This document shows, piece by piece, positions 1 through 64,000 of a DNA stretch of 64,000 nucleotides (position 1 is the stretch's first letter; every line of letters begins with the position of its first letter). This stretch comes from an uncultured Gammaproteobacteria bacterium. Lineage in GTDB: Bacteria; Patescibacteriota; Microgenomatia; UBA12405; JAHJSD01. Position numbers and translations under genes: made by a program. Under the pieces are notes generated by a model. That model was not told the origin of the DNA. It worked only from the letters and a program-made list of their open reading frames with translations, and did not search any database. The stretch is taken from assembly GCA_964428655.1 (NCBI GenBank), contig CAYRYE010000002.1, positions 103,472 to 167,471 on the forward strand. The letters are read 5' to 3'.

Positions 1-819
1 TCTTGGTCCAGCTGGCGAAAACCCAAAATTCCTTAGGTGTCAATAGTGTTCTGTCTCACACCACGGCTGGAACTTATCTCAAGTAACGGGAAATTGGAGG
101 TCTGAGAATTAGAGGAAGATCAATTTCATATACATCCGCTCGCCCAAATTTCGATTTCCACGTTGATCCTTTTCCGTCATAAGCCAGATAGCCTCCACTA
201 CGAATTCGCCTTGTTCTTACAAGCCTTATTCCTGGCCTAGCAAAAGATAACGGTTTGTCCCTCGCGCTTCCTCTTCTTTCTCTCTCTGCTTGTCTTCTGG
301 TCCTTACTCTTCGCAAAACCTCTACTGCACTACTAGTCATATCTACCTCCCCCGACCTCTAGAAGGTCCGAACACACGACCACGGTGTCCTCTAGCGCTA
401 TATCTTCTATATATTGGTATTTTCCGCCACCTTAACTCTACTTTCCTCTCTTCTACTACTTCCCTCTTTGTGGGTACACTTTTAGCCCTCAACACATTCC
501 CCACTATATCTGGTGACCTTCTTACTCCGTCAATAATAACGCTTTTTCTAATCATTGATCTCTTTTCACTCCTCTCCTTCCGCCTCTAGTAACCGGTCGA
601 TAAGACCCTTCTCCCCTTCTGGGCGGCCTCTGTTCTCTTACCGTCTGCCTCGGAAGTTGAAAGCCTCTTCGCGACAATATGGGGCAACTATCAGCCGTGC
701 CGCATGTATGGCATCTATTTCCCACCCCTTTACATTCCGCCAATTTAATCACCTTCCCTTACTAAACTAACCTCTAACATTACAAATTTATAAAGATTTG
801 AGAAAGATGATAGCATATA
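1..819. other. ORF-poor, strand-asymmetric (C/T-rich on + strand) region downstream of proS; candidate ncRNA or degraded gene, extends beyond window edge
   Basis: Only short abutting ORFs in three different frames on the minus strand (Arg/Gly-rich low-complexity translations); + strand strongly pyrimidine-rich; GC higher than typical intergenic DNA here; no 16S/23S terminal signatures found. Confidence 0.3.
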
Positions 820-2505
820 TTATGGGGTTTTGGCAAGTTGCAAATCCCTGCTCCTTTTTTCTTTTCTGTTTTTGACTTCTACCAATTTCTCCCCAACTAC
901 TCTTTTGCTCACCACTAATCGCCAGGGAACGCCGATTAAATCAGCGTCTTTGAACTTTTCTCCCGGCGAAGCATCCTCACGATCGTCAAATAAAACCTCC
1001 TCGCCTTTATTAACTAAATATTGATAAACTTTTTCTGCCCAAGCTTTGACTTTTTTGTTATGTAAATCTAAACCCACCAAATGGTATTTATAAGGCGCTA
1101 CTGCCTCAGGCCAGATAATACCGTTTTTATCGTAGTGGGTTTCAACAATTGTTGCCATTGAGCGGCCAATGCCAATGCCGTAAGACCCCATCCACATTGG
1201 TTTTCGCCTGCCTTTTTTATCAGTAAAATATCCTTTTTGAGGCTTGGTGTAAAAATGATCAATTTTAAAACAATGGCCCCATTCAATTGCTTTTTTGGCT
1301 TTTAACTTCCCCTTCTTGCACTCAGAACAAATGTCGTTTTCTTTAGCATTAACAATGTCAGCCAAAATTTTGTATTTAAAATCGCGGCCATAATTAACAT
1401 TAATTGAATCAGTTTTATCCTCTTTTTGGCCGCCAACATAATTACTTACCATTGGCAAACCAAGATCGCCAATAAAAGTCACTCCTTTGATTCCCCAAGA
1501 ATGAACATAGCCCGGCTTAGTGCCGATTTTGGCTAAATCTTTCTCTGTTGCCGGCTCCATCTTCTCAACCTCTAAAACCCGCTTTAATTTAATTTCATTA
1601 ACTTCTTGATCGCCTCGAACAGAGGCAATAATAATCCTGCCTTTTTCATCTTTGTAAACAACATTTTTTAAATACCGCCATAAAGGCCCACCATAATGTT
1701 TGATATTGTCTTCCATAGTGCAAACCCACTTTGGCTGATCAATAATTTTGAACTTCTTTTCTTTCTCCTCTGAATTAATGGGCATTCTTTCAAACGTAGC
1801 TTTTTCAATATTAGCGGCATAACCGCACTTGCTGCAGACAAAAAAAGTATTATCACCCACTGAAGCTTCCACCATAAATTCGTGAGACAAACTACCTCCA
1901 ATCGCCCCTGAATCAGCCAAAACTGGAGTCACTTTTAAACCAAGCTTTTTGGCAATTTTCAAGTAGGCGTTGTAAAATCTCTGGTAACTCTCCATAAATT
2001 GTTTTTCATCAGCACAAAAGTTGTAAGCATCTTTCATCATGAACTCTCTAACCCGAAGCAAACCCCCTCGAGGCCGTTTATCATCTCTAAATTTTTGGGA
2101 AAACTGATAAATTTCAATTGGTAAATCTTTGTAAGAAGGCGAAAACATCTTAACCAATTCAACCATCATTCCCTCAGCTGTCGCGCCAATCGCGAAAGTT
2201 GAACCATGATGATCGTCAACAATCATCATTTCTTCGCCAAAGGCTTGATCTCTGTTAGTTGCCTGCCAAATTTCAATGGAATGCAAAGTGGGAACAATCA
2301 GTTTTTGGCAACCGATAGCCTCCATTTCTTCTTCAATAATCTGATAAATCTTTAACCAAACGCGCATTCCTAGGGGTAAAAAGCCCCAACGACCGGTAGA
2401 AAAGCGGCGAATAAAGCCTCCCTGCCAAAGAAGTTTATGACCAGTCATTACTGCATCTGAAGGAACAGTTTTAATTGTCTTGCCAAACAGCTTTGAATAA
2501 CGCAT
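820..2505 (-). CDS. proS: prolyl-tRNA synthetase (bacterial type, class II)
   Basis: 561 aa; N-terminal MRYSKLFGKT...SDA..GHKLL ProRS signature, class II motifs (FRDE-like RVREFMMKDAYNF), C-terminal anticodon-binding region. Confidence 0.9.
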   Translation of the reverse strand: MRYSKLFGKTIKTVPSDAVMTGHKLLWQGGFIRRFSTGRWGFLPLGMRVWLKIYQIIEEEMEAIGCQKLIVPTLHSIEIWQATNRDQAFGEEMMIVDDHHGSTFAIGATAEGMMVELVKMFSPSYKDLPIEIYQFSQKFRDDKRPRGGLLRVREFMMKDAYNFCADEKQFMESYQRFYNAYLKIAKKLGLKVTPVLADSGAIGGSLSHEFMVEASVGDNTFFVCSKCGYAANIEKATFERMPINSEEKEKKFKIIDQPKWVCTMEDNIKHYGGPLWRYLKNVVYKDEKGRIIIASVRGDQEVNEIKLKRVLEVEKMEPATEKDLAKIGTKPGYVHSWGIKGVTFIGDLGLPMVSNYVGGQKEDKTDSINVNYGRDFKYKILADIVNAKENDICSECKKGKLKAKKAIEWGHCFKIDHFYTKPQKGYFTDKKGRRKPMWMGSYGIGIGRSMATIVETHYDKNGIIWPEAVAPYKYHLVGLDLHNKKVKAWAEKVYQYLVNKGEEVLFDDREDASPGEKFKDADLIGVPWRLVVSKRVVGEKLVEVKNRKEKRSRDLQLAKTP

Positions 2506-2517
2506 GGAATTATTATA

Positions 2518-4098
2518 TCAAACCTTATTCTTCATCTCTAATTCTTTAAATTCCCCCCGGTATCTTTCTATTATCTCTTTGGCGATCGGGGCGGCAACAT
2601 AAGAACCGGAGCCGCCGCGCTCAACTAAAACGGTAATTACTACTTCTGGATTATCGCTTGGGTAGAACAGAGTAAACCAGGCATGGGCATCATCAGTGCC
2701 GTCTCCCACCTCGGCGGTGCCTGTCTTACAAGCTACGCGAGGTTTAAAATCAAAAAAGGGAAAGCCTGTTCCACCGGAAGAACAGGCTTCAATCATGCCC
2801 TGTTTAATTAATTCTAAATGCTTTTGTTGAATATTTAGATCGCGGCAATTATCTACTACTGTTAAGTGTGGCTGACAGAGTTTGCCGCCATTAGCAATTA
2901 CTGCTGTTACCGCTGCTATTTGAAGCGGCGTTGTCGTCAAATCGCCCTGGCCAATGGCCAAATGATAAGTATTGCCCAAAAACCAGCGTTCACCCTTTAC
3001 TTCTTCCTTCCATTCTGGCGACGGCAAGAAGCCATTAATCTCCCCAGGCAAATCAATCCCTGTTGGCTCACCCAAGCCAAACCTCCCGGCCCAATCTAGC
3101 AGTCCTTGGGCTCCCAGCCATTCACCCACTTTGTAGAAATAAATATCATTTGATCTCTTAATTGCCCTAATTAAACTCACCATCCCTTCGGTTTGACCAT
3201 ACTGAAGCCAATACCAATTGCCAAACCGCCACTCACCAATTCTTATTTCACCCACATCTTCAACCTCTTTGTCAGCATCAATCTTGCCCTCTTCCAACCC
3301 TGCGGCAGCGGTTATCATTTTAAAGACAGATCCTGGATGATAAGCACCACCAATGGCCCGATTCAACAAGGGCAAATCGCCATCATTTAGTAATTGCCCT
3401 ATCTTCCCCTCATCTCTTCCCTTAGTGAAAATATTAGGATCAAAAGAGGGAGAAGAAACTAGAGCCAAAACTTCTCCATTTTGAGAATTTAAAACTACTA
3501 TCGCCCCTTTTTTGTTTTCAAACGCTTGCCAAGCCGCCTTCTGCCATCTTAAGTCAAGAGTGGTTAATAAATCCCCCCCTGACTGAGATTCCCTTCTCCC
3601 TAACTCCCTAACTGTTTCACCAATGGCAGTAACCTCAACTAATTTCTCTCCTGGTTTGCCCCTCAAGAGCTCATCATAAAACTGTTCTACTCCTCCTCTC
3701 CCTACTAGATCTCCCGATTGTATCCCCTCATTAGCGCTAACCTCCTCTTTTGTTGCTTCTCCTAAATAGCCGCTTAAATGAGCCGTGATTTTGCCCTCTG
3801 GATATTCTCTTAACCAAACCTTTTCTAATTCCTCCCCTTTTGCTTCTAAGCGCAAAGCTTCGCCTCTTTCAACTACTTCACCTTGACTGTCAAAATATCT
3901 AATAGAGTTTCTGACTAATTCTTTGTGGTTTTTATCCGAAATTCGCCCTCTGGGTGCCGGAATTCTAACTCTTTTTATTCTATTGCCTTCGGCGAGCTGG
4001 CGAAAGTAGGCGCCGCGAATGAGCATTAAGTCTGCCGCTCGGGTTAAGAAGAGACCAAAAATAAGAAACAAAAGCCAGTGGAAAAACTTAATAATCAT
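2518..4098 (-). CDS. mrdA: penicillin-binding protein 2 family transpeptidase
   Basis: 526 aa; N-terminal TM helix, SVFK (SxxK) active-site motif, PBP dimerisation plus transpeptidase architecture; immediately downstream of mreBC. Confidence 0.8.
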   Translation of the reverse strand: MIIKFFHWLLFLIFGLFLTRAADLMLIRGAYFRQLAEGNRIKRVRIPAPRGRISDKNHKELVRNSIRYFDSQGEVVERGEALRLEAKGEELEKVWLREYPEGKITAHLSGYLGEATKEEVSANEGIQSGDLVGRGGVEQFYDELLRGKPGEKLVEVTAIGETVRELGRRESQSGGDLLTTLDLRWQKAAWQAFENKKGAIVVLNSQNGEVLALVSSPSFDPNIFTKGRDEGKIGQLLNDGDLPLLNRAIGGAYHPGSVFKMITAAAGLEEGKIDADKEVEDVGEIRIGEWRFGNWYWLQYGQTEGMVSLIRAIKRSNDIYFYKVGEWLGAQGLLDWAGRFGLGEPTGIDLPGEINGFLPSPEWKEEVKGERWFLGNTYHLAIGQGDLTTTPLQIAAVTAVIANGGKLCQPHLTVVDNCRDLNIQQKHLELIKQGMIEACSSGGTGFPFFDFKPRVACKTGTAEVGDGTDDAHAWFTLFYPSDNPEVVITVLVERGGSGSYVAAPIAKEIIERYRGEFKELEMKNKV

Positions 4099-4105
4099 AT
4101 AAGTT

Positions 4106-4864
4106 TTATTTTATGATTCCTACCGTCAATAACTTCTTTGGGTCAATCAGCCACTTTACTTTAGCCTCTTGAAAAACTTTATCTTCAGAAGGAAAAATCT
4201 CAGTAATTTCACCAATAAGAAAAACTTCACCAGTTTCTATCAAAGCGCCAACTAAATCACTGACTCTAATTTTATCACTAGCCAAAATCTCTTTTATCCG
4301 CAAATTGTGGCCATCGCCAACCAATATCCCTTCAGCTACAGTTGGACTATTTTTTTTAGCTTCCGCTTCATTCAACCAAATCTTAACTGGAATCTTTATT
4401 CCTGAAGAATTCAACAAGCCAATTCTCGCTCCCTGGCCAGAAATTCTCTGGACTTTCCCAACGAGAACCCTGCCGCTGACTACTGAAGCTCCTTCTTTAA
4501 ACTCCTCTTGGCTAGTGAGAGAAGCCAAAATTTCTCTATCGCTTCCTCCAACCAGCTTGGCTAAAATAACTCTTGTTTTCGGCTTAATGCCCGCGTCAAG
4601 CAATCTCCTCGCCTGGCTATTTTCTTCCCTGAGTTCTAAAACCTCTCCTTGACAAGAAATCAATTGCCTCTCTAAATGTTCTAATTCTTCTACTGGACCA
4701 ATGATTTTTTGATAAACCTTTTCTCTGGAAGCCCCCAACAACTGACCAACTCCATTTTTGAACGGATTTAAAAAACCCAAGCTATCTAGGCCCCAAAAAA
4801 ACAAACCCAAAGCTAAAATTAACCACCAATTTTTAAACCTAAAATCCAATTTTGACTTTCCCAT
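4106..4864 (-). CDS. mreC: rod shape-determining protein MreC
   Basis: 252 aa; N-terminal TM, coiled-coil then beta-rich domain; position between mreB and PBP2. Confidence 0.7.
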   Translation of the reverse strand: MGKSKLDFRFKNWWLILALGLFFWGLDSLGFLNPFKNGVGQLLGASREKVYQKIIGPVEELEHLERQLISCQGEVLELREENSQARRLLDAGIKPKTRVILAKLVGGSDREILASLTSQEEFKEGASVVSGRVLVGKVQRISGQGARIGLLNSSGIKIPVKIWLNEAEAKKNSPTVAEGILVGDGHNLRIKEILASDKIRVSDLVGALIETGEVFLIGEITEIFPSEDKVFQEAKVKWLIDPKKLLTVGIIK

Positions 4865-4869
4865 TTTAA

Positions 4870-5928
4870 TTAATCTAGGCCTCCGACTATTTTTATTCCC
4901 CTAAGCAATTTCTCATTCTCCAGCAGTTTCAAACAGCCATAGACAACACTAGCTAATGGATTTTTTGCTGTCCAAACCGGCATTTTAGTACTTTGGCCAA
5001 CCATTTTTTCCATCCCCAACAATTGAGAACAGCCTCCGCTTAAAACAATACCTCGCTTTGAAATATCAGCGGTTAACTCTGGCGGCGTTTCTTCTAAAAG
5101 CTCATTAACTTGAGAAAGAATTTCCTGAATAATCGGCGAAAGCGCCTCTCTTACCTCTTCCTCGCTAATTTCAACGCTCTTGGGCAGCCCTGTTTCTAAA
5201 TCTCGACCTTTAACCAACTCGCTTCTCGATTCATGTTCGCCATTCTGGGGCATAACGCTGCCAATTTCAATTTTCAATTTTTCGGCAGTCGGCAAACCAA
5301 TAAGCACTCCGTACTTTAAACGGAGAAAATTAAGAATGGCTTCATCCATTTCCCGACCAGCGAGCTTAAGACAACGGCTCAAAACAACTCCCCCCAAAGA
5401 GATAACAGCAATTTCTGTGGTTCCCCCGCCAATATCAATCAGTAAATTTCCGGCTGCTTTTTCAATTGTTAAGTCAACGCCAATCGCAGTCGCCATCGGC
5501 TCTTCAACAAGAAAAACTTTACCCACTCCCGCGCTTAAAGCAACTGACTTAACCGCTCTTTTTTCTACCTCTGTTATTCCTGAAGGAACACCAATTACTA
5601 CCCTAGGTTTCAAAAAGCGAGGAAAGCGAGAGGGCAACTCATTAATTGAACTAACTAGGTGATCCAAAAAGGCAACTGTAGCGTCAAAATCAGCGATCGC
5701 CCCATCTAGTAATGGTTCAACTATCTCTATCTCTCGAGGTTCTTTGCCCACCATCTGTTTCACTTTGTTACCAAAAAACAAAACCTTCCCTGGCTTACCC
5801 AGCTTCTTCTTCTGCCTGGCAACTAGAGTCGGTTCTTCAAAAATAATCCCTTTGCCGGGAACGCCGGCCAAAGTATTAGAAGTTCCTAAATCAATACCAA
5901 TGGACAAATTTAAATTGTTTAATAACAT
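4870..5928 (-). CDS. mreB: rod shape-determining actin homolog MreB
   Basis: 352 aa; IGIDLGTSNT phosphate-1 motif, actin/Hsp70 fold signatures throughout. Confidence 0.9.
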   Translation of the reverse strand: MLLNNLNLSIGIDLGTSNTLAGVPGKGIIFEEPTLVARQKKKLGKPGKVLFFGNKVKQMVGKEPREIEIVEPLLDGAIADFDATVAFLDHLVSSINELPSRFPRFLKPRVVIGVPSGITEVEKRAVKSVALSAGVGKVFLVEEPMATAIGVDLTIEKAAGNLLIDIGGGTTEIAVISLGGVVLSRCLKLAGREMDEAILNFLRLKYGVLIGLPTAEKLKIEIGSVMPQNGEHESRSELVKGRDLETGLPKSVEISEEEVREALSPIIQEILSQVNELLEETPPELTADISKRGIVLSGGCSQLLGMEKMVGQSTKMPVWTAKNPLASVVYGCLKLLENEKLLRGIKIVGGLD

Positions 5929-5999
5929 ATGTCTTAAAAACTCTAAATCCTAAGCTAGAAATTAGAGTTTATCCTTATTTTATATGATAAACTCTCTTA

Positions 6000-7880
6000 A
6001 TGAAACTTTGGGATAAAATAATCTTTTGGACCTACGCCGTCCTCTTCTTTTTGGTTCCCCTGATTCTAAGTCCTTGGAACTACGAGCTTTTTGAGTTTAA
6101 CAAAATGCTGGTTGTTTATTTGGCAGCCGTGGTTATCGGCTGGGCCTGGGTTTGCAAAATGATCACTTGCCGAAAATTCATTTTTCGCTACAGCTTTTGG
6201 GATCTTCCCTTGCTTTTATTTCTAACTTCACAAATAATTTCCACCGTTATCTCCATCGACCGATACACTAGCATTTTTGGCTATTACTCCCGATTCCACG
6301 GTGGGCTGTTATCAACAATCAGCTACCTTTTGCTCTACTGGGGATTGGTGAGCAATCTCGATAAAAAAAAAGCAAGCAGGTTGATTAAAGTTATTCTGAT
6401 TTCCGGTTTATTGGTTTCTCTTTACGGCATCGCTGAGCATTTTGGTATTGATAAAAATCTTTGGGTCCAAGATGTTCAGAACCGGGTTTTTTCAACTTTA
6501 GGCCAGCCAAACTGGTTAGCCGCCTATCTAAATATTCTTATTTTTATTGCTTTGGGACTCTTTATCAATTCCTCCACCGCTCACCCCATCTACTATCTAC
6601 TACTATCTACTATCTACTATCTTTGCCTTCTCTACACTAAGTCCCGTTCTGGGTTCCTTGGCTTTATTATTCCCTTTGTTCTTTTTTTAATTATCAATTT
6701 TTTCCTTTCTCTAAAACAAAAAAAAGATAAGGCAAAACTAAAAAAAATCTCATTAATTCTAACCACATTTATAATCCTTTCTCTTTTAATTGGAACTCCC
6801 TTTAGCCCAAGATTAGGGAAAACCAAAATTAGAAAAACTGAAAATGATCAGACTAAAAAAGAGAGTGTCGATATCACCCCCTCATCCGAAATTCGCAAAA
6901 TTGTTTGGAAAGGGGCAATTGATCTGGGGAAAAAATACCCCTTTTTTGGCACCGGTGTAGAAACTTTTGCCTATAGCTACTATTGGGCCAGACCGGCTGA
7001 GCACAATCTTACCTCCGAATGGGATTTTCTTTACAATAAAGCCCACAATGAGTATTTGAATTTTGCCGCTACCACAGGCACGCTTGGCTTGTTAGCCTAT
7101 CTAACCCTAATTGTCTCTGCTTTAATTTTTACGATTAAAAAATTTCCCTCATGTTTTATATTCTATGTTCTAATTTCTATTTGTATCACTAATTTTTTTG
7201 GTTTTTCCGTTGTTGCTGTCGCTGCTTTATTTTTCCTTTTGCCAGCAATGAGTGTATCATTTAAACCCGCTTCTTTGAAAAAATACAAACTCTGTCTAGG
7301 TAAATTAGAGACAAAAAAATTAATCACGGTGGCCACTATTATTGCCGCTTGGGGAATTTTTGAAATTGCCAGTTACTGGCTGGCTGATTATCACTTTAAT
7401 CAAGGGTACAAATTAGAAAAGGCAGGCTTCCTAGATTCAGGCCTAAGCCACCTCAATAAAGCCGTAAGGCTAAATTCCCATGAGTCTAATTTTTACTCTG
7501 AACGAGCTATCATCCTAGCTAAAACCGCCGCCGCCTTAACCCAAAATGATCAATCTACTGCTGCCACTGAATTAGCCCAACCAGCAATTGAGGACTCTCG
7601 AAAAGCTCTTCAACTCTCCCCCTATCATATCAATTTGTATAAAAACCAAGCCAAAGTTTTCTATTATCTCGCTTTTCATGAATTAAAATATCTCCGGGAA
7701 GGTATAAAAACATTGCTAACGGCTGAGAAACTGGCCCTTACTGATCCTAAAATTCCCTATAGTATTGCCGTTATTTATCAAACCCTAGATGAGAATAAAC
7801 TTGCTAAAGAGTATTTTCAAAAAGCTATAGAATTAAAACCGAATTATGAGGCGGCTAAATCAGCTTTGGAGAAAATTTGA
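6000..7880 (+). CDS. O-antigen ligase (Wzy_C)-like polytopic membrane protein with C-terminal TPR repeats
   Basis: 626 aa; about 12 TM helices, conserved Wzy_C-like loop, C-terminal about 180 aa TPR-like helical repeats; contains in-frame 7-nt tandem repeat at 6598-6633. Confidence 0.65.
   Translation: MKLWDKIIFWTYAVLFFLVPLILSPWNYELFEFNKMLVVYLAAVVIGWAWVCKMITCRKFIFRYSFWDLPLLLFLTSQIISTVISIDRYTSIFGYYSRFHGGLLSTISYLLLYWGLVSNLDKKKASRLIKVILISGLLVSLYGIAEHFGIDKNLWVQDVQNRVFSTLGQPNWLAAYLNILIFIALGLFINSSTAHPIYYLLLSTIYYLCLLYTKSRSGFLGFIIPFVLFLIINFFLSLKQKKDKAKLKKISLILTTFIILSLLIGTPFSPRLGKTKIRKTENDQTKKESVDITPSSEIRKIVWKGAIDLGKKYPFFGTGVETFAYSYYWARPAEHNLTSEWDFLYNKAHNEYLNFAATTGTLGLLAYLTLIVSALIFTIKKFPSCFIFYVLISICITNFFGFSVVAVAALFFLLPAMSVSFKPASLKKYKLCLGKLETKKLITVATIIAAWGIFEIASYWLADYHFNQGYKLEKAGFLDSGLSHLNKAVRLNSHESNFYSERAIILAKTAAALTQNDQSTAATELAQPAIEDSRKALQLSPYHINLYKNQAKVFYYLAFHELKYLREGIKTLLTAEKLALTDPKIPYSIAVIYQTLDENKLAKEYFQKAIELKPNYEAAKSALEKI
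6598..6633. repeat. tandem repeat (ctactat-like 7-nt unit, about 5 copies) inside CDS
   Basis: atctactatctactactatctactatctactatc read directly; encodes HPIYYLLLSTIYY segment. Confidence 0.8.
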
Positions 7881-8439
7881 TTAATTTCCCCTTTTCTTCT
7901 TTAAAAAGCTTGCCGTTATCTTTTTTAATATGATCCACAAATAAAACGCCGTTTAAATGATCCAGCTCATGCTGGAAAATGACTGCGCAAAAGTCCTGGA
8001 GTTTTTCTTCTTTCTCAACTAATTTGTTTGTCTTTCCAATAGTCTGATACTTTACTTTTATCTTCAGCCAGCGGCGGACAGCTCCATGAAAATTAGGAAA
8101 TGAAAGGCAGCCCTCCAAAAAATCTTCCTTTTCACCATCACTTTTTAAAATCTGAGGATAAGTTTTCTTTTCACTAAAGGTATCAATAATTCTAGGGTTA
8201 ATATAGAAGCAAATATTATCTTTACAAGAACAGTTGCCATCACGACAACAGTTCACTTTACGCCTAATGGCGAATATCTGACAAACTTGGTTTACTTGAG
8301 GAGCAGCTAGGCCAACACCAATCTTTGATTTAGTCAATTCTTTCTCAAGAAGTTTGACTGTTTTTAAAACATCATTATTAAGAGTGGTAACTTTTTTAGA
8401 CTTTTTCCTTAAAACAGAATTCGGGTAAGTGATAATCAT
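7855..8439 (-). CDS. def: peptide deformylase with Cys-rich insertion
   Basis: 194 aa; motifs GVGLAAPQ, EGCLS, QHELDHL (HExxH); insertion NCCRDGNCSCKDNIC between motifs I and II. Confidence 0.85.
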   Translation of the reverse strand: MIITYPNSVLRKKSKKVTTLNNDVLKTVKLLEKELTKSKIGVGLAAPQVNQVCQIFAIRRKVNCCRDGNCSCKDNICFYINPRIIDTFSEKKTYPQILKSDGEKEDFLEGCLSFPNFHGAVRRWLKIKVKYQTIGKTNKLVEKEEKLQDFCAVIFQHELDHLNGVLFVDHIKKDNGKLFKEEKGKLIKFSPKLI

Positions 8440-8663
8440 TTCTTTTTGGACTTCTTTTTTTCCGGTGCTTTTTTAGTCATTTTCCCGTCTTTTTTAAGTC
8501 TTTTAATGCATCTGGTGCATAATTTCATTGTTTTTTTAATGCCGCCTTGATAGAAGGTTATTTTTTGGACATTGGCGCCAAATTTACGAGACGATCTGTT
8601 CTCAGCGTGAGAAACTCTTCGCCCAATAACATTTTTTTTGCCGCAAATCTGACACTTGGCCAT
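8436..8663 (-). CDS. rpmB: 50S ribosomal protein L28
   Basis: 75 aa; MAKCQICGKK...RVSHAENRSSRKF matches bL28 N-terminus; Lys-rich C-terminal tail. Confidence 0.75.
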   Translation of the reverse strand: MAKCQICGKKNVIGRRVSHAENRSSRKFGANVQKITFYQGGIKKTMKLCTRCIKRLKKDGKMTKKAPEKKKSKKK

Positions 8664-8732
8664 AACTGGTATAATATAACAAACAAATTTTTAATTTACA
8701 ACCTGCCCGGCAAACAGGTTTCGCAATTTCCA

Positions 8733-9314
8733 ATGATAATTTCGATTTTTACCATCTTAATTGCTATCTCAATCCATGAATTTGCTCATGCCTGGGTAGC
8801 TAATCGATTGGGTGATCCTACTGCCAGATTAGAGGGAAGAATGACTCTTAACCCCCTGGCTCATCTTGATCCCATAGGAACTATCGCTCTATTTTTAATC
8901 GGTTTTGGCTGGGGCAAGCCAGTTCCTATTGATCCCTATAACCTCCGCCAGCCTCGACGAGATCAGGCTTTAATTGCCCTTGCCGGCCCAATCACCAATA
9001 TCATTTTCGCCATCCTAATCAGCTTTATTTTTAAACTTTTTCACTTTACCCCTATACTTCATACTTTATACTTCATACTAAAAATTAATCTGGCTTTGGC
9101 TTTCTTTAATCTGCTCCCTCTTCACCCCTTGGACGGGTCTAAAGTGGTTCTGGGGTTTTTACCTTTTGAAACAGCGGAAAAATGGGAAGAGTTTTTAGAA
9201 AGGTACAGTCTACCCATCTTATTGACATCTTTTCTGCCAATATTTTCCGGCAAAACTGCCGTTGGTTTATTTTTATTCCCTCTTATCAATTTTTCCCTTC
9301 AACTTTTGATTTAA
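8733..9314 (+). CDS. site-2 protease (peptidase M50) family small membrane metalloprotease
   Basis: HEFAHA (HExxH) in first TM; internal ATG at 8733 preferred over listed 8547 start because the upstream part overlaps rpmB/def antisense; contains 13-nt tandem repeat at 9053-9080. Confidence 0.6.
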   Translation: MIISIFTILIAISIHEFAHAWVANRLGDPTARLEGRMTLNPLAHLDPIGTIALFLIGFGWGKPVPIDPYNLRQPRRDQALIALAGPITNIIFAILISFIFKLFHFTPILHTLYFILKINLALAFFNLLPLHPLDGSKVVLGFLPFETAEKWEEFLERYSLPILLTSFLPIFSGKTAVGLFLFPLINFSLQLLI

Positions 9315-9559
9315 TTGTTGGTCTTTGATACTATTTGACTGTCTTTGCTTATCTTGACAAGTGTTCCCAAATGAAAATAAAATAAAAGTGTCCCGTTAAA
9401 GAATTGACAATAAGCAAGAGCTTTTCCTCCACACTCGTTAAAAAAGGGAGGGCGCGTCTCCGATATCTTTTGGGTATCAGGGCAGCTCACCCGCCTTTAA
9501 TTTCGAGGAAAATTATTGCCATTGCACTCTTGACGGGACTTTAGTACTCCTGGAAACAT

Positions 9560-9588
9560 TTGCCTGCAACCAGGCTTTCGCATATAAT
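9560..9588 (+). promoter_or_regulatory. sigma70-like promoter for tRNA/rpmG cluster
   Basis: TTGCCT - 17 nt - TATAAT, about 14 nt upstream of first tRNA. Confidence 0.55.
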
Positions 9589-9602
9589 ATTCATATATTT
9601 GG

Positions 9603-9679
9603 GCCACCTTAGCTCAGTTGGTTAGAGCAACGGTTTTGTAAACCGTAGGTCCTCGGTTCGAATCCGAGAGGTGGCTCCA
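9603..9679 (+). tRNA. tRNA-Thr (anticodon TGT), CCA encoded
   Basis: Cloverleaf folded by hand: acceptor GCCACCT/AGGTGGC, D-arm GCTC-AGTTGGTTA-GAGC, anticodon loop TTTGTAA, T-arm CTCGG-TTCGAAT-CCGAG. Confidence 0.8.
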
Positions 9680-9751
9680 GCGCCCGTAGCTTAACGGACA
9701 GAGTGCTGGTTTGCGGAACCAGTGACGGGGGTTCGATTCCCCCCGGGCGCA
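9680..9751 (+). tRNA. tRNA-Arg (anticodon GCG as read), no CCA encoded
   Basis: Acceptor GCGCCCG/CGGGCGC, anticodon stem CTGGT/ACCAG with loop TTGCGGA, T-arm GGGGG-TTCGATT-CCCCC; GCG anticodon is uncommon, identity moderately confident. Confidence 0.6.
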
Positions 9752-9755
9752 CAAA

Positions 9756-9841
9756 GGAGGAGTCGGATAGCGGTCAATTCCACACGCTTGGAAAGCGTGA
9801 GCCTTTGGGCTACAGGGGTTCGAATCCCCTCTCCTCCGCCA
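9756..9841 (+). tRNA. tRNA-Ser (anticodon GGA), type II with long variable arm, CCA encoded
   Basis: Acceptor GGAGGAG/CTCCTCC, anticodon loop CTTGGAA, variable arm AGCC-TTTG-GGCT, T-arm AGGGG-TTCGAAT-CCCCT. Confidence 0.75.
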
Positions 9842-9842
9842 A

Positions 9843-9917
9843 GCTCCCGTAGCTCAACGGACAGAGCACTGGTCTTCGGAACCAGGGATGAGAGTTCAAT
9901 TCCCTCCGGGAGCACCA
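9843..9917 (+). tRNA. tRNA-Arg (anticodon TCG), CCA encoded
   Basis: Acceptor GCTCCCG/CGGGAGC, anticodon loop CTTCGGA, T-loop TTCAATT (one A.C mismatch in T-stem). Confidence 0.65.
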
Positions 9918-9918
9918 G

Positions 9919-9990
9919 GCCTGGATAGCTCAGAGGTGGAGCATTCCCTTGGTAAGGGAAAGGCCGTGGGTTCGAATCCCACTCCAGGCT
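9919..9990 (+). tRNA. tRNA-Thr (anticodon GGT), no CCA
   Basis: Acceptor GCCTGGA/TCCAGGC, anticodon stem TTCCC/GGGAA with loop TTGGTAA, T-arm GTGGG-TTCGAAT-CCCAC. Confidence 0.75.
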
Positions 9991-10015
9991 CAAAAATGTA
10001 GTATAATCACCCATT

Positions 10016-10192
10016 ATGGCAAAGAAAAAAGGGCCGAGAATGATTGTTGGCTTAGTTTGTTCAGAGTGTAATTCTTTTAACTACATCACTGAAAGAAACA
10101 AAGCCAACACGCCGGAAAAACTAAAATTAAAAAAATACTGCCGAAAGTGCAAAAAGCGGACTGAGCACAAAGAAACGCAAAAGCTGAAGTAA
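10016..10192 (+). CDS. rpmG: 50S ribosomal protein L33 (58 aa, below ORF-track cutoff; found by reading)
   Basis: MAKKKGPRMIVGLVCSECNSFNYITERNKANTPEKLKLKKYCRKCKKRTEHKETQKLK: CxxC...CxxC zinc ribbon and NK..P..L.LKKYC bL33 signature; classic location among tRNAs upstream of tRNA-Trp/secE/nusG; TATAAT at 10002-10007. Confidence 0.8.
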   Translation: MAKKKGPRMIVGLVCSECNSFNYITERNKANTPEKLKLKKYCRKCKKRTEHKETQKLK

Positions 10193-10195
10193 AAG

Positions 10196-10267
10196 GGGCC
10201 CGTAGTATAACGGCTAGTACATCGCCATGGCATGGCGAAAATAGGGGTTCGATTCCCCTCGGGTCCA
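10196..10267 (+). tRNA. tRNA-Ala (anticodon GGC), no CCA
   Basis: Acceptor GGGCCCG/CGGGTCC with G3:U70 identity pair, anticodon loop ATGGCAT. Confidence 0.75.
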
Positions 10268-10269
10268 CT

Positions 10270-10343
10270 AGGGGCGTCGGTTAATGGTAAACCACGGGTC
10301 TCCAAAACCCGGACTGGGGGTTCGATTCCCTCCGCCCCTGCCA
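10270..10343 (+). tRNA. tRNA-Trp (anticodon CCA), CCA encoded
   Basis: Acceptor AGGGGCG/CGCCCCT, anticodon stem CGGGT/ACCCG with loop CTCCAAA, T-arm GGGGG-TTCGATT-CCCTC. Confidence 0.8.
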
Positions 10344-10345
10344 GC

Positions 10346-10663
10346 ATGAAAAAACGTCAAAAACAATCATCGCAAAATTTGGTCAAAGACATTGCCAAAA
10401 CTCTAGAACTAGCGCCAGAAAAAGTCAATCTTGCCAAGTTAGGTCAAGAACATCACAAAAAACCTCGCTTTGTTTACGGATTTACTACTCCTTCAGTAAG
10501 AAACGGGAAGAAAATCCCAGCTGGTTTTTTCAAAGTATCCGGCTCAAAGCACGCCAAACAAATAAAAAGAGAGAGTTTAGCCATGCAAATAGCAAATGAG
10601 CAACTGAATGTTCCTACTGTCGGCATAATCTCACCCACAAAAAAATGCCTGGTGGCGGCATGA
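10346..10663 (+). CDS. N-lobe fragment of an aminoglycoside-phosphotransferase (APH)/choline-kinase-like protein kinase-fold enzyme
   Basis: 105 aa; FVYGF...FFKVS (beta3 Lys), IKRESLAMQ (alphaC Glu), LNVPTV hinge-like segment; stop overlaps start of next ORF (ATGA). Confidence 0.5.
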   Translation: MKKRQKQSSQNLVKDIAKTLELAPEKVNLAKLGQEHHKKPRFVYGFTTPSVRNGKKIPAGFFKVSGSKHAKQIKRESLAMQIANEQLNVPTVGIISPTKKCLVAA

Positions 10664-11418
10664 TTTTGGAACTGGCCTTTTTAGATTTTGAAAAAGATGG
10701 TCAAGTCATCATTAATAATGACCAAATTGCTAAAGCCAATCCGAGACTAGGAATCAGAGCGGCGAAAACTCTCTGCTTGTTCAGCGGTCAGGAAATTCCT
10801 GAGAGAGTTAACCATCTTGTTTTTAAACGAGGCGACTGGAGAAATAAATCGCCACGGTGTTTTTGGCAGATATGGGAAAAGTGTAGAGGGCGAGTATTTA
10901 AGCAAAAGTTCAAAGAAATGGTGGATGATCTAATCGGAGCCCAAAAGTTAAAAAAAATCATTAGATCTGCCAAGAAAGACATAAGCTCACTGTTTGAAAC
11001 GAAGAAAGAAACTGGAAAAAGGTATTTTGTTCACAATGATGCTTCGCCAAGTAATATGTTTTTCGGCCATGATGGTAAAGCCTTACTCTTGGATTTTGAA
11101 CACGCCGGGGTAACCCGCCACCAAGTATTGGCTTTAATTACCGATCTTGGTAACTTTTCCGGAAGATGCTGGCCCAATCCCAAAATGCAACAAGAATTTT
11201 TGGCAGAATGTCTCAAGACTAAAAATTTAGGAAGTTTAAAAAAACGGTACAAGTTAATAAAAGGCGTGTTGGTATTTGGAACCATCTTTTTGGCAAAATA
11301 TGGCATGGGTACGCGTCAAAAAGAACATCAGATGTCTGTCTCGCTGTTAGAAAACCTAGAAAAAGCATTGCTGAGAATAGACCAAGAATACAAATCACTT
11401 TCTAGCATGGTTCACTAG
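10660..11418 (+). CDS. C-lobe of APH/kinase-like phosphotransferase (split from the upstream ORF by a frame change)
   Basis: [13 protein letters not shown] catalytic loop (HxDxxxxN) and LLDFEHAG (DFE = DFG equivalent); ATG at 10660 chosen. Confidence 0.55.
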
Positions 11419-11449
11419 GTTTACACGCGAAAATCTTAATATAAGAGCA

Positions 11450-12838
11450 ATGACAAAGAAATTTCGGAAATTTAAAAACCTAAAATCACGTCCACCGCTA
11501 AAGGAACGGCTTTTTCATAGCAAAGTTGTCAACCAAGCAATTGCTGATATTTCTCAGCGAATCAAGGATCCGGATATCAAACGAATGTTTAGCCACTGTT
11601 TACCTAATACCTTAGACACTACTGTTTGCTATCGAGAAAGCAAGGCCGGCAAACCCGATACTTTTATTGTGACAGGAGACATCCCGGCCATGTGGCTCCG
11701 TGATTCAACCAGTCAGATTTGGCCGTATCTAAGATTCATCCAACAAGACAAAAAGCTTCAAAAACTTTTTATTGGCCTGATCAATCGTCAAGTAAAAAAT
11801 ATTTTGATTGACCCGTATGCCAATGCCTTTAAAGACATTGGCGCCCCACGCACCAAAAGAAACCCCTGGTGGCCCAAGGGCAAAGCTTGGAAAAAAGGAG
11901 TCTGGGAAAGAAAGTATGAGCTTGACAGTCCTTGTGCTTTTTTTCGCCTGTCTGCTGGCTACTACGAAGCAACAATGGATACTGACCCCTTTGATAAAAA
12001 CTGGCTGAAAGCAGTTAAGCTGGCGATTAAGATTATCAAAGATGAGCAAAATACTCTTGATAAACAAAACCTTAAAACCATGTTTAGGTTTTTCATGCCT
12101 AACCGAAAACCCCACCCCGCCATTCGCTTGCGAGGCTATGGCTATCCTGGCAAAAAATGCGGACTCAGCCGAACTGTATTTAGACCGTCTGATGATGAAG
12201 CCGTGTTTCCCTATTTAATCCCTGCCAATGCTTTAGCGGTGGTCACTCTTCGCGGCGTTTCAAAAATACTCAAACAAAAAAAGCAAAATCAACTCGCCCA
12301 AGCAACAATCCATCTTGCCGGGGAAATTGACCAGGGAATTAAAAAATACGGCGTGGTCGAACACAAAAAGTTTGGCAAGGTCTTTGCCTACGAAATAGAT
12401 GGCTTCGGCTCACATTGTTTGATGGATGACCCAAACGTACCCAATTTACTGAGCCTGCCTTACTTGGGCTACTGTTTGCCAAACGATCCAACTTATTTGG
12501 CAACTAGAAAGTTAGTTCTTAGTAACTCAAATCCATTTTATGCTAAAGGTAAAGTAGCTTTCGGAATGACTAGCCCTCATCGGGGCACAGTTAACCAATT
12601 TTGGCCGATGGGAACAATCATGCAAGCCATGACGTCCAGCGATGAAAACGAAATTACTTCCTGTTTGAAAACACTTAAAAAAACCCATGCCGGTACTTAC
12701 TTTATGCATGAAAGCGTCCATGTTGATAATCCCAAGAAATTCACCAGATCGTGGTTTGCCTGGGCCAATTCGCTTTTTGGAGAATTAATCCTCAAGATTG
12801 CTGAAAAATATCCCAAGATTCTAGAAAAAAACTTATGA
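11450..12838 (+). CDS. glycoside hydrolase family 125-like (DUF1237, metal-independent exo-alpha-1,6-mannosidase family)
   Basis: 462 aa; [13 protein letters not shown] motif characteristic of GH125/DUF1237 (alpha/alpha)6-barrel proteins. Confidence 0.65.
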
Positions 12839-12869
12839 AAATTATCAAACGGGTTCTAACATAGTCCAT

Positions 12870-12890
12870 TAGCCCCTGCAGATTTGAAAT
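12870..12890. repeat. direct repeat copy 1 (tagcccctgcagatttgaaat)
   Basis: 19/21 nt identical to second copy at 13249-13269. Confidence 0.7.
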
Positions 12891-13248
12891 TTACAAGAGA
12901 AATAAAATGAACAAAAAAAAGAACGTTCTGATTCACTTTTTACAGCTGACGGTGAGTATAAGGACCCAGGAGGCGGAGGAAGAACCCGGCCTCTTCCAGA
13001 GCCTGGGATTTGTCCAAGATCACCAAGAGGTCAGCGTCCTGTTATTACCTTCCCAGGAATAGAATGCCCCCACTGTGGAGAAACACACACGAGAGAAAAC
13101 TTGTCTCCAGTTCGTCGAGCTGGAATAACTCGAAGAAGAACTTAAGCAATCAAAGCCAAGATAGCGCTGGCCGCTATTTTCCAAAGGTGTTAATCTGAGA
13201 TATCTGGAGGGTGTATGCGTTTTTGAATTCGGTTCGAAGTTTTCGATA

Positions 13249-13269
13249 TAGCCCCTGCCGCTTTGAAAT
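13249..13269. repeat. direct repeat copy 2 (tagcccctgccgctttgaaat)
   Basis: 19/21 nt identical to copy at 12870-12890; the pair brackets about 380 bp holding a 51-aa ORF. Confidence 0.7.
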
Positions 13270-13295
13270 CTTTTTGGCGCTACCCAAAACTCACT

Positions 13296-13330
13296 TGAAA
13301 AATAGAATAATATAGGACTATAATAACAAA
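13296..13330 (+). promoter_or_regulatory. sigma70-like promoter (TTGAAA - 18 - TATAAT) upstream of GC-rich segment
   Basis: cttgaaaaatagaataatataggactataat read directly. Confidence 0.45.
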
Positions 13331-13361
13331 GATTATTAATCCAATCATTTTATAAATCAAA

Positions 13362-13646
13362 ATGACGACAGAACATGGTGCCCCAGTGAACGAAGCGGAA
13401 GCGGTAAGGCTAGCTGCCCAAGAAATAGCAGCCCCCCTTTACCGCGCAGTCGCAAGAGGGCTTAGAGAGAAGGGACCAGTAATTGGAACGATTGGGCTGA
13501 TATTGCAGGCAACTCAGCGAGGATCTCCCATTAGACAAATTCTTGAAGGAACTTGCAAGAGACACAGAGTTCCCCTTGACAAAGCAGGCGGACCAACGCA
13601 CTCCAAAGCCGGCGCAACAATCGCCAGAGCTGTTTGGAGAGGATAG
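13362..13646 (+). CDS. hypothetical GC-rich small ORF (94 aa), possibly instead a structured RNA
   Basis: GC about 55% versus about 40% surroundings; alternative ORFs on opposite strand; no recognisable domain. Confidence 0.25.
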   Translation: MTTEHGAPVNEAEAVRLAAQEIAAPLYRAVARGLREKGPVIGTIGLILQATQRGSPIRQILEGTCKRHRVPLDKAGGPTHSKAGATIARAVWRG

Positions 13647-14037
13647 TGAAAAAGATTGCACGCCATTGATGTGGCTAGGTACTGACCGCTAAACAAAGTT
13701 CATCAACTCCTACCACTTCCAGGACTAGAGGCAACACATTGTACATGATTTGTTACTAGTTTAGGCCCATAGACTCGATCCACTATTGTCTTCCCACACT
13801 AAACAATACCAAATCTTTTTCGGTGTAAAGTTCTTTGCCTAGAACATGTCTCAGGCCTATGTGAGCACGTTGAAAAACGAACACCACGACCCTCAGAAAG
13901 CACTCTCAAGTTACCCAAATCTGTCCCCTTCGGAAGCTCACTTCCTTCAGCTAAAATTAGCCTCATTTTATTTATTATAAAAATTGAAGAAGTTCTTGTC
14001 AATAACAATACTATAAAACACCTGAAAAGTGTATCTA

Positions 14038-14673
14038 TTAATCCGGGATCCTTTTACCTCGTTGATCGTGGCAGCGATTTTCTTTCTCATCACAAGCTTC
14101 TTCGCAGGTAGGATCGTTTTCAAAAATTCGAGGACACTCACTAATAAATGGATCTTCAAACTCGGCGCATTCTCCACTAGGTGTACAGGCATAATAAACA
14201 ACGCAGCCATCATTAATACGAATATTGCTGCTGGAAACGCCGTAATTGTACTCACAATCAGAACCACAACCACTCTGACAACCAGCCTTTTCGATCCCTG
14301 AATCTTGAAAATTTTCTAAATTAGCTAGAACCTTAAACCATTGACTGCAATCATCATCTTCAGTTTGATATCCATAACCACTTCTTTTTGGATCACAAGG
14401 AAAATTAGGCAAATAAATCATATTGCCCAGCTCAAGTTTTTCCCCACACTCAGGAAGATCGCCAGGAAAACAACCAGCATCAAAAAAATAATCATAAAGA
14501 GCAGTTTTTATTTTCTCCAGTTCAGCTTTCCTTTTCCCGTCCCTGGCCTTTTTCATTTGAGTCGAGATTAACAATGAACTAAATAAGATAATAAGGCCGA
14601 TAAGAACAATAATTACTAGGAGTTCAAAGAGACTAACCCCTTTAAAAGAATTGCCTCTGGAAGCAATTGTCAT
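14038..14673 (-). CDS. type IV pilin-like protein (prepilin N-terminal cleavage/methylation domain) with Cys-rich C-terminal domain
   Basis: KG|VSLFELLVIIVLIGLI prepilin motif with Glu at +5; 16 Cys in C-terminal 130 aa. Confidence 0.75.
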   Translation of the reverse strand: MTIASRGNSFKGVSLFELLVIIVLIGLIILFSSLLISTQMKKARDGKRKAELEKIKTALYDYFFDAGCFPGDLPECGEKLELGNMIYLPNFPCDPKRSGYGYQTEDDDCSQWFKVLANLENFQDSGIEKAGCQSGCGSDCEYNYGVSSSNIRINDGCVVYYACTPSGECAEFEDPFISECPRIFENDPTCEEACDEKENRCHDQRGKRIPD

Positions 14674-14723
14674 ATTTCAATATAACACACTGATTAACTT
14701 ACACACTCCCGGAGCGCGTAATA

Positions 14724-15377
14724 TCAGGAGTTCAGCCATTTTTGACGGCGGAGATAGGCCCAGAAAAGAAGAATACCGCCAATACCCACAATGCCCATGC
14801 TTAAAATCATCTCCCATTTATCTAGCCCTTCTGAAACAACGAGAAGGGCTTCCCCACTCTGCCATCCCAACCAGCCCAACAACATTCCTCTGACTAATAA
14901 CCCCAGAGCTGTAGATAGATAGAAACCCAGAGGGCGAATCCTCACCGCCCCGCAAACAGCTGAAATCAAGGAAGACGGGATAACCGGAATAGCTCTGAAA
15001 ACAAAGATTAACAATTCATCAACAACTCGTCCTTTAAAATATTTATCCTTAATTTTCACCACATCAGACCACTTAAAATCTAACCACTTGCTGAATTTAT
15101 CAATCAACCATTTCCCCCCAAACCAAGCGGCTAAATAGATCATGGTTGAACCAATGGTTGAACCAATAGCAAAAGGCAAAGCCGCTTTGAAGAAAACTTT
15201 TTCAATTACCTGCCAAAAATTGGAGATTTCTCTGGGAACAAAGAAAAAACCAGCCGCCATTGGCACCAGAGGCGAAGGAATAGGAACAATTATCTGTTCA
15301 ATTAACCCAGCCAAGGCAACACTGGCAACACCATTACCTTTTATTGTCTCAAAAATCAAGTTATTAAAATCCATCAT
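14724..15377 (-). CDS. DedA / SNARE-associated (VTT domain) family membrane protein
   Basis: 217 aa; multi-TM with conserved G-rich re-entrant loops typical of DedA/TVP38. Confidence 0.6.
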   Translation of the reverse strand: MMDFNNLIFETIKGNGVASVALAGLIEQIIVPIPSPLVPMAAGFFFVPREISNFWQVIEKVFFKAALPFAIGSTIGSTMIYLAAWFGGKWLIDKFSKWLDFKWSDVVKIKDKYFKGRVVDELLIFVFRAIPVIPSSLISAVCGAVRIRPLGFYLSTALGLLVRGMLLGWLGWQSGEALLVVSEGLDKWEMILSMGIVGIGGILLFWAYLRRQKWLNS

Positions 15378-15414
15378 AAGAATTAGTATTTAGTATATAG
15401 CATGTGGGGATAAT

Positions 15415-16113
15415 TTAAAAAAATAAACTAAAAGAAATCTGTTTTTTTACCTTTTGAACCCACTGATTAATCTTTTTTTCAGAATAAGGTTTCAGTTTTT
15501 CAAATCTTGGATCAAGGGTGTTTTTGGGTTGAAAGTTTTGCCACTTCCAGATCACGTTCCTTCTACCAACTATTTCTTTAAGCTGGTTTGCCATTTTCAA
15601 TAAAATCTTTTTTTTATGAATTTCGGGAACGATTGTAGTGTGAACTTCAAACAGCTTTTTAGATTTTAAAATCAATTTTAATGCTTTCTTAATTTCTCCT
15701 GTTGCTTCAAAATCAGTAATTTTTGGATATTCTTCCCAAACAGTTTTAAAATCAACTGCCCAAAAATCAACCAAATTCTCTTTAATAAGCTTCCCAATCA
15801 TTTCTGGTAAACTGCCATTAGTTTCAATCATTATCTCTAAACCAATATTTTTTACCTTTTTACAAAAGACGTCCAAATCTTTTTGAAGTATCGGTTCACC
15901 GCCCGTGATCACTAATCCATCCACCCATTTTTTTCTTTTTTCCAAATCAGCCAAAATTTCTTGTGCCGGAATCAGCCTCGTTGTGTTCATTTCAACTAAA
16001 TCTTTATTATGGCAAAAAGGACAACGAAAATTACAGCCTGGAGTAAAAATAACCGCCGCAATTTTCCCCGGCCATTCAATTAGTGAAGTTTGCAAATACC
16101 CGGCAATTTTCAT
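15415..16113 (-). CDS. nrdG: anaerobic ribonucleoside-triphosphate reductase activating protein (radical SAM)
   Basis: CNFRCPFC (Cx3Cx2C), GGEP motif; last gene of nrdD operon with 4-nt overlap to upstream ORF. Confidence 0.8.
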   Translation of the reverse strand: MKIAGYLQTSLIEWPGKIAAVIFTPGCNFRCPFCHNKDLVEMNTTRLIPAQEILADLEKRKKWVDGLVITGGEPILQKDLDVFCKKVKNIGLEIMIETNGSLPEMIGKLIKENLVDFWAVDFKTVWEEYPKITDFEATGEIKKALKLILKSKKLFEVHTTIVPEIHKKKILLKMANQLKEIVGRRNVIWKWQNFQPKNTLDPRFEKLKPYSEKKINQWVQKVKKQISFSLFF

Positions 16114-16448
16114 AGTTCTTTTTTTTCTTCATACTGACCCGGACTCCAAGCTGGAGAACTAGCCATAACTACTCTCATATCTCCCTCGACCTGATACCAT
16201 TTCCCTTTTTCAATCATCACCAAATCACCAACACTAATCTCAAATATTTCATCACCAAGGTAAAACTTCCCTCCACCTTTTAAAACAAAATAAGTCATAT
16301 CAACTTTTTCATTTTTCGCCCAGCCCTTTTCCGGATAACCCCCTTTAATATCTACAATTGCCAAATCTAGATTTTTAGTTCCTCCATACTCAAAAACCGT
16401 GCAGGTTGGTTTTTTAAAAACTTGTGCTTTTTGTTTTTTAACTAGCAT
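16110..16448 (-). CDS. cupin-domain protein
   Basis: 112 aa; two-motif cupin beta-barrel pattern; translationally coupled within nrdD operon. Confidence 0.55.
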   Translation of the reverse strand: MLVKKQKAQVFKKPTCTVFEYGGTKNLDLAIVDIKGGYPEKGWAKNEKVDMTYFVLKGGGKFYLGDEIFEISVGDLVMIEKGKWYQVEGDMRVVMASSPAWSPGQYEEKKEL

Positions 16449-16471
16449 AGTTTTAACAGGTTTCTTTAACT

Positions 16472-16759
16472 TTAATTTTTAATTTTGGCTTTTAAATCTC
16501 TAAGGCTTGGCACTTCGCCACGCCAACTAGCAATTTCTTTACCCCCATCGTTGCATAATAATATTGTTGGCGTGCTCATGACCATGTAAAAGGCGGCTTC
16601 GGCCATACCGTCGACAGTATCGATGTCAAACTTTTCAAGTTTAGGCTTCTTGCCACCCGTCCCACCGTCCCGATGTAACATCGTGAGGAGGGACTTCACC
16701 ACTTTTTTCGCTGCCGGACATTTTGGGCAATTCTTTTTAGTAAAGAGTTTTAAAATCAC
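16472..16759 (-). CDS. glutaredoxin/thioredoxin-like small redoxin (CPKC active site)
   Basis: 95 aa; KKNCPKCPAAKK N-terminal CxxC in thioredoxin fold context; within nrdD operon. Confidence 0.65.
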   Translation of the reverse strand: MILKLFTKKNCPKCPAAKKVVKSLLTMLHRDGGTGGKKPKLEKFDIDTVDGMAEAAFYMVMSTPTILLCNDGGKEIASWRGEVPSLRDLKAKIKN

Positions 16760-16980
16760 TTCTGCTCCTTTGCCAATTCAAATCTATAAAAAGCTTTACC
16801 ATTGCGGGTTATTTTTTCCAAAAACATATCTTTGGGCCTAACCCAAATCCGACCATCGTCTAAATGAATATAAACCACCATATCTTCTTCTGTTTCGCTA
16901 TGCTTCGCTTCAAACAAAACTTTCATTTTATAACCTTTAAAATGATTGTAAAGACCACCAATAATTAACTTTCTTGACAT
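16756..16980 (-). CDS. DUF1653-like small protein
   Basis: 74 aa; YNHFKGYKMKV...MVVYIHLDDGRIWVRP resembles DUF1653 signature (Y.HYKGG.Y ... WVRP). Confidence 0.45.
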   Translation of the reverse strand: MSRKLIIGGLYNHFKGYKMKVLFEAKHSETEEDMVVYIHLDDGRIWVRPKDMFLEKITRNGKAFYRFELAKEQK

Positions 16981-19070
16981 TAAAACCTCCCTTCATTCTT
17001 ATAACGATCTTTTAATTCGGCGATTTTACCTTTATTCCACCGACTAGTGAGGCTGAAAAAGCCAGAAACGCGAGTAATATAGTCAACATTTTTACTCTTG
17101 CAATAGGGACATTTTTTCAATAACCCTCGAGCTGTTTTTCGGCAATCATCGCAAAGGGTAAATTCAGGAGAAAAAGCAACCAGCTGGTTTTGTGTTTGAT
17201 AAAAAGTCTTTTCAATAAAATTGGCAATTGACTGCGGCGGCGGCTTTTGCTCACCCAGCCAAATATGCGTCATAGCACCAGCATCAATCAAGGGGTGGAA
17301 TAAGCCTTCTTTAGCCACCCGCTCAATAGGATCTATATTAGCGGAAACATTCATCTGAGTTGAATTAGTATAATAGACTGCCCCTGTTTTAAGATTGCCT
17401 TTAACCACTTGCTTTGCCTGCTCCGGGAACCATTCCAAATCCAGTTTAGCCAAACGATAAGAAGTCCCTTCTGCCGGAGTCTGTTCAGTGCAAATCCGAA
17501 TTCCTAATTCCTTACTCTGCTTCTGGGTACAAAGCCTCATAAAGGAAATTACTTTTAGGCCAAATTTTATAGCCTCATCTGATTGATGAAGCTCCTGTCC
17601 CAAATGATACTGAATCATCTCGTTTAAACCATAAATAGTAGTCAGCTCAACTGAACGGTCAAAACGATAATAAGGATAAGGATCATTTTCCTGCCGTGTG
17701 CAAAGGACCGCCAAAGGCCCAGCCGCTCCCAAGTCAAGAATCCTTTTAATAAAACGCCGTTTTTGAAGATGCGCTTGGGCAATTAAATCCAGCCGCTTTT
17801 TTAACAAAGAAAAAAGTTTCTTTTCATTATGTCCTGCTTTGTAAGCGATCCGCGGCAAATTAACCGTCAGCCAGCTGGTAGAGGAATGTCTCATTAATTC
17901 CGGCTTTTTGGTTTCAAGCAGATCCTGCTTGTCCAACTTAAAGGATAAACGACAGCACTGAGAAATCCGCACACTGCTTCCCCGATCAAAAAAGAACTCG
18001 GTATTCCCCTTTTCAATAGCTACCTGGGCGGCTAATTCCAAAAATTCTTTATGCCCCGGAGTCTGCCAAAATTTTTCCGTCATATGAAAATTCGGCTTAG
18101 GCCAAAAAAAGGGTCTCCCGACTCCGTCTCCGCCAAGATAAACTTTCATCAAGGCAGTCAAAAATCGCTGAGCGTCCTTTTGATAATATTTATAAGTTTT
18201 GCCTGTATATTTACCTCCTGGGCCAATGGCCGGAGTGTTAGCATAATGATCTGGTATCTCCCAATAAAGATTAATGTCGGAAAAAACCGCCTGGCCGCCC
18301 TTGGCAACATTTTGCATATTAAATTCGTAAACCATTAATTGAGCCAAATCATAAAGTTCTTTATCAGACATCCCAGTCAAAAAGGGAGCTAGAAAGATGT
18401 TGACTGCCTCCCAACCAATTGCTCCGGAAAAATTAACCTGCAGCATACAGGAAAATTTTATCAAATGCAGAATTAAAACATGAGCGTGCTTAGCAGGCTT
18501 GGCCATTGCCAACGAAGCAGCTACATTCAAACCGTATTTTTTAACATATTCAAGATTATTACCACAGCAATAAGGCCGATCAGGAAAAGTCAACTTGTGC
18601 AAATGAATATCCCCGCGTAAATGAGCATCGGCCACTCGAGGCGAATAGATCTCAGTCAAAGCATAATCTTTTTTCATTGAACCGGCCAAAGTCATATTGG
18701 TTGTTTCCGGAGTGTGGGGATTATTAGAAGAAACCTGCTCGTTATGAGCTAAGATAACATTGCCCACATCATAAATCGGCAATCCCAAGCGCCGATATTT
18801 ACGGTATTCTCTCTGCAAGCCCCGGTTAAGCAATTCCGCTCCCACTAAAGCCCGAACCAGGGCGCCGGTAATACGCTTGATCTTTAATCGCCGAACTTTT
18901 CGTTCTACTTTTTCGGCAACTTCTTTTAATAAACCATCAGTTAAACCGGTTTCTTGCTTCAAAGATTTAATAATATAACAGTTATCCCAAGAGCCAATTT
19001 CCTCACTGGTAGTTCTCACTTGCATAGTTAAATCCCTAATCTCGTCGCGTTTTGTTGGTACCGGGCTCAT
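16980..19070 (-). CDS. nrdD: anaerobic ribonucleoside-triphosphate reductase (class III), paralog with N-terminal ATP-cone and RVSGFF glycyl-radical motif
   Basis: 696 aa; HLRGDIHLHKL...YCCGNNLEY NrdD N-terminal motif, CCRLSF, C-terminal Zn ribbon CDDC...CPYC and ITRVSGFFS glycyl-radical loop; about 100-aa ATP-cone-like N-terminus. Confidence 0.8.
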   Translation of the reverse strand: MSPVPTKRDEIRDLTMQVRTTSEEIGSWDNCYIIKSLKQETGLTDGLLKEVAEKVERKVRRLKIKRITGALVRALVGAELLNRGLQREYRKYRRLGLPIYDVGNVILAHNEQVSSNNPHTPETTNMTLAGSMKKDYALTEIYSPRVADAHLRGDIHLHKLTFPDRPYCCGNNLEYVKKYGLNVAASLAMAKPAKHAHVLILHLIKFSCMLQVNFSGAIGWEAVNIFLAPFLTGMSDKELYDLAQLMVYEFNMQNVAKGGQAVFSDINLYWEIPDHYANTPAIGPGGKYTGKTYKYYQKDAQRFLTALMKVYLGGDGVGRPFFWPKPNFHMTEKFWQTPGHKEFLELAAQVAIEKGNTEFFFDRGSSVRISQCCRLSFKLDKQDLLETKKPELMRHSSTSWLTVNLPRIAYKAGHNEKKLFSLLKKRLDLIAQAHLQKRRFIKRILDLGAAGPLAVLCTRQENDPYPYYRFDRSVELTTIYGLNEMIQYHLGQELHQSDEAIKFGLKVISFMRLCTQKQSKELGIRICTEQTPAEGTSYRLAKLDLEWFPEQAKQVVKGNLKTGAVYYTNSTQMNVSANIDPIERVAKEGLFHPLIDAGAMTHIWLGEQKPPPQSIANFIEKTFYQTQNQLVAFSPEFTLCDDCRKTARGLLKKCPYCKSKNVDYITRVSGFFSLTSRWNKGKIAELKDRYKNEGRF

Positions 19071-20956
19071 AGTTTCTTATTTCTAAATCGCTCTTTTAAC
19101 TCGTGCCTCTTCCCTTTATTCCATTGCTTAACAAAAGAATAATAACCGACTACTCTTGTTATCCAATCCACATCTTCACTACCGCAAAAACTGCATTTCT
19201 TTTTAATACCCCGCATTACCCGCCCGCAATCATCACAAATAGTGAACTCCGGACTAAAAGCTACTTGGACATTCTGCGTCTGATTAAAAATTTTCCAAAT
19301 CAACCTGGCCATCGACTGCGGCGACGGTCGAGACTCCCCTAGCCAAATATGACTCAAAGCGCCACCCTGCATCATTGGGTGAAACTTTCCTTCAACCTCA
19401 ATTCTTTCCAAAACATCTATTTCGGCGTCAACATCTAATTGGGAAGAATTTGTGTAGTAAACTTCATCTGTTTTTGGATTGCCGTGAACAATTTTTTTAC
19501 TCTCTTCCGGATAGCAAATCAAGTCTAGCTTGGCAAAACGATAGTTAGTTGATTCCGCCGGGTCTTGGTCTAAAAGTATTTTTAACCCCGACTTCTTACT
19601 TTCCTCCTCACACTTTTTTTTCATAAAAGCGGTTATCCGCAAGCCAAATTTAAGCGCTTCATCAGACTGGTGCAGAGCCCTACCCAAATGGAATCTGACC
19701 GCATCAGAAAGACCGCCAACTGCATTCATGAAAGTCATTTTATCAATTCGTAAATAAGGTTCTTTGTCACTTTTGGCAGTTATGGTCAACATACCCAAAG
19801 GCCCGGCAAGCCCCATTGCTAACAACTTTTTCAAAAATTTATACTTCTGCAGGTGAGCTTTAGTCAACAGTTGCAATTTCTCCTCTAAAATCTTGAAAAA
19901 ATTCTCATCATTATGTTTCGCTTGATAAGCTATCCGAGGTAGATTGATGGTCAAATAAGGACAGGCGGCATAACGCATCCGCCATGGCTTTTTGGCATCT
20001 TTTAAATCTTCTTTGGATAACTCGAACTGAACCCGACAGCACTCAGAAATTTTAGCAGTTGCTCCCCGGTCAAAAATAAAATAAGGATTGCCCATTTTCG
20101 AAGCAACATCACAGACATGTTCCAAAAACTCTTTATGACCCGGTGTCTTCCAAAATTTAGTAGTAATATGCACATTTGGTTTTGGCCAGAAAAAGGGCCT
20201 GCCCTTAGCATCGCCCCTTTTATAAATATTCAGTATTTGCCAAACCAAAGCCTGCGATTCTTTAACATAGTCTTTATAAAGCTTGCCCGTATATTCACCT
20301 CGGGGGCCAATGGCCGGCACATTGGCAAAATGATCAGGAATTTCCCAATAAAGATTAATGTCGGAAAAAACCGGCTGGGCCCCATGGGGACCAACTGTTT
20401 GATTAAATTGATAAATTATCCTCTGGGCTACCTGTCTTATTTCCCTATCCCCCATCCCTCCTAAATACGGGGCCATATACATATTTAGGGCATCCCAGCC
20501 AATGGCGCCGCCGAAATGGGCCCGCAGAGCCATGGTCATTCTCATCATATGATCAACCAGAGCATCAATGTGGCCGGCTGGTTTAACAGCGGCAAAAGAA
20601 GCATATTTAGTTAAGCCAAATTTTTTGACATATTCCAAGCTCTGGCCAGAACAATAGGGTCTGTCAATAAAGCCCAGCTTGTGAAGCTTTATATCTCCTT
20701 TTCTATGAGCTTCAGCAACATCTTTGGAAAAAACGTTCCGCAAAGCATATTCTTTTTTTAAAAACTCGGAAAGAGTAAAAGAGGTGCCTTCCGGACTATT
20801 TATTTTGTTGGCATCATCTTTGCTGCCTTCCGAGGCAATAACACCGCCTATTTCACCCAAAGTGATAATAATTTTTTTTCCCAGGCCATTGACTCTCCCT
20901 ATTTCGGTGAAATCAGTGGGGTCAAAACTATCGGTTTCTTTTTTTCTAATTGGCAT
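19067..20956 (-). CDS. nrdD: anaerobic ribonucleoside-triphosphate reductase (class III), paralog lacking ATP-cone, RVVGYY glycyl-radical motif
   Basis: 629 aa; HRKGDIKLHKL...YCSGQSLEY, ECCRVQF, Zn ribbon CDDC...CSFC, ITRVVGYYS; paralogous to downstream copy (shared FSDINLYWEIPDH, GRPFFWPKPN). Confidence 0.8.
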   Translation of the reverse strand: MPIRKKETDSFDPTDFTEIGRVNGLGKKIIITLGEIGGVIASEGSKDDANKINSPEGTSFTLSEFLKKEYALRNVFSKDVAEAHRKGDIKLHKLGFIDRPYCSGQSLEYVKKFGLTKYASFAAVKPAGHIDALVDHMMRMTMALRAHFGGAIGWDALNMYMAPYLGGMGDREIRQVAQRIIYQFNQTVGPHGAQPVFSDINLYWEIPDHFANVPAIGPRGEYTGKLYKDYVKESQALVWQILNIYKRGDAKGRPFFWPKPNVHITTKFWKTPGHKEFLEHVCDVASKMGNPYFIFDRGATAKISECCRVQFELSKEDLKDAKKPWRMRYAACPYLTINLPRIAYQAKHNDENFFKILEEKLQLLTKAHLQKYKFLKKLLAMGLAGPLGMLTITAKSDKEPYLRIDKMTFMNAVGGLSDAVRFHLGRALHQSDEALKFGLRITAFMKKKCEEESKKSGLKILLDQDPAESTNYRFAKLDLICYPEESKKIVHGNPKTDEVYYTNSSQLDVDAEIDVLERIEVEGKFHPMMQGGALSHIWLGESRPSPQSMARLIWKIFNQTQNVQVAFSPEFTICDDCGRVMRGIKKKCSFCGSEDVDWITRVVGYYSFVKQWNKGKRHELKERFRNKKL

Positions 20957-21165
20957 TTTCCAAACAAAAACACAAAAAAATAAAAACGCGCGCCGTTATA
21001 CTCTATTCAAGGGGCAGCCAGAACAAATCAAAAAGCAAGTTACAAGTTAAATAATAATATACACCAAAAGGCAATCTCGCTGTCAACTGGCAATCTCTGT
21101 ATCAAATTCTCTCAAAGATTAAAGATGGCTGTCGACCGCCCTAGAGTAGATCCCAAACAATAAAT

Positions 21166-21372
21166 TTGTTATTATATGACACAGTGTTGGAAAGAATCAG
21201 AGAATTTATCACCGATGTTAAGCGAGTCATCAAAGAAGTCACTTGGCCCAAAGCTAATGATTTAACTCAACTAACAGTTGTAGTAGTATTAATTTCAATC
21301 GTAGCTGGAGCCTTTTTGGGGACTGCGGATTTTTTATTCACCAAATTAATCAGCTGGGTGACACTGCAATGA
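21166..21372 (+). CDS. secE: preprotein translocase subunit SecE (TTG start as listed; GTG at 21184 also possible)
   Basis: [47 protein letters not shown] = SecE C-terminal TM signature; directly upstream of nusG. Confidence 0.8.
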
Positions 21373-21941
21373 AAACCAAAAAGTATCGCTACCCAATTAG
21401 TAATGCCAAGCCAATCGGTAATGTCCAATGGTTTGTGGTTCACACTTATTCTGGTCATGAATACAAAGTAACTCAGGCCTTAAAACAGCGCGTTCAAACT
21501 ATGGGCCTTGAAGACAAGGTTTTCGAAGTTATCATTCCCATCCAAGATAAGTTCTCCATTCGCCAAGGACAAAAAATTAAAACCCAAGAAAAAGTATTCC
21601 CTGGCTATATTCTCGTCCATATGGTCCTTAATGACAATTCATGGTTAGTGGTCCGAACTACGCCAGGCGTTACCGGATTCATTGGTGTGGACAACAAACC
21701 AACTCCTATCTCCAATAAAGAAGTGGAAAAAATTGTCAGCACTATTAAAAAAGGTAAACCAAGATTTAAAACTAAGTTTTCAGTTGGAGAGGCAGTTAAA
21801 ATTACTGATGGGCCCTTTATTGAATTTTTGGGCACCATTGAAGAGGTTAATAAGGAAAAGGGCAAACTAAAAGTTCTAGTCTCCATTTTTGGCCGAGAAA
21901 CACCAGTGGAGTTGGATTTCCTACAGGTTAGTAAAATATAA
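21369..21941 (+). CDS. nusG: transcription termination/antitermination factor NusG
   Basis: 190 aa; NGN domain [17 protein letters not shown] motif [21 protein letters not shown]. Confidence 0.9.
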
Positions 21942-21946
21942 ACAAG

Positions 21947-22369
21947 GTGGCTAAGAAAATCAAAACAATCATTAAATTAAATCTTCCCGCCGGAGAAGCG
22001 AACCCGGGACCTCCGGCTGGGCCAGCTTTGGGACAACACGGTGTTTCAATCATGGATTTTATTAATCAATATAACGAAAAAACAAAAGATCAAAAAGGCA
22101 ATATTATTCCGGTAGTTATCACTGTCTATGAAGACAGAACTTTTAACTTCATCACTAAACTCCCCCCAGTCTCAGCCTTAATTAAGAAAAAATTAGCTCT
22201 TAAAAAAGGTGCTGAAAAAACAAAACTGGAAAAAGTGGGAAAGTTAACCAAACAACAAATTGAAAACATTGCTAAAGAAAAAATGCCCGATTTAAATACC
22301 AACAACTTAGAAGCGGCAATGAAAATTGTTGAGGGAACAGCTAAAAGTATGGGAGTAGAGGTAATCTAG
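21947..22369 (+). CDS. rplK: 50S ribosomal protein L11
   Basis: 140 aa; [19 protein letters not shown]11 signature. Confidence 0.9.
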
Positions 22370-23145
22370 TGGGTCAGAAAAAAATCAAAGTCATTGGTGA
22401 AAAACCAAAACCAGAAAAAAAAGAAAAAGAGCCAAAAAAAATTCGAGTGGCAGGATTAAAGGGTGGCGAGCGAATTAAGGTCGTTGATGCTAATGCTGAG
22501 CCAATTAAAACCACAGAAGAAAAGACAGAGGAAGAAAAAAAGAAAACAGAAAGAAAACCAAAAGTCCGGGGCAAAAAATACAAAACTGCTAAAAACAGAG
22601 TTGATTCAAATAAACTTTACTCTCTTCCTGAGGCAATAGAATTAGTGAAAAAAACTTCAATTGGCAAATTCGTTGGCAACCTAGAAGCTCACATTGTTGT
22701 TAGACAAACTGGTGATTTGGGTGAAGTTAAACTTCCCTATTTTAAAGCCAAGACAAAGAAAATTGCTATCGCCGACGAAAAAATTGTCGAAAAAATCAAA
22801 AACGGCAAAATTGACTTTGATATTCTTCTAGCTAGTCCCCGAATAATGCCTAAATTAATTCCATTTGCCAAGGTTTTAGGGCCAAAAGGGCTGATGCCAA
22901 ATCCCAAAAGCGGCACTCTTGTTGATGACCCCAAAAAGGTCAAGGCTAAATTTGCTAAAAAAACTTTAAAAATAAAAACTGAGAAAAAAGCTCCGGTGGC
23001 TCATCTTGTGGCAGGAAAGCTTGATCAGCCAGACAAGGAGTTAATCGCTAATATTAAGGCTTTAATAAAAACCATCAATCCCAACCAAATAAAGAAACTG
23101 GTTCTTAAGGCCACTATGGGCCCAGGAGTAAAAGTAAAAGTGTGA
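22369..23145 (+). CDS. rplA: 50S ribosomal protein L1 with about 70-aa Lys/Glu-rich N-terminal extension (GTG start overlapping rplK stop)
   Basis: 258 aa; canonical uL1 core begins near KYKTAKNRVDSNKLYSLPEAIELVKK; preceding 70 aa are KEKEPKK low-complexity. Confidence 0.8.
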   Translation: MGQKKIKVIGEKPKPEKKEKEPKKIRVAGLKGGERIKVVDANAEPIKTTEEKTEEEKKKTERKPKVRGKKYKTAKNRVDSNKLYSLPEAIELVKKTSIGKFVGNLEAHIVVRQTGDLGEVKLPYFKAKTKKIAIADEKIVEKIKNGKIDFDILLASPRIMPKLIPFAKVLGPKGLMPNPKSGTLVDDPKKVKAKFAKKTLKIKTEKKAPVAHLVAGKLDQPDKELIANIKALIKTINPNQIKKLVLKATMGPGVKVKV

Positions 23146-23948
23146 GTTGTAAAACAGGTCTTAAAATCTTGAAACAATTAATCAGTAAAAGGATCGTCAA
23201 GGTCCTAGCTTTCTTAAAAAACATTTTTTTAAATCAAAACTCATTTAAGGATGGAGATCATCATCTTGAAGGTGAATTTCCATTTCAGTCTCAATTTGAC
23301 AGCGACAGGTCTTCTTCGGGTTGGAAATCTCAAAAAAAATACAAATTTTGGAGCCAACGAGCTTGTGGTATTGCCTGTGTTAGGATGATTATAAAAAGTA
23401 AAAAACAAGCGGCGCTCACAATGGCTGAACTCGCCAAAAGAGCACAACAATTAGGGGGCTATAAACTTTATGATCAAAAGGGGAATTTTATAGATAAAGG
23501 TTGGTATTACAAAGCTTTGCTTAAAGTCTTAGCAGACTTTGGCTTTTTAGGTAACGTGAATAAGGTTTTACCAACCAACCAAATCGCCAGGAAGATTAAA
23601 AAAGGTTGTTTTGCAGTGGTTTCTGTTAACAACCAAGTCCTAAACAATAAAAAAGTGGCCTTCTTCAATTTCAGTAATCACTTGGTCCTCGTAACGGGTT
23701 TTAGAGCCAAAAATGGCAAGGTTGTTGGTTTCTACCTCCATAATCCTTACGACACAACAAGAAAATCACAAAAAGGCAATTTTGTTGATATTGCTTTATT
23801 TAAAAAGGCCTTTGGCTACCGTGGCTTCTATTGCTGGCCAATCTCATCTCGCAACAAAGCCAGCAATTCAGGCAAAGAACACTCTGCAAAGCCAGCTAAA
23901 CAAGAGTTCTTAATCCATGGCAAACATTTGCCCTCTTTTCTCAAATGA
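23142..23948 (+). CDS. peptidase C39-like (papain-fold) domain protein
   Basis: 268 aa; WSQRACGIACVRMI matches Q...CG.AC catalytic-Cys motif of C39/C39-like domains, downstream His in NHLVLVTGF; occupies the position where rplJ-rplL are usually found. Confidence 0.5.
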   Translation: MSCKTGLKILKQLISKRIVKVLAFLKNIFLNQNSFKDGDHHLEGEFPFQSQFDSDRSSSGWKSQKKYKFWSQRACGIACVRMIIKSKKQAALTMAELAKRAQQLGGYKLYDQKGNFIDKGWYYKALLKVLADFGFLGNVNKVLPTNQIARKIKKGCFAVVSVNNQVLNNKKVAFFNFSNHLVLVTGFRAKNGKVVGFYLHNPYDTTRKSQKGNFVDIALFKKAFGYRGFYCWPISSRNKASNSGKEHSAKPAKQEFLIHGKHLPSFLK

Positions 23949-24023
23949 AACACCTCTAATCAATATCCTATAACATATCACGCCCTATCAAAATTAAAAA
24001 TACACCCATGATAAAATAGGATC

Positions 24024-25271
24024 ATGGGTTTTAAAAAACAGGTTGTTAGCCACTATAAAAATCTTAAACACTTTCTGGTCTCGATTAAAGAAACTCTCAA
24101 ACACGCCTATCCCGCCAGAAAACTAATGGTCATTGGTGTCACTGGAACTGACGGAAAGACCACCACTTGTCATTTAATCTACCAGATTCTAAATGAGGCC
24201 CAGAAATCAACAGCCCTTATTTCTACAATCGGCGCTTATTTTAAAGATAAAAAAATTGACACTGGTCTTCACACTACTACTCCCGACGCTACTGTTCTCC
24301 AACCCCTAATCAGTGAATTGGCCAAAAAGGGAGCCAAATATTTAGTTCTGGAAGCAACCTCCCATGGGTTAGATCAACACCGAGTATTGGGGTGTAACTT
24401 TTCTGTTGGAGTGTTGACGAACATCACCCACGAACATCTTGATTATCATCAAACATTTGAAAAATACAGAAAAACCAAGGCAAAACTATTTAAAAAAGTA
24501 AAAGTTGCTATTCTTAATAAAGACGATTCTTCCTTCTCTTTTATTAAAAACAAAATAAAAGGAAAAGTTATTTCCTATAGTATTAGTCAACCAGCTAATT
24601 TAAGAGTGATTTCCAGAAAGCTGAGTCCTCTAGGAACAGAATTTACCATTAAGGAGATAAGGAAAAGAATTAAGTTAAAAACCAAGCTTGTTGGCGACTA
24701 CAATATCTCAAATATTCTAGCGGCTATAGCGGTTACTCGCAGTCTGGGGATCAGTTGGGAAATTATTCAAAATGCAATTAGCAATTTTAAAGGGATCCCT
24801 GGAAGAATGGAAGTTATAGACATGGGGCAAAACTTTACTGCCATTGTTGACTTTGCCCATACCCCCAATGCCCTAGAAAAGGTTCTAAAAACATTGAGAA
24901 AATTAAAGGGCAAAGGTCGGATTATTGCCGTCCTTGGTTGCGCCGGGAAAAGAGATGTTTTAAAGCGGCCAATTATGGGTAAAATTGCTACCAAATTAGC
25001 TAATATTAGTATTTTTACTGCTGAAGATCCCAGATGCGAAAAAATTGAAGACATTATTGGCCAAATTGCAAAAGGAGCTGTTAAAAATAATTTTCTGATT
25101 GAGCCCGACAGACAAAAAGCGATTAATCTGGCAATTAAAACCGCCCGTGCAGACGATATTGTTATTCTCTGCGGCAAAGGGCATGAGCAAAGCATGGCCT
25201 ACGGAAACCAAGAAATTCCCTGGGATGATCGAAAAGCAGCTAAAAAAGCCCTGGCAAAATTAATGGAATAG
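24024..25271 (+). CDS. Mur ligase family protein, MurE-like, lacking the N-terminal UDP-binding domain
   Basis: 415 aa; P-loop VIGVTGTDGKTTT near N-terminus, VDFAHTPNALEK, EDPRCE (DNPR-like) C-terminal motif. Confidence 0.6.
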   Translation: MGFKKQVVSHYKNLKHFLVSIKETLKHAYPARKLMVIGVTGTDGKTTTCHLIYQILNEAQKSTALISTIGAYFKDKKIDTGLHTTTPDATVLQPLISELAKKGAKYLVLEATSHGLDQHRVLGCNFSVGVLTNITHEHLDYHQTFEKYRKTKAKLFKKVKVAILNKDDSSFSFIKNKIKGKVISYSISQPANLRVISRKLSPLGTEFTIKEIRKRIKLKTKLVGDYNISNILAAIAVTRSLGISWEIIQNAISNFKGIPGRMEVIDMGQNFTAIVDFAHTPNALEKVLKTLRKLKGKGRIIAVLGCAGKRDVLKRPIMGKIATKLANISIFTAEDPRCEKIEDIIGQIAKGAVKNNFLIEPDRQKAINLAIKTARADDIVILCGKGHEQSMAYGNQEIPWDDRKAAKKALAKLME

Positions 25272-25734
25272 TAATCATAAAATGGAGCTAGAAACTCTCT
25301 CCTTAAAAACCAAACAGTTACTCAAACATTACTTTTCTCTCCGCATTGCCAACAAGAAAATTGTTTGCCCCTGAAGGAAATTATTTTAATCAAAAACCAG
25401 ACTTTACCTTTAGAAAAACAAATGCTGCCTGAATTTCGGGGTCACCGTAACCTTTTCCCATAGTAAGAATAACTAGAATCGTTTCATCTACCATATTAAA
25501 ACAAATATTTATCCTGCTCTTACTCTAACACTTGGCCCACATGAACTCGCTTTATCATACACCTCGTGCAGATTACAACCCCTCCTGCGTCCCCTGCTAG
25601 GACAAACATTATTCTTTACCTGATTATCATGCACTCTAGGCAAACAGTATTCTTTACTTTTAAAAGGCAAAAGGCATCGGCATTTTGTTTCTCCTGGAAA
25701 AAGAATAATCATTTTTTCACCTCTTTAACAACTT

Positions 25735-27075
25735 TTACTTTCCCCTTATTTTAACACCTACTCCCAAACCTTGCAATTTTTCCGCAATTTTTTCATATCC
25801 TCTTTCAACGTGTTCAACTCCAAAAACCGTTGATTTCCCTTTAGCAATCGCCGCGGCTAACAAATAAGAAAAACCAGCCCGAATATCAGGCATCTCAATT
25901 TTTGTTCCTTTTAATTTAGTCGGACCAAAAATAATAGCGCTGTGATTAAATCTCTCCCCTTCAAACCGACAGGGCAAAGAACCAAGACAGCGAGTAGAGA
26001 GCTTAATGTTAGCTCCCATTTTGTCAAGCTCCTTAACATATTCAAAACGATTTTCAAAAACTGTTTCATGAACAATTGATTCTCCATGAGCTTGAGTCAA
26101 TAAAACAACAAACGGTTGTTGCCAATCAGTCATAAAGCCAGGGTGAGTGCTTGTTTCAATCGAAATTGATTTGAGAGGTGTTTTAGTAGCGAAAAAACGA
26201 ATTCCCTCTTTTTGAACTTCGATTCCCCCACCAACTAGTCTGATTTTGTTCAGAAAAGTAACCATGTGTCTCTGTTCTGCGCCCTTAACCAAAACGTCGC
26301 CTCCTGAGGCAATTGCGGCACAAGCAAAAGAAGCTGCCTCTATTCTATCAGTGATCACTTGATGATCATATCCTCCCAACTTATCAATACCATCAATGAT
26401 ATAAGTTCTATCCTCTCTCATTTCAACTATCGCTCCCATTTTTTGTAAAACCATTACCAAATCAATCACTTCAGGCTCAATAGCTGCATTTCTTAAAACT
26501 GTTCTCCCTTGAGCAAGAACCGACGACAATAAAACATTCTCAGTCGCCCCAACACTGGGATAAGGTAAAAGGATTTCTGCCCCATGAAGCCGGTCAGCAG
26601 AAATTAGATATTCATCATTTTGGCGTTCAATCTTCGCCCCCATTTTCTCTAGAGCCATAAAGTGAAAATTGACTGGCCTCTTGCCAATCTCATCTCCACC
26701 CACTATTGGAACCCTTGCCCAACCACAGCGATGAAGTAAAGGACCAATCATTAAGATAGGAATTCTATTGCGACCCGTATATGACTGGGAAACAGCAGGT
26801 ATTTTAATCTTGGAAGTTTGAATTTTAATCCTTCTTCCCCTACCTCGGCAGTCAACTTTACCACCTAATTCCCGACACATCTGAAGAGTAAGTTGAGTAT
26901 CTTCAATATTTGGAGCATTATCCAAAACGCAGACTTCTTTAGTTAACAAAGAAGCGACTATCTCTTTTGTCGCTGCGTTTTTAGCTCCAGAAATCTCAAC
27001 TTCACCTCTCAGTGGACCAATCGGAAAAATTTCATAGTGGCACTTCTTTTTGAGAGGCTCTTCATTTTTCATCAT
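25735..27075 (-). CDS. murA: UDP-N-acetylglucosamine 1-carboxyvinyltransferase
   Basis: 446 aa; EISGAKNAATK motif, EPSP-synthase-like two-domain fold signatures. Confidence 0.9.
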   Translation of the reverse strand: MMKNEEPLKKKCHYEIFPIGPLRGEVEISGAKNAATKEIVASLLTKEVCVLDNAPNIEDTQLTLQMCRELGGKVDCRGRGRRIKIQTSKIKIPAVSQSYTGRNRIPILMIGPLLHRCGWARVPIVGGDEIGKRPVNFHFMALEKMGAKIERQNDEYLISADRLHGAEILLPYPSVGATENVLLSSVLAQGRTVLRNAAIEPEVIDLVMVLQKMGAIVEMREDRTYIIDGIDKLGGYDHQVITDRIEAASFACAAIASGGDVLVKGAEQRHMVTFLNKIRLVGGGIEVQKEGIRFFATKTPLKSISIETSTHPGFMTDWQQPFVVLLTQAHGESIVHETVFENRFEYVKELDKMGANIKLSTRCLGSLPCRFEGERFNHSAIIFGPTKLKGTKIEMPDIRAGFSYLLAAAIAKGKSTVFGVEHVERGYEKIAEKLQGLGVGVKIRGK

Positions 27076-27175
27076 AAAGGTGCTTTTTATTATACTAGTT
27101 CACGAAAATAAAATTAAAAACGAACTACTTTGAGAGTTCCTTAAAAATTGGAAAACTTTTGTTCTACCCTTGCAC

Positions 27176-28213
27176 TCATCCCAAAGCAAGCCACAAGCCG
27201 AAAATTCCTAGAATTATTCCTGTCAACCAAGCCCGCATAACAATTTTCGGTTCCTGCCAACCAATTTTCTCAAAGGCATGGTGAAGGGGGGCCAGGGGAA
27301 AAACTTTCTTATCAAAAAATTTTATTGAAAGCAATTGAATTGAACTAGATATAATCTCTACAACAAAAATCCCGCCAATAAAAACCAAGGCAAATATCTT
27401 ACCTGTTAGCAGACCAACTAAACCTAGAGTGGCTCCAAAAGATAAAGCGCCTGCATCACCTAACCAAATCCTAGCCGGATAAACATTAAAATACAAAAAG
27501 GCAATCAAAGCCCCAATCCAAATGGCCAAAAATATGGATAGGGGTATATCTAAATTTGAAAACGAAATGACCATAAAAGCAACCAAACAGATTAAAAGAA
27601 GCCCTGAAGAAAGCCCATCCAATCCATCAGTAACATTGTAAGCATTAGAAAAGGCAACAAGTACAAAAGCGGCAAAAGGAATAAAAAACCACCCCATAGA
27701 GACAACGATTGAGGTAAAAGGAAGATGAACAAAATCTAAGCCTAAATTAAAGTATAAAAGGCCACCAATTAAAAGGCCTAGTGCCCATTGGAGAATGAAC
27801 TTCATTTTTCCTGAAATACCAAATTTTAAGCCTATTTTTCCCTTTTCAGGTTTGCCAAAAATCTTGACCCAGTCATCAAAAAGACCTAGAAATCCAAAAC
27901 CCAAAAATGTTAAAAGTAAAACATGGACCTCATCTGTAAAAGAGTAAGTAGAGTACTTTCTCCAATCAATTTTAAGAAGATAAATTGTCAACAAAAAAAT
28001 AATTGTCGTTAAAACAATAATCAAGACGCCACCTCCGATTGGGGTGCCTGCTTTCCAATCATGAAGTTTATCAAAAACAGGTACTTTTCCTTTTTTTGGC
28101 GCTTCTTTTCTACGAGTAAATTTTAAATGATAGAGAAAGTCTATAAAGGGAACAATTCCAACCGAGTTAATAAAGAATGAAGCTAAAAGCAAGCTCAAGT
28201 AGTAATGAATCAT
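27176..28213 (-). CDS. mraY: phospho-N-acetylmuramoyl-pentapeptide transferase
   Basis: 345 aa; 10 TM, NAYNVTDGLDGL and LGDAGALSFG motifs. Confidence 0.85.
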   Translation of the reverse strand: MIHYYLSLLLASFFINSVGIVPFIDFLYHLKFTRRKEAPKKGKVPVFDKLHDWKAGTPIGGGVLIIVLTTIIFLLTIYLLKIDWRKYSTYSFTDEVHVLLLTFLGFGFLGLFDDWVKIFGKPEKGKIGLKFGISGKMKFILQWALGLLIGGLLYFNLGLDFVHLPFTSIVVSMGWFFIPFAAFVLVAFSNAYNVTDGLDGLSSGLLLICLVAFMVISFSNLDIPLSIFLAIWIGALIAFLYFNVYPARIWLGDAGALSFGATLGLVGLLTGKIFALVFIGGIFVVEIISSSIQLLSIKFFDKKVFPLAPLHHAFEKIGWQEPKIVMRAWLTGIILGIFGLWLALG

Positions 28214-28312
28214 TAGTGTTTTTAAGTATAGCCTTTTCTTTACTTTTCCGCAACCTAAATCTGACTACGGCTTAGTTTCTCAAGGACTCCTCCCCATCCT
28301 GCTAATTGTATA

Positions 28313-29650
28313 TTAAATAGACCTAATAATTCTATCGAACTTTTTTCCTCTATTAAACTCATTAGCAAACATTTCAAAACTAGAGCCTCCAGGAGAGAAA
28401 AGCAAAATGTCCCCACTGCTGCTTAAATTTACAGCCTTATTTGCGGCTTCAGATAAATTATCAAAATCCCAAAATGTTGGAATACTACCTATATTCAGTT
28501 TCTCTACCTCTCTCTTCAATTTCTCCGAACCGCTGCCCCTGAGAACAACAACAGACTTCGGCTTATACATTCTGATCGCTTTGGCCAATGGTCTATAATT
28601 CAGGTCCTTATCTGTACCGCCAGTGAGCAGAATCACTTCTTTGCCCCTGCCGGTAAACCTCTTTAGAGCTACCGCTACTGCTTCCGGAACAGTAGCGCAT
28701 GTATCATTCACTACATGAATTCCATTGAACTTTCCCAAATACATCTGTCTGCCATAAAGGCCCTGGTAGTTTTTAATCGCACCTAAAACAATATCATCAG
28801 AAACATCTAAGTATTTCGCTACTACGGCAGCAAGAAGAAGATTATGCCTGTTATGATCCCCAGCAAGAGGATGGAAATCGCTGAAAACCAAATCTTGTAA
28901 AAAACCAAACTGGGAAAACTTAGGAGTAATAACTTTTTCCAAAGCTTCCTCACTAAATCCCTTAGTCATTTTGTCATAGAAATTGGAAATCAAGAGGTCG
29001 CCTTTATTTTGAAATTTAAAGATTGTCTTCTTAGCATCAACATATTTACCCATGGTGCCGTGACGGTCTAAATGATCTCTCATTATATTAGTTATCACCG
29101 CAATTTGGGGGCTTTGCCGTTTTAACCTCATCCACTCCAACATAAAACTGGATATTTCTAAAACCGAAATAGAGTCTTCATCAAGTTCATCTAAAATATT
29201 GAAAGCAGAAACACCAATATTACCCCCCAGGAAGGCTTTTTTCTTTGCCTTCTTGAGAATTTGATAAATAATATTAGTTGTCGTCGACTTTCCTCTCGTT
29301 CCCGTCACGCCAATTGATAGACCTTTTTTATTGGCAAAAAAGTAAGACATGGGGCAAAAAACCGGAATATTACTTTTAATGGCAGTGTCTATATATTTAT
29401 TACCTGGCGGAACTGCTGGGGAGGCAATTACAATTTCTGCATTCCTAAAGTCTCCTTCCCTATGCTCACCTAAAATAAATTTTATCCTAGAAAATTCTTT
29501 TAAGGCCTTTACCGAAGAGAAAAGGATCTTTTCGTCTTTAAGGTCAGTAACTAGAACATCGCGTCCTTTTTGGGCAAAATATCTAGCGGCTCCTACCCCA
29601 CCCTGGTTCAAACCTAAACCCATTACTAAAATATAGTTCCCACTCATCAC
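28313..29650 (-). CDS. murD: UDP-N-acetylmuramoylalanine--D-glutamate ligase
   Basis: 445 aa; N-terminal Rossmann ILVMGLGLNQGGVGAARY, P-loop GVTGTRGKSTTT; sits between mraY and murC. Confidence 0.75.
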   Translation of the reverse strand: MMSGNYILVMGLGLNQGGVGAARYFAQKGRDVLVTDLKDEKILFSSVKALKEFSRIKFILGEHREGDFRNAEIVIASPAVPPGNKYIDTAIKSNIPVFCPMSYFFANKKGLSIGVTGTRGKSTTTNIIYQILKKAKKKAFLGGNIGVSAFNILDELDEDSISVLEISSFMLEWMRLKRQSPQIAVITNIMRDHLDRHGTMGKYVDAKKTIFKFQNKGDLLISNFYDKMTKGFSEEALEKVITPKFSQFGFLQDLVFSDFHPLAGDHNRHNLLLAAVVAKYLDVSDDIVLGAIKNYQGLYGRQMYLGKFNGIHVVNDTCATVPEAVAVALKRFTGRGKEVILLTGGTDKDLNYRPLAKAIRMYKPKSVVVLRGSGSEKLKREVEKLNIGSIPTFWDFDNLSEAANKAVNLSSSGDILLFSPGGSSFEMFANEFNRGKKFDRIIRSI

Positions 29651-30987
29651 GAGGAAGAAAACTTTTGTCCTTTTAAAAAGGTATCAATTGGTCCAGCGCT
29701 CAAAACAATGATAACACAAGCGGTTTGGCCCTCTTTTTTAAACTCATCCCAGAGTTCTTGGTAGTTTTCTAGCAACTTAACCTTCACTCCATGAGCAACA
29801 ATTCCTTTTTTTACTTCTTTAATGTTTACCCCCTCGACTGCCTCTTTTGATTCTCTGCCTTTAACATAATAAATTGGCAAAAGAATTAATTTATCTACTC
29901 CCTGCCAACAAGTTACAAGCTGGTCAAATAGGCGCCAGGTACGTTCATACTGATGGGGCTCAAAAACAGCTATTAGCCTTTCTTTAGAAAAAACGCTCCT
30001 TAAGGCACTAATTACTGCTTTAATTTGGTCTGGGTGGTGACCATAGTCATTAATCACCACTGCTCGACCAATTTTCCCCATTCTTTCTAATCTTCTTGAG
30101 CAACCAGTGAAGCTAGCCAAGGCTTTGACTGCCTGCCCTGGAGCCACTTTTACTCCTGCTGTTGCCCTAATTGCAGCTAGGGCATTGAAAACATTGTGTT
30201 TGCCCGGCACCTTTAATTCTAATTTAAACTCAGAGCTTCCAAACTTCACCACAGATTCAGAACCCCATTTTTTTGGCTGAAATTTTTCTATCTCTTCTCC
30301 ATATTCTTGAGTTTTTTTGCCCTGTTCCCTTGCTTTAGCTAAGACTTTTTTTACATAAGGATCTTTAACATAACCAATAACTAAAGAGCCCTTCTTCATC
30401 TGAGAAACTAACCGGATAAAGGCTTTAAGCGTGTCTTCTTTGCTTTGATAACAATCAGGATGATCGTAGGCAATATTGGTAATAACCAGAAGATCAGGTT
30501 TTAAAGACAAAAACTGCTTTTTATATTCACAGGCCTCAACAACAAAAATATCACTGGTGCCGCTTCGATATATTCCCTCACCAATAATAGCATTGGGGTC
30601 TCTGCCTATCTGTTCTAAAATAGTCTTGATCATCAAGGTGGTTGTAGTTTTTCCATGGGCACCACAAACAGCAATCGTAAAATAATCAGAAACTGCCTCG
30701 CCCAAAGCTTCGAAATAAGTAGAAGTTTTAATCCCCTGTTTTTTAGCTTCAACAATTTCCGGATGGGACTGGTTGATATTGGGAAAGATTAACCAGTCAA
30801 CTCCCTTCTTAACGTGTTCACGACTATTGCCTTCAAAGAATTTTACTCCTTTTTCAATTAGTGGCTTAGTTCGCTCGTTGACAGCAACATCACAACCACT
30901 GACTTGATAGCCCTTATCATTCATCCACCCTGCCAAAGCACTTAATCCTGCCCCACCAATGCCTAGAAAGTGAACCCGCATTAGCAC
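29647..30987 (-). CDS. murC: UDP-N-acetylmuramate--L-alanine ligase
   Basis: 446 aa; VHFLGIGGAGLSALAGW N-terminus, P-loop GAHGKTTTT. Confidence 0.85.
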   Translation of the reverse strand: MLMRVHFLGIGGAGLSALAGWMNDKGYQVSGCDVAVNERTKPLIEKGVKFFEGNSREHVKKGVDWLIFPNINQSHPEIVEAKKQGIKTSTYFEALGEAVSDYFTIAVCGAHGKTTTTLMIKTILEQIGRDPNAIIGEGIYRSGTSDIFVVEACEYKKQFLSLKPDLLVITNIAYDHPDCYQSKEDTLKAFIRLVSQMKKGSLVIGYVKDPYVKKVLAKAREQGKKTQEYGEEIEKFQPKKWGSESVVKFGSSEFKLELKVPGKHNVFNALAAIRATAGVKVAPGQAVKALASFTGCSRRLERMGKIGRAVVINDYGHHPDQIKAVISALRSVFSKERLIAVFEPHQYERTWRLFDQLVTCWQGVDKLILLPIYYVKGRESKEAVEGVNIKEVKKGIVAHGVKVKLLENYQELWDEFKKEGQTACVIIVLSAGPIDTFLKGQKFSSS

Positions 30988-31526
30988 TCCTTTAATTCCT
31001 GCAAAACTTCAACAAAAATTTTTTCTGTCTTCTCTTCCTTACCAAAAAGCATTAAAACAAAATCTTCTGGTTCAATATTAGCAGGAGGCTTCCCAATACC
31101 AATTCTGATCCGCCAAAAATCTTTAGTCCCTAAGTTTTCGATAACTGATTCTACTCCATGATGCCCGGCGGCTCCTTTTCCAAATTGAATTTTAAATTCA
31201 CCAAAGGGAATGTCCAAGTCGTCGTGAATGAGATATAAATGATTGATGATTGATGATTGCCGTGCGTCGCCAAAGGTTTTGCCGACAACACGATGATTAA
31301 TAAATTTAAGAAGTTTTTTTAGGCAGTTTCCCGATTCGTTCATAAAACAGTTAAGAAAAACTATCTTCCAATTATTCTCCAACCTTATAATTTCTCCACT
31401 CTTTCGACTGTTCACTATCGCCCCATCATTCCGCTTCCTGATTAAATACTGACCAAACATTTTTCCCACATTGTGGCGTGTTTTGGAATATTTCTCTCCA
31501 GGGTTTCCAAGACAGACAAAGATCAT
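30981..31526 (-). CDS. pth: peptidyl-tRNA hydrolase with about 13-aa insertion carrying a repeat element
   Basis: 181 aa; MIFVCLGNPGEKYSKTRHNVG, catalytic His, ...GHNGV-like GHHGV; insertion HRVVGKTFGDARQSSI coincides with tandem repeat 31240-31259 and shared element 31260-31284. Confidence 0.85.
   Translation of the reverse strand: MIFVCLGNPGEKYSKTRHNVGKMFGQYLIRKRNDGAIVNSRKSGEIIRLENNWKIVFLNCFMNESGNCLKKLLKFINHRVVGKTFGDARQSSIINHLYLIHDDLDIPFGEFKIQFGKGAAGHHGVESVIENLGTKDFWRIRIGIGKPPANIEPEDFVLMLFGKEEKTEKIFVEVLQELKEC
31240..31259. repeat. tandem repeat tgattga x3 inside pth
   Basis: tgattgatgattgatgattg read directly. Confidence 0.8.
31260..31284. repeat. 25-nt hairpin-capable element (copy 1) ccgtgcgtcgccaaaggttttgccg, shared with 32479-32503
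   Basis: 24/25 identity with second copy; imperfect palindrome gtcgccaaa/tttgccgac. Confidence 0.75.
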
Positions 31527-31527
31527 T

Positions 31528-31869
31528 CTATTCTCGCTCTACTAGGGATTCTATTATTTCTGCTCCGGCATCCTTTTCTCCAGTCACCCCATCCAAAAAC
31601 TCTTCCAGCCTACGAGTAGCTAGAAATCTATCTTGCGGATCGTTTTGTTCGCCTTTCAAGTGTTTCACAAGAATAACCAAAGCCCCGGCTACTAACGCAC
31701 CATTTTCGTCTGCAATAAGGGCAGCCAAAAGTTGTTTCACTCCTTCTCTGACAGTCTCAACATTTCCCTTTTCTTGTTTCTCTTCTCCAAGGGATCGAAA
31801 ACCCTTAACAACCCCAACTTCTAGAGCTTGTTGCTGACTTTGAAGCTTACTACCTCTATCTTCCGCCAC
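31528..31869 (-). CDS. hypothetical protein (113 aa)
   Basis: Long ORF, no recognised motif; somewhat GC-rich. Confidence 0.35.
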   Translation of the reverse strand: MAEDRGSKLQSQQQALEVGVVKGFRSLGEEKQEKGNVETVREGVKQLLAALIADENGALVAGALVILVKHLKGEQNDPQDRFLATRRLEEFLDGVTGEKDAGAEIIESLVERE

Positions 31870-31892
31870 TTTTTACCCCCTTGCTTTTTAAT

Positions 31893-32279
31893 CTATAATT
31901 TTAACTGCTTTTCTAGATTTTCTAATTCTCCTGGTAATTGCAAATTATTTAAATCTAAATTCTTCGGTAAATTTGGGATATTTGGTGCTGGCATGATTCT
32001 TTCCCACTGAATCTGCTGCAAAGTCTTTTCTACCCAACCACTCATTATGCGGCTCAAATTCATCTGGGAAAAAAGATAAGCAATTACCCCAAAAATCACA
32101 ATATAGCCAAAAAGAGTTCCTAACGTATGAAAAACGCCGGCCAGAAAATTAAAGAAGGCAAATTTAAAAGGATTGGCCGAGTAAATCATGTGCCGGCCGG
32201 AAGTTTTCAACTCACCAAGCTGCTGGTTCAACTTTTTAAGTTGTTCGGTTAAATCTTTCTCTTGCTCCATTGTGGGCAC
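31893..32279 (-). CDS. hypothetical membrane protein (128 aa, 2 TM, coiled-coil ends)
   Basis: Hydrophobic core FKFAFFNFLAGVFHTLGTLFGYIVIFGVIAYLF. Confidence 0.35.
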   Translation of the reverse strand: MPTMEQEKDLTEQLKKLNQQLGELKTSGRHMIYSANPFKFAFFNFLAGVFHTLGTLFGYIVIFGVIAYLFSQMNLSRIMSGWVEKTLQQIQWERIMPAPNIPNLPKNLDLNNLQLPGELENLEKQLKL

Positions 32280-32346
32280 GCCAGGATTCGAACCTGGGAC
32301 CCCTGACTTATAAGATCAGTGCTCTAACCACTGAGCTACGCGCCCG
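32274..32346 (-). tRNA. tRNA-Ile (anticodon TAT as read; AUA-decoding type), no CCA
   Basis: Reverse complement folds as GGGCGCG-TA-GCTC-AGTGGTTA-GAGC-A-CTGAT-CTTATAA-GTCAG-GGGTC-CCAGG-TTCGAAT-CCTGG-CGTGCCC-A. Confidence 0.6.
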
Positions 32347-32369
32347 CCTGTGGCGGCTAAATCTGCTTT

Positions 32370-33656
32370 TCAATTAAAGTATACCAAATTGCCAGCAATT
32401 TCAACAAATTTTATTTTTGTCAACACCGGGTAGCCTGTCCCGACGTTACATCGGGGTTGACTTATACCTAAACACCGGCCGTGCGTCGCCAAAGGCTTTG
32501 CCGGCGGCATGGAGGCAATCGGAATATAATTATCTGATAAGCCTTTGCCATCTGGCCAAACAATGGCCATTGCCTTTTTGCCAATCTGACTTTGCCAGAA
32601 TCGCAAGCGAAGCTCTTTTTCCAGTTTAGCTAATTTTTTGGCCCTAATTTTTTTAGTCCTCTCATCAATTTGATTTTCCATTTCAGCCGCTGGCGTTCCT
32701 TTTCTTAACGAATATCTAAAAATGTGAATTTTGCCAAATTTAATTTTTTTCACAAAGTCTAAAGTTTTCTGAAAATCTTTTTCCGTCTCGCCGGGAAAAC
32801 CAACAATAATATCAGTGGTGATATTCAATCCTTTTCCTATTCTGCGTCGCACAATTTTGACTATTTTTTCGAACTGCTCGGTTGTGTAACACCGATTCAT
32901 TAATTTTAAAATCCGATTACTGCCAGACTGCAAACTCAGATGTAAATGCCTGGCTAATCTATCCCTTCCTATTTTTTTATAAATAGAAATCAGCTTTTCG
33001 ACATCAATCATTGGGTTTATGGAGCCCAGCCGCAAAAGTTTAACATCAGTTTTTTTCAAAACTTCTTCAACCAAGTCAATCCAACTCTTGCCATTATCAC
33101 TGTATTGGGAAACGTTTTGACCGGTTAAAACTATTTCCAAAGCGCCGTTGTTAATTGCTCTCTCTGACTGACAAACTATTTCCTTTACAGGAACACTAAT
33201 AGGTTTTCCTCGAATCAAACAAGGTAAGCAATAACTACAGGCGTTAGCACAGCCGGTTTGGATTTTGATTAAAACTCTTGAATCTTTGTCTCTTTTGCCA
33301 GCCGCGAGTCCTACTGGAGTGTTTTTATTACTAATTTTTTCCCACTTTTTCTCATTCTCCAACAGTTCATCTATTCTCTCTGGAACTCGGCCGCCAAACT
33401 TTTGAATTTTGTCCACCCAACAACCAGCAACTACTAACTTTGCTTTGGGATTCTTACGCCGCAACTGCCGAATCGCCTGCCGAGTTTCTTTCTCTGCCTT
33501 ATGAGTAACTACACAGGTATTTAAAACCAATAAATCTGCCTTCTCGGCCTCTTTTGCTTTCTTCCAGCCACTTCCCAAAAGCAAACCCTCCAGTTTCTGA
33601 CTCTCCGCCTGATTCAACCGACAACCCAAAGTTTGGATATAAAAAAGATTTTTCAT
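32370..33656 (-). CDS. MiaB/MtaB-family radical SAM methylthiotransferase with atypical C-terminal extension
   Basis: 428 aa; N-terminal MTTase domain IQTLGCRLNQAES, radical SAM CANACSYCLPC; C-terminal about 45 aa contains the shared 25-nt element in a different frame from the pth copy. Confidence 0.75.
   Translation of the reverse strand: MKNLFYIQTLGCRLNQAESQKLEGLLLGSGWKKAKEAEKADLLVLNTCVVTHKAEKETRQAIRQLRRKNPKAKLVVAGCWVDKIQKFGGRVPERIDELLENEKKWEKISNKNTPVGLAAGKRDKDSRVLIKIQTGCANACSYCLPCLIRGKPISVPVKEIVCQSERAINNGALEIVLTGQNVSQYSDNGKSWIDLVEEVLKKTDVKLLRLGSINPMIDVEKLISIYKKIGRDRLARHLHLSLQSGSNRILKLMNRCYTTEQFEKIVKIVRRRIGKGLNITTDIIVGFPGETEKDFQKTLDFVKKIKFGKIHIFRYSLRKGTPAAEMENQIDERTKKIRAKKLAKLEKELRLRFWQSQIGKKAMAIVWPDGKGLSDNYIPIASMPPAKPLATHGRCLGISQPRCNVGTGYPVLTKIKFVEIAGNLVYFN
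32479..32503. repeat. 25-nt hairpin-capable element (copy 2) ccgtgcgtcgccaaaggctttgccg
   Basis: see copy 1 at 31260-31284. Confidence 0.75.
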
Positions 33657-33726
33657 ATATTGAAGTTATTTTAACCTAAGAAAGTGAAAAAGTTGAACTG
33701 GCAAAAAGCTAAATTGATTCCTCTGC

Positions 33727-34083
33727 TTATTCTACTGGTTTTACTGGTGTTGCAGAAGCCTCCGGCGATACTTCAGGAACCCTTGCTGCTGGTTGCTCAG
33801 AACCTACAGCTTGAGCAAAGATTTTATCTCTTTCCTGCCGTGCTTCAGCTAACTCCTCTACTGCCTGGTAATCACCTGAGGCAATAGCTTCATCTTCAAT
33901 CTCTTTAAAGAGAGCATCCAAGTAAACCATTACTTCTCGAGAAAGCTCTTCATCCAAGGCCTCCCCTTTGGATAAAGTCTCGACTGCCCCTACATACCTG
34001 GCCCTTACTTCCTCATCCAAGGTATTATCTTCTTTAATAAAATTAATCATTACCTGGAAATAGTTTTTATTATCTTGATCCAT
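33727..34083 (-). CDS. hypothetical acidic protein (118 aa)
   Basis: Asp/Glu-rich, GC-rich ORF paired with the upstream 632-aa gene. Confidence 0.35.
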   Translation of the reverse strand: MDQDNKNYFQVMINFIKEDNTLDEEVRARYVGAVETLSKGEALDEELSREVMVYLDALFKEIEDEAIASGDYQAVEELAEARQERDKIFAQAVGSEQPAARVPEVSPEASATPVKPVE

Positions 34084-34106
34084 ATTTTAAAAAATTATTA
34101 ACAGTT

Positions 34107-36005
34107 TTAACCCCTTTTCCTTCTTCGAGTAACTCTGGTTACCACCGCTCTGGCTTTTTCACTCAAAGTAGCTCCAGCGGACAAAGCTGAAACAACCGGA
34201 GCAACAACTCTTATTATCGCCCCCTCAACCTTTAAAGTAGTGGCAACTGTCGGACCAATATTCCGAACTCTCTCCCAAAACCGAATACTCCTCATAGCTT
34301 CTCCAGCATCACCAATTGCTGTTCCCGCCGCCCCAGTATCGGTGGCCCCCGCAGCTTCAACAACAGCGGTACCGGCTTCACCTAATTGACTCCACAGAGA
34401 AGTTAACTTTTCTCCAGCTTGGGCAACTACCCCATCAACACTGACTCCTAAGGCTTCTGCCCCCGCAGCAACCCCTCGGAGAGCAACATAACTTAAAGCG
34501 GCTACGGCTGCTGCCTCAGCCACTTTAACTCCTGTTTCTGCCGCTTTAGACATATCCAGTCTTCTACTAACCGAAAAAACTCTTGCCTGAGTCATCTTTT
34601 CTAAGGCCACTCTTTCCTTAACACCGTCTTCAATAATCATCATCAGAGCTTTAACTTCGTGCAAAGCGGAAATATTTCCCTGATCCAATTGTTCCGCCAA
34701 GCTTTCACTAGTCAATCTTTCAACTGCTGTCTGTTCGGCTAACTCAGTCCTCATTATCCGACCATAAATCCCTTCTGCAAAATCATCTCCCGGTTCTCCA
34801 ACAGAAGTTTCAACACTACCTTGTCCACCCATAGTTACCTCACAACCCAATTGATCAGCAACATTTAGACGGGGAACAGCATTAAAAGCAGCCCTTTTTA
34901 GAGGATCGCTCAATGAATCAGCATGTTCTTCCTCCCAACTCCCTAATTCTCCAGAATTTAAAACATGCTCAGGTAATTCTGCCACCAGAGGATTAAGCGC
35001 TTCTCCTACTTGTTTTTGTAAAGCAGCTAAATTTTCTCCCCTTTCTGCTAGAATCCCCTCAAGTCTACCATCAATCTCCCTATCAATTGCCTCCCTCATC
35101 GTTTCTGGACCAGTCTCTTCTTCTACTAGAATCTGTCCAATGACTGTCTCATAGAGAGTTGCTACTTCAACCAATCCTGCCCCTCTTAATTTCCTCTTTG
35201 CTCTCCGAGCTAATTTTTTCTCTCCCCGAACTCTGACTTGATCAACGACAGAAATTAAGCCTTTATCACCACCAAACCTATCCACCAATTCACTAGGAAC
35301 AATTCCATCCCTTGCTCTACCAACAACTTGTTGAGCGACAGCATTTTGGCCAGCAACTAAAATAACAGCTGTTTCTTCATGCTGTTCAACCATTTGAAGG
35401 ACTTCCTGTAATCTGGCCAATAAAATCTTTGCCTCGGCATGGCTAGGAACTTTACCCAATTCTCCGGCAATAACCTGTAGATAGCTGATCCCTCTTTTTT
35501 CTACCTTAGCAGCGCTTAAGTCACCTCCTGCTGCAGTAGCTTTTGCTAAAGCTTTAGCAATTTGCTCTGTCAGAATTTGATCAACCTCACCCATGTGGCC
35601 AGTATATTCAGTCTCTATTTCTCCTGGCTCCATATCAGGAGCGGATGCCTTCATTGGCTCAACATGCGTTTGGGCCTTCCTAAAACTTTTTCCCTTTCTT
35701 TTTGCTTCTTTCCTCTCGTTCCTAGCTCTGTCAATTCTTTCTTGAGCCGCATCTTTCTTTCCCTTAACCTTTTCGACTGCAACTTTCACTTTTGGCTCAG
35801 TTTGAGCCACAATTTCAGCCTGTTTACCACCAAGCTCATCTAAAGCTCCCTCTAGAGATTCAAAAGCAAAACCAGTGGTAACAATGTTCCGAGCTGCCTC
35901 CATCTGGGCATCGATCTCTCCTTGAGGAACTTTTTCCACTAGCCTTTTTGGAATATCAACTCTCGGAGCAGCAGTTTCGGAAGTAATAACTGGTGTTTCA
36001 CTCAC
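34107..36005 (-). CDS. hypothetical large Ala/Val/Glu-rich protein (632 aa), compositionally atypical
   Basis: Uninterrupted 1.9 kb ORF, GC clearly above the window average, no signal peptide or known motif. Confidence 0.45.
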   Translation of the reverse strand: MSETPVITSETAAPRVDIPKRLVEKVPQGEIDAQMEAARNIVTTGFAFESLEGALDELGGKQAEIVAQTEPKVKVAVEKVKGKKDAAQERIDRARNERKEAKRKGKSFRKAQTHVEPMKASAPDMEPGEIETEYTGHMGEVDQILTEQIAKALAKATAAGGDLSAAKVEKRGISYLQVIAGELGKVPSHAEAKILLARLQEVLQMVEQHEETAVILVAGQNAVAQQVVGRARDGIVPSELVDRFGGDKGLISVVDQVRVRGEKKLARRAKRKLRGAGLVEVATLYETVIGQILVEEETGPETMREAIDREIDGRLEGILAERGENLAALQKQVGEALNPLVAELPEHVLNSGELGSWEEEHADSLSDPLKRAAFNAVPRLNVADQLGCEVTMGGQGSVETSVGEPGDDFAEGIYGRIMRTELAEQTAVERLTSESLAEQLDQGNISALHEVKALMMIIEDGVKERVALEKMTQARVFSVSRRLDMSKAAETGVKVAEAAAVAALSYVALRGVAAGAEALGVSVDGVVAQAGEKLTSLWSQLGEAGTAVVEAAGATDTGAAGTAIGDAGEAMRSIRFWERVRNIGPTVATTLKVEGAIIRVVAPVVSALSAGATLSEKARAVVTRVTRRRKRG

Positions 36006-36124
36006 AATTTTTCGGATTTAGTTAATTTCTAACCTCAAGAGAACTATAAGAGATCAGTGCCCTGTTTGTCAAGAAGAAGTTTGGACTTGTTAAAATCAAG
36101 CCAAACTTGATAAAATAACATTAA

Positions 36125-36201
36125 GTTCCCGTAGCTCAGATGGATAGAGCGTTCGCCTCCTAAGCGAAAGGTCGAGGGTTCGAATCCCTCCGGGAGCACC
36201 A
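36125..36201 (+). tRNA. tRNA-Arg (anticodon CCT), CCA encoded; last A is the A of the next gene's ATG
   Basis: GTTCCCG-TA-GCTC-AGATGGATA-GAGC-G-TTCGC-CTCCTAA-GCGAA-AGGTC-GAGGG-TTCGAAT-CCCTC-CGGGAGC-A-CCA. Confidence 0.75.
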
Positions 36202-37661
36202 TGAACCAAAATCAAACCTCTAAAGAGGCAATTGAGATCCATCTTCGCACCTACCGTTCAGTTTTGCGGAGTTCAAATGAAATTGCTGTTTCTACTTTAA
36301 TTCCCACTTATCTAAAAATGAATCCATTATTACACCCCAAGGCGGGCTTGGAAAATGAAACAGACCAGGAAGCTCTCGCTTATGCTCTCAATCGTTTTCC
36401 TAAAGAAATTCTACAGACAAAATTAATTGTTATTGGTCAAACTAAAAAAGTTTTCCTAGAAGCTGACTATAATCTTGGCAAATGGAAAAGAGTCAAGGCT
36501 CTTCATCGGCGGCGGCAAACTTTCTTTGATCCAAAAACTAAAACTCTAGCTTGCTTTGCCGCTTCTATCTCTGACGTTGACGATATTGTTAATCTGGCCA
36601 TTGCTCTTCAAATTGAGCTTAAAAAGAGCGGGGTGAAAAAACACATAAGAATCTCTGGTGAAGTTCCAAACTTTAAAATCAAGCTGCTGGCTGGCACTTG
36701 GGTTAATTTTGCCAAAACGGCTCAAAATTGGTGGCAAACGGTGATCAGAAAAACCAAATCCCAATTTGACCTCGTCAATCAACCACTGGTTTTCATTTCC
36801 TCCAACAATCATAGCCTGATTAATTCCCTAGATTGTTTTTGTCTTGATCACAAAAGCGAAATCCTTGATCATTTTAAAAAAGAAAGGCCAGAGATCAAAT
36901 CTAACAAAAATTCCTACTTTATTTATTTTGCTTCTCAATTCGTATTCAAAACCAACAAAAATCTCTGGCAAAAGAAACTGGCTAGAGAAAAAAAATTGGG
37001 AATTATCCGCATCCCACCCCAAACTAGTCTCTATTCAGAAACACAAATCATTCCAGGAAAACTTATTAGTAAAAAACTCAAAGATCTAATTATTTTAAAC
37101 ATTGAATATCCTTTAGGTTTTGCTGCTTTTCATCTTCTAGAGGAGGTTTTAGAAAACGCTCAGAAAATACTGGCAGTTTACATTCTAGGTAAAGCGGCTG
37201 CCTTAAACACGAAAATTGGTGATATTCTAATTCCTAAAATCGTCTTTGACGAACACACCCAAAATACCTATATGCTGAACAATTGTTTTAACAATAACTT
37301 CCCATATAAATTCAAGACTGGTTCTGTCTTGGATAATCAAAAATTAGTCTCTGTCTTAGGCACTTTTCTGGAAAACAAAGATCTTTTCAACATCTACTCA
37401 GAAAAAGAATTCAATATTATTGAAATGGAGGCCGGCCCCTACTTAGGAGCCATTGCTCAAGCCACTTACCCCAAGCCTTTGCCTCAAAATACGATTGTTG
37501 ATCTTCACCAGCCCCCGTTCGACCTTGGTTTAATCTATTATTCTTCAGACAGCCCCTATATTCTCTCACAGCGCTTAGGAGAATTTTTAGGATTAGCTGG
37601 AATTGAGGCCACCTATTTAACAACAAAAGCAATTATTGACAGAGTTAAGAAGATTTTTTGA
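36201..37661 (+). CDS. two-domain protein: unknown N-terminal domain plus C-terminal nucleoside-phosphorylase (PNP_UDP_1)-like domain
   Basis: 486 aa; C-terminal VYILGKAAALNTKIGDILIP and EMEAGPYLGAI resemble PNP/MTAN phosphate-binding and EMEA motifs. Confidence 0.45.
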   Translation: MNQNQTSKEAIEIHLRTYRSVLRSSNEIAVSTLIPTYLKMNPLLHPKAGLENETDQEALAYALNRFPKEILQTKLIVIGQTKKVFLEADYNLGKWKRVKALHRRRQTFFDPKTKTLACFAASISDVDDIVNLAIALQIELKKSGVKKHIRISGEVPNFKIKLLAGTWVNFAKTAQNWWQTVIRKTKSQFDLVNQPLVFISSNNHSLINSLDCFCLDHKSEILDHFKKERPEIKSNKNSYFIYFASQFVFKTNKNLWQKKLAREKKLGIIRIPPQTSLYSETQIIPGKLISKKLKDLIILNIEYPLGFAAFHLLEEVLENAQKILAVYILGKAAALNTKIGDILIPKIVFDEHTQNTYMLNNCFNNNFPYKFKTGSVLDNQKLVSVLGTFLENKDLFNIYSEKEFNIIEMEAGPYLGAIAQATYPKPLPQNTIVDLHQPPFDLGLIYYSSDSPYILSQRLGEFLGLAGIEATYLTTKAIIDRVKKIF

Positions 37662-37662
37662 G

Positions 37663-38319
37663 TTATTCTCTCGGCGCTTTGCCGTAAATAATAATTGTCG
37701 TTCCAGGATTATTCCTGCTGGCCGAAATACTCTTTCTTTCTCCCAAATCAGGCCTGGCCCAGTAATATAATTTGCCTGCGTCTTCAGTTCTTAAATTAAT
37801 GCAACCATGAGACATTGGATGACCAAAATTGCTGTGCCAATAAGTGCCATGGATGCCATAGCCGCGCCAGCTAGGTATTTTCTCATTATAGAAATACATT
37901 ACATAAGGAACATTGGGAAGATAATAGTAAGTTCGCAAAGCTTTTGAACCGCCTTCCATTTTGCAGTATCGAAGCTTAATCCAAATTTGAAAAACACCGG
38001 TTGGTGTCCGGCCCCATTTGCCCGTTGAAATCAAAAAGTTATAAACCATCCGACCATCTTGGTAAGCATAGAGCCGCTGATTGGTCAGATCTATTTCAAT
38101 TCTTTTTTGACCGGTTGTCTGACCCAAAACTCGAACACTTCCTTCATCACCAAGCAAAGACATATCTACGGGTAAAGCTTGGTTATTGTAAAAAGCAGTT
38201 ACGCCTGAAGGGTCAAACTGGCCGCTTAAAGCAGGAAGTTTTCCACTTGATCCAAGGAGAACCAAACAGGTAATCAAAAAAACATTAGTCACTACCAAAA
38301 AACGGTACCAAAATTTCAT
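37663..38319 (-). CDS. L,D-transpeptidase (YkuD domain) with N-terminal TM anchor
   Basis: HGTYWHSNFGHPMSHGCINL catalytic His/Cys motif. Confidence 0.8.
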   Translation of the reverse strand: MKFWYRFLVVTNVFLITCLVLLGSSGKLPALSGQFDPSGVTAFYNNQALPVDMSLLGDEGSVRVLGQTTGQKRIEIDLTNQRLYAYQDGRMVYNFLISTGKWGRTPTGVFQIWIKLRYCKMEGGSKALRTYYYLPNVPYVMYFYNEKIPSWRGYGIHGTYWHSNFGHPMSHGCINLRTEDAGKLYYWARPDLGERKSISASRNNPGTTIIIYGKAPRE

Positions 38320-38987
38320 TATTCCCGTGCCTCCTCAACAATTTCTACTGCTTTTGAGGTGCCAATCCGATCAGCACCAGCATCTAGATAGGCCCAAACT
38401 CGGGCGGCGGTAGAAATTCCTCCTGCCGCCTTAATTTTAACTTTATTAGCCACCACTTCTTTAATCACTTTCACATACTTTATCTTGGCATCACGAGGAC
38501 CAAACCCAGAAGTAGTTTTGACAAAATCAGCCCCAGAACGCATTACTAAACTAGAGGCTTTTCTAATCTCTTCTTCGTTCAAAAAATAAGCCTCAATAAT
38601 AAATTTAACAATTATCTGATTATTCTTCTTTTTTACCGCCTTGACTATCATGTCTAATTCTTTAAAATAATCAGTTTCTTTGCCTGCTTTTAACCAGCCA
38701 ACATTGGCAGAAATATCCAACTCGTCAGCTCCATTCTCAATCGCATTCAAACCAACAGCAATTTTAGCCTCAATTGTATCCTGACCCAAAGGAAATGAAA
38801 CCACTGTTCCCACTTTACCTTCATCACCCAAAAGCTCCCTGGCTAATTTCACCCAACAGGGGTTAACAAAAGCGGCGTTAAAGCCATACCTTAAAACCTC
38901 TTGACAAAGTCGTTGAATTTCTGCCTTAGTCGAAGAAGCGCCATGATTAGCGTGATCCAAAATTTTGGCCAATTTTTTATCACTCAT
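38319..38987 (-). CDS. deoC: deoxyribose-phosphate aldolase
   Basis: 222 aa; DeoC TIM-barrel signatures incl. Schiff-base Lys region VKIKAAGGIST. Confidence 0.8.
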   Translation of the reverse strand: MSDKKLAKILDHANHGASSTKAEIQRLCQEVLRYGFNAAFVNPCWVKLARELLGDEGKVGTVVSFPLGQDTIEAKIAVGLNAIENGADELDISANVGWLKAGKETDYFKELDMIVKAVKKKNNQIIVKFIIEAYFLNEEEIRKASSLVMRSGADFVKTTSGFGPRDAKIKYVKVIKEVVANKVKIKAAGGISTAARVWAYLDAGADRIGTSKAVEIVEEARE

Positions 38988-39042
38988 CTATTGACCAATA
39001 TAGCACCCCAATACAAGAAAGACAATTAAGTCCTAATAAATT

Positions 39043-39279
39043 TTAACCCATTAAACGCTTTGCTTTCTTCAAAACCGAACCAATATCCCCTCTGTACCCA
39101 TTGGTGCCAATTCTGATCCTTACCCGTCCTGGAGGCAATGGTCTTCTTTTCGCACCACACTGATTTGCTGTCTCTTTTACTGTCATCCGAGTAGTGCGCC
39201 CGTCACCAAACCATTCTTCTACCACACCCCTTATAACGGGAAGCTTTTCTCTATTAACAACAACTTTGTATGATGGCAT
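39043..39279 (-). CDS. hypothetical small basic protein (78 aa)
   Basis: ORF only. Confidence 0.3.
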   Translation of the reverse strand: MPSYKVVVNREKLPVIRGVVEEWFGDGRTTRMTVKETANQCGAKRRPLPPGRVRIRIGTNGYRGDIGSVLKKAKRLMG

Positions 39280-39322
39280 TAAATAATCAAAAAACCTATA
39301 ACGTGAACTAAATATAACTTAA

Positions 39323-39985
39323 ATGCTCTTAAATTACAAGAAGCTAACCAGCTTTCTGGAAATAGACTGTGCTAAAATCTCAAACAGAATGATTAATGCT
39401 CTCTCAGGCTACTTGGCTGGCCTATCAGTGGGTGTTTACTGCTTAGGACTTTGTCTGCCGGTTTTTCTACCCATTCTTCTTTCTGAAAAAAGAGATAATA
39501 AAAAGAGTTTTCTTTTAATTTTAGAATTTTCGGCTGGACGATTGGTTGGCTATTTTCTTTTCGGCCTTATTTTCGGCTGGCTCGGCCAAACAATACGCAA
39601 TCAGCTAATTCATACTCTTGTTTCTCTGGTTAACCTTTGGATGGGGATCATGTTAATTCTCTACGCTTTAGGCAAAATTGAAAAAAAGCTCTGCGCCCTG
39701 ATTCCTTTTGCCAAAATTCGCTGGCCGTTTTTAGTTGGTTTCTTAACTGGAGTCAACGTTTGTCCGCCTTTTATTGCCTCTTTAACTCACATTTTCAATC
39801 TTAAAAGCGCAATAAAATCAATAATTTACTTTTTAGCCTTCTTTTTAGGCACCAGCACCTACCTAATCCCCGCCGCCTTTTTCGGCATCTTTACCAGATT
39901 CCCAATTATTCAGAAGTTGGCCCGAATCAGCGGAGTTTTGGTAGGAATCTACTTTATCAGCCGAAATCTAATTCTTATTTTTTAA
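39323..39985 (+). CDS. polytopic membrane protein with CxxxC in TM1 (DsbD_2/CcdA-like candidate)
   Basis: 220 aa, 6 predicted TM; VYCLGLCLP motif. Confidence 0.35.
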   Translation: MLLNYKKLTSFLEIDCAKISNRMINALSGYLAGLSVGVYCLGLCLPVFLPILLSEKRDNKKSFLLILEFSAGRLVGYFLFGLIFGWLGQTIRNQLIHTLVSLVNLWMGIMLILYALGKIEKKLCALIPFAKIRWPFLVGFLTGVNVCPPFIASLTHIFNLKSAIKSIIYFLAFFLGTSTYLIPAAFFGIFTRFPIIQKLARISGVLVGIYFISRNLILIF

Positions 39986-40390
39986 CCCCTTCATAAAATA
40001 GCCCAATCGAGCCATAAGGTGAAAAAAACTTATCACCACAAAAGAAGTTCCTAAATTATTGTGCCAAGAGAAAAGAAATTGATTGCTAACTCCTAAGCCC
40101 AAAAGCATACCAAAAACTCCAGCCGGAATAAAGAGAAGGAGTAAACTCACATTCCAAAAATATTTAAAACCAGCTTTAGATAAAAATGTGGTTTTGTTTA
40201 CCAAATACCAATGAAGAAAATACAAAACGGCCGGAATAAAAATAAACCAAAAAATCGGGTCAGCAGAAGCCTTTATTTGCTCTCCCAAAACTACTTCGCT
40301 TCGATCACAAATCTGATTACTGTTCTCATCAATATAGAGACTGCATAATCCAGGATAAGGATCATTGATACGACTATAAGGACAATTCAT
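39968..40390 (-). CDS. hypothetical membrane protein (140 aa)
   Basis: Cys-containing N-terminus then 3 TM helices. Confidence 0.3.
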   Translation of the reverse strand: MNCPYSRINDPYPGLCSLYIDENSNQICDRSEVVLGEQIKASADPIFWFIFIPAVLYFLHWYLVNKTTFLSKAGFKYFWNVSLLLLFIPAGVFGMLLGLGVSNQFLFSWHNNLGTSFVVISFFHLMARLGYFMKGLKNKN

Positions 40391-40408
40391 AGTAAAATAT
40401 TTAGTAGC

Positions 40409-41527
40409 ATGAGTAAAAAATATCTTGGCTTGTTAATCATTATAGCAGGAATAATTCTCTCCCTGCTGATTGTCATTAAAAATTCAATCAGCCAAAAAGG
40501 CCTTTCATCAGAAAATTTACAAGAGGCAAGTTATTATACTCAACTTGAGAACGGCAAGGTTCAATGCAATCTTTGCCCCAACCGCTGTGTTTTAAAACCA
40601 GGCCAGCGGGGCATCTGCGGCGTCCGGGAAAATATTAAGGGCAAGCTTTATTCCTTGGTTTACGGCAAACCTGTCTCCATTCATGTTGATCCAATTGAAA
40701 AAAAACCGTTTTACCATTTCCTGCCTGGAGCAAGAGTTTACTCTCTAGCCACTGTTGGTTGTAATTTGGATTGCAAATACTGCCAAAACTGGGACATTGC
40801 CCATCGAGATCCTGAAGATGTCGAAGCAAGAGATATGACTCCTCAACAAGTAGTCAATGAGGCTCTCCAGAACAAAGCTCAAATAATCGCCTTCACCTAC
40901 AACGAGCCAACTGTTTGGTACGAATACATGTTGGACATTGCCAAACTGGCTAAAGAAAAAGGTTTGCGAACAGTGATTATCACCAGCGGCTTTATTAATC
41001 CTGAACCCTTAAAAGAACTTCTTCCTTATCTTGACGCAATTAAAATTGATCTTAAGGCTTTCAATAATCAAGTTTATTCTGATCTTATCCAAGGCAGACT
41101 TGAACCGGTTTTAGACTCAATCAAAACTGTTAAGGAATCAGGTAAGTGGTTGGAATTAGTCAATCTAATTGTTCCCGGCTACACTGACGATCTTGATGAA
41201 ATTGGCCGAATGTGCCAATGGATCAAAGAAAACATCGGTGATGAAACTCCAATTCACTTCTCTAGATTCTGGCCAAAATATAAACTACTTAATCTGCCGC
41301 CAACATCAGAAGAAATCGTCAAACAAGCTCGCCAAACTTGTTTAGATATTGGTTTGAAATATGTTTATACCGGCAACATTGATGATCTGACCGGCAGTAC
41401 CACTTATTGCCCAGATAACAACCAGTCCTTGCTTCGCCGCCATGGTTATATTATTGAAGAAAACCTAATTGACTCCACCGGCAACTCAAAAGTTTGCCCA
41501 AGTCAAATTCCTGGAGTGTGGAATTAA
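40409..41527 (+). CDS. AmmeMemoRadiSam-system radical SAM enzyme, copy 1, with N-terminal TM anchor
   Basis: 372 aa; N-terminal TM LGLLIIIAGIILSLLIV, then CNLCPNRC...GICGVREN, HVDPIEKKPFYHFLPG, radical SAM GCNLDCKYCQNW; paralog of 43436-44503. Confidence 0.8.
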   Translation: MSKKYLGLLIIIAGIILSLLIVIKNSISQKGLSSENLQEASYYTQLENGKVQCNLCPNRCVLKPGQRGICGVRENIKGKLYSLVYGKPVSIHVDPIEKKPFYHFLPGARVYSLATVGCNLDCKYCQNWDIAHRDPEDVEARDMTPQQVVNEALQNKAQIIAFTYNEPTVWYEYMLDIAKLAKEKGLRTVIITSGFINPEPLKELLPYLDAIKIDLKAFNNQVYSDLIQGRLEPVLDSIKTVKESGKWLELVNLIVPGYTDDLDEIGRMCQWIKENIGDETPIHFSRFWPKYKLLNLPPTSEEIVKQARQTCLDIGLKYVYTGNIDDLTGSTTYCPDNNQSLLRRHGYIIEENLIDSTGNSKVCPSQIPGVWN

Positions 41528-43429
41528 TCAATTTACCCGAGTCGGACTGCAAAAAACTACTAAAAGCAGTAAAACTACCAGAAATCCCGAAAGATTAACT
41601 ATTCCCAACCCCGGCAATAAACAAGTGGCAGTTAATAGGGCGCCGAGAAAACCGCCAAAAAGATCAAAGGCGTAAATAAAGGCTGGATCTTTAGTTTTGG
41701 CAAGATAACAGGCGTTGGTTAAAGCATAAACAGCTCCATCAATAAAGCCACTGGCAATGCCAATTACCAGCCAAAACCAAATAAAGCCTTGCCAATGACC
41801 ACCAATAAACAAAAAGATGAAAATCAAAAGATAACTAACTAAAGCTGGCTTTAGCCATTGCTTTTTCCTTTCAACCCAATCGCCCAGCCAAACTCCTAAC
41901 GCCATTCCCAACAGCACCGCCGCAATAATTAACCCTAGTTGAGAATAAAGGTAGCCAATCTTGGTTTGAAAAAGAAAAAGAATCAAAGTCTCAACCGCCA
42001 TTAAAACAAAGCTGGAAGCGCCTGCTATTAAACCTAATCGCCGCTTTGAACTTAATTTGATGTTTAAAACAATTAAACCCGCTAACAAGGCCAATGGCAA
42101 AAACCAAATCATCCTCCCCATTATTTTGGGTAACTTAAAACTGGAAATCGTCTGCCAAAACAAGTGATGATAGAAGTAAGCTAAAGGCCAATGATCACGA
42201 TTTAATTCCTTTGTTCCTTTGTTAAACCTTGCTGTCAGATCTTTCCGCCGCTGATCCTGCCAAACCCAACGAAAATACTCGCCCTCAGTTTCTGGATCAA
42301 TCTTGATTGGCAACGATGAACCTAAAATAATTACTCTTTCTTCGGCCATCAGTAATTCTGTTTCCGGAAAAACCTGGTTAATGGTTTGGTAAATAATTTT
42401 TCCAAAACGCAATGCTTCTTCACTTTGATAATCAACTGGCAAATAAAACATCAAGGTAAAAATTCCTTTTTTGGTTAATTTTGCTTTAACTACCTTGAAG
42501 AACTCTAAAGTGAAATAACGATTAGTCAAAAGATTACTGGGGTTGCCCGGGGAAAAAACAATTAAATCCCAGTCATTAGCGCTTGCCAAAAATCGGCGAG
42601 GATCACTAACAAACGGCTTAACTGATTGATCCAAAAACTCTTTTTGCAGCTCAAAAAGTTTTCTCTCTGAAGAAAGAAAGACTGACTCCTGTGGCAAAAG
42701 TGTACTTGTTAATTCGTTGGCTAAATTTAAATCTCCAAAAGTCAAAATTTTTGCTGGGGTTGACAAAAATACTGGAAACAAACCAGCTATTTGCCGGCTG
42801 GAAAATCTTTCTTGATTATTAAAAACTGGATTGCCAGAAGAAAAAATTGTCTGCTGGCCAAGATTTTCAGCAACAATCAATTGACTTCCTTTAGAATAAA
42901 CAATTTTGGTTAGGTCGGGATACCGCCTTTTTAACGTTTGACAATCAAATTTAGAGGGCAAGGGAAAAGCTGTTTGACTTAAAACAAAAGTATAAAAAAG
43001 ACCGGCAGCAACAAAACCTATTGTTTCCCAAAAGTAAGCCAGGTTGGGTTTATAGCCCGTTTGACAACCTAAAGTAAACAAGGCTCCGGAAAGAATTGAA
43101 AGGGGCAAAACAGCCAAAGCGGTAATTAGCATTGCTTCAAAGAGTGACGGCAGTTCGCCAAAAGGCAAAACACGACTTAAAATCAAACGCAGCAGAATCA
43201 ACGTTATAGGTACCAATAAAGCAAAAATAAGTTGTAAAAACCAAACCAAACGGAGAAATCGGTAAAGCCTTTTTGCCCACAAGCTCCCCAAACCAACAAA
43301 AAGCAGCCAAAAACCTAAACCAAGAGCATAGAAAATCTCATCTCCCCCAAACCAACTAATCAGCTCGCGCAGAACTACTAGTTGACCCAAAAGTGAAAAA
43401 ACTCCTAATAGAAAAAAGAAAACAAGCAT
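41528..43429 (-). CDS. polytopic membrane protein with embedded spermidine-synthase-like (aminopropyltransferase fold) domain
   Basis: 633 aa; TM helices at both ends; central DLIVFSPGNPSNLLTNRYFTLEFFKVVKAKLTKKGIF resembles SpeE DVIIVDSSDP...FYQ...L..GG motifs. Confidence 0.6.
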   Translation of the reverse strand: MLVFFFLLGVFSLLGQLVVLRELISWFGGDEIFYALGLGFWLLFVGLGSLWAKRLYRFLRLVWFLQLIFALLVPITLILLRLILSRVLPFGELPSLFEAMLITALAVLPLSILSGALFTLGCQTGYKPNLAYFWETIGFVAAGLFYTFVLSQTAFPLPSKFDCQTLKRRYPDLTKIVYSKGSQLIVAENLGQQTIFSSGNPVFNNQERFSSRQIAGLFPVFLSTPAKILTFGDLNLANELTSTLLPQESVFLSSERKLFELQKEFLDQSVKPFVSDPRRFLASANDWDLIVFSPGNPSNLLTNRYFTLEFFKVVKAKLTKKGIFTLMFYLPVDYQSEEALRFGKIIYQTINQVFPETELLMAEERVIILGSSLPIKIDPETEGEYFRWVWQDQRRKDLTARFNKGTKELNRDHWPLAYFYHHLFWQTISSFKLPKIMGRMIWFLPLALLAGLIVLNIKLSSKRRLGLIAGASSFVLMAVETLILFLFQTKIGYLYSQLGLIIAAVLLGMALGVWLGDWVERKKQWLKPALVSYLLIFIFLFIGGHWQGFIWFWLVIGIASGFIDGAVYALTNACYLAKTKDPAFIYAFDLFGGFLGALLTATCLLPGLGIVNLSGFLVVLLLLVVFCSPTRVN

Positions 43430-43435
43430 TATTTA

Positions 43436-44503
43436 ATGTTAAAATTAATCAAAGATAATTTAATTATGCCAAACCTAAAGGCCTTTTACCAAAAACAGGC
43501 TAAGAATACTATCCGCTGTCTGGCCTGCTCGCATCATTGTCTGATCCACAAAAGTGAAAAGGGTATCTGCGGTGTTCGAGAAAACAACAAGGGAAAATTA
43601 AAGCTCCTGGTTAAAGGGAAAGCCGTAGGTATGCACCTTGATCCCATTGAGAAAAAACCGCTATTTCATTTTCTTCCCGGAGAAACAGCTTTGTCGTTTG
43701 GCACTCTTGGCTGTAATTTCTCCTGCCAATTTTGCCAAAACTGGACTCAATCCCAATCACCAAAACAAACTGACAATGTCCCTAAACTCATTGAAAAAAT
43801 CAGCCATAATTATTCGCCAAAAGAAATCGTTGATCTGGCTTTAGAATTCAAATCCCCAACCATTGCCTATACCTACAATGAACCAACGATTTTTATTGAA
43901 TATGCTCTGGAAACAATGACTCTGGCCAAAGAGGCCGGCTTGAAAAATGTCTGGGTCAGCAATGGCTTCATGAGCCGCCAAACACGAAAGGCTTTGGCCA
44001 GTAAACTCGATGGTATTAATATTGACCTTAAAAGTTTTAATCCTGATTTCTACCACCAAATTTGTGGAGCCAAAATCGAACCAGTTCTCGACAACATTAA
44101 GTGGCTCTGGAAAAAGGGTGTTTGGGTTGAAGTGACTACTCTGATTATTCCTGACAAGAATGATTCCCCCAGTGAACTGAAAAAGATTGCCAATTTTTTA
44201 AAAGACATCTCTTCCAATTTACCTTGGCACATTACTCCTTTTTATCCCAGCTACAAAATGCTTAATAAACCAAGAACTCCGGCAGAAAAATTACTTGAAG
44301 CTTGGCAAATCGGCAAAAAAGCAGGCCTAAATTTTGTTTACCCGGGAAATATTATTAATGAGGAACATGCTTCAACACATTGCAGCAAATGCGGCCAATT
44401 ATTAATAAAAAGAAGCGCTATTGGAGTAAGGGTAACCAGCAATTTTAAAAATGGCAGTTGTCAAAAATGTAGTCAGAAAATTCCGGGAATATGGCGGCGC
44501 TAA
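43436..44503 (+). CDS. AmmeMemoRadiSam-system radical SAM enzyme, copy 2 (soluble)
   Basis: 355 aa; CLACSHHC...GICGVRENNKGKL, LDPIEKKPLFHFLPG, GCNFSCQFCQNW. Confidence 0.8.
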   Translation: MLKLIKDNLIMPNLKAFYQKQAKNTIRCLACSHHCLIHKSEKGICGVRENNKGKLKLLVKGKAVGMHLDPIEKKPLFHFLPGETALSFGTLGCNFSCQFCQNWTQSQSPKQTDNVPKLIEKISHNYSPKEIVDLALEFKSPTIAYTYNEPTIFIEYALETMTLAKEAGLKNVWVSNGFMSRQTRKALASKLDGINIDLKSFNPDFYHQICGAKIEPVLDNIKWLWKKGVWVEVTTLIIPDKNDSPSELKKIANFLKDISSNLPWHITPFYPSYKMLNKPRTPAEKLLEAWQIGKKAGLNFVYPGNIINEEHASTHCSKCGQLLIKRSAIGVRVTSNFKNGSCQKCSQKIPGIWRR

Positions 44504-46023
44504 AACCAATTCTTATCACTGTTTTCTTAGCTGGAATAATCCTGTTTTTGCTTTTTATTTTTCGCTCCCGAAACAATGATAAAATAACAAAAGAAGAGAT
44601 GAAAACGACTCGCCAATCTGCTGTTTCAGGCAGTTTTTATCCAGCTAATAAAAACGAACTTCAGGAGCAGATCAATGCTTTACTACTATCAAATGAAAAA
44701 ATTACAAATGACCAAATGATTAAATTGTTAGTAGTTCCCCACGCCGGCTATGATTACTCAGGGGCAGTTGCCGCGGCTGGATTCAAACAGATCGAAGGAC
44801 AAACAATCAGCCAAGTAATCATCCTCGGCAGTTCCCATCAAGCCTGGTTCAACGGAGCCGTCATTGATGAAAGCGATTCTTGGCAAACTCCTTTAGGAGA
44901 AGTGGCTCTTGATAAAGAATTGGCTGAAAAACTAATCAATCAAGAAAACGATATTATTTTTTCCTCCAGCCATCATAGCCAAGAACATTCTCTGGAGGTT
45001 GAACTTCCCTTTTTACAAACTGTTCTAAAAAACTTCAAGATTGTGCCAATTCTTTTAGGAAACGCCAATGACCAAACAATTGAAAAATTAGCTGATCTAA
45101 TTACTCAGAACTTTGATGAAAAAACCCTCACTGTTGTCAGCACTGATCTTTCCCACTACCCCAGTTATGATATTGCCCAACAAGTTGATCAAAACACTAT
45201 TAACAGTATTATTTCTGGTGATGTTGTTAATTTTGAAAGAACAATCAGCCAACAAATGAGTATTGGCTACCCCAATTTAGACACTTGTGTCTGCGGCGAA
45301 AAAGCAGTTAAAACAGGCATGTTGATTGCTCAAAAACTAGGTCAGGCAAATTGGCAGCTGGTCAAATATGCCAACTCTGGGGACTCCACTTCGCCAGAGC
45401 TTCGCGGGGCAAGTGAAAGCCGAGTTGTTGGTTATGCGGCAATCATTTGGACGCAAAAAAGCGCTAAAAAGGAACACTATCCGGGATCGTCCCAACTGCT
45501 TTTAAAAATCGCCCGAGAAACTCTTGAAACTCATCTCAAAAACAAGAAAACTCCTGAATATAACATTGATGATCCAAAACTAAATGAAAAACTGGGTGTT
45601 TTCGTCACTTTAAGAAAAAATGATCAACTCCGCGGCTGTATGGGTGATTTTGATCCCAAAACACCACTTTGGCAAACAGTTCAGCGCCAAGCGATTACTG
45701 CCGCCACCGAAGACCCGCGCTTTTCGCCAGTAGGCTATGATGAATTAAAAGAGATTAAAATCGAAATTTCAGTCCTTTCTAAACCTAAAGAAATTGATGA
45801 CTGGCAAAAAATTGAGTTAGGCAAACACGGCGTTGTTCTTCGTCAAGGCAGCCGCGGCGGCACTTTCTTGCCCCAGGTGGCCACAGAAACCGGCTGGGCT
45901 TTGGAAGAATTTCTTTCCCAACTTTGCTCTCAAAAAGCCGGTCTGCCGCCCGAGTGTTATAAAGATCAAAAAACTAAACTTTTAGTTTATACTGCTGAAG
46001 TGCTTGGTGAAAATGGAGATTAG
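44491..46023 (+). CDS. MEMO1-family (AmmeMemoRadiSam protein B) fused to AMMECR1 domain, with N-terminal TM anchor
   Basis: 510 aa; SGSFYPA...VVPHAGYDYSG (MEMO1) then C-terminal LRGCMGDF...RGGTFLPQV (AMMECR1 signature). Confidence 0.8.
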   Translation: MAALKPILITVFLAGIILFLLFIFRSRNNDKITKEEMKTTRQSAVSGSFYPANKNELQEQINALLLSNEKITNDQMIKLLVVPHAGYDYSGAVAAAGFKQIEGQTISQVIILGSSHQAWFNGAVIDESDSWQTPLGEVALDKELAEKLINQENDIIFSSSHHSQEHSLEVELPFLQTVLKNFKIVPILLGNANDQTIEKLADLITQNFDEKTLTVVSTDLSHYPSYDIAQQVDQNTINSIISGDVVNFERTISQQMSIGYPNLDTCVCGEKAVKTGMLIAQKLGQANWQLVKYANSGDSTSPELRGASESRVVGYAAIIWTQKSAKKEHYPGSSQLLLKIARETLETHLKNKKTPEYNIDDPKLNEKLGVFVTLRKNDQLRGCMGDFDPKTPLWQTVQRQAITAATEDPRFSPVGYDELKEIKIEISVLSKPKEIDDWQKIELGKHGVVLRQGSRGGTFLPQVATETGWALEEFLSQLCSQKAGLPPECYKDQKTKLLVYTAEVLGENGD

Positions 46024-47320
46024 AATTAAAAGGCCTACTAAAATTGTCAAACTCATCATCATTACAGCCATATTTGGCCTTGGGATCACTGCCGGCTATT
46101 TCTGTCGATCTAAAAAGTCGCCAGCTAATCCGAATCAGGCAGCCAAAGAGAAAAATATTTACATCGCCCTTGTTTTGGAAGTTTATGACAAAATTAAAGA
46201 AAATTATTGGCAAAAAATAGATGATGAAAAATTAACCAACACTTTTGTTCTGGGAATCGAAAAACTAACTGGCCAGCCTCAGCACTTAAAAACTCTTGAC
46301 CGGGCCAATCTTCAAGTAAAACTAAATGAAATTAACAAGCTATTTGACTCGGAAAAGAAGCAAAAAGAATTTGCCACTAAGCTAGTTGATGTGGCTTTAG
46401 CTAACTTGGAGCCTTTTGGCCGCAGTCGTCTTTATGTCAAAAAAGACGAAATCGCCCTAAAAAAGAATGTCGAAAACAGAACCGATGTTGATCACTACCA
46501 GGTTTTAGGAGTCAACAAAAAGGCTTCGACTGAAGAAATCAATAAAGCCTTTGAAGAAAAAATCAAAGAAGTGGAAAAAGACGATTCTCCTGAAAACGAA
46601 GAAAAACAAAAAGCCCTTGCTCAAGCTCACCGCGTTCTCTCCGAATTAGAAGCCCGAGAAATTTACAATGAATCCGGCATTGAACCAACTATTAATTACA
46701 AATTGATTCGGCCTGACATTCTTTACATTCATTGGACTAAATTTTCGCCCACCACCCTTGATGACATTAAAAGAGTCACTGAAAAATTTGATGATCGACA
46801 AGGTTTAGACACTTTGATTTTAGATCTAAGAGATAATGTTGGCGGAGCAATTGACGGCCTCCCTTATTTCCTTGGTCCTTTTATTGGCAATGATCAATAT
46901 GCTTACCAATTTTTCCATCAGGGCGAAAAAGAAGACTTTAAAACCAAAATCGGCTGGATGCCTAGTTTAGTTCGGTATAAAAAGGTAATTGTTTTAATCA
47001 ATGAAGGTACTCAGTCGTCGGCTGAAGTAATGGCCGCTGCTTTGAAAAAATACAATGTTGGCATCTTAGTCGGTACCAAAACTAAAGGCTGGGGCACAGT
47101 GGAAAAAGTTTTTAAACTTGACAATCAAATTGATCCTAACGAAGAATACTCTGCGTTTTTAGTCCACCGGCTAACTCTGAGAGACGACGGCCAGCCAATC
47201 GAGGGCCACGGCATTGATCCAGTGATTAACATCAATGATCCCGACTGGGAAAAGCAACTTTACTCCTACTTTCACTATGATGAGCTGGCCGAGGTAATAA
47301 AAGAGATTTTCGGGAGATAA
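46013..47320 (+). CDS. membrane-anchored J-domain-like plus S41 (C-terminal processing) peptidase-like protein
   Basis: DHYQVLGVNKKASTEEINKAFEEK J-like helix (no HPD); LILDLRDNVGGAIDG and NEGTQSSAEVMAAAL match S41 LIxDLRxNxGG and catalytic Ser motif. Confidence 0.55.
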   Translation: MEIRIKRPTKIVKLIIITAIFGLGITAGYFCRSKKSPANPNQAAKEKNIYIALVLEVYDKIKENYWQKIDDEKLTNTFVLGIEKLTGQPQHLKTLDRANLQVKLNEINKLFDSEKKQKEFATKLVDVALANLEPFGRSRLYVKKDEIALKKNVENRTDVDHYQVLGVNKKASTEEINKAFEEKIKEVEKDDSPENEEKQKALAQAHRVLSELEAREIYNESGIEPTINYKLIRPDILYIHWTKFSPTTLDDIKRVTEKFDDRQGLDTLILDLRDNVGGAIDGLPYFLGPFIGNDQYAYQFFHQGEKEDFKTKIGWMPSLVRYKKVIVLINEGTQSSAEVMAAALKKYNVGILVGTKTKGWGTVEKVFKLDNQIDPNEEYSAFLVHRLTLRDDGQPIEGHGIDPVININDPDWEKQLYSYFHYDELAEVIKEIFGR

Positions 47321-47325
47321 TCGTC

Positions 47326-47357
47326 ATTGATAATTGATAATTAATAATTGATAATTT
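47326..47357. repeat. tandem repeat (tgataat-like units) in intergenic/promoter region
   Basis: attgataattgataattaataattgataattt read directly. Confidence 0.7.
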
Positions 47358-47361
47358 ATTT

Positions 47362-48588
47362 ATGGCCAACGGACATCCAGCCGGTCAACTGTACTTGCCT
47401 CACTGGCGTTACCGACCAAAACTCAAGGGGCTTTCGGGGATTTATATTAATACGGCCATCCGAAATCTGGCTAACAGCCTGATTGGTATTTTTATTCCTA
47501 TCTATATCTATAAAATAACCGGCAATTTCGCTCTTGTCTTTCTTTTTTACGCCATTTTCCGTCTGGCCACAATAGTCACCACTATTCCTGCCGCCAAAAT
47601 AATTAACAAAATTGGGCCTGACCTTTCAATGTTCATTTCCAGCATTACTCGATCAATTTATTTCATCCTTCTTATTTTGGCTAAAACTTCTTCGTTATCT
47701 TTATGGCTAGCGCCGGTTTTTGGTGGAATCACTGCCTTATACTGGCTCTCTTATCACAGCGCTTTTTCGTCTCAAAGTAAAAAAAAGAGGTTGTCGCGAC
47801 AAGTAGCCAATCTTTCCAACATCACCCGCTTAGCAACGATCTTTGCTCCTCTGCTTGGTGGTTTTATTGCCGATCAACTTGGGTTCCAAGTTCTCTTTCC
47901 CGCCGGAGTGCTTCTATTAGTCGCCTCATCACTACCAATCTTTCTGGATGAATACAATAAAAAGGAAAGGGTCTTGCCTCTCCCAAAACTGGAAAAGGAA
48001 ATTTTTTCTCAAAAAAACAAGAATCTATTTTTTGCCTATTTTTTTCAAGGCATTCATGGCAATGTAACCGGCATTGCCTGGCCTTTAATCCTTTATTTAT
48101 TCCTCCCCAACTTAGAGAAAATTGGCGGACTGACCACTTTCACCCTGATTATCTCCCTTATCACCGTTAACTGGTTCAGTCGGAGAATCAACCAGTTTAA
48201 GATTCTGCCTTTTTCTCTGGGTAATATAGCCAGAAGTCTTTTGTGGCTGCTAAGAGGAATAACTGTTAATCCTTTGCTGATTATTTTTTCTGACCCTGTT
48301 TTCCAAGTTTCCTCTGTTTTCGTTAATCTCCCCCACAATATCCTTCTTTATCAATTGGGTAAAAAAAATTCCCTTTCTTTCTTTGTTCAACGAGAACTTG
48401 CTCTCCACATGGGCACTTTTGTCTCCAGCTTACTTACTTTCTTTATTCTCTTTCACGGTTTTTCTTGGCCAATTGTCACTCTTCTTGCTGTTTGGGGAAT
48501 CAATTTAAGCACCATCTTTATGACCAAGTATTCCCAGACAACAAAACCACCCTTTGAAAAATTCAAAATAAAGCTCGCCAGACTTTAA
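47362..48588 (+). CDS. MFS-like polytopic membrane transporter
   Basis: 408 aa, about 12 TM helices, two 6-TM halves. Confidence 0.5.
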   Translation: MANGHPAGQLYLPHWRYRPKLKGLSGIYINTAIRNLANSLIGIFIPIYIYKITGNFALVFLFYAIFRLATIVTTIPAAKIINKIGPDLSMFISSITRSIYFILLILAKTSSLSLWLAPVFGGITALYWLSYHSAFSSQSKKKRLSRQVANLSNITRLATIFAPLLGGFIADQLGFQVLFPAGVLLLVASSLPIFLDEYNKKERVLPLPKLEKEIFSQKNKNLFFAYFFQGIHGNVTGIAWPLILYLFLPNLEKIGGLTTFTLIISLITVNWFSRRINQFKILPFSLGNIARSLLWLLRGITVNPLLIIFSDPVFQVSSVFVNLPHNILLYQLGKKNSLSFFVQRELALHMGTFVSSLLTFFILFHGFSWPIVTLLAVWGINLSTIFMTKYSQTTKPPFEKFKIKLARL

Positions 48589-48612
48589 AGAAGTCTTTTC
48601 CGGATCAATCAG

Positions 48613-49734
48613 CTATTTGTGAGCCCAGTGTGAGATATCAATCAAAACTACGTGCTTGTCGTCATAATCACCGGAGTTGGAAACAATTTTCACAGCCCCA
48701 TCCTTTTTAAGCACTGCTTCATCTTCAATCTCGGGAGAGCAGTAATCTGTGCCATCTGAACCAACCAAAAGAACAACTTGACGCCCAGCCCCATACACCT
48801 CGCTAGACGCAAATTCTGCCTTTTTCATTACTCCTATTCTCAGGTTTTTCTCAAATGCGCGGCGCGGCTGACCAAATGCAGTATCGATTGCTCCTTCTAA
48901 GTTGTCAACAGTTTCCGCTGCCCCTTGCGGCGTATTCTCTGCTTCTATAAATCTTCCAAGCAATTCCTGCCTTGCTTCACTAACTGCCTGGCTGATTTCT
49001 GATGGCGTCATTTCTTCAGTAGAACCAATATATCTCCTCAGTATATTTTGAGGCACTTCTAAAATTCTTTTTTCTTCAGGCTGAGCGCTGGAAATTAATT
49101 CAAGTCTTTCATCTCCCGCATAAGCCCAGGCAATATGATCTTCGGTAATCAAAACAACTGCGCCGGCAGTAGAATAATCAAATTTATCTTTTCTTCTCGC
49201 TCCTTTATAAGCCTGGTGAATCCGTCCATTCATATAAAGTGCCAATCGGCCGCAAAATTCCTGAGGAGAATCACTGAGACTATTTTCAAAGGCTTCTTCT
49301 CCACGAGCCACAGCGCTTACAGCACTCTGCGCGGCTTCTATGCCTTGAGTGGCTGCCATATGCCCATTTCCGCCCTCACTAACACCGTCAAGAGAAACAA
49401 TTAAAAGAGACTCACCAAACTTTGGGTGTTTAAAAACAGCCGCCAACATTCTGTCGTCACCGCCAACACCTTTTGCCTCCTTATCACTTCTAGCTTGAAT
49501 AGCGGCGCTGACAAACAATCTGGATTCTGCCAAAGAAACATTTCTTTGCATTTGGTGCATCGGCGGCTTTGCGCCCTCCACCACTTCCCTGCCCAAAGCC
49601 AAATAATTATTTCCAAGATGATCTTTTTCTTTTTTTTGAACTGAAATAATATCTTCTCCCATATTTTGCAATCTTTTCCGTAATCTGTTATACACTACAT
49701 ATAACATAAATGAGTCCTGAACATCAAAAAGCAA
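48613..49734 (-). CDS. PP2C-like (SpoIIE/PPM family) phosphatase-like protein, degenerate
   Basis: VSLDGVSEGGNGHMAATQG resembles VADGMGGH..G PPM motif; AYAGDERL resembles GDSR motif. Confidence 0.4.
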   Translation of the reverse strand: MLFDVQDSFMLYVVYNRLRKRLQNMGEDIISVQKKEKDHLGNNYLALGREVVEGAKPPMHQMQRNVSLAESRLFVSAAIQARSDKEAKGVGGDDRMLAAVFKHPKFGESLLIVSLDGVSEGGNGHMAATQGIEAAQSAVSAVARGEEAFENSLSDSPQEFCGRLALYMNGRIHQAYKGARRKDKFDYSTAGAVVLITEDHIAWAYAGDERLELISSAQPEEKRILEVPQNILRRYIGSTEEMTPSEISQAVSEARQELLGRFIEAENTPQGAAETVDNLEGAIDTAFGQPRRAFEKNLRIGVMKKAEFASSEVYGAGRQVVLLVGSDGTDYCSPEIEDEAVLKKDGAVKIVSNSGDYDDKHVVLIDISHWAHK

Positions 49735-49756
49735 AAAACATAATTATTATTACTTA

Positions 49757-49825
49757 GTCGCTTTAAACCCGAAACTTCGGGGTAAAAAGCGGCATGACCA
49801 AAATCCTTCGCGAGAAGGGTTTTTT
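49757..49825 (+). promoter_or_regulatory. ileS 5' leader: long hairpin (49757-49793) and intrinsic-terminator-like hairpin ccttcgcgagaagg + T-run (49805-49825) ending about 19 nt before the ATG
   Basis: Stems and T-run read directly; TACAAT at 49832-49837 only 6 nt before ATG. Confidence 0.45.
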
Positions 49826-49843
49826 GTTTGTTACAATAGAAAT

Positions 49844-52792
49844 ATGGTTAGGAAAAATAAGCCACCAAAAAAATATTTCAAAGAAGTGCCGGCTAAGTTT
49901 GATTTTATTGGCAATGAGAAAACGCTTTTGGATTGGTGGTATAAAAGCGGCGTGGTTAAAAAGTATCTAGATAAAAACAAGGACTCTAAAAAGAGATTCT
50001 CTTTTATAGATGGGCCTATCACCGCCAACAACCCCATGGGGGTTCATCACGCCTGGGGCCGAACCTTGAAAGATTTATATCAGCGCTACAAAAATATGCA
50101 AGGCTTCAAACAGCGCTTCCAAAATGGCTTTGACTGCCAGGGATTATGGATCGAAGTTGAAGTAGAAAAGGAAAGAAAATTTAAAACTAAAAAAGATATT
50201 GAAAAATACGGTATTGCTGAATTCGTTGAAGACTGCAAAAACAGGGTTCGAAAATATTCGAAAGTGCAAATTGAACAATCCAAAAAGCTAGGCTACTTTA
50301 TGGATTGGGGCAACGATTACTACACAATGAGCGATGAAAATAACTACGGCATTTGGAGTTTTCTGAAAAAAGTCTGGCAAGACGACAACCTTTATAAGGG
50401 CCGCGACAGCGTGCCCTGGTGCCCCCGCTGCGGCACAGCTATTTCCCAACACGAAATTTTAACTGAAGAATATAAAAAAATAACACACGATTCAATTTAT
50501 TTTGAACTCCCCATTGTTAGTCGTGACAACGAACGCTTTCTTGTCTGGACAACAACACCATGGACTTTGCCAGGAAACGTTGCTTTAGCTGTTCATCCAG
50601 AACTGGAATATTGGCTAATTAAAGGTTTTACTGGTATAAATTTTTGGATAGCCGGCCCACTAGCTAAAACGGTTTTTAATACTGATGTTAAGGCCATAAA
50701 AAAAATCAAGGGTAATAAATTGGTAGGGCTTAAATACACTGCGCCCTTTGATGAATGGCCTGCTGTTCAGGCCGCCAAAAAAGAAAATCCCAAAACTTTC
50801 CATACCGTAGTCGCCTCTAAAGAAATGGTGGCAGAAGATGAAGGAACCGGAATCGTTCATATTGCCACCGGCTGCGGCACTGAAGATTTCCGCCTTGGAC
50901 AAGAGAAAAAGCTGCCGGTTTTACCAACGATTGATGAAGCGGCTTGCTACCTAAATGGTTTTGGAGACTTAAGTCATAAGAATGCAAAAAACAATCCTCG
51001 ACTGGCTTTAGACCATCCATTATTAAAAGTTAAAGTCGGCAATCCTGCTGAAGACTATATTTTTGAAATTAAACCTTACACCCATCGCTATCCTGTCTGC
51101 TGGCGTTGCCAAACTGAACTCGTCTGGCGGGTAGTTGATGAGTGGTATATTGCTATGGACAATCAGCATCAACCCAAGGCGAAAAACTATCGTCAACGAC
51201 TAATGCAGATTATTAAAAAAGTTCATTGGATCCCCTCTTTTGGCTATGCCCGCGAATTAGACTGGCTTCGCAATATGGAAGATTGGCTCATTTCTAAAAA
51301 ACGCTATTGGGGCTTAGCTTTACCCATTTGGGAATGCTCGTGCGGTCATTTTGAAGTGATTGGCTCAAAAGAAGAATTAGAAAAAAAGGCAGTTGAAGGC
51401 TGGAAAGAATTCATTGGCCACACTCCACACCGACCCTGGATAGACAAAGTAAAAATCAAATGCCCCCAATGCGGTCAATTGATTAGCCGAATTTTAGATG
51501 TGGGCAATCCTTGGCTAGATGCAGGCATTGTTTCTTTTTCTACCCTGAAATATTTTAAAAAGCGTCAATACTGGCAGAAGTGGTTCCCTGCTGACTTAGT
51601 GCTTGAGTGTTTTCCGGGCCAGTTTAAAAACTGGTTCTATTCTCTTTTGGCCATGAGTGCTGTTTTGGAAAAGACAGCCCCTTTTAAAACTCTTTTAGGC
51701 CACGCTCTGGTCCGTGACGAAAAGGGCGAGGAAATGCACAAAAGCAAAGGTAATGCTATTTGGTTTGACGAGGCGGCAGAGAAAATGGGGGTTGACGCCA
51801 TGCGGTGGCTGTATGCGCGGCAGGAACCGAAATTTAATCTCAATTTCGGCTACGGCATTGCTGATGAAGTCAGAAGGCAATATATTTTCCTGCTTTGGAA
51901 CACTTATCGGTTCTTTGTTACCTATGCCAATTTAAATGGTTGGAAACCAAAGAAAAAATGGCCAAATGGTCAAATGGCCAAATGGTCGAAATTGGATAAA
52001 TGGATCTTGTCTCGTCTAGAATCAACTAAAAAAGTCGCTAAAGAAAAACTTGACGACTACCACCATCACGAAGCAATTAAAGCTATTGAAAAATTTCTGA
52101 ATGATCTTTCTTTATGGTACGTTAGAAGATCCAGAGAAAGAGTTAATCCTAACAACAGAGATAAAAAAGACAGAAGCGCTTGCCTCCCCACCTTATATTA
52201 TGTTCTGAAGAACCTCTCTCTAATTCTGGCTCCATTTGTTCCCTATTTAACAGAGACTATTTGGCAGGGATTAACTAATTCTGACAACTCTGTCCACCTT
52301 CAAAATTGGCCAGAAACAAAAAAAGAATTAATTAACAAAAAATTAGAAAAGCAAATGGCATTGGTGCGGGAAATTGTCACTCTCGGTCATAGTCAAAGAA
52401 AGGCAAAGCAAATTAAGGTTAGACAACCATTAAAAAAGTTCAAAGTTCAAAGTTCAAAGTTCAAAGTTAGTGAAGTCTTAATTCAACTAATTAAAGACGA
52501 ATTAAACGCAAAAGAAGTAGAAATTAAAACCGGAAAGGGCGAATTAAAAGTTGAGTTTGATACAAAAATCACCCTGGAACTAAAAGCAGAGGGTGAGGTA
52601 CGAGAATTGATCCGCCAAGTTCAAATCCTGCGCCGCGAAGCGGGATTATCTTTAGACGACAAAATCACTATCCACGCCCCCTCCTGGCCAAAAAAATGGG
52701 AAAAGGAAATACTAACACGAACTGGAGCTAAAGAAATTAAAAAAGGAAAAAAGCTCAAAATTATCACTAATTCTGACTTTAAGAACACCTAA
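49844..52792 (+). CDS. ileS: isoleucyl-tRNA synthetase (type 2-like), with atypical HIGH/KMSKS regions and two internal tandem repeats
   Basis: 982 aa; GPITANNPMGVHHAW aligns to GPPYANGSIHIGH; editing CP1 TTTPWTLPGNVALAV; EMHKSKGN at KMSKS position; WCPRCGT zinc motif. Confidence 0.85.
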   Translation: MVRKNKPPKKYFKEVPAKFDFIGNEKTLLDWWYKSGVVKKYLDKNKDSKKRFSFIDGPITANNPMGVHHAWGRTLKDLYQRYKNMQGFKQRFQNGFDCQGLWIEVEVEKERKFKTKKDIEKYGIAEFVEDCKNRVRKYSKVQIEQSKKLGYFMDWGNDYYTMSDENNYGIWSFLKKVWQDDNLYKGRDSVPWCPRCGTAISQHEILTEEYKKITHDSIYFELPIVSRDNERFLVWTTTPWTLPGNVALAVHPELEYWLIKGFTGINFWIAGPLAKTVFNTDVKAIKKIKGNKLVGLKYTAPFDEWPAVQAAKKENPKTFHTVVASKEMVAEDEGTGIVHIATGCGTEDFRLGQEKKLPVLPTIDEAACYLNGFGDLSHKNAKNNPRLALDHPLLKVKVGNPAEDYIFEIKPYTHRYPVCWRCQTELVWRVVDEWYIAMDNQHQPKAKNYRQRLMQIIKKVHWIPSFGYARELDWLRNMEDWLISKKRYWGLALPIWECSCGHFEVIGSKEELEKKAVEGWKEFIGHTPHRPWIDKVKIKCPQCGQLISRILDVGNPWLDAGIVSFSTLKYFKKRQYWQKWFPADLVLECFPGQFKNWFYSLLAMSAVLEKTAPFKTLLGHALVRDEKGEEMHKSKGNAIWFDEAAEKMGVDAMRWLYARQEPKFNLNFGYGIADEVRRQYIFLLWNTYRFFVTYANLNGWKPKKKWPNGQMAKWSKLDKWILSRLESTKKVAKEKLDDYHHHEAIKAIEKFLNDLSLWYVRRSRERVNPNNRDKKDRSACLPTLYYVLKNLSLILAPFVPYLTETIWQGLTNSDNSVHLQNWPETKKELINKKLEKQMALVREIVTLGHSQRKAKQIKVRQPLKKFKVQSSKFKVSEVLIQLIKDELNAKEVEIKTGKGELKVEFDTKITLELKAEGEVRELIRQVQILRREAGLSLDDKITIHAPSWPKKWEKEILTRTGAKEIKKGKKLKIITNSDFKNT
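51956..51993. repeat. tandem repeat (ccaaatggt/caaatggc 8-nt units) inside ileS
   Basis: aaatggccaaatggtcaaatggccaaatggtcgaaatt read directly. Confidence 0.8.
52438..52468. repeat. tandem repeat gttcaaa x4 inside ileS
   Basis: gttcaaagttcaaagttcaaagttcaaagtt read directly. Confidence 0.85.
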
Positions 52793-52799
52793 AGAATAA

Positions 52800-53174
52800 T
52801 TACCCCTCTATTCTCTTCCAATCTACTCTAACCATCAACTTCCGTGTCCTCCGCTCCTGAGCTCGCCGCCTCGGCCCACCTCCTGGCAGACGCCCTGATT
52901 TTGGTCTTCCTGAATCGCTTTTTCTTGTTGAAGCGTGAGTAGTGCCTTTTCTGCTATGTCCAGACATTGCCAATCGGTTAAGCTCTTTTTTATCAAGAGG
53001 CTGTGTGCGACCCACTTCCACAATTCGCCTACTAACTCTGGTGTGGGGGCCAAATTGATTAGACCACCTTTCCACTAGAAAAACTGCATCTTTGTGCCCA
53101 CCTTGCTCCAAGCGTTTAACAACCTGCCCAAGAGTTAGAGTTTCATTTCCCTGTTCTGGTTTTCCTGAATTCAT
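52800..53174 (-). CDS. hypothetical basic GC-rich protein (124 aa)
   Basis: ORF only; Arg/Gly-rich C-terminus. Confidence 0.3.
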   Translation of the reverse strand: MNSGKPEQGNETLTLGQVVKRLEQGGHKDAVFLVERWSNQFGPHTRVSRRIVEVGRTQPLDKKELNRLAMSGHSRKGTTHASTRKSDSGRPKSGRLPGGGPRRRAQERRTRKLMVRVDWKRIEG

Positions 53175-53242
53175 TTTGTTTGACCAGTCAATTATAAATA
53201 ATTAAACCGGGTTATTATTATAACAGCTCAAAAGCTCGAAGG

Positions 53243-54118
53243 TTACCAAAGCTTTCTAATCACCTCAGCGATTTTCTGGCAAAAAAGGACTCCGCCGGGG
53301 CCAGAGGGGTGGAGATTATCGCCGGCGTTAATATAAGTTAGTTTTCCTTCGCCGTTTGCGTCCATTGAAGGATGATAGGCATCAGCCAGAGAATAACCCT
53401 GAGAGGTAGCAAAATTGATTAAGTTTTGCAAATATTTTTTAACTGTTAGCACTCTAGCTCTTTTTTGGTCAGGAGGCCAATCAATACCGTCAATGCCATC
53501 GCCATAAACAGATGAATTAGGAGCAATAGTGGCCGCCAAAATGATTTTGGTTTTTGGCGAAAGCTGCTCTACCTTAGTGATTATCTCGGCAATTAAAAGC
53601 CATTGTTTATCCAACCCTTCTTGACTATCACCAAAGTTATTATAAGCAAAAGATTCTAAAACTAAAATATCAGGTTGAATCGACACAACCGAGGGAAAGT
53701 TTCTACCCAAATACTCATATTCGTTAGTCAGCCTATAAAGAGCATGCCCCAAATTACTGGCGCCAACACCAAAGTTATAGAGACTAAGATTAGTATTGGG
53801 AAAATAATTCTTCAAAGCGGTTTGAAGCTGAGGTAAATCTGATTGCAAAACGTCAATCATTGAATCACCTAAGACCGCAACAGCTAGGGACTTTGGTCCT
53901 GATTGCTTTTCGACTTCAACACCTAACACCTGTGGTGTTGACCTCGCTTCAGGTGTAGGGGTAGGGGTTGGCTCCTGCGCTAACAGTAAGCCAAAGCCGC
54001 TAATTTGGGGCTCACCCAATAATTGGCCAAATTGACTAACTTGAGCTTCTGCCTTTATTGAAACCCAAAAAAGTAAGCAAAGTAAAAAAACAGGGAAAAA
54101 TGCTAATTTCTGCTTCAC
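53243..54118 (-). CDS. secreted SGNH/GDSL-family hydrolase
   Basis: Signal peptide; block I AVLGDSM (GDS), C-terminal DNLHPSGPGG (DxxH). Confidence 0.65.
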   Translation of the reverse strand: MKQKLAFFPVFLLCLLFWVSIKAEAQVSQFGQLLGEPQISGFGLLLAQEPTPTPTPEARSTPQVLGVEVEKQSGPKSLAVAVLGDSMIDVLQSDLPQLQTALKNYFPNTNLSLYNFGVGASNLGHALYRLTNEYEYLGRNFPSVVSIQPDILVLESFAYNNFGDSQEGLDKQWLLIAEIITKVEQLSPKTKIILAATIAPNSSVYGDGIDGIDWPPDQKRARVLTVKKYLQNLINFATSQGYSLADAYHPSMDANGEGKLTYINAGDNLHPSGPGGVLFCQKIAEVIRKLW

Positions 54119-54177
54119 AAAATCAGTCTAAGTTTTCTTTTCTAATCTGTCAACCAATTTTTGCTAAAATATACCAT

Positions 54178-55179
54178 ATGTTTAAAAAGGCTGCATTGTT
54201 GGCTTTAGGCCTGTCTTTGGCAATTGGCGGGATTTGCCTGCTGTTCGGTCCCAACCAATCTCCTTCTAAAATTCTCTCGCCCCTAACCAGGTTTAATAAG
54301 CCAACCTCCGTGCCAAAACCTTTAGAAAAATATTATTTTGAGAATCTTAGAAAACAAAAGTTTCCTGGCAGTGAAATTAAATTGGAGAAAATAATTAAAG
54401 AGGAAGAAAAATACACTTCCTGGCTATTCTCATTCCAAAGTAATAATAAAAAAGTTACTGGGATGGCTAACATTCCGATGGGGTCGGGAAAATTACCAGT
54501 AATTATTATGCTTAGAGGCTATGTTGATGATGAAATCTATTTCACTGGTTTGGGCACCAGAAAAGCAGCTGGAGTATTTGCTGAAAACGGATTTATCACC
54601 CTCGCGCCTGATTTTTTGGGGTTTGGCAACTCTGACTCACCTTCAGAAGATATCCTAGAGGCCCGTTTTGCCCGACCAATTACAGTTTTAAACCTCCTGG
54701 CGTCAGTAAAAACCCTGCCGCAAGCAAACCTTGAAAAAATCTTTTTCTGGGCCCATTCCAACGGCGGCCAAATTGCTTTATCAGTTCTGGAAATTACTCA
54801 AAAAGATATTCCCACCACTCTTTGGGCACCGATTACCAAAGGCTTTCCTGAATCAATTCTCCATTACATGGATGATTATGAAAATTTAGATGAATTGGGT
54901 AAGGAGGTTTATGACAAAATCACTAATTTTTGCAAAAATTATAATTCCCAAAAAGTATCTATAAACAATTATTTTGCTGACATCAATGCCCCAATTCAAG
55001 TCCATCAAGGCAGTCAAGACCCTTTAATTGACCAAAAATGGTCAGATGAATTTGTCGAAAAAATAAAGAATTTGGGTGAAGATATTACTTATTTCAAATA
55101 CTCCAAAAGCAATCACCATCTAAAACAAGACTGGGATGAAGTAGTTGAAAAAGATTTAGAGTTTTTTAAAAATTTTTAG
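54178..55179 (+). CDS. alpha/beta-hydrolase (dienelactone hydrolase / S9 peptidase-like) with N-terminal TM
   Basis: Internal ATG at 54178 chosen (upstream part overlaps SGNH gene); nucleophile elbow WAHSNGG, catalytic Asp/His region QDPLID...H. Confidence 0.6.
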   Translation: MFKKAALLALGLSLAIGGICLLFGPNQSPSKILSPLTRFNKPTSVPKPLEKYYFENLRKQKFPGSEIKLEKIIKEEEKYTSWLFSFQSNNKKVTGMANIPMGSGKLPVIIMLRGYVDDEIYFTGLGTRKAAGVFAENGFITLAPDFLGFGNSDSPSEDILEARFARPITVLNLLASVKTLPQANLEKIFFWAHSNGGQIALSVLEITQKDIPTTLWAPITKGFPESILHYMDDYENLDELGKEVYDKITNFCKNYNSQKVSINNYFADINAPIQVHQGSQDPLIDQKWSDEFVEKIKNLGEDITYFKYSKSNHHLKQDWDEVVEKDLEFFKNF

Positions 55180-55197
55180 ATAGGAACAATTTTTTCT

Positions 55198-55401
55198 CTA
55201 CCTAACTTCCTTATTTCGCAGAATGGCGGCGCTTCTGCTTGAACCAGTCTGACACCAATAGGGTCTAGGTGAAATATTTAAAAAACGTTCGTTTCTGCAA
55301 CCGAAAACACAATGTCCTTCGCCCACTTTTTGTCTTGAACCCAAAAATCTAGTACAGTCTCCGCAAAACCTTGGCAGGGGTAATCTAGATAATTTTTTCA
55401 T
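55198..55401 (-). CDS. hypothetical Cys-rich small protein (67 aa)
   Basis: 6 Cys (FCGDC...GHCVFGC); ORF only. Confidence 0.25.
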   Translation of the reverse strand: MKKLSRLPLPRFCGDCTRFLGSRQKVGEGHCVFGCRNERFLNISPRPYWCQTGSSRSAAILRNKEVR

Positions 55402-55440
55402 TATAAGCTATTTTAACATCAAACGCCCTTTTGGAGAAGA

Positions 55441-55725
55441 TTAAGGATTTAGGTAAGAAGGCAATCTGTACTCAGTGGTGCGCCTAACAATAACCTTTGT
55501 TCCGCCCGCCGCAGCTGGTCCCTTCAAAAATCTAACTGTTGCCCCCGGCGCTAATTTCCTGTTCCCAAACAGATCTCTCACTTTCAATCTAGGAGGATGG
55601 CCAGGCCGAACCCGTAAGGTTGCTTTACCCAAAACAGTATTGCCTCGTACTGTTAAATCAACTCTCGGATCAATCATTGCCTCACCAGGCCTACCCGGAT
55701 AAGTTATAATTGTCTCACCTGCCAT
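55441..55725 (-). CDS. hypothetical GC-rich small protein (94 aa)
   Basis: ORF only. Confidence 0.25.
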   Translation of the reverse strand: MAGETIITYPGRPGEAMIDPRVDLTVRGNTVLGKATLRVRPGHPPRLKVRDLFGNRKLAPGATVRFLKGPAAAGGTKVIVRRTTEYRLPSYLNP

Positions 55726-55734
55726 ATTGTCCGA

Positions 55735-57090
55735 TTATATCACAATTTGCGTTATTCTATCTTTCCTTCTTTTCTTCTCCCAAAACTCACCTCGGCGGCA
55801 AAGCAAACCTTGAGCCTGGGATTTATCAACCATTAAGGCTTTAACTACTATTTCTAAAAAAATTGTATTTTGGGAACCCTTAACTAAAAGCAATTCCTTG
55901 CCTTTCAGATGCCCTTTTAGAAAATCAGCCGCTTGCCAAGCGGTTTTAAAAGCATTGATTTTGCTTTTAACAAATCCTAACTTTAAAGCCTTTGGCAGAA
56001 AATACTGTTTCATTTCCAAACCAACCAGAACAATTTCGTCAGCTACTTTAACCGCCTGCCTAGCTGCTTTCTCATGCTCAATTTTTGATTGGCTACCCAG
56101 CTCTCTCATATCACCTAAAACAGCGATCTTTTTCCTTTTAGTCTCTTTACCATATTTATCGAGCAAATCCAGCATTGTTGTTACTGCTTTCGGCGAAGAA
56201 TTATACGAAGAGTCAATTATCAAAGTGTCTTTAATGCCTTTGATTAAACTTGACCTGCCCGGGGGCAAAACAAAATATTTCTTAATCCCGGTAATCGCTT
56301 TTTTGGAATTAATGCCTAGCGCTTCAGCTATACCAACGGCTAAGCCAAAATTAATTTCATATACCTCGGGTAAAACACAATCTTTAAAATCTATTGAAAC
56401 TTTTTCCGCCTTAATTATTTTCGCCTTTGTCAGCTTTGCTCGTTTTTTAACAAATTCATCACCAAAGTTTAAAACCGCATAACCTTCTTTTGACAAATTG
56501 GCAATTAGCTTGGCTTTTTCGTCGGCGATAGCGCTAAGCACAGCGGACTCTCCAGGGGTGGCTCTAGACTCTCCCGGAGTGACCACAGAAACAACAGCCT
56601 CAAACTGCATGCTGTGAACCGGGGTAACACCGATGAAAACACCAATCTGGGGTTGAATAATTTTCAACAAATAACCCATATTCTTAGGCTCTGTTGGCTC
56701 ATCCACTCCCATTTCAACTACATAAACGTCATAGTCCTGCCAATTAACCAAGAGCGTTAAGGGAGAAAGAATGGCCACTCTCGCCCAATCAAAGAGAGAA
56801 AAATCTTTCATCTTTAAGCCTAAAATATTAAGAGGAATCCCACTTTCAGAATTAGCTTTTTCAGAGTACTTGACTTTGAAACTATCTTTTAGGGCTGCCG
56901 CTGTAGCATACATGGTCGAAGTTTTCCCAACCGACCCAGTAATGCCCACAATAACAACTTCTTTCTTTCTCCTCAATCTCCGAAAAAAATTAATCTTCGC
57001 CAACTGAATCTTAGAAAGGATCCGCAAATAGTGAAGAAATAATAATCCCACTCTCGATTTGAGTTTCATCGGACATAAACTCAGGGGCAA
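55735..57090 (-). CDS. murF: UDP-N-acetylmuramoyl-tripeptide--D-alanyl-D-alanine ligase, short N-terminus
   Basis: 451 aa; P-loop GITGSVGKTST, IIDSSYNSSP (MurF DDSYNANP motif). Confidence 0.7.
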   Translation of the reverse strand: MPLSLCPMKLKSRVGLLFLHYLRILSKIQLAKINFFRRLRRKKEVVIVGITGSVGKTSTMYATAAALKDSFKVKYSEKANSESGIPLNILGLKMKDFSLFDWARVAILSPLTLLVNWQDYDVYVVEMGVDEPTEPKNMGYLLKIIQPQIGVFIGVTPVHSMQFEAVVSVVTPGESRATPGESAVLSAIADEKAKLIANLSKEGYAVLNFGDEFVKKRAKLTKAKIIKAEKVSIDFKDCVLPEVYEINFGLAVGIAEALGINSKKAITGIKKYFVLPPGRSSLIKGIKDTLIIDSSYNSSPKAVTTMLDLLDKYGKETKRKKIAVLGDMRELGSQSKIEHEKAARQAVKVADEIVLVGLEMKQYFLPKALKLGFVKSKINAFKTAWQAADFLKGHLKGKELLLVKGSQNTIFLEIVVKALMVDKSQAQGLLCRRGEFWEKKRRKDRITQIVI

Positions 57091-57109
57091 ATTATACCTT
57101 TTTCAACAA

Positions 57110-58891
57110 TTAAACATTTAGAGATCGCTTATCAATATTATTTTTTATTAATCCCAAAAACTCAGCTAATTTCTGTTCTTTCTGTTTTTTCTGGCCCCTT
57201 TTACGAACATTGACTGATTTGTTTTTTTCCTCTTTATCGCCAAGGACTAAAATATAGGGAACTTTTTGAAGTTCTGCTTGACGAATACGGTAAGAAAGGG
57301 TCTGGCTGGAATCGTCAAGCTCAACACGAATATCTTCTTTTTTAAGAGTTTCGGCCACTTTTTGACCATAATCAACATGTTTTTCAGTAATGGGCAAAAC
57401 TACCACTTGCACTGGTACCAACCAAACCGGAAAAGCGCCAGCAAAATGTTCAGTTAAAAAGGAAATAAATCTGATGTGAGATCCCAATGGAGCCCGGTGA
57501 ATACAAACTGGTATTTTCTTTTTGCCATCTTCGCCAACATATTCTAAACCAAGGGCTTTGGGAATAAAAAAATCAAGTTGGTTAGTTGAGGCAGAGAAAA
57601 CTTTTCCAGTCACCGTCCTGATATTAAAGTCTATTTTAGGTCCATAGAAAGCGGCTCCGCCTTCCTCAATTTCATAAGCAATTCCTGATTTTTTAATATA
57701 TTCCAGAGTGATTTTTTCGGCTTTATCCCACATTTTGTCGTCGCCAAGATACTTGTCTTTATTTTCCTTGTCTCTAATGGCAAAAGAAAGAAAATAATCT
57801 TTTTCGATTAAACCCAAAACATCGTAATAATACTTATGCAGTTCCATCACTTTTTGGAATTCTTCCTCAGCCTGTTCTTCAGTGCAAAAAATATGGGCGT
57901 CATTTTGATGAATTGGCCCTCGGGCCCGCATTATGCCATGAAGTTCACCAGCCTTTTCATAACGATAAACTGCCCCATATTCAGCAATCCTCAAGGGTAA
58001 ATCGCGATAACTTCTTGGCTGACTTTTAAAAACTAAATGATGAGCAGCACAATTCATTGGTTTTAAGTAGTAGTTTCCTTTTTCTTTATCTCTCAAGGCT
58101 GGATACATTGACTCCAAATAATGGGGAACATGACCAGTTTTCTTAAATAACTCCTCGGTGGCAATATGGGGAGTAAAAACTCGAACATAACCCCACTTCC
58201 TCTCAGTTTTTTTGGCCCACTTTTCCAGTTCTTCAGCAATAATCGCCCCGTTGGGTAAAAGAGTCACCAAACCTTGACCAAGTTCATCAGATAGCTGATA
58301 AAGTTTAAGACTTTTGTTTAGCTCGCGATGGTCACGTTTTTTGGCTTCTTCAATTTGTTTTAAATAATCATCTAGCTCTTTTTGGGTTGGAAAGGCAGTA
58401 CCGTAAATGCGGGTGAGCATTTTGTTTTTTTCATCGCCTCGCCAATAAGCGCCGGCAACAGATAAGAGTTTGAAAGCGCCAATTTTACCTGTACTCTTTA
58501 TATGAGGACCAGCACAGAGATCAACAAATCCTTCGCCTGTGTAATAAAGCATTGCCTTTTCGCCTTTTTCCTCAATTTCATCCAACCATTCCTGCTTGTA
58601 AGGATTGCCTTTAAAAAGTTTTTTTGCCTCTTTAACGGCAATTTCTTTCTTAACTAAGGAAAGATTTTTCTTAATAATCTTTCTCATCTCTTTTTCAATC
58701 TTGGAAAAGTCACTCTCTGAAATTTTCAAACCACCCCTAATATTAAAGTCAAAATAAAAACCTTCATCTATTGCCGGCCCCATAGCTTTAATTATTTTGC
58801 CCGGCCAAAGATTGTCCATTGCCTGCATCAACACATGCTCGGCTGTATGCCTCATTACTTTCAGGGTGTTATTCGGATTTTGTTTCTTCAT
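57110..58891 (-). CDS. thrS: threonyl-tRNA synthetase lacking N-terminal TGS domain
   Basis: 593 aa; MRHTAEHVLMQAM (HxxxH of second additional domain), class II core motifs, C-terminal anticodon-binding domain. Confidence 0.9.
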   Translation of the reverse strand: MKKQNPNNTLKVMRHTAEHVLMQAMDNLWPGKIIKAMGPAIDEGFYFDFNIRGGLKISESDFSKIEKEMRKIIKKNLSLVKKEIAVKEAKKLFKGNPYKQEWLDEIEEKGEKAMLYYTGEGFVDLCAGPHIKSTGKIGAFKLLSVAGAYWRGDEKNKMLTRIYGTAFPTQKELDDYLKQIEEAKKRDHRELNKSLKLYQLSDELGQGLVTLLPNGAIIAEELEKWAKKTERKWGYVRVFTPHIATEELFKKTGHVPHYLESMYPALRDKEKGNYYLKPMNCAAHHLVFKSQPRSYRDLPLRIAEYGAVYRYEKAGELHGIMRARGPIHQNDAHIFCTEEQAEEEFQKVMELHKYYYDVLGLIEKDYFLSFAIRDKENKDKYLGDDKMWDKAEKITLEYIKKSGIAYEIEEGGAAFYGPKIDFNIRTVTGKVFSASTNQLDFFIPKALGLEYVGEDGKKKIPVCIHRAPLGSHIRFISFLTEHFAGAFPVWLVPVQVVVLPITEKHVDYGQKVAETLKKEDIRVELDDSSQTLSYRIRQAELQKVPYILVLGDKEEKNKSVNVRKRGQKKQKEQKLAEFLGLIKNNIDKRSLNV

Positions 58892-59310
58892 TTTCTGCTA
58901 TTAATATACAATTTAAGCAAATAAAAAACCAGCCTTCGCGGCTGGTTTGGTTCTTTTCCAAATTACTCCGCTACAAACCAGCCTCTTATAAGGCAGTAGC
59001 TGTAGTGGTAGCAATCAAAGAAATTTTCATTTTATTAGAGATAGTATATCACAACTTATCTTTTCCGAAATCAGCGGCTCCCCACTGCCTCTCTTACCAA
59101 TCCTGGCCGACAACCATGCGGACAATCTCCACTATGAACACAACAAAGAGCAGGTCTTTCTGTTCTTCCCCATTTTCCTCGACAGCCAACCCGAGTGCCT
59201 CCCCCGGTAGTTGTTGGAATAGCCCGACCACAACGAGTAACTTGTTTTACTCGTTCTGTTGTAACTTGCGACATATTTTCACTTATAACAAATTTATAAA
59301 AAATCGTCAA
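58892..59310 (-). promoter_or_regulatory. putative about 380-nt GC-rich structured 5' leader of thrS with its own promoter (TTGACG-17-TATAAG at 59282-59310); overlaps ORF 59071-59310
   Basis: Promoter hexamers and spacing read on minus strand; leader ends in terminator/antiterminator; the 67-79 aa Cys-rich ORF inside may be spurious or a leader peptide. Confidence 0.4.
58921..58984 (-). terminator. intrinsic terminator hairpin (ccagcc-gcgaa-ggctgg + U6) with mutually exclusive upstream pairing (ggctggtttg / caaaccagcc), 30 nt upstream of thrS ATG
   Basis: Minus-strand sequence ggctggtttgtagcggagtaatttggaaaagaaccaaaccagccgcgaaggctggtttttt read directly; segment caaaccagcc can pair with either neighbour. 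Confidence 0.55.
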
Positions 59311-59379
59311 TTAATAAAAAATGTTTTCTAAATCAAGAACAAGTTTGATTTTGTTAATCGCGGCGTCAACGCAAAAAAA

Positions 59380-59688
59380 TCTATAGTGTATAATATGTAC
59401 ATATATTGAAAATGTCAAAAAAACCTATTGCTCTAATTGCTCCTACGGGTAGACACTGTGAGGGATGTCGAACTCCAGCTGGAAGCATTTGCCCTGTAAA
59501 CCCCAGAACATCTTTAAAACCCACAAAAGAACAGCCTCGCGGAGAGGCATTATCTCCAAACTTATGTGTGAACACTAGTAGAGGTCTCTCTAAAAAGCAA
59601 CTCCGTGTAACTAGACGTTGGATAGGTCGAACAGCAAGGACTTGTTAGATACCGGGCTAGGTGTTAAAATCAAATCAAATATAATTAA
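59380..59688 (+). ncRNA. candidate GC-rich structured RNA (or 80-aa Cys-rich ORF 59406-59648) downstream of a TATAAT promoter and co-oriented with tRNA-Cys/tRNA-Lys
   Basis: TATAAT at 59388-59393; GC-rich in an AT-rich genome; several local hairpins (ggagaggcattatctcc, ccagctgg); no match to RNase P, tmRNA or SRP consensus that I could confirm by eye. Confidence 0.25.
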
Positions 59689-59761
59689 GGTCCGGTGGTG
59701 AAGTGGCTAACACGGCGGTCTGCAAAACCGCTATTCATGGGTTCGAGTCCCATCCGGACCT
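59689..59761 (+). tRNA. tRNA-Cys (anticodon GCA), no CCA
   Basis: GGTCCGG-TG-GTG-AAGTGGCTAA-CAC-G-GCGGT-CTGCAAA-ACCGC-TATTC-ATGGG-TTCGAGT-CCCAT-CCGGACC-T. Confidence 0.75.
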
Positions 59762-59768
59762 CTTTTTT

Positions 59769-59841
59769 GCGCCCGTAGCTCAGCTGGCAGAGCACCGGCC
59801 TTTTAAGCCGTGGGTCGGGGGTTCGAATCCCTCCGGGCGCA
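59769..59841 (+). tRNA. tRNA-Lys (anticodon TTT), no CCA
   Basis: GCGCCCG-TA-GCTC-AGCTGGCA-GAGC-A-CCGGC-CTTTTAA-GCCGT-GGGTC-GGGGG-TTCGAAT-CCCTC-CGGGCGC-A. Confidence 0.75.
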
Positions 59842-60228
59842 CAGTTTAACTATCATCTTCTGGTCACGTCTCGAGGGATCTGAAGGGGCACTAAGAATCG
59901 CAAAAGCCTGCTCTTCTGTTATATCCCCATGAATACTATATCTCCCGTCCACCTCCAACCAGGCACCCTCTGGGCCTACCAAAACCGCAAGACTTAACGC
60001 AATTGATTGAGGGCAAACTACTCTAGTTCTAGCCACACCCCCGGCATGTTTAAGTTCGTGCTTCACTACTTTTTTAACAAAAGGTTTTCCTCCTCGAACT
60101 CCATTCTTTTCTAAGAAAAACAGCGCTTGACGCCCAACTCTCCTAATTGCCCCAAAAGTATTAGCCCTTCCCTCGACTGGACCAGAAGCAAAATAACCAG
60201 CACAATACAACTCCCTTTCTTTAGCCAT
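59803..60228 (-). CDS. small HExxH-motif protein (putative metallopeptidase-like), 3' end antisense-overlaps tRNA-Lys
   Basis: 141 aa; VVKHELKHAGG; last about 13 codons are simply the reverse complement of the tRNA, so the true C-terminus is uncertain. Confidence 0.35.
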   Translation of the reverse strand: MAKERELYCAGYFASGPVEGRANTFGAIRRVGRQALFFLEKNGVRGGKPFVKKVVKHELKHAGGVARTRVVCPQSIALSLAVLVGPEGAWLEVDGRYSIHGDITEEQAFAILSAPSDPSRRDQKMIVKLCARRDSNPRPTA

Positions 60229-60423
60229 ATTTCTTTATTTTAAACTATTCCTTTCTTTGGCGCTATCTTTTCCTAACTTTTATATTCCTTCATTTTTTGC
60301 CCAAACAGAGCCAGTATTTTTTGGCGAACATCACTAGGATGGAAAGCAATAAAATAGGGTGTAATTACTTCTCTTGTCCTTCGTTTTTTCATCCACCAAA
60401 ATTGGAACCGATAGAAAATTTTC

Positions 60424-61086
60424 TCAATCAAATTCTGCATTTGGTAAAAAATCTTTAACCCATAAATTAGCTCTTATAAATTTTTGATAAATATTGCCTC
60501 TCTGCCATAAAAGCTTTAGTTGATAAATTTCGTAGGCAAGGAATAAATCCTTGTCTTTTACAAAAACATCGAGATGATCTTCATCTAAAAACATATTCAA
60601 ACAAATCTTGTTCTGAGATTTTTTTTCACCTGGTTTACGTCGGACACCGAGAATAGATAGCAAAAGAGTGGTAAAAAATCGAGTCGTCCAAAGCCAGCCA
60701 GAAGAAGAAATGATAAATAAATCAATGTCGTCAATTCTTTCAGCATTCTTCGCGGCCACACTCCCGGTTAGGCCGACAAATTTAATGGTAGGAATAACTT
60801 TTAAAATTTTGGCAATTTTTTTGGCTATTTTGAATTTTCTTATTGCTTCAACTCCTCGCTTTTTACGAATTCGAACAATTTTTGTCCGCCCGAGTAAAAA
60901 ATAGAGACCACTATCCTTTTCTATTCTTTTCTCTTTTTCTATTCTTTCCAAGGCAATATCAAAATCCTCTTTTCTCAGTCGCTTGGGGCCTCGCTTCCAA
61001 ATCAACCTCTGCCAAATTTCGTCTCTTGTTAAAGGAAAATCAAAAAGATCAGCATAAATAAAAGTCTTTAAAATAGCCTGCTTCAC
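60424..61086 (-). CDS. predicted nucleotidyltransferase (pol-beta superfamily fold)
   Basis: 220 aa; LTGSVAAKNAERIDDIDLFIIS matches G[SG]x9-13 D.D motif. Confidence 0.5.
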   Translation of the reverse strand: MKQAILKTFIYADLFDFPLTRDEIWQRLIWKRGPKRLRKEDFDIALERIEKEKRIEKDSGLYFLLGRTKIVRIRKKRGVEAIRKFKIAKKIAKILKVIPTIKFVGLTGSVAAKNAERIDDIDLFIISSSGWLWTTRFFTTLLLSILGVRRKPGEKKSQNKICLNMFLDEDHLDVFVKDKDLFLAYEIYQLKLLWQRGNIYQKFIRANLWVKDFLPNAEFD

Positions 61087-61117
61087 AGATTAATGATAAC
61101 ATGGAATAATAAGTCTT

Positions 61118-61849
61118 ATGACTAAAAAGGTTAGTTGTGTCATTCCTGTTTTTAACGAGGAAAGAACCGTGGCCGGCGTAATTGAAGTCTGCCTCAAAAC
61201 TCCAGAAATCAATGAAATAATCATTGTCAATGATGGCTCTGAAGACAACACAAAAGAAGAAATAGAAAAATTTTTGACTAAAGTCCAAATAATCAATCTC
61301 TCTAAAAACAAAGGCAAGGGTTATGCCGTTGCCCAAGGCGTAGCATCAACCAAATTCAAAACTCTACTTTTCTTAGATGCTGATTTGATCAATATAAAAC
61401 CATATCATCTCTCTTCCTTAATGCGCCCCGTACTCAACAATGAAGTTGATATGACCATTGCCGACTTAAATGCAGGCTTCAGAAAACCTTATTCTATCAT
61501 CTGGCCTTTCAGTGGGCAAAGATGTATATCTAAAAAACTGGTTGCTCCCCTTTTGGACAAAATAAGCAAGGCTGGATACGGAATGGAAATCATTCTCAAT
61601 GAGAAACTTAAAAACAAACGAGTAATAGTTATTCCTATTATTACCAGTAAAAATCTTCACCTCAGAAAACCCAAGAAACAAAAAGACTGGCTAGCTTTTT
61701 ATATTAAAGAAAGTTGGGATGTCTTCCAGAGTATGGTGAAACTAAAAAGCCGTTATTACCGTCAAAAGGCAAAAGAAAACTTTTTAGACGAACTCTCTGG
61801 CTATTTAAAAATCAACATCAAAAAAATAAAAGAGTATTTAGAAGAATGA
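61118..61849 (+). CDS. family 2 glycosyltransferase (dolichyl/polyprenyl-phosphate sugar transferase-like)
   Basis: 243 aa; VSCVIPVFNEE, IIVNDGSEDNT, DAD motif FLDADL. Confidence 0.8.
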   Translation: MTKKVSCVIPVFNEERTVAGVIEVCLKTPEINEIIIVNDGSEDNTKEEIEKFLTKVQIINLSKNKGKGYAVAQGVASTKFKTLLFLDADLINIKPYHLSSLMRPVLNNEVDMTIADLNAGFRKPYSIIWPFSGQRCISKKLVAPLLDKISKAGYGMEIILNEKLKNKRVIVIPIITSKNLHLRKPKKQKDWLAFYIKESWDVFQSMVKLKSRYYRQKAKENFLDELSGYLKINIKKIKEYLEE

Positions 61850-61850
61850 T

Positions 61851-62486
61851 TTAGGAAGCCATCTCTCTTCTGTTTTCCCAGGCCTGTTTTAAAGTCCAAG
61901 CGTCGGCGTAGTCAAGATCAGCGCCAGTGGGCAATCCCTGTCCAATACGAGTAATCTTAATTTTGGGCTTTGAGTTTTGAGTTTTGAGCTCCCGCAACTT
62001 GCGGGTTATATACATTGCTGTTGCTTCACCTTCCATGGTAGGATTAGTGGCCAAGATTATTTCTTTGATTTCGCTCTTTTTTACCCGATCAAACAATTCC
62101 CTAATGCGCAACTCTTCCGGGCCAATGTGTTCCAAGGGATTAATCACCCCACCCAAAACATGGTAAACGCTATTAAAATCACCCATTTTCTCGAAAGCCA
62201 CAATATCTAAGGGGTGCTCAACAACACAAATTATTGATTGATCACGCTGAGAATCACCACAAATTGAACACGGGTCAGTCTCATCAAGATTAAAACAAAT
62301 TGAGCACTGTTTAGTTTTCCGTTTTAAATCCAACAAAGCTTGAGCAAATTTTTCAATATAATGATTGGGCGTTTGCCACAAATAAAAAGTCAGCCGCGCC
62401 GCCGTCTTTGGCCCAATTCCCGGTAATTGTTCGAAAGTGGTGATTAGATTTTGTAATGATGAAGGTAATTTCATTTCCTCAGCCAC
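61851..62486 (-). CDS. recR: recombination protein RecR
   Basis: 211 aa; HhH LPGIGPKTAARL, C4 zinc finger CSICFNLDETDPCSICGD, Toprim domain; 7-nt tandem repeat (61968-61988) adds a short segment near the C-terminus. Confidence 0.85.
   Translation of the reverse strand: MAEEMKLPSSLQNLITTFEQLPGIGPKTAARLTFYLWQTPNHYIEKFAQALLDLKRKTKQCSICFNLDETDPCSICGDSQRDQSIICVVEHPLDIVAFEKMGDFNSVYHVLGGVINPLEHIGPEELRIRELFDRVKKSEIKEIILATNPTMEGEATAMYITRKLRELKTQNSKPKIKITRIGQGLPTGADLDYADAWTLKQAWENRREMAS
61968..61988. repeat. tandem repeat ttttgag x3 inside recR
   Basis: ctttgagttttgagttttgag read directly. Confidence 0.8.
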
Positions 62487-63424
62487 TCTCTTGCTTCAAT
62501 TGCCGCCTTACAACCCATACCAGCGGCAGTAATTGCCTGCTTATATTTCCAATCAACACAATCGCCGGCCGCAAAGACACCGTCAACTGAAGTGAAAACT
62601 TCATTATGGACTTTAACATATCCTTTCTCGTCAAGATCTAAAAACCCCTGCCTTGCCGGCAGGCGGGCCTTCAAAAAATCCGTATTAGGTTTGTGGCCAA
62701 TAGCTATAAAGCAACCATCCACCGCTAGCCGCCATTTACCCTTGCCAATCGTTTCCAATTCAAGAGTTTTTAATTTATTCTCTCCTAAAAACTTTTTAAC
62801 TTGGGTGTTAACCAAGGGCTTGATCTTCTTACTGGCTAAAACTCTATCCCGGATTATTTTTTCAGCTCGATATTTTTCCCGACGATGAATCAAATATATT
62901 TTTTTGGCAAAGCGGGTCAAAAATTCAGCCTCAGTAAAAGCAGTGTCGCCGCCGCCAACCACTGCTGCTACTTTGTCTTTAAAAAACGGCGCGTCACAAG
63001 TGGCGCAAACAGAAATACCTTTACCGCGCAATCTGCCTACTCCAGGAACATTCAACCACTTGGCTGAAGCGCCAGTGGCGACGATAACCACTTTAGCAAA
63101 ATATTCTTTATTGCTCTGGGTTTTGACAACGAAGCGCTTAAGGTTTCTAATCGAAACTGCCTCACCAGCTACCACCTCGGTGCCAAACTTCTCCACTTGT
63201 TTTTGCATTCGACTCATCAGCTCTGGCCCAGCAACACTCTCAAAACCAGGATAATTCTCAATATTGGTAGTTAATACTAACTGCCCTCCGGGTTGGTTAC
63301 CAGTCAAAACTAAAACTTTAAAACCACCTCGGGAAAGATAAATCGCGGCTGTTAAGCCAGCCGGCCCGGAACCGATAATAACTGCGTCATATTTGTTCAT
63401 TTGATCATCAGCAACTCCTGGCAC
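62471..63424 (-). CDS. trxB: thioredoxin-disulfide reductase
   Basis: 317 aa; FAD GxGxxG YDAVIIGSGPAGLTAA, redox-active CATCD, NADPH site GGGDTA. Confidence 0.85.
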   Translation of the reverse strand: MPGVADDQMNKYDAVIIGSGPAGLTAAIYLSRGGFKVLVLTGNQPGGQLVLTTNIENYPGFESVAGPELMSRMQKQVEKFGTEVVAGEAVSIRNLKRFVVKTQSNKEYFAKVVIVATGASAKWLNVPGVGRLRGKGISVCATCDAPFFKDKVAAVVGGGDTAFTEAEFLTRFAKKIYLIHRREKYRAEKIIRDRVLASKKIKPLVNTQVKKFLGENKLKTLELETIGKGKWRLAVDGCFIAIGHKPNTDFLKARLPARQGFLDLDEKGYVKVHNEVFTSVDGVFAAGDCVDWKYKQAITAAGMGCKAAIEAREWLRK

Positions 63425-63750
63425 TCTAAACTTTTAAAAATTTCTTTCAGGGCTATTTCGTTAGTTCGATCTTTACCCTTCAATTCTATCACTTCACAAC
63501 CACATTTAATTTTGCCGTCTTTCAATTTTATTAAAATATCAGCCTCGTCAATAAAAGGGCAAGAAATTGGTTGATTGCCAACAATAACCTGGGCCTGGCT
63601 CTCGCCGGTACGAATACCTGCTTGGTATTCAGCCAGAAAACTGACAAATTTTCTTGAATCCCGACGCAAAATTTCCTCGGCAATTTTCTTGCCCAACCAG
63701 AGCACTCCTTGGCCAGCAAAACCAGTAATAATAATTTTTATATTCTTCAT
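63397..63750 (-). CDS. 2-oxoacid:ferredoxin oxidoreductase gamma-subunit-like protein (short)
   Basis: 117 aa; IIITGFAGQGVLWLGKKIA resembles PorG/KorC GxGGQG N-terminus. Confidence 0.45.
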   Translation of the reverse strand: MKNIKIIITGFAGQGVLWLGKKIAEEILRRDSRKFVSFLAEYQAGIRTGESQAQVIVGNQPISCPFIDEADILIKLKDGKIKCGCEVIELKGKDRTNEIALKEIFKSLECQELLMIK

Positions 63751-64000
63751 CTTATCTTAAATCCACTCAAAAACTGCCTAATTTCCTTTTCTTGGCTTTT
63801 GGCTTTTTTAAATCTTGGGTCATTAACTCGGCAAAAACTAATCACTTCAACAAAAGCAAAGCCCGGATGTTGGTAAGCCGCTTCTATTATTTTGGCAAAA
63901 TGAGACAGGTTGTAAACAATGGTCCGGCTAAAAAAAACCTTAGGAAAAGAAGTAAAAAGTTTTTTTGGCTCCAACGGCGAATAGGAAGAGCCGGCAGGAT
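63747..64000 (-). CDS. C-terminal part of a larger protein (likely 2-oxoacid:ferredoxin oxidoreductase TPP-binding beta subunit); ORF runs off the window edge
   Basis: Frame stays open to position 64000; HPGFAFVEVISFC-type C-terminus; translationally coupled to downstream gamma-like ORF. Confidence 0.35.
   Translation of the reverse strand, partial: PAGSSYSPLEPKKLFTSFPKVFFSRTIVYNLSHFAKIIEAAYQHPGFAFVEVISFCRVNDPRFKKAKSQEKEIRQFLSGFKIR

Follow-up and report, generated by a model that had tools for sequence, protein, structure and literature searches.

The heptamer arrays in this 64,000-nt stretch of DNA (hereafter the window) are, in our judgement, probably by-products of a mutational process with a 7-nt register, filtered by the reading frame and by protein structure. 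The host is a small-genome CPR bacterium in which 7-base runs pepper even essential genes, as they do in its relatives, and the period-7 excess is lineage-wide rather than confined to the window.

The original prediction listed eight loci with units of 7, 8 or 13 nt. Using TRF, direct reading and a separate scan, we found that six of these are period-7 arrays of 3.0-4.9 copies, while a further one, in ileS, has period 8/16, in line with the prediction (Table 1). The locus in the nucleotidyltransferase-like gene was rejected as an array of 7-, 8- or 13-nt units and lies outside the heptamer phenomenon: TRF gave period 10 (matches 75 %, indels 13 %), the coding strand reads ERIEKE/KRIEKD, and the gene has 57 nt more there than in L006. 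The gene assignments of the host ORFs were confirmed with Pfam, and translation bore out that the arrays are in frame at all seven loci within ORFs.

Table 1. Repeat arrays, palindromes and host genes in the window
Feature	Position	Strand	Host, context or evidence
ATCTACT x2, then ACT, then x2.6; exact run 6600-6622	6588-6625	+	Wzy_C / O-antigen-ligase-like gene (6000-7880, Pfam PF04932); TRF, sequence, scan
ATACTTC x3.7-3.9, one mismatch; also exact at period 14, x1.9	9053-9080	+	M50 peptidase gene (8547-9314), Pfam
ATGATTG x3.0, exact (coding strand CAATCAT)	31239-31259	-	pth (30981-31526, minus strand)
Imperfect 21-nt palindrome GTCGGCAAAACCTTTGGCGAC (coding strand)	31266-31286	-	pth; 8 of 9 pairs, hand count
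ATTGATA x4.4	47326-47356		Intergenic; TRF, sequence, scan
ileS	49844-52792	+	Comparative marker for lineage-wide analysis
Period-8/16 array, AAATGGCC/AAATGGTC, about 3.8 copies of 8	51956-52003	+	ileS site B
AAAGTTC x4.9, exact	52435-52468	+	ileS site C
Imperfect purine-rich duplication of ~18 nt, weak	60911-60947	-	Nucleotidyltransferase-like gene
TTTTGAG x4, 2.9 copies exact (coding strand CTCAAAA)	61961-61988	-	recR (61851-62486, minus strand)
15-nt palindrome CCCGCAAGTTGCGGG	61991-62005	-	Adjoins recR array; sequence, alignments

The array of the Wzy_C gene encodes a hydrophobic peptide, IYYLLLSTIYYL, and that of the M50 peptidase gene encodes PILHTLYFIL, directly before the conserved NLLPxxPLDG motif. 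In pth and recR the arrays code for QSSIINH and LKTQNSK, respectively, and in ileS site C for KFKVQSSKFKV, which forms an edge beta-strand and loop ahead of the C-terminal domain. The intergenic array fills the 41-nt spacer between the stop of an S41 peptidase/DnaJ gene (47320) and the ATG of the MFS gene (47362). That all arrays are insertions proved true only in part. RecR has exactly 7 additional residues relative to PDB 3vdp, and Pth has 14 around its array in an alignment to solved structures (2lgj/2z2i), whereas in IleS site C the array substitutes an equal-length segment (47 aa versus 45-47 aa in orthologs).

To compare these arrays with chance, those with at least 2p net matches were counted in the window and in 200 Markov simulations of order 1, 3 and 5. 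Four strong period-7 arrays were observed against 0.00 expected; periods 5, 6 and 8-16 gave no strong array in the window, period 7 alone being enriched. In a set of 134 non-redundant loci, totalling 2.08 Mb and drawn from related Patescibacteria/Microgenomates, we counted 81 period-7 arrays against 1.33 expected, an excess of about 60-fold. Period 8 (6 versus 0.33 expected) and period 6 (47 versus 6.3) were also found, and periods 4 and 5 showed no enrichment in this set. With a uniform threshold across periods, period 7 accounted for 67 coding and 19 non-coding arrays; in non-coding DNA no other period exceeded three arrays, save period 14, a multiple of 7. Period-7 arrays were about four times denser in non-coding than in coding DNA (131 versus 33.5 per Mb). 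This dominance and higher density outside genes indicate that the bias is mutational and does not stem from protein-level selection. Neither 50 kb of E. coli nor 50 kb of T4 contained any period-7 array, a non-CPR control of only 100 kb. The suggestion of a repeat-generating mechanism is thus upheld by this excess, non-coding DNA included, but calling it specific to this lineage was an overstatement, since a heptamer excess among SSRs is reported for many bacteria (Mrazek et al. 2007, as cited in PMC4692102).

ileS, the marker gene, probably starts at the GTG at 49886, as in the database. Three alignment sites of IleS (A, B and C), with 7, 16 and 18 carriers, hold 45 of the 81 arrays. Site C has an array in the same register in seventeen other genomes, and site B has heptamer arrays in sixteen others, unlike the period 8/16 of the window. 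Units differ between carriers while the register is constant, and the carriers are spread across at least seven clades of the IleS tree. At site A carriers have 39-41 aa against the common 32-34 aa, and site C includes a class of 54 aa (47 + 7). The AF2 model (pLDDT 91) shows coil at sites A and B and an edge strand with coil at site C; site B is a loop between two helices with pLDDT of about 73. An independent set of 119 IleS proteins contained 24 exact 7-residue repeats, compared with 0-8 for other periods, at relative positions matching the sites of the first set. Array density was fivefold higher in IleS than in its flanks (114 versus 23 per Mb), a ratio inflated by the shared ancestry of the sites. 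RecR showed the same recurrence, with DNA-level confirmation in L167 (AAATTCA x4.7). Arrays recur at matching variable loops of both proteins across many distant lineages.

The lengths of coding arrays are quantised, with a sharp peak at 31-35 nt (about 4.7 copies) that includes 36 of the 67 coding arrays and 5 of the 19 non-coding ones (Fisher p = 0.04). Translated through all three frames, coding arrays yield 11-residue peptides, of which that of window site C is an example. Some non-coding arrays likewise cluster near 30-34 nt, hinting at an intrinsic array length that lies beyond the reach of a frame argument. In the closest relatives arrays are missing or decayed; that of recR is absent from relatives 83 % and 80 % identical. 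L086 and L130, which share 80 % nucleotide identity, have each homogenised the units of one shared site in a different way. Amino-acid conservation in distant orthologs, the refutation named in the original prediction, came out mixed: the sites are shared, yet with differing units and with repeats that are nucleotide-perfect, which points to turnover rather than to ancestral protein repeats.

We propose that the underlying process would be replication slippage that strongly favours a 7-nt register, probably through reiterated "stuttering" during a single synthesis event, and that it is active in the window genome and widespread across Microgenomates and their CPR relatives. Arrays could start anywhere and would be seeded from local sequence, so that each locus would have its own unit. 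In short intergenic spacers they would persist freely, whereas genic arrays would have to preserve the reading frame in their net length, to have a unit without stops in the frames read, and to place a 7-residue-periodic peptide in a structurally tolerant segment. Candidate segments are the surface loops and edge strand of IleS, the RecR loop and hydrophobic segments of membrane proteins; conserved proteins would offer few of them, and the same sites would thus be hit repeatedly across lineages. Because one step of 7 nt shifts the frame, viable states would lie 21 nt apart, giving the sharp 31-35 nt class as a 10-14 nt seed plus three units. Arrays would then decay by point mutation and be regenerated or homogenised by 21-nt gain or loss. 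Polymerase slippage as the enzymatic step and gains of three units at once are what we infer. Simple slippage alone does not account for periods 5, 6 and 8 being much rarer.

Palindromes lie beside arrays at three window loci, namely pth, recR and a TrxB-like gene. The pth palindrome is 6 nt upstream of the array and within the same 14-residue excess, the recR palindrome is missing from recR of L165, L166 and L006, and the TrxB-like gene has a 21-nt GC palindrome between TCTAAAAA and TCAAAAAA. Such palindromes, and the GC-rich palindromic inserts that split arrays elsewhere, are not predicted by the slippage model. An alternative would see in the arrays the footprints, or favoured landing sites, of tiny GC-rich palindromic mobile elements (REP/MITE-like), the heptamers being target-site duplications from insertion/excision cycles or the outcome of hairpin-induced slippage. 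GC-rich hairpin inserts of 21-36 nt interrupt at least ten arrays, with the same heptamer on either side (L022, L061, L091 (two), L101, L116, L117, L126, L132, L048, L044), and six different genomes, the window's included, share a near-identical palindrome core, GCCTGCCGGCAGGC. In addition, the conserved AMD codons at IleS site A are repeated as a snap-back copy, and the array starts immediately after it. Within 45 nt of arrays there is a modest enrichment in long perfect stems (Mann-Whitney p = 0.005). We nevertheless consider this explanation unlikely. L057, which has no insert, and L061, which has a 24-nt insert, have equal numbers of heptamer units, arguing that no 7-bp target duplication occurred, and L043 and L101 differ by exactly 30 nt. 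Moreover, most arrays have no hairpin nearby, the folding energy of flanks is not below that of control positions (p = 0.95), and arrays and palindromes may merely share the few permissive sites of conserved proteins.

Selection for the encoded peptides, with nucleotide periodicity as a secondary effect, could also be envisaged, the favoured products being 11-residue strand-turn-strand elements or Lys/Asn/Gln/Ser-rich loops that aid tRNA or DNA binding. Consistent with this, IleS and RecR arrays recur at identical sites in identical register, site C units converge on A-A-R-K-T-Y-N, which yields strand-like K-(F/L)-x-(I/V) patterns, AAAGTTC itself recurs in distant lineages (the window, L016, L122, L130 and P0104), and three of the window hosts bind nucleic acids. 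However, a selected peptide does not need nucleotide-perfect repeats, and period 7 is dominant in non-coding DNA as well. Membrane proteins carry arrays too, with very different hydrophobic units, while most orthologs do well without arrays at those sites and the closest relatives lack them. Taken together, these data make peptide selection a rather improbable origin.

The original prediction also saw the arrays as potential phase-variation switches in housekeeping genes, in which one heptamer gained or lost would toggle the host gene. Since 3 does not divide the unit length, each single step shifts the frame, and neuO of E. coli K1 offers a precedent, its coding-sequence AAGACTC repeats giving the ON state only at copy numbers that are multiples of 3 (PMC13001214). 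A promoter scan places a promoter-like match (TTGATA-17-GATAAT, 10/12 positions), overlapping the intergenic window array, at 6 nt from the MFS start; several non-coding arrays are also located no more than 60 nt upstream of a start codon, and expression tuning at these places is conceivable. Against the idea, ileS, pth and recR are essential, single-copy housekeeping genes with arrays in mid-gene or late, and copy numbers are only 3-5, against 3-53 in neuO, which is OFF in 66 % of genomes (PMC13001214). Every coding array examined was in frame, and no frameshift-split genes were found at arrays. Identical IleS occurs on at least four contigs and identical RecR on five, from different sources, and no array changed length between genome pairs 99.5-99.95 % identical. 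Phase variation is therefore very improbable.

Finally, chance matches, or assembly artefacts through repeat collapse in de Bruijn assemblers, are scarcely credible: the sequences are all metagenome assemblies and array length is strikingly uniform, but chance predicts 0.00 arrays in the window and 1.3 in 2.08 Mb, arrays of ~33 nt are far below read length and below final k-mers, long ORFs of conserved proteins stay intact across them, the same features appear across assembly pipelines (NODE_, k141_ and scaffold names), and JGI and NCBI records carry the same window array.

Several known systems resemble parts of what we describe. Rickettsia palindromic elements, reportedly of 100-150 bp, are said to have been found by Ogata et al. 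in 2000 inserted in frame within protein-coding genes. The likeness concerns the GC-rich palindromes only, which are also small, in frame in conserved genes and at permissive sites; the inserts here, 21-36 nt long, have a GC-rich sequence against an AT-rich genomic background and often sit within heptamer arrays. Mrazek et al. in 2007 reportedly linked long SSRs of 5-11 bp units to large genomes of non-pathogens, whereas the present arrays occur in small CPR genomes, lie mostly within genes, have only about 4.7 copies and are found repeatedly at homologous protein sites. PMC4692102, citing Mrazek et al. 2007, describes a heptamer excess among bacterial SSRs and the hypothesis that it reflects the stretch of DNA bound in the polymerase active site; shared with our case are the outstanding position of period 7 among unit lengths and a proposed polymerase-related slippage bias.

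Fixed-unit heptamer families, such as the cyanobacterial STRR / GGGGA(T/C)T and Xanthomonas GGGAATC (PMC4692102) and the Beggiatoaceae TAACTGA (PMC4679880), likewise have tandem 7-nt units at many loci per genome and a lineage-restricted excess. They have one conserved, intergenic unit per genome and are discussed as G-quadruplex or regulatory elements, whereas here units derive from local sequence and differ from locus to locus, and the majority of arrays are translated. In H. influenzae, 7-bp repeats are described for the hmw1A promoter (PMC8262952). The heptanucleotide VNTR 5'-AAGACTC-3' of neuO, on E. coli K1 prophage CUS-3 (PMC13001214), is also a coding heptamer array whose translation through three frames gives a 7-residue repeat and keeps the frame only when three units are added, and its A-rich unit is similar in style to CTCAAAA of recR. 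It lies, however, at the 5' end of an accessory surface-modification gene, shows variation from strain to strain as well as inside strains and is in the OFF state in two thirds of genomes, while the arrays here are in essential genes, always in frame and with no variation seen. Lastly, at the level of the abstract of PMC9879509, the tandem repeats of Borg elements are comparable in being perfect at the nucleotide level, independent and recent within ORFs, and a source of new peptide segments, there disordered protein regions. Those repeats are described as residing on an archaeal extrachromosomal element and virtually absent from the host, whereas the arrays reported here have a single dominant 7-nt period and lie on bacterial chromosomes.

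Arrays with 2p or more net matches were sought in the window at all periods p of 4-16, with 200 simulated sequences (Markov order 1, 3 or 5) as the reference. Four period-7 arrays were found, compared with 0.00 in the simulated sequences, and no arrays were detected at periods 5, 6 or 8-16. The repeat excess of the window is real and specific to period 7. IleS relatives in a species-level genome collection were all Patescibacteria (CPR), mostly Microgenomates, the best being 65 % identical, and a metagenome scan for relatives gave the same picture. A relatives' set of 134 loci (2.08 Mb, near-duplicates removed) contained 81 period-7 arrays, with 1.33 expected from an order-3 Markov model. The counts were 6 versus 0.33 expected at period 8, 2 versus 0 at period 9 and 47 versus 6.3 at period 6, the last being the usual dipeptide-repeat signal of coding DNA; periods 4 and 5 showed no enrichment. 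Enrichment over expectation, which had been set beforehand as the test, was therefore observed in both the window and its relatives. At least one array was present in 46 of 135 sequences, with the richest loci reaching 200-400 per Mb, and array density bore no relation to GC content (Spearman -0.11, p = 0.19). A small control set (50 kb of E. coli and 50 kb of phage T4) contained no arrays at periods 6-9.

Eight loci of the window had originally been listed as carrying short repeats with units of 7, 8 or 13 nt. TRF, the sequence and its translation confirmed six of them as heptamer arrays, of which five are coding and one lies in a promoter-like spacer (see table), with host gene names backed by Pfam. 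The other two differ: one of the ileS repeats has a period of 8/16, and the repeat at 60911-60947 is set apart from the heptamer loci because it is an imperfect duplication of ~18 nt. The six units are all different (CTACTAT, ATACTTC, CAATCAT, ATTGATA, AAAGTTC and CTCAAAA). Translation showed that coding arrays are always in frame, as had been supposed; they yield the peptides KFKVQSSKFKV in IleS (residues 864-875 of 982), QSSIINH in Pth (90-96 of 181) and LKTQNSK in RecR (167-176 of 211). Pyrimidine-rich units coding for hydrophobic residues are found in the window's two membrane proteins.

We compared coding and non-coding DNA using a simple gene model (2.00 Mb coding, 0.145 Mb non-coding). 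Most period-7 arrays were coding (67 of 86, or 33.5 per Mb), while the 19 non-coding arrays corresponded to 131 per Mb, a fourfold higher density per base. Arrays are depleted in coding sequence, as purifying selection would predict. With a single threshold applied to all periods, non-coding DNA contained 19 arrays at period 7 and 0-3 at the others, except for period 14, a multiple of 7. Since period 7 dominates outside genes as well, the preference for 7 is a property of the repeat-making process and not of protein selection. Overall, the arrays were 19-46 nt long, and lengths of 31-35 nt (4.4-5.0 copies) accounted for 36 of 67 coding but 5 of 19 non-coding arrays (Fisher p = 0.04). This length class fits the prediction of a frame filter: one 7-nt step is a frameshift, so viable states lie 21 nt apart, and adding three units to a 10-14-nt seed yields 31-35 nt. 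Lengths of 30-34 nt also occur in several non-coding arrays, so the frame filter may not explain everything. On the coding strand the arrays consist of 49 % A and 9 % G, hence their Lys/Asn/Gln/Ser-rich peptides. Coding units were stop-free in all rotations in 52 of 65 arrays, compared with 57 % of random heptamers, a weak test given that the 13 exceptions are short arrays or gene-model errors.

The best-supported account of these observations invokes slipped-strand misalignment in DNA synthesis that strongly favours a 7-nt register, the products of which would then be filtered by reading frame, stop codons and protein structure. Misalignment by three units in one step is impossible for a seed of 1.5-2 copies; +21-nt states, as seen in essential genes, would thus imply either reiterated slippage within one synthesis event or transient intermediates that escape view. 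A single published idea on the register of 7 was found: in a passage of PMC4692102 that cites Mrazek et al. 2007, it is proposed to reflect how much DNA the polymerase active site accommodates. The original prediction had offered a lineage-specific repeat-generating mechanism as one reading. A mechanism is supported and the excess is lineage-wide, but heptamer excess is known elsewhere in bacteria.

Among the relatives, ileS accounts for 45 of the 81 arrays on 19 % of the bases, and its arrays cluster at three IleS alignment columns, here called sites A, B and C. The site C array is not an insertion: between KVRQPL and LIKDELNVK, 14 of 18 carriers have 47 residues, most non-carriers have 45-47, and a minority class has 54 (47 + 7). 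Nucleotide alignment showed that site C arrays share a common register with different units (AAAGTTC, AAATTTC, AAATTAC, GAATTGC, CAATTTA, AAATGTC and CAGTTAT) and are graded from perfect (26 of 26 period matches) through decayed. Site A comprises 39-43 residues in carriers and commonly 31-34 otherwise (minimum 24); site B comprises 46-54 residues in carriers, against a mode of 46. In an AlphaFold2 model of the window IleS (mean pLDDT 91; best solved relative IleS2, PDB 8c8w), sites A and B are predicted to lie in coil between secondary-structure elements, and at site C the model places an edge beta-strand that passes into coil, immediately ahead of the C-terminal domain. It gave no support to the notion that array length mirrors a beta-hairpin (strand-turn-strand), since one strand plus coil is modelled there. 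Among 119 IleS proteins forming an independent set from a large protein database, there were 24 exact repeats at 7-residue spacing, versus 0-8 for spacings of 3-12; nearly all were 11 residues long, at relative positions 0.45, 0.71 and 0.88.

The unit of the window, AAAGTTC (KFKVQSS), was found again in distant genomes at IleS site C (related loci L016, L122 and L130, and P0104, a protein of the independent set) and in another gene (L166 2204-2222, TrxB-like), a recurrence suggesting that some units are favoured. At site A, the insertion after the conserved IAMD motif opens with a reverse-complement ("snap-back") copy of the AMD codons in L073 (~11285-11307), L036, L016, L068, L058, L147 and L080. 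An example is GCAATGGAC-AGGAG-TCCATTGC, with an 11-bp stem; the peptide D-(K/R)-P-S recurs, and the heptamer array begins directly after the 3' arm.

RecR is a second protein family with such arrays. The RecR array of the window amounts to exactly 7 extra residues relative to the solved Thermoanaerobacter structure 3vdp. Among 120 CPR RecR homologs, the loop before the strand xIKITRLG has 32, 35 or 38 residues, and many of these homologs have 7-residue-period peptides (FKIQNSKFKI, LKTQNSKLE, IQNPKSKIQI). At DNA level, recR of L167 carries a perfect AAATTCA x4.7 array at that loop, in a 20.6-kb locus where period-7 arrays number five, including two between genes. No array is present in the RecR relatives nearest to the window (83 % and 80 % identical), indicating that the window recR array is recent. 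Pth has 14 extra residues around its array relative to mycobacterial structures.

On an IleS tree built without the three array sites, carriers were concentrated in one clade, with others spread over six or more further clades. In L162, the locus nearest to the window (IleS 69 % identical), the 22.9 kb contain no heptamer array, just a decayed version at site C. L086 and L130 (~80 % nucleotide identity) both belong to the 54-residue class at site C, with the 5' array parts homogenised to different units. Within an array the copies match one another exactly, yet from lineage to lineage the array at a given site changes, as repeated regeneration or concerted evolution would produce, presumably through 21-nt gain and loss. 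Over short evolutionary times the arrays are stable: no array length difference was detected in L094/L095 (99.95 % identical) or L101/L102 (99.5 %). The window IleS was unchanged on at least four contigs and RecR on five (JGI, NCBI, Logan), and an exact-protein look-up plus one metagenome scan for close strains returned identical copies or relatives at most 69 % identical. L043 and L101, which looked like a 92 % identical pair with different arrays, were rejected as a measure of turnover, their ileS genes being mosaics with long stretches >90 % identical and an editing-domain region only ~50 % identical. From the sequences, this mosaicism suggests recombination between diverged lineages within an essential gene.

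Arrays also occur beside GC-rich palindromes. In at least ten arrays of related loci, a 21-36-nt GC-rich hairpin-forming insert splits the array, with the same heptamer on either side; for the split arrays in the table, insert lengths of 23-47 nt were recorded, and several inserts start or finish with GCCCGCC. Between L043 and L101 the gap is exactly 30 nt. The possibility that the heptamers are target-site duplications of a transposon or MITE was rejected, because L057 has the same array as its relative L061 without the 24-nt insert and with an unchanged unit count. The 20-nt palindrome CCTGCCTGCCGGCAGGCAGG, or a one-base variant, is present in several unrelated CPR genomes; no flanking target duplication was visible at its copies, the one in L012 apparently interrupts the D-arm region of a tRNA gene, and it may be a tiny mobile or recurrently generated element. 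In the window, the palindrome CCCCTGCCTTGCCGGCAGGCGGGCCT, flanked by TCTAAAAA and TCAAAAAA, forms an exact 7-residue in-frame insertion (ARLPARQ) in the thioredoxin-reductase-like protein relative to the L006 ortholog, and palindromes adjoin the pth and recR arrays. REP- or MITE-like multi-copy GC-rich hairpin families were also seen within single CPR loci.

Long perfect stems were modestly enriched near arrays, and folding energies (p = 0.95) gave no general link between arrays and stable hairpins in their flanks. At the tolerance used, shuffled cores gave as many hits as the palindrome core itself in a fuzzy search, so that this search, like a GC-rich-island scan, was too unspecific to count palindromic inserts. 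Either palindromes and arrays merely make common use of a few permissive sites, or hairpin and array are mechanistically linked. A bolder proposal, which we regard as unlikely, is that CPR/Microgenomates replication or repair "stutters". Single events would write ~3-5 heptamer copies (~33 nt), and the arrays would continuously supply new 7-11-residue loops in conserved proteins and serve as preferred landing or formation sites for 21-36-nt GC-rich palindromic mini-insertions, arrays and palindromes being two products of one lineage-specific process. If true, a single process would reshape proteins in genomes with almost no spare DNA.

Coordinates of the repeat arrays, palindromes and hairpins, and residue ranges of the IleS sites
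Feature	Locus	Position	Description	Basis
Heptamer array	window	6588-6622	ATCTACT, broken by one ACT; Wzy_C gene	TRF, sequence, translation
Heptamer array	window	9054-9079	ATACTTC x3.7-3.9; M50 peptidase gene	TRF, sequence, translation
Heptamer array	window	31239-31259	CAATCAT x3.0 (coding strand); pth	TRF, sequence, translation
Heptamer array	window	47326-47356	ATTGATA x4.4; 41-nt spacer before MFS gene	TRF, sequence
Heptamer array	window	52435-52468	AAAGTTC x4.9, exact; ileS	TRF, sequence, translation
Heptamer array	window	61961-61988	CTCAAAA x4 (coding strand); recR	TRF, sequence, translation
Period-8/16 array	window	51956-52003	ileS site B	TRF
Poor period-10 match	window	60911-60947	ERIEKE/KRIEKD on coding strand; ~18-nt imperfect duplication	TRF, translation
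IleS site A	IleS	~residues 442-447	7 genomes	alignment
IleS site B	IleS	~residues 698-716	16 genomes; 8/16-mer array in window	alignment
IleS site C	IleS	~residues 863-876	18 genomes including window	alignment
Array upstream of ileS	L086	881-904		
Array upstream of ileS	L130	9929-9954		
Array upstream of ileS	L104	1503-1527		
Array upstream of ileS	L147	5868-5895		
Split array	L101	11998-12061	in-frame insert	
Split array	L061	9335-9390	in-frame insert	
Split array	L116	1636-1698	in-frame insert	
Split array	L126	10634-10697	in-frame insert	
Split array	L132	2763-2819	in-frame insert	
Split array	L117	4213-4266	in-frame insert	
Split array	L048	11300-11359	in-frame insert	
Split array	L091	3156-3214	in-frame insert	
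Split array	L044	17784-17854	in-frame insert	
CCTGCCTGCCGGCAGGCAGG palindrome	L012	16821-16840		
CCTGCCTGCCGGCAGGCAGG palindrome	L024	19867-19886		
CCTGCCTGCCGGCAGGCAGG palindrome	L119	6068-6087		
CCTGCCTGCCGGCAGGCAGG palindrome	L091	12077-12097	IleS site B	
CCTGCCTGCCGGCAGGCAGG palindrome	L022	~12516-12543	IleS site C	
CCCCTGCCTTGCCGGCAGGCGGGCCT palindrome, GC-rich	window	62645-62670 (minus)	21-26 nt; inside CDS 62471-63424, AT-rich TrxB-like gene	
Hairpin family	L084	777, 8328, 9887	GCCCTCCGAWTCGGAGGGC	
Hairpin family	L084	9737, 12452	GCCCCGCTSAGCGGGGC; copy at 12452 inside ileS	
Hairpin family	L032	922, 4163, 14075, 14940		
Hairpin family	L139	20548, 21339		
Hairpin family	L005	971, 19788		

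The arrays had also been interpreted as phase-variation switches in housekeeping genes. In sequence they resemble a phase-variable locus, with tandem units of a length not divisible by 3 within coding sequences or a promoter-like spacer. Neither varying copy number nor OFF alleles were seen among assembled sequences, however, and no gene was split at an array; the arrays have few copies, lie mid-gene in essential genes and are invariant among near-identical genomes. The hosts are not the dispensable surface or host-interaction genes with a repeat near the 5' end that are typical of such switches, the Wzy-like and MFS loci coming closer to these than ileS, pth or recR. The closest known heptamer array inside a gene is that of neuO in E. 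coli K1, with AAGACTC repeats at the 5' end in 3-53 copies; a copy number divisible by 3 is required for the ON state, and two thirds of genomes carry the gene OFF (PMC13001214). As in this type of heptad VNTR, a heptamer array translated in three frames gives a 7-residue repeat here. Whereas neuO copies vary and function requires multiples of 3, lengths here are confined to ~4.7 copies with no variation seen. On the assembled sequences, phase variation was rejected; the arrays are unlike neuO on every switch-defining point. Intergenic arrays could still tune expression, as judged from promoter consensus matches: the array before the MFS gene forms a promoter-like TTGATA-17-GATAAT match, and this match ends 6 nt before the start codon. 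In four lineages, arrays also precede the ileS start codon by 7-60 nt, those of L086 and L130 being homologous and differing in length by a few bases.

Further features of the window were recorded. A cluster of seven tRNA genes (Thr, Arg, Ser, Arg, Thr, Ala, Trp), some spaced only 0-3 nt apart, occupies 9603-10343; ORFs 9691-10014(-) and 10232-10663(+) overlap it, so their 5' parts are probably not coding. ARAGORN predicted a tRNA-Ile with anticodon TAT at 32272-32345 (minus), uncommon in bacteria, in which AUA is usually read by a modified CAT anticodon. GC skew is negative in all 4-kb bins over 1-64000 and cumulative skew falls monotonically, placing the window within one replichore, with no origin or terminus.

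CPR bacteria have minimal genomes, and their replication and repair machinery is little studied. Slippage in a 7-nt register, if shown, would mean that even the essential proteins of these bacteria are shaped by a strong mutational bias specific to unit length. The recurrent arrays are natural, datable slippage markers, with perfect, decayed and +7-residue states at the same site in hundreds of lineages. The decades-old question of why heptamers are over-represented among bacterial repeats could thereby be addressed comparatively and through metagenomic reads. Annotators of CPR proteins should regard 7-residue-periodic peptides as nucleotide repeats and not as functional protein motifs, and heptamer arrays in housekeeping genes should not be taken as phase-variable by default.

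Literature searches for heptamer or tandem repeats in CPR/Patescibacteria returned nothing, and we found no description of translated ~33-nt arrays, of array recurrence at homologous loops of essential proteins across CPR lineages, of rapid turnover of such arrays, or of their frequent association with GC-rich palindromic mini-inserts. Long arrays (LSSR) are reportedly found mainly in large genomes and in intergenic regions; unlike that pattern, the arrays described here are 19-46 nt long, predominantly coding and in CPR genomes. They resemble the prokaryote heptanucleotide SSR excess in that period 7 stands significantly above both expectation and neighbouring periods (Mrazek et al. 2007). 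They differ from fixed-unit families such as STRR, GGGAATC and TAACTGA, which have one unit per genome, in that their units differ between loci, and between genomes at the same site.

What the first reader, a model, noticed from the sequence alone, without database searches (positions are those of the whole stretch)
12839..14037. Atypical 1.2-kb region: direct repeats bracketing a mini-ORF, own promoter, GC-rich segment
Two 21-nt direct repeats (tagcccctgcRgMtttgaaat; 12870 and 13249) bracket about 380 bp containing a 51-aa ORF (12906-13061, MNKKKNVLIHF...). Immediately after repeat 2 comes a well-spaced promoter (TTGAAA-18-TATAAT), then a 300-nt GC-rich stretch (about 55% GC against about 40%) with ambiguous coding potential on both strands. 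About 390 bp of non-coding DNA follows before the convergent pilin gene. The repeat pair looks like att-like or MITE-like boundaries, and the GC-rich stretch like a structured RNA or a horizontally acquired small gene.
Basis: seen in the sequence. Interest (0 to 1): 0.55.

Follow-up and report, generated by a model that had tools for sequence, protein, structure and literature searches.

The report
Small orphan genes, probable toxin–antitoxin relic
The odd 1.2-kb gap in this candidate-phyla-radiation (CPR) bacterial genome is neither a jumping element nor a structured RNA: it holds two or three small species-specific genes, one apparently a broken toxin gene, plus a real but unexplained 21-base repeat, and it is an ordinary kind of genomic debris.

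Summary
The 21-nt direct repeat (12870, 13249; 19/21) is real and non-random. The TTGAAA-18-TATAAT promoter exists. The GC-rich stretch peaks at 53%, not 55%.

The interpretation mostly fails. No further repeat copy exists in 83 kb of this genome, and public hits to the pattern are unrelated, so it is not MITE-like. Rfam and fold energies give no sign of a structured RNA.

The GC-rich stretch is the 94-aa ORF (13362-13646). It scores as coding. Its GC excess sits in codon positions 1 and 2. It shows weak but reproducible similarity to the C-terminal two-thirds of COG2405/DUF3368 PIN-like toxins, without the catalytic residues.

Upstream, 12907-13145 has strong codon periodicity that runs past the stop of the '51-aa mini-ORF'. 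The only frame open throughout has no start codon. It joins ATG 12907 only through a -1 slip in an A8 run. It ends where a full-length PIN gene would begin, as in real antitoxin-toxin operons.

The '390 bp non-coding' part carries the window's only perfect promoter (minus strand) followed by a 55-aa leaderless ORF.

No relative shares any of this; the gap lies beyond a synteny break. Best reading: a decayed toxin-antitoxin-type cassette plus one orphan gene. Interest is low.

The parts
12870..12890 (+). Repeat copy R1 (TAGCCCCTGCAGATTTGAAAT). It lies 31 nt after the GH125 stop and 16 nt before ATG 12907.
13249..13269 (+). Repeat copy R2 (TAGCCCCTGCCGCTTTGAAAT), 25 nt before the -35 box of the + strand promoter.
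12852..12859 (+). GGTTCTAA box exactly 10 nt upstream of R1. Its twin GGTTCGAA lies at 13231-13238, exactly 10 nt upstream of R2. This may extend the repeat into a bipartite site, but it was noticed post hoc.
   Evidence: direct reading; alignment
12907..13145 (+). Unit 1, an 80-codon coding-like stretch. GC by phase is .58/.61/.24 (chi-square p=1.7e-6). The periodicity continues 80 nt past the stop of the 51-aa ORF and ends near 13142. The only frame open throughout is 12906-13142 (stop TAA 13143-13145), the same frame as ORF94, and it has no start codon. It is reachable from ATG 12907 only by a -1 shift.
12913..12920 (+). A8 run that contains the A_AAA_AAG heptamer in the ATG 12907 frame. 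This is the point where a -1 ribosomal slip, or one extra A in the RNA, would join the ATG to the open periodic frame. The A8 state is identical in two independent assemblies.
   Evidence: shift-site knowledge from PMC5009743
12907..13062 (+). Its hexamer score is -5.5 bits. Its synonymous codon use (-0.19) lies outside the range of host genes. It probably reads unit 1 out of frame, or it is a foreign gene with a premature stop.
13146..13361 (.). AT-rich stretch (36% GC) with no codon periodicity and six stops in the ORF94 frame. It occupies the place of the missing N-terminal third of the PIN-like gene. It holds R2 and the + strand promoter.
13295..13324 (+). Promoter P+ (TTGAAA-18-TATAAT, 11/12), 37 nt upstream of ATG 13362.
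13362..13646 (+). ORF94, the GC-rich stretch. Its coding score is +26.7 bits and GC1/2/3 is .63/.56/.40. Residues 10-63 align to positions 81-140 of DUF3368/COG2405 PIN-like toxins. A 6-residue gap removes the family's LLIDER motif with its invariant Asp.
13799..13966 (-). ORF55, with its ATG 7 nt after the -10 box (leaderless type). Its synonymous codon use is host-like (0.109) and its hexamer score is +8.4 bits. JGI and NCBI annotation call it a gene. It has no homologue.
13974..14002 (-). Promoter P- (TTGACA-17-TATAAT, 12/12), the only perfect match in the 64 kb. It starts 36 nt after the pilin stop and points into the gap, convergent with P+.

Best explanation
The gap is a species-specific patch of small protein-coding units at a synteny break of a CPR (Microgenomates/Shapirobacteria-like) genome. 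Its core, 12907-13646, is most likely the worn-down remains of a two-gene toxin-antitoxin-type cassette.

Shown:
(a) ORF94 is a coding-type frame.
(b) ORF94 resembles, colinearly, the last two-thirds of COG2405/DUF3368 PIN-like (VapC-type) toxins. It lacks the N-terminal ~80 residues and the LLIDER Asp.
(c) An 80-codon stretch upstream is strongly codon-periodic, but no intact ORF with a start codon covers it.
(d) That stretch ends at 13145, and the ancestral PIN start is predicted at 13143-13149.
(e) Two near-perfect convergent promoters lie inside the gap.

Inferred:
- The upstream unit stood where the antitoxin or regulator gene stands. It is now either dead (a frameshift in an A8 run, or a nonsense codon) or expressed only through slippage.
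- The 5' third of the toxin gene was lost or overwritten by AT-rich DNA that carries R2 and a new promoter.
- ORF94 is therefore a non-catalytic fragment that is still transcribed.
- ORF55 is a separate leaderless orphan gene. With no terminator in between, its transcript may run antisense into ORF94.
- The two 21-nt copies sit where control DNA would be, one upstream of each + strand unit. They are most simply either a shared protein-binding site or the scar of the event that split the toxin gene. The evidence does not decide which.
For: ORF94 as a coding frame:
- Its hexamer score of +26.7 bits matches the window's real small genes such as L28 and L33, and it is the best of six frames along its whole length.
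- GC1/GC2 are .63/.56 against host values of .47/.35, while GC3 is .40 against host .36.

Similarity of ORF94 to DUF3368/COG2405:
- Pfam PF11848 gives E=0.012.
- A profile built here from 10 annotated DUF3368 toxins ranks ORF94 first of 1830 six-frame segments, E=0.015 against 1.9 for the next.
- hhalign gives 77% probability, P=2e-5, over 52 columns.
- The real score is 33.8; 300 shuffles have mean 11.0 and maximum 19.7.
- The part outside the Pfam model matches on its own: NEAEAVRLAAQ against GEAEAIALAME, P=0.019, reached by 0 of 150 shuffles, and at the right distance.

Geometry:
- The predicted start is 13143-13149, directly after TAA 13143-13145. The predicted end is within 7 codons of the real stop.
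- In nine of the ten real DUF3368 loci fetched, the upstream partner gene (72-110 codons; UPF0175 in nine loci, Phd-type in one) abuts or overlaps the toxin start.

Upstream unit:
- Periodicity has p=1.7e-6 and persists past the ORF51 stop.
- Only frame 0 is open throughout, and its codon choice is host-like.

Promoters: only five matches of >=11/12 occur in 128 kb of strand, and two of them are here.

Genome style: there is no Shine-Dalgarno sequence, and -10 boxes sit close to the ATGs.

Flexible region:
- Relatives with 76-80% identical NrdD keep the nrd block, as far as the VTT gene in the closest one (L032), and then differ. They often carry integrases or toxin-antitoxin genes there.
- Nothing in the gap matches them.
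Against: - The family similarity is weak. The Pfam score of 16 bits is below the 27.3-bit gathering score. About 20 sequences were scanned, which weakens E=0.012.
- Neither phmmer against 1.84 billion representatives nor the word-indexed search found anything but the protein itself. The PDB, NCBIfam and PADLOC searches found nothing; PHROGs gave one weak hit of unknown function (E=0.059).
- No relic of the PIN N-terminus or of a UPF0175 antitoxin is detectable upstream.
- The upstream unit has a neutral to negative host hexamer score. Its frame is not settled: the ORF51 frame fits the general rule of an A/T-rich second codon position equally well.
- The openness of frame 0, given its composition, has only p~0.05 (my calculation from the frequencies).
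- ORF94's synonymous codon use is below that of host genes.
- The AlphaFold model was of low confidence (pLDDT 62) and its fold search was empty.
- Nothing ties the 21-nt repeat to the cassette except its position.
Confidence: 0.5

Rival explanations
1. These are unrelated lineage-specific orphan genes. ORF94, ORF55 and perhaps unit 1 are young or fast-evolving small genes with no toxin-antitoxin ancestry. The DUF3368 resemblance is chance. The 21-mer is a shared operator for a regulator that controls the two + strand units.
For: - All three ORFs are singleton clusters among about 15 billion proteins, with no homologues.
- The family signal is below curated thresholds.
- The promoters are strong and specific.
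- A GGTTCNAA box lies at the same 10-nt spacing upstream of both copies, which suits a bipartite binding site.
Against: - The DUF3368 similarity exceeds every one of 300 shuffles by a wide margin and is colinear over two independent segments.
- The predicted gene start and end fit the local geometry.
Confidence: 0.25
2. This is a small mobile or integrated element. R1 and R2 are att-like or target-duplication boundaries of a 358-bp insert that carries unit 1.
For: - The repeat has sharp edges, and its flanks are not significantly similar.
- The region lies at a synteny break where relatives carry integrases.
- A second short direct-repeat pair exists elsewhere in the window.
Against: - There are no inverted termini, and no integrase or transposase relic in any frame.
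- No tRNA gene lies at the site.
- No other copy exists in 83 kb, and there is no related copy in the public collections.
- 21 bp is far longer than a usual transposon target duplication.
- The GGTTCNAA box upstream of both copies is not expected if the left flanks are unrelated.
Confidence: 0.08
3. The GC-rich stretch, or the whole gap, is a structured non-coding RNA driven by one of the two promoters.
For: - Strong promoters sit next to sequence with no recognisable protein family.
- One local fold, 13245-13400, has z=-2.6.
Against: - No Rfam match, even at E<=10.
- Fold z-scores are unremarkable on both strands over 13350-13950.
- The stretch has codon periodicity and a positive coding score.
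- No related sequences exist, so covariation cannot be tested.
Confidence: 0.04
4. The gap is a plain intergenic spacer. The ORFs, promoters and repeat are chance features of decaying DNA with no present function.
For: - The region is unique to one species-level lineage.
- In-frame stops or frameshifts break up any longer reading.
- A8 runs are common in this genome: 14 A8+ and 8 T8+ runs on the + strand of the window.
Against: - Periodicity of p=1.7e-6 is among the strongest 3% of windows of that length.
- Two of the five best promoter matches fall within this 1.2 kb.
- The repeat did not arise in 40 shuffles.
- The GC excess is kept in codon positions 1 and 2 only.
Confidence: 0.1

Closest known systems
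COG2405 / DUF3368 (PF11848) PIN-like VapC-type toxins with an upstream UPF0175 or Phd-type antitoxin (classified in PMC5499597)
   Same: - ORF94 residues 10-63 align colinearly with family positions 81-140 (GEAEAIALA ... R.VA ... GT.G.LL.AK..G).
- The gene end lies where the family ends.
- An antitoxin-sized unit ends where the toxin should start.
- The region is variable, and toxin-antitoxin modules are common there in relatives (L033, L035).
   Different: - The N-terminal ~80 residues, with the first catalytic Asp, are absent.
- The LLIDER motif with the invariant Asp is deleted.
- The score is below the Pfam gathering threshold.
- The upstream unit shows no UPF0175 or Phd similarity and is itself interrupted.
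- ORF94 has its own promoter, 216 nt away from the upstream unit, instead of being co-transcribed.
-1 frameshifting at A_AAA_AAG (E. coli dnaX, IS3-family elements), and transcriptional slippage on A/T runs that compensates indels (Thermus dnaX, Buchnera, Blochmannia), reviewed in PMC5009743
   Same: The heptamer A_AAA_AAG lies in the zero frame of ATG 12907. A -1 shift, or one extra A in the RNA, leads into the only frame that is open across the periodic stretch.
   Different: - The site lies at codons 3-5 rather than within a long upstream ORF.
- No stem-loop lies within 5-10 nt downstream, and this organism has no SD-like stimulator.
- The run is A8, whereas the review describes slippage on runs of 9.
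- A plain inactivating indel explains the same facts.
MITEs and attL/attR direct repeats of integrated elements
   Same: A pair of short direct repeats brackets a few hundred bases in a variable region.
   Different: - There are no inverted termini.
- There are only two copies.
- There is no recombinase and no tRNA target.
- 21 bp is too long for a target duplication.
Leaderless small genes and convergent sense/antisense pairs (the layout of type I toxin-antitoxin loci such as txpA/RatA; from my own knowledge)
   Same: Two strong convergent promoters lie about 650 nt apart with no recognisable terminator between the two stop codons.
   Different: Neither product is a short hydrophobic peptide, and no overlap of the transcripts has been shown.

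Membership tests
COG2405 / DUF3368 PIN-like toxin | Match to Pfam PF11848 at or above the gathering score (27.3 bits) | tested here: not met
   16.0 bits, E=0.012, with only 15 of 46 model positions aligned
COG2405 / DUF3368 PIN-like toxin | Significant colinear similarity to a profile of full-length family members | tested here: inconclusive
   HMMER profile of 10 members: best of 1830 segments, E=0.015. hhalign: 77% probability, P=2e-5. No shuffle out of 300 comes near. The upstream segment on its own gives P=0.019.
COG2405 / DUF3368 PIN-like toxin | Complete PIN core with the N-terminal Asp and the later invariant acidic residues (E82 and D100 in alignment A1) | tested here: not met
   ORF94 begins at family position ~72. 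The Glu of GE is kept (NEAEA), but a 6-residue gap removes LLIDER with D100. No N-terminal relic is found upstream in any frame.
COG2405 / DUF3368 PIN-like toxin | Antitoxin gene (UPF0175 or Phd type) directly upstream | tested here: not met
   A UPF0175 profile finds nothing in the gap. Only the position and size of unit 1 fit.
MITE / dispersed repeat element | Terminal inverted repeats and multiple copies in the genome | tested here: not met
   No terminal inverted repeats at the ends. Only two copies in 83 kb, even with <=5 mismatches. The public hits are unrelated.
Integrated element with att sites | Direct repeats flanking an insert that encodes or adjoins a recombinase, often at a tRNA gene, with empty sites in relatives | tested here: inconclusive
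   Direct repeats are present. There is no recombinase relic and no tRNA gene at the site. No relative is close enough to show an empty site.
Known structured RNA families (Rfam 15) | Covariance-model match, and thermodynamic stability beyond shuffles | tested here: not met
   No match at gathering score, and only two chance-level hits at E>2. Sliding z-scores are near 0 over the GC-rich stretch.
Programmed -1 ribosomal frameshift (dnaX / IS3 type) | Slippery heptamer X_XXY_YYZ in the zero frame | tested here: met
   A_AAA_AAG at 12915-12921 in the frame of ATG 12907 (PMC5009743)
Programmed -1 ribosomal frameshift (dnaX / IS3 type) | Stimulatory structure 5-9 nt downstream and/or an upstream SD-like element, and conservation of the two-frame layout in relatives | tested here: not met
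   The nearest stable hairpin I could read (GGAAGA-8 nt-TCTTCC, 12969-12988) is ~47 nt downstream. The genome lacks SD sequences. No relatives carry the locus.

The most novel reading that the evidence does not exclude
The gap is a working, lineage-specific three-gene module of a CPR bacterium, made of:
- a small basic CxxC-containing protein whose synthesis depends on slippage in an A8 run (an on/off or dosage switch);
- a non-catalytic protein domesticated from the C-terminal part of a PIN toxin;
- a convergent leaderless 55-aa gene whose transcript runs antisense to the PIN-derived gene.
The two 21-nt boxes (with GGTTCNAA 10 nt upstream) would act as operators for the module's own DNA-binding component.
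Probability: 0.1. Interest if true: 0.5.

Novelty: new member of a known kind. Interest (0 to 1): 0.25.

Why it matters
The finding matters little beyond annotation. It turns a puzzling 'atypical region' into an ordinary case: a flexible spot next to a conserved operon that collects and erodes small acquired genes, here probably a PIN-type toxin-antitoxin pair.

Three points are of modest use:
- It shows how codon-phase composition can reveal a damaged or recoded gene where ORF lists show only a misleading mini-ORF.
- It documents that this CPR genome uses sigma-70-like promoters placed directly before start codons, with no Shine-Dalgarno sequences.
- It leaves a short, statistically real repeat pair unexplained. 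If that pair were an operator for a slippage-dependent small gene, it would be a rare regulatory example in CPR bacteria.

Tried and rejected
- GH130 pseudogene. Relatives place GH130 genes next to GH125, and the gap has about the right size. tblastn of three GH130 proteins against the gap gave nothing better than E~1. Rejected.
- Known RNA families and stable folding. Rfam at gathering score and at E<=10 and sliding fold z-scores were negative.
- Dispersed repeat. Negative in the window with 3 mismatches, in 83 kb with 5 mismatches, in metagenome contigs (5 unrelated hits) and in viral contigs (0 hits).
- Extended duplication around the repeat. Gapped alignment of the flanks against shuffles gave left p~0.5 and right p~0.08.
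- Homologues of ORF94. The exhaustive phmmer search and the word-indexed search returned only the protein itself. PDB, NCBIfam, PADLOC and tblastn on plasmids gave nothing, and PHROGs gave only one weak hit of unknown function (E=0.059).
- Structure route. The single-sequence AlphaFold model had pLDDT 61.6 and its Foldseek search against the PDB was empty. afdb50 was not available.
- Relics of the PIN N-terminus or a UPF0175 antitoxin in the upstream frames. None found.
- Homologues of the frameshift-corrected 80-aa product. None in phages or the PDB. Pfam gave only a weak zinc-ribbon-type hit, E=0.017.
- Synteny through GH125 relatives (71-77% identity) and NrdD relatives (76-80%). No relative carries any part of the gap, so no covariation or dN/dS test was possible.
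- Population variants. All three ORFs are singleton 90% clusters, and the two assemblies are identical over the 1199 nt.
Full report
**Setting.** The window comes from a 238-kb metagenome contig (JGI 3300008517, Ga0111034_1176554). The organism is a CPR/Patescibacteria bacterium. Its GH125 and NrdD proteins find their best relatives, at 71-80% identity, in Microgenomates/Shapirobacteria-type MAGs. The finding covers the 1199-nt gap between a GH125 alpha-mannosidase gene (+, 11450-12838) and a type IV pilin-like gene (-, 14038-14673).

**Check of the observation.**
- They are not chance. The degenerate pattern with up to 3 mismatches occurs only twice in 64 kb, against 0.01 expected.
- The window has only four local pairs (<=1500 nt apart) of 21-mers with >=19 matches. 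Two of these are tRNA paralogues. Forty block-shuffled windows produced none.
- The promoter TTGAAA-18-TATAAT is at 13295-13324.
- The GC-rich stretch peaks at 53% (13365-13664), the fourth highest 300-nt window, behind two tRNA clusters and one gene.
- The 51-aa ORF is at 12907-13062.

**What the repeat is not.**
- No further copy exists in the window or in two flanking loci of the same genome (L030, L031), 83 kb in all, even with five mismatches.
- A scan of public metagenome contigs for TAGCCCCTGCNGNTTTGAAAT found five loci. Each has one copy in an unrelated context and a different GC content, as chance predicts for 19 fixed bases. Viral contigs gave none.
- No inverted termini bracket the segment.
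- The flanks of the two copies are not significantly alike. The one exception is a GGTTCNAA box exactly 10 nt upstream of each copy, which I noticed post hoc.
- The pair is therefore a real, local, two-copy repeat, not a MITE or a dispersed family.

**No structured RNA.** Rfam finds only the window's 11 tRNAs at gathering score. In the gap it finds nothing better than E=2.6. Sliding 150-nt folds on both strands have z-scores between about -1.4 and +1 over the GC-rich stretch. The only outliers lie around 13250-13450 (z down to -3.3), the AT-rich promoter/leader region.

**The GC-rich stretch is ORF94.**
- A hexamer model trained on the window's 33 long ORFs gives ORF94 (13362-13646) +26.7 bits. 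This is the same range as the L28, L33 and thioredoxin-like genes. The opposite-strand 83-aa ORF scores -67.8.
- Its frame is the best of six along its whole length.
- GC1/GC2/GC3 are .63/.56/.40 against host means of .47/.35/.36 (sd about .04). The GC excess therefore lies in the amino-acid-determining positions, and the third position is near the host value.
- It has no detectable homologue. Only the protein itself was found among 1.84 billion representatives and in the word-indexed search, and it is a singleton cluster.

**A weak but reproducible family signal.**
- Pfam gives DUF3368 (PF11848) at E=0.012, 16 bits, below the 27.3-bit cut-off. DUF3368 marks COG2405, a VapC-like PIN family of predicted toxins (PMC5499597).
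- I fetched ten annotated DUF3368 genes, with their partner genes, from plasmids and built profiles from them.
- The HMMER profile ranks ORF94 first of 1830 six-frame segments of the window, E=0.015 against 1.9 for the next.
- hhalign gives 77% probability, P=2e-5. It aligns family positions 81-140 to ORF94 residues 10-63, with a 6-residue gap that removes LLIDER and its invariant Asp.
- The real score is 33.8. Three hundred shuffles of ORF94 have mean 11.0 and maximum 19.7, and the reversed sequence scores 18.1.
- The part that lies outside the Pfam model matches independently: NEAEAVRLAAQ against GEAEAIALAME, P=0.019, reached by 0 of 150 shuffles.
- Because I scanned about 20 sequences and chose the family after the fact, I rate true homology at roughly 75%.
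- If the homology is real, ORF94 is a fragment. It lacks the first ~80 residues and two of the acidic residues that PIN nucleases need, so it cannot be an active toxin. That last step is an inference from what is known about PIN domains (PMC5499597).

**The stretch between the repeats.**
- GC content by position modulo 3 over 12906-13142 is .58/.61/.24 (chi-square p=1.7e-6). Only 2.7% of 237-nt windows in the 64 kb reach p<1e-4.
- The periodicity continues in the same phase for 80 nt past the stop of the 51-aa ORF (13063-13142, p=0.01) and then vanishes. No intact ORF therefore accounts for it.
- The only frame open over the whole periodic stretch is frame 0 (12906-13142, 79 codons, TAA at 13143-13145), the same frame as ORF94. 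Its synonymous codon choice is host-like: mean log2 RSCU is 0.10, against 0.16 +/- 0.075 for host chunks.
- The ORF51 frame scores -0.19, lower than every host chunk.
- Frame 0 has no start codon, and a stop lies immediately before it. The only ATG (12907) is one base out of frame and is followed by an A8 run (12913-12920) that forms A_AAA_AAG in its own frame.
- A -1 ribosomal slip, or one extra A in the RNA, would join the ATG to frame 0. A_AAA_AAG is the dnaX shift site, and slippage on A runs compensates indels in endosymbionts (PMC5009743).
- No nearby stimulatory structure is evident, and A8 runs are common here (22 A8+/T8+ runs on the window's + strand). A simple inactivating indel is at least as likely as programmed slippage.
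- The alternative is that the ORF51 frame is the original one (a foreign gene with GC3 of .6 and a premature stop). Position-specific base composition cannot exclude this.
- Under either reading the unit is damaged or needs recoding.
- The product has no homologue. Pfam gives a weak zinc-ribbon-type hit at E=0.017, and phages and the PDB give nothing.

**Geometry.**
- Anchoring on the alignments, a full-length family member would start at 13143-13149 and end within 7 codons of ORF94's real stop.
- The predicted start falls directly after the TAA of the upstream unit.
- In nine of the ten real loci, the upstream partner gene (72-110 codons) overlaps or abuts the toxin start. Unit 1 has 80 codons.
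- The 216 nt between the units (13146-13361) would then replace the toxin's N-terminal third. This stretch has host-like 36% GC, no periodicity and six in-frame stops. It contains R2 and the promoter P+.
- No PIN N-terminus or UPF0175 relic is detectable there or in unit 1.

**The right-hand 390 bp.**
- It is not empty. TTGACA-17-TATAAT (14002..13974, minus strand) is the only 12/12 promoter match in the window. With P+, it is one of just five matches of >=11/12. At least two of the others stand before known transcription units: the tRNA cluster and the gene at 36005.
- Seven nt after its -10 box comes the ATG of a 55-aa ORF (13966..13799).
- This genome has no Shine-Dalgarno motifs, and many genes have a -10-like box 5-12 nt before the ATG, so the layout is typical for it.
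- ORF55 has host-like codon choice (0.109), the best score of its frames tested, and +8.4 hexamer bits. JGI and NCBI call it a gene. It has no homologue or family.
- No terminator-like site lies between the ORF94 and ORF55 stops. Convergent overlap of the two transcripts is possible but not shown.

**Context in relatives.**
- GH125 relatives (71-77% identity) have different neighbours, often GH130 genes. The gap holds no GH130 relic.
- NrdD relatives (76-80%) keep the core nrd block. The closest (L032, 80%) keeps it as far as the VTT gene; the others diverge sooner. Beyond it they differ: tRNAs and a membrane protein in L032, and integrases, a TraG-like gene or toxin-antitoxin pairs in the others.
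- Neither the pilin nor any part of the gap matches them.
- The gap therefore lies in a flexible spot. No comparative test (covariation, dN/dS, empty site) was possible.

**Verdict.**
The fallback reading, an acquired small gene, is right in spirit.
- Most likely (about 0.5) the core is a worn-down PIN-type toxin-antitoxin cassette. Its toxin fragment is still expressed from a new promoter, its upstream partner is frameshifted or slippage-dependent, and an unrelated leaderless orphan gene lies beside it.
- The 21-nt repeat is real. It sits in front of each + strand unit, but whether it is an operator or a rearrangement scar remains open.
- This is an ordinary kind of genomic feature. Interest is 0.25.

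Noticed in passing
window 31260-31285 and 32479-32504: A second local direct-repeat pair, GCCGTGCGTCGCCAAAGG[T/C]TTTGCCG (26 nt, 25/26), lies 1219 nt apart. The copies sit inside two different minus-strand genes (peptidyl-tRNA-hydrolase-like and MiaB-like, named from my reading of the translations) in different reading phases. They bracket tRNA-Ile and two small ORFs.
   Followed up: partly
window 32272-32345 (-): A tRNA-Ile gene has anticodon TAT. This is unusual in bacteria, which normally read AUA with a lysidine-modified CAU tRNA (from my own knowledge).
   Followed up: no
whole window; examples at 14674-14698, 49820-49843, 38988-39010: No Shine-Dalgarno motif occurs upstream of the 33 long genes. 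Many have a -10-like box 5-12 nt before the ATG, which suggests widespread leaderless or very short-leader mRNAs.
   Followed up: partly
window 16980-19070 and 19067-20956 (-): Two tandem NrdD (anaerobic ribonucleotide reductase) paralogues overlap by 4 nt. The arrangement is kept in all four relatives examined.
   Followed up: no
window 11450-12838; loci L011, L012: GH125 is paired with one or two GH130 genes in two of the closest GH125 relatives examined (L011, L012), but it stands alone here. There is no GH130 anywhere in the 64 kb.
   Followed up: yes
window 13245-13400 (+): Bases CCGCUUUG of R2 can pair with CGAAGCGG in ORF94 codons 10-12. The 156-nt fold has z=-2.6. If transcription starts at P+, this pairing cannot form in the RNA.
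   Followed up: partly
window 12888-12910 and 13963-13985: The start regions of unit 1 (+) and ORF55 (-) share AAATAAAATGA. This appears as a 23-nt, 78% inverted repeat spanning most of the gap. It may simply reflect the genome's usual AT-rich start context.
   Followed up: no
window 14038-14673 (-): The 211-aa pilin-like protein clusters at 90% identity with a 172-aa version from the NCBI copy of the contig (257 kb against 238 kb at JGI). This suggests a different start call or a variant.
   Followed up: no
window 10232-10663 (+): The 143-aa ORF in the mechanical ORF list begins inside tRNA-Ala and tRNA-Trp (10196-10343). JGI calls a 105-aa gene (10346-10663) instead.
   Followed up: no

Follow-up and report, generated by a model that had tools for sequence, protein, structure and literature searches.

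Tandem, diverged NrdD paralogs in a class III ribonucleotide reductase operon of Patescibacteria

Results

A six-gene operon with two full-length NrdD genes

We analyzed a window of 64,000 nucleotides, the whole stretch of DNA under study, in which a run of six genes spans positions 15415-20956 of the minus strand; a check of the open reading frames confirmed all six at these coordinates (Table 1). The first-pass annotation had described a six-gene operon carrying two diverged, full-length NrdD genes in tandem, and this description holds, in that the reading frames lie where they were placed, the products pass the family models, and nrdD-A and nrdD-B overlap in the sequence ATGA. It had also considered all six genes to be translationally coupled, which is borne out at four junctions (the A/B overlap as well as those between nrdD-B and the DUF1653 gene, between the DUF1653 gene and the thioredoxin (Trx)-like gene, and between the cupin gene and nrdG) but not at the Trx-cupin junction, where a spacer of 23 nt separates the genes without overlap.

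Table 1. Features of the nrdD-A/nrdD-B operon and its upstream region
Feature	Position	Strand	Description and basis
Predicted promoter and conserved upstream element	21056..21113	-	TGAy-N6-TTGAT-N7-TTG-N4-TTGACA; sequence reading
Operon 5' leader, about 90-100 nt	20957..21055	-	No recognisable RNA element
nrdD-A, 629 aa	19067..20956	-	Cone-less class III RNR catalytic-subunit paralog; TIGR02487, PDB matches, AF2 model
nrdD-B, 696 aa	16980..19070	-	Class III RNR catalytic-subunit paralog with ATP-cone-like N-domain; TIGR02487, PDB matches
DUF1653 protein, 74 aa	16756..16980	-	Variable accessory gene; PF07866, E 1e-20, passes the Pfam cutoff
Trx-like CPKC redoxin, 95 aa, GTG start	16472..16759	-	Presumed to re-reduce the disulfide of the NrdD pair; PF13192
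Small cupin, 112 aa	16110..16448	-	Variable accessory gene; Cupin_2, E 6e-6
nrdG, 232 aa	15415..16113	-	Radical-SAM activase of class III RNR; TIGR02495 NrdG2

Upstream of nrdD-A we noted a predicted -35 element (TTGACA, 21086-21081) and a TATATT-like -10 element at about 21061-21056. In 10 loci, the pattern TTGAT-N7-TTG-N4-TTGACA occurs once, directly before gene A; a pattern search of 111 loci found no occurrence elsewhere. Moreover, an alignment of the upstream regions shows invariant bases in the element, and the stricter pattern TTGATA-N6-TTG-N4-TTGACA has a single exact match in the window. We infer that the upstream element is an operator or promoter, as predicted from its sequence and position. 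The leader had no match in an Rfam search at E<=1, and its folding energy was not better than that of shuffled sequences (z = +1.5).

Both paralogs belong to the class III RNR family

The product of nrdD-A scored 382.7 bits against TIGR02487, above the cutoff of 326.35, and matched PF13597 with an E value of 1e-128; its sequence matches in the PDB are exclusively to NrdD. All 36 best PDB fold matches of its AF2 model (pTM 0.80) are class III RNRs (TM 0.6-0.75), as expected for the ten-stranded barrel of NrdD, while the model scored below TM 0.5 against other glycyl-radical enzymes. The protein carries the motifs RPYC, ECCR and LDQDPAE, followed by a Zn ribbon (CDDC...CSFC) and the glycyl loop RVVGYY with Gly604; it is missing the N-terminal ATP-cone-like domain. 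Thus, the upstream copy has both properties initially ascribed to it, the lack of an ATP-cone and the RVVGYY radical loop. Its substitutions are KLHK for HxHD, DAN for the NxN flap and PY for the QN of the family, and its helix before loop 2 is remodelled, carrying Gly-Pro-His. Across the A clade, more than 200 columns are invariant and the first position of the NxN flap is Asp in 56 of 56 sequences, whereas the HxHD site is variable (KLHK, HLHK, NLQK, MLHK or HLQK; pattern [HKNM]L[HQ]K). At the position equivalent to Glu495 of the Thermotoga maritima (Tm) enzyme, 30 sequences have Asp and 26 have Glu. In the window this position is Asp463 (in LDQDPAE), an Asp instead of Glu at the proposed proton-donor position.

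The product of nrdD-B scored 409.4 bits against TIGR02487 (cutoff 326.35) and matched PF13597 with an E value of 1e-133. It has the motifs RPYC, QCCR and TEQTPAE (with Glu529) and a Zn ribbon (CDDC...CPYC) that precedes RVSGFF (with Gly670), with HLHK for HxHD, SSN for the NxN flap and SW for QN. Residues from about 16 to 95 form an ATP-cone-like N-domain. A search of the N-terminal ~95 residues with the Pfam ATP-cone model found no match even at E<=10, but an alignment with the N-domain of PF03477-positive relatives covers the whole domain, and the best fold matches of its AF2 model (pLDDT 65) are the ATP-cones of NrdR, NrdD and NrdB, although these matches are weak (E 0.26-2). The two features first noted in the downstream copy, an ATP-cone-like N-terminus and the RVSGFF loop, are therefore both present, the former by homology to the PF03477-positive relatives. 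The Gly-Phe pair is fixed throughout the B lineage, but since it is also found in 6 of 125 ordinary relatives, it is not a sign of new chemistry.

The catalytic residues are retained in both copies

We examined the catalytic residues across the clades. The CCR and RPYC cysteines (equivalents of Tm C330 and C125) are present in 56 of 56 A sequences, 49 of 49 B sequences and 125 of 125 ordinary relatives; the radical Gly and the four Zn-ribbon Cys are invariant in all clades, as is the Tyr after the radical Gly in the 56 A-clade sequences. The loss of catalytic residues from one copy was thus tested, and neither NrdD copy has lost any. Both copies are probably catalytically competent, judging from these residues.

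The NrdD2 signature consists of a double-Cys finger loop, no Met, and Glu at Tm position 495 (PMC9669993, PMC4493059). The finger loop is xCCR without Met in both A and B, and the Glu is found in 42 of 42 B and 7 of 7 B' sequences. Thus, the signature appears to fit the thiol-dependent (NrdD2-like) type, fully in B and with a conservative replacement in part of A. The initial suggestion that a redoxin within the operon goes with a thiol-type NrdD agrees with what we found, namely CCR without Met, Glu or Asp at the Tm Glu495 position, and a gene with CPKC. The redoxin of the operon is accordingly a candidate for the reductant.

This redoxin scored 28.0 bits against PF13192 (cutoff 24.8), whereas its matches to the NCBIfam thioredoxin models, including that of the MJ0307 family, were far under their cutoffs; among PDB entries it best matches the M. 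jannaschii thioredoxin 1fo5 (E 2e-4). NrdG scored 184.9 bits against TIGR02495 (cutoff 131.15) and has the radical-SAM motif CxxxCxxC as CNFRCPFC at residues 27-34. It is the one nrdG-like gene in the window, besides two weak radical-SAM matches.

The pair recurs as a conserved cassette

Two further samples, L001 and L002, show the same gene order, and nrdD-A is followed by nrdD-B, with Trx and NrdG genes after them, in at least 19 loci, no two of which are identical. Wherever a cassette extends far enough, B is followed by a homologue of the Trx-like gene. In contrast, the cupin (whose match of 26.3 bits is slightly under the Pfam cutoff of 27.2) was found only in L001/L002, L085 and L112, and the DUF1653 gene, present in L001, L085, L090, L102 and L112, is missing from most other cassettes. 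The core of the cassette is therefore A-B-Trx-NrdG; the DUF1653 and cupin genes are lineage-specific additions to it, and the six-gene operon is a local elaboration. A duplication arising in assembly, raised at the outset as a possible artefact, fails as an explanation: the two proteins are 51% identical over 601 residues, a similarity that is explicable without identical nucleotide stretches, and independent samples show the same arrangement.

None of the at least 19 loci with A lacks B, whereas B occurs without A in one syntenic locus, L102. Thus, B at least can probably function without A. In other loci the pair lies near genes of nucleotide metabolism: nrdR is directly upstream in L113 and probably also in L086, L090 and L091, and NUDIX, dTMP-kinase-like and PRPP synthetase genes occur nearby. 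A search of the accessible literature found no description of tandem NrdD paralogs.

A neighbor-joining tree on corrected p-distances, a method in which long-branch effects on A are possible, gave bootstrap values of 100% for the A+B+B' clade, 100% for A and 97% for B+B'. Furthermore, A, B and B' have in common a derived Trp in PFFWPKP and in KFW. Since A and B appear as sister clades, we place the tandem duplication within one Patescibacteria NrdD lineage on the evidence of this tree. The trees of A and B are incongruent (distance correlation 0.12), which indicates that partners have been exchanged between lineages and thus argues against a tight lineage-specific co-adaptation. We also observed no correlation between the variable features of A and the type of its partner.

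Divergence falls in regulatory and substrate-lid elements

Structures of the ATP-cone-regulated NrdD of Prevotella copri identified the NxN flap, HxHD, the Tyr after the radical Gly and loop 2 as a nexus of activity regulation (PMC11226230), and HxHD is the motif of triphosphate recognition (PMC4493059, PMC11226230). The ordinary relatives have NAN, HLHD and GY in 95-100% of sequences (NAN in 100%, HLHD in 125 of 125). At the same sites A has DAN, [HKNM]L[HQ]K and GY, and B has SSN, HLHK and GF, while B' keeps HLHD, such that A alone is aberrant in the B' cassettes. Thus, HxHD, which is a characteristic motif and no strict criterion of membership, is absent as such from both window copies; the NxN flap is altered in both with its second Asn retained, and both replace the family-invariant QN before the NLPR strand. 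Both keep the half of loop 2 near the substrate (FSDINLYWE), NLPR, the PAE helix, the Zn ribbon and the specificity-site Gln. With Lys in place of the Asp of HxHD and the first Asn of NxN changed in both copies, neither can be assumed to bind NTPs in the canonical way. Changes in A at otherwise invariant positions were enriched, modestly, in the alphaA-alphaB-loop 2 segment (10/44 compared to 21/202, P = 0.03), and the same test for B gave no enrichment. We also note that divergence at the interface is equally expected if paralogs evolve against cross-dimerisation. A split in specificity or regulation was one of the options originally considered for the pair, and it is the one that the data favor, since the differences sit in regulatory and substrate-lid elements; a regulatory split between A and B is suggested by this distribution of substitutions.

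A separate tandem duplication in other phyla

Tandem NrdD-NrdD-Trx loci were also found in Margulisiibacteriota, Saganbacteria (WOR-1) and Omnitrophota (L029, L034, L048, L074, L080 and L082). In these, as in the A-B loci, a pair of full-length NrdD genes from one subfamily lie head to tail and overlap, with a Trx-like gene after them. Unlike A and B, however, the copies are 67-71% identical, and both keep the N-domain as well as NAN, HLHD, QN and GY; the more derived copy is the downstream one, and nrdG is not adjacent. These copies form their own clade with 99% support, apart from A+B, and by this placement the duplication in these phyla is an independent event. In this pair, 13 of 25 fixed differences fall in the alphaA-alphaB-loop 2 segment (binomial P = 7e-6), and two sites (145 and 195 in the numbering of A) are common to this pair and the divergence of A.

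Discussion

We consider it probable (about 0.7) that the operon encodes a thiol-dependent class III RNR with two co-expressed, competent paralogs that divide regulation between them and possibly form a heterodimer. In this model, a tandem duplication would have been followed by retention of the pair as a cassette of nrdD-A, nrdD-B, a thioredoxin-like gene and nrdG. A single promoter would transcribe the operon, with A and B made together by way of the ATGA overlap, and one NrdG would install the glycyl radical on both Gly604 of A and Gly670 of B. Each subunit would reduce NTPs with the beta-A Cys and the two Cys of the finger loop, and re-reduction of the resulting disulfide would fall to the CPKC redoxin of the operon and not to formate. 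The paralogs would divide the regulatory apparatus and not the chemistry: B has kept the ATP-cone-like N-domain with an altered network of flap, Tyr and HxHD coupling the glycyl-radical domain to the substrate, and A has lost the N-domain, with a remodelled specificity-site helix before loop 2 and a relaxed triphosphate-recognition motif. NrdD homodimers are asymmetric, with one monomer active at a time (PMC11226230), and an A-B heterodimer would hard-wire this active/inactive asymmetry, which is transient in ordinary NrdD homodimers. The co-occurrence of the genes, their order and the divergence in the interface region point to such a heterodimer, which we favor over other assemblies, giving it a little less than an even chance. 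That the enzyme is an obligate heterodimer with the cone on one chain, a form that would have evolved independently at least twice (in Patescibacteria and in Margulisiibacteriota/Saganbacteria/Omnitrophota), is a more tentative proposal.

As the main alternative, we considered that the operon might instead encode two separate homodimers, with B2 controlled by its cone (for instance, shut off by dATP), A2 unregulated or of different specificity, and the interface changes keeping the paralogs apart. This is a real possibility, if somewhat on the improbable side. It accounts for the full catalytic set in both copies, for B alone in L102, for incongruent phylogenies that imply interchangeable partners and for divergence at the dimer-interface and specificity helices, as insulation of paralogs predicts; moreover, several RNRs per genome are common (PMC3019208). 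However, if A were autonomous, it should sometimes persist alone, and it never does in at least 19 loci. Conserved order, adjacency and frequent start/stop overlap also speak against this explanation, redundant 2-kb genes are rarely kept in small CPR genomes, and co-expressed paralogs of this similarity that have a conserved four-helix interface should cross-dimerise unless something specifically stops them. Alternatively, B (or B') might be the working reductase and A an impaired structural or allosteric partner, comparable to the inactive NrdD monomer or yeast Rnr4. The degenerate and variable triphosphate motif of A (compared to HLHD in all 125 ordinary relatives), Asp at the proton-donor position in about half of its sequences, the Gly-Pro-His before loop 2, the loss of the N-domain, its aberrance beside a near-canonical B' and its failure to occur alone, as B can, are all consistent with impairment. 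Nevertheless, we regard it as unlikely, given that none of the 56 A-clade sequences departs from the radical Gly, the Tyr, the finger-loop Cys pair, the beta-A Cys or the Zn ribbon, which is hard to explain without radical chemistry, and that so many other columns of the clade are also invariant.

The first-pass annotation had also raised the idea that one copy was repurposed for a non-RNR glycyl-radical reaction, to which we add an unusual nucleotide substrate, for example NDPs or a modified nucleotide. In both copies, residues in contact with the gamma-phosphate in solved NrdD structures are indeed replaced (Asp to Lys in HxHD; the first Asn of NxN to Asp or Ser), as is the QN before the NLPR strand, and this particular operon contains a cupin and a DUF1653 gene. 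Most cassettes, however, have neither of these genes, and both copies retain the motifs specific to RNRs (FSDINLYWE and NLPR, together with the PAE helix, the specificity-site Gln and the Zn ribbon). In addition, the A model resembles class III RNRs and not other glycyl-radical enzymes, the pair is flanked in other loci by nrdR and genes of nucleotide metabolism, and reduced genomes need an RNR. Thus, we find repurposing very improbable.

Among known systems, NrdD2 (Neisseria bacilliformis and Thermotoga maritima NrdD, 4U3E/4COI) resembles A and B in the xCCR loop without Met, the PYC beta-A Cys, the Zn ribbon and the C-terminal glycyl loop (PMC9669993, PMC4493059), as well as in Glu at Tm 495 (100% of B; Glu or Asp in A) and in a thiol redoxin as the likely reductant. 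It differs in that the residue before CC is Ser (compared to Glu in A or Gln in B) and the Tm Zn site is CxxxH...CxxC (CxxC...CxxC here), whereas our operon has two paralogous catalytic subunits with a redoxin in one operon, and altered HxHD and NxN. P. copri NrdD (8P23) is the best structural match to the A model (E 2.5e-27, TM 0.75); like B, it has a regulatory domain at the N-terminus with a linker and flap after it, and its nexus can be aligned residue by residue. It is, however, a formate-type, single-Cys homodimer in which active and inactive monomers are transient, while here the chains are different genes, A has no cone, the nexus is substituted (DAN/KLHK in A; SSN/HLHK/Gly-Phe in B), and the N-domain of B has diverged too far to be recognised by the Pfam ATP-cone model. 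Methanosarcina barkeri-type NrdD3, which has an NrdH-like redoxin, resembles B in its QCCR finger loop and in a small, genetically linked redoxin (PMC9669993, PMC9176816), but the cassette contains no ferredoxin:disulfide reductase gene. Assignment to NrdD3, which has neither Met nor Glu, is ruled out for B by the Glu kept in 42 of 42 sequences and for A by its ECCR finger loop.

To our knowledge, every class III RNR characterised so far is a homodimer of a single NrdD. A duplicated RNR subunit that became the obligate partner of its paralog is known from the beta-beta' pair Rnr2-Rnr4 of yeast, in which Rnr4 lacks the metal ligands; that case concerns the radical-generating subunit of a class I enzyme. 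In contrast to Rnr4, both NrdD paralogs retain the radical and catalytic residues, and the heterodimer here is a proposal.

The co-translated, diverged NrdD pair may serve as a natural experiment on monomer asymmetry, because its two chains differ in cone, flap, Tyr and specificity helix. If the heterodimer is real, three questions would become separable: which chain carries the radical, which one binds the substrate, and how the activity and specificity sites communicate across the interface. The duplication of NrdD with divergence in the same interface segment occurred in parallel in unrelated phyla, and in Patescibacteria it bears on the dNTP supply of ultra-small CPR genomes, in which redundant genes are seldom kept.

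Operon structure and conservation of the tandem nrdD cassette

The six minus-strand ORFs that the first-pass annotation had proposed were recovered at exactly the same coordinates (listed in the feature table, where L numbers denote other loci compared with the window). Both NrdD paralogs, nrdD-A and nrdD-B (A and B below), exceeded the cutoff of 326.35 bits for TIGR02487, the curated NrdD equivalog model (382.7 and 409.4 bits, respectively), as well as that of PF13597; NrdG passed TIGR02495, and the thioredoxin-like (Trx) protein passed PF13192 (28.0 bits, threshold 24.8), while the cupin match fell slightly under the Pfam cutoff. A PDB search with the DUF1653 protein returned low-complexity repeat matches to designed propellers only and was uninformative. 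The stop codon of A overlaps the start codon of B (ATGA) and three of the four other junctions also overlap; thus, the proposal that all the genes are translationally coupled holds apart from the Trx-cupin junction, which has a 23-nt spacer. The closest named relatives of the operon proteins come from Candidatus Shapirobacteria, Pacebacteria and "Patescibacteria group" MAGs. Homology searches gave no 100% match for the window A protein (P0233), because its 90%-identity cluster is represented by a 35-aa fragment.

Coordinates of features in the window and in compared loci
Feature	Location	Strand	Length
nrdD-A	19067-20956	-	629 aa
nrdD-B	16980-19070	-	696 aa
DUF1653 protein	16756-16980	-	
Thioredoxin-like protein with CPKC	16472-16759	-	95 aa
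Cupin	16110-16448	-	112 aa
nrdG	15415-16113	-	
VTT/DedA-family membrane protein gene	14724-15377	-	
TTGACA of predicted promoter	21086-21081	-	
Upstream element	21081-21113	-	
Eight clustered tRNA genes	9603-10340	+	~740 nt
tRNA gene	32273-32345	-	
tRNA gene	36125-36198	+	
Two tRNA genes	59689-59841	+	
Radical-SAM-like ORF	40349-41524	+	
Radical-SAM-like ORF	43412-44500	+	
Upstream element in relatives	L003:283-307; L083:7062-7086; L085:4883-4907; L094:397-421; L108:982-1006; L109:6918-6942; L111:6864-6888		
nrdR	L113:3667-4128		
B without A	L102:6327-11001		
Inserted or appended NUDIX hydrolase, thymidylate-kinase-like and CYTH-domain genes	L109:10967-13609; L115:9181-9759; L114:3745-4182		
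NrdD-like ORF with FFWPKPN	L097:4890-9827		1646 aa
Tandem NrdD-NrdD-Trx example	L074:6659-10841		

Elsewhere in the window, 37 nt separate nrdG from a downstream VTT/DedA-family gene on the same strand; this gene comes after nrdG in L085 and L112 as well and thus may be co-transcribed with the operon. For two ORFs, the radical-SAM resemblance to NrdG is weak (E 1e-6 and 1e-4), and they probably encode unrelated radical-SAM enzymes. The window also contains tRNA genes, eight of them in one cluster.

A sigma-70-like promoter is predicted about 125 nt upstream of A, and its -35 box is overlapped by a conserved cis element, TGAy-N6-TTGAT-N7-TTG-N4-TTGACA, with TTGA-like repeats phased at ~10-11 nt. 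Where present, this element occurs once per locus and only upstream of gene A, and it is absent from ~80 ordinary NrdD loci, making it a possible operator or activator site. We dropped a riboswitch or attenuator in the 5' leader, since an Rfam search of the leader found no match and its folding was no better than that of shuffled sequences.

Using the pair-specific pattern PFFWPKPN and exact protein look-ups, we collected loci in which B directly follows A (at least 19 that are non-identical), with the Trx-like gene and nrdG after B wherever the contig was long enough; two other metagenome samples have the same six-gene arrangement. Across all loci collected, we found no A without B and one B without A, at L102, which encodes DUF5667, B, a 297-aa Trx fusion (an N-terminal Trx domain with an unassigned 240-aa extension), NrdG and DUF1653, with DUF8128 downstream. 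This locus shares synteny with L109, L111 and L115, which have the A-B pair (DUF5667 upstream and DUF8128 downstream were noted for L109 and L111). Five cassettes have DUF1653 and three have the cupin. Thus, the core of the cassette is A-B-Trx-NrdG, and DUF1653 and the cupin are add-ons. In L113, nrdR (Zn ribbon plus ATP-cone) lies directly upstream of A and overlaps it, and it probably precedes A in L086, L090 and L091 as well, where an ORF ends upstream of A; nrdR was not found in the 64-kb window. Other cassettes are accompanied by NUDIX, thymidylate-kinase-like, CYTH or PRPP synthetase genes, in some cases inserted or appended. Such neighbors are what one would expect next to an RNR. Several loci (L111, L114, L115) encode a DUF8128/TraG-like ATPase together with a phage-type integrase within a few kilobases downstream, hinting at a mobile neighborhood.

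The first-pass annotation had asked whether the pair might be an assembly duplication. The 51% identity of A and B across 601 residues and their recurrence in many samples exclude both an artefact and a recent duplicate. A separate genome-contig scan with the peptide patterns KISECCR and DRPYCSGQ was too generic, yielding mostly ordinary single-copy NrdDs and two A-type loci. The long NrdD-like ORF of L097 gets its best score as an NrdD of the ordinary type; it probably represents a fused NrdD or one that contains an intein.

Catalytic residues are retained in both paralogs

We examined A, B, the ordinary relatives and B', a third, near-canonical NrdD group that forms the downstream partner in L003, L004, L090 and L100. 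The beta-A Cys (RPYC) and the double-Cys finger loop (CCR) are invariant in all of these sequences, and the radical Gly and four Zn-ribbon Cys are present without exception. Thus, neither copy has lost catalytic residues, a check raised at first pass, and we exclude a pseudo-paralog.

A thiol-redoxin rather than formate reductant is marked by a double-Cys loop without a preceding Met and by a Glu at Thermotoga maritima position 495 (Burnim et al., PMC9669993; Aurelius et al., PMC4493059). B has the finger loop QCCR and this Glu in 42 of 42 sequences; A has ECCR with either Asp (30) or Glu (26), Asp463 in the window copy. Although QCCR is reminiscent of NrdD3, enzymes of that type lack the Glu that B keeps, and B was therefore rejected as an NrdD3. 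The CPKC redoxin, which is most similar to the Methanocaldococcus jannaschii MJ0307 thioredoxin (1fo5), is the obvious candidate reductant, and its presence fits the thiol-dependent class suggested earlier. By every testable defining feature, the pair appears to be a thiol-dependent class III RNR, with HxHD and NxN motifs that are non-canonical in both chains. An AF2 model of A (pTM 0.80) matched well only class III RNRs in the PDB (TM 0.6-0.75 for the best 36 matches) and scored below TM 0.5 against other glycyl-radical enzymes; therefore, repurposing to a PFL-like reaction is unlikely. A non-RNR glycyl-radical function of one copy was among the options initially left open.

Divergence in regulatory and substrate-lid elements

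We mapped residues onto the T. maritima and Prevotella copri structures through phmmer alignments, taking residue roles from the literature; loop 2 and HxHD were read from these alignments, as both were misaligned when the T. maritima sequence was added with MAFFT --add. The differences fall on elements that couple regulation to catalysis.

Motifs in ordinary NrdDs and in the three cassette groups
Element	Ordinary	B'	B	A
NxN flap over substrate	NAN (100%)	NAN	SSN	DAN (first position Asp 56/56)
HxHD triphosphate motif	HLHD (125/125)	HLHD	HLHK	[H/K/N/M]L[H/Q]K; window KLHK
Residue after radical Gly	Tyr (Phe 6/125)	Phe	Phe	Tyr
Pair before NLPR strand	QN (invariant)	QN	SW	PY
Helix alphaB/loop 2 entry (specificity site)	QQAVARGGQA	MQNVA(K/R)GGQA	MQNVA(K/R)GGQA	QT.GPHGAQP
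Substrate-proximal half of loop 2	FSDINLYWE	FSDINLYWE	FSDINLYWE	FSDINLYWE

The P. copri flap reaches the gamma-phosphate through Asn114, and in the same enzyme the Tyr after the radical Gly hydrogen-bonds the PAE Glu, which bridges substrate and flap (PMC11226230); from the alignment, this hydrogen bond would be lost in B and B'. The QN pair is not the equivalent of T4 Asn311, which the T4 alignment places three residues earlier, opposite Ala. B keeps an N-domain with homologs in ordinary relatives, and in some of these relatives the domain matches the Pfam ATP-cone; the B N-terminus itself did not match that model even at E<=10, and its best fold matches, although weak (E 0.26-2), are the ATP-cones of NrdR, NrdD and NrdB. 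A has no N-domain.

Of 246 core columns with conservation of 95% or more among ordinary relatives, 31 diverge in A, 39 in B and 22 in B'. The changes in A are modestly enriched in alphaA-alphaB-loop 2 (10 of 44, P = 0.03); those in B lean toward the flap and finger loop, with no significant regional enrichment (P = 0.07-0.09).

Origin of the pair and an independent parallel

Homology searches delineated a tight A clade (~56 clusters, 57-81% identical) and a B clade (~49 clusters), followed after a gap by ordinary NrdDs at ~55% identity. In a neighbor-joining tree (81 sequences, 624 well-aligned columns, 100 bootstraps), A, B and B' formed one clade (100%) that excluded all sampled ordinary NrdDs, with A monophyletic (100%) and B plus B' monophyletic (97%). 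A, B and B' also have in common derived Trp residues (PFFWPKP, KFW) at positions that are Phe in ordinary relatives. Therefore, the pair appears to have arisen by duplication within this lineage, as judged from a distance method in which A sits on a long branch, and A seems to have subsequently deleted ~65 residues of the N-terminal domain. The A and B trees are incongruent (pairwise-distance correlation 0.12 over 14 paired loci: L001, L003, L004, L083-L095, L109 and L111): the window A clusters with A's from B' cassettes, and the window B with derived B's. Such incongruence implies recombination or partner replacement within the cassette.

The generic genome-contig pattern scan also brought up tandem NrdD-NrdD-Trx loci, which belong to Margulisiibacteriota, Saganbacteria (WOR-1), Omnitrophota and unclassified bins (L029, L034, L048, L074, L080, L082). 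The upstream and downstream copies of these loci make up a clade of their own (99%) apart from A and B, and thus point to an independent duplication. In contrast to A and B, the two copies are 67-71% identical, both keep all canonical motifs, and nrdG is not adjacent. Of 25 fixed core differences within these pairs, 13 fall in alphaA-alphaB-loop 2 (A-numbering 119-200; binomial P = 7e-6), and two coincide with sites changed in A: position 145 (Gln, invariant in relatives; Arg in A; His in the downstream copy of these pairs) and position 195 (Ala, Pro and Gly, respectively). This clustering, together with the use of the same sites in both duplications, suggests that the dimer-interface/specificity-site region is a recurrent target after NrdD duplication.

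Discussion

The pair has one predicted promoter, tightly linked genes, one activase, one redoxin and conserved pairing, with radical and redox residues intact in both paralogs. We suggest that NrdG would activate both chains, that both would reduce NTPs and have their active-site disulfide recycled by the CPKC redoxin, and that the paralogs would divide regulatory functions. B would supply the activity-site domain; A would be the cone-less chain, its specificity-site helix remodeled and its gamma-phosphate site relaxed.

In P. copri NrdD homodimers, asymmetric loop 2 conformations leave one monomer active and the other inactive (PMC11226230). An A-B heterodimer would fix such an asymmetry and is therefore attractive; we give it a probability of roughly 45%. 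Against it, B stands alone in L102, the variable motifs of A do not co-vary with partner type (B or B'), and the near absence of correlation between A and B distances argues against tight co-adaptation. Interface divergence is equally expected if the paralogs had been insulated from each other as two homodimers, which we consider a somewhat weaker possibility. A might also act mainly as an allosteric partner that is itself largely silent, a reading that overlaps with the heterodimer. The degenerate HxHD of A fits this reading, but the perfect conservation of its Gly, Tyr and Cys residues is hard to reconcile with it, and we regard it as improbable.

RNR paralogy in general is already known (PMC3019208). 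Literature searches returned no account of NrdD paralogs in tandem, nor any of a class III RNR from CPR bacteria. What is new is a conserved two-paralog NrdD architecture whose two chains divide the regulatory elements, as well as evidence that a similar NrdD duplication arose independently in other phyla.
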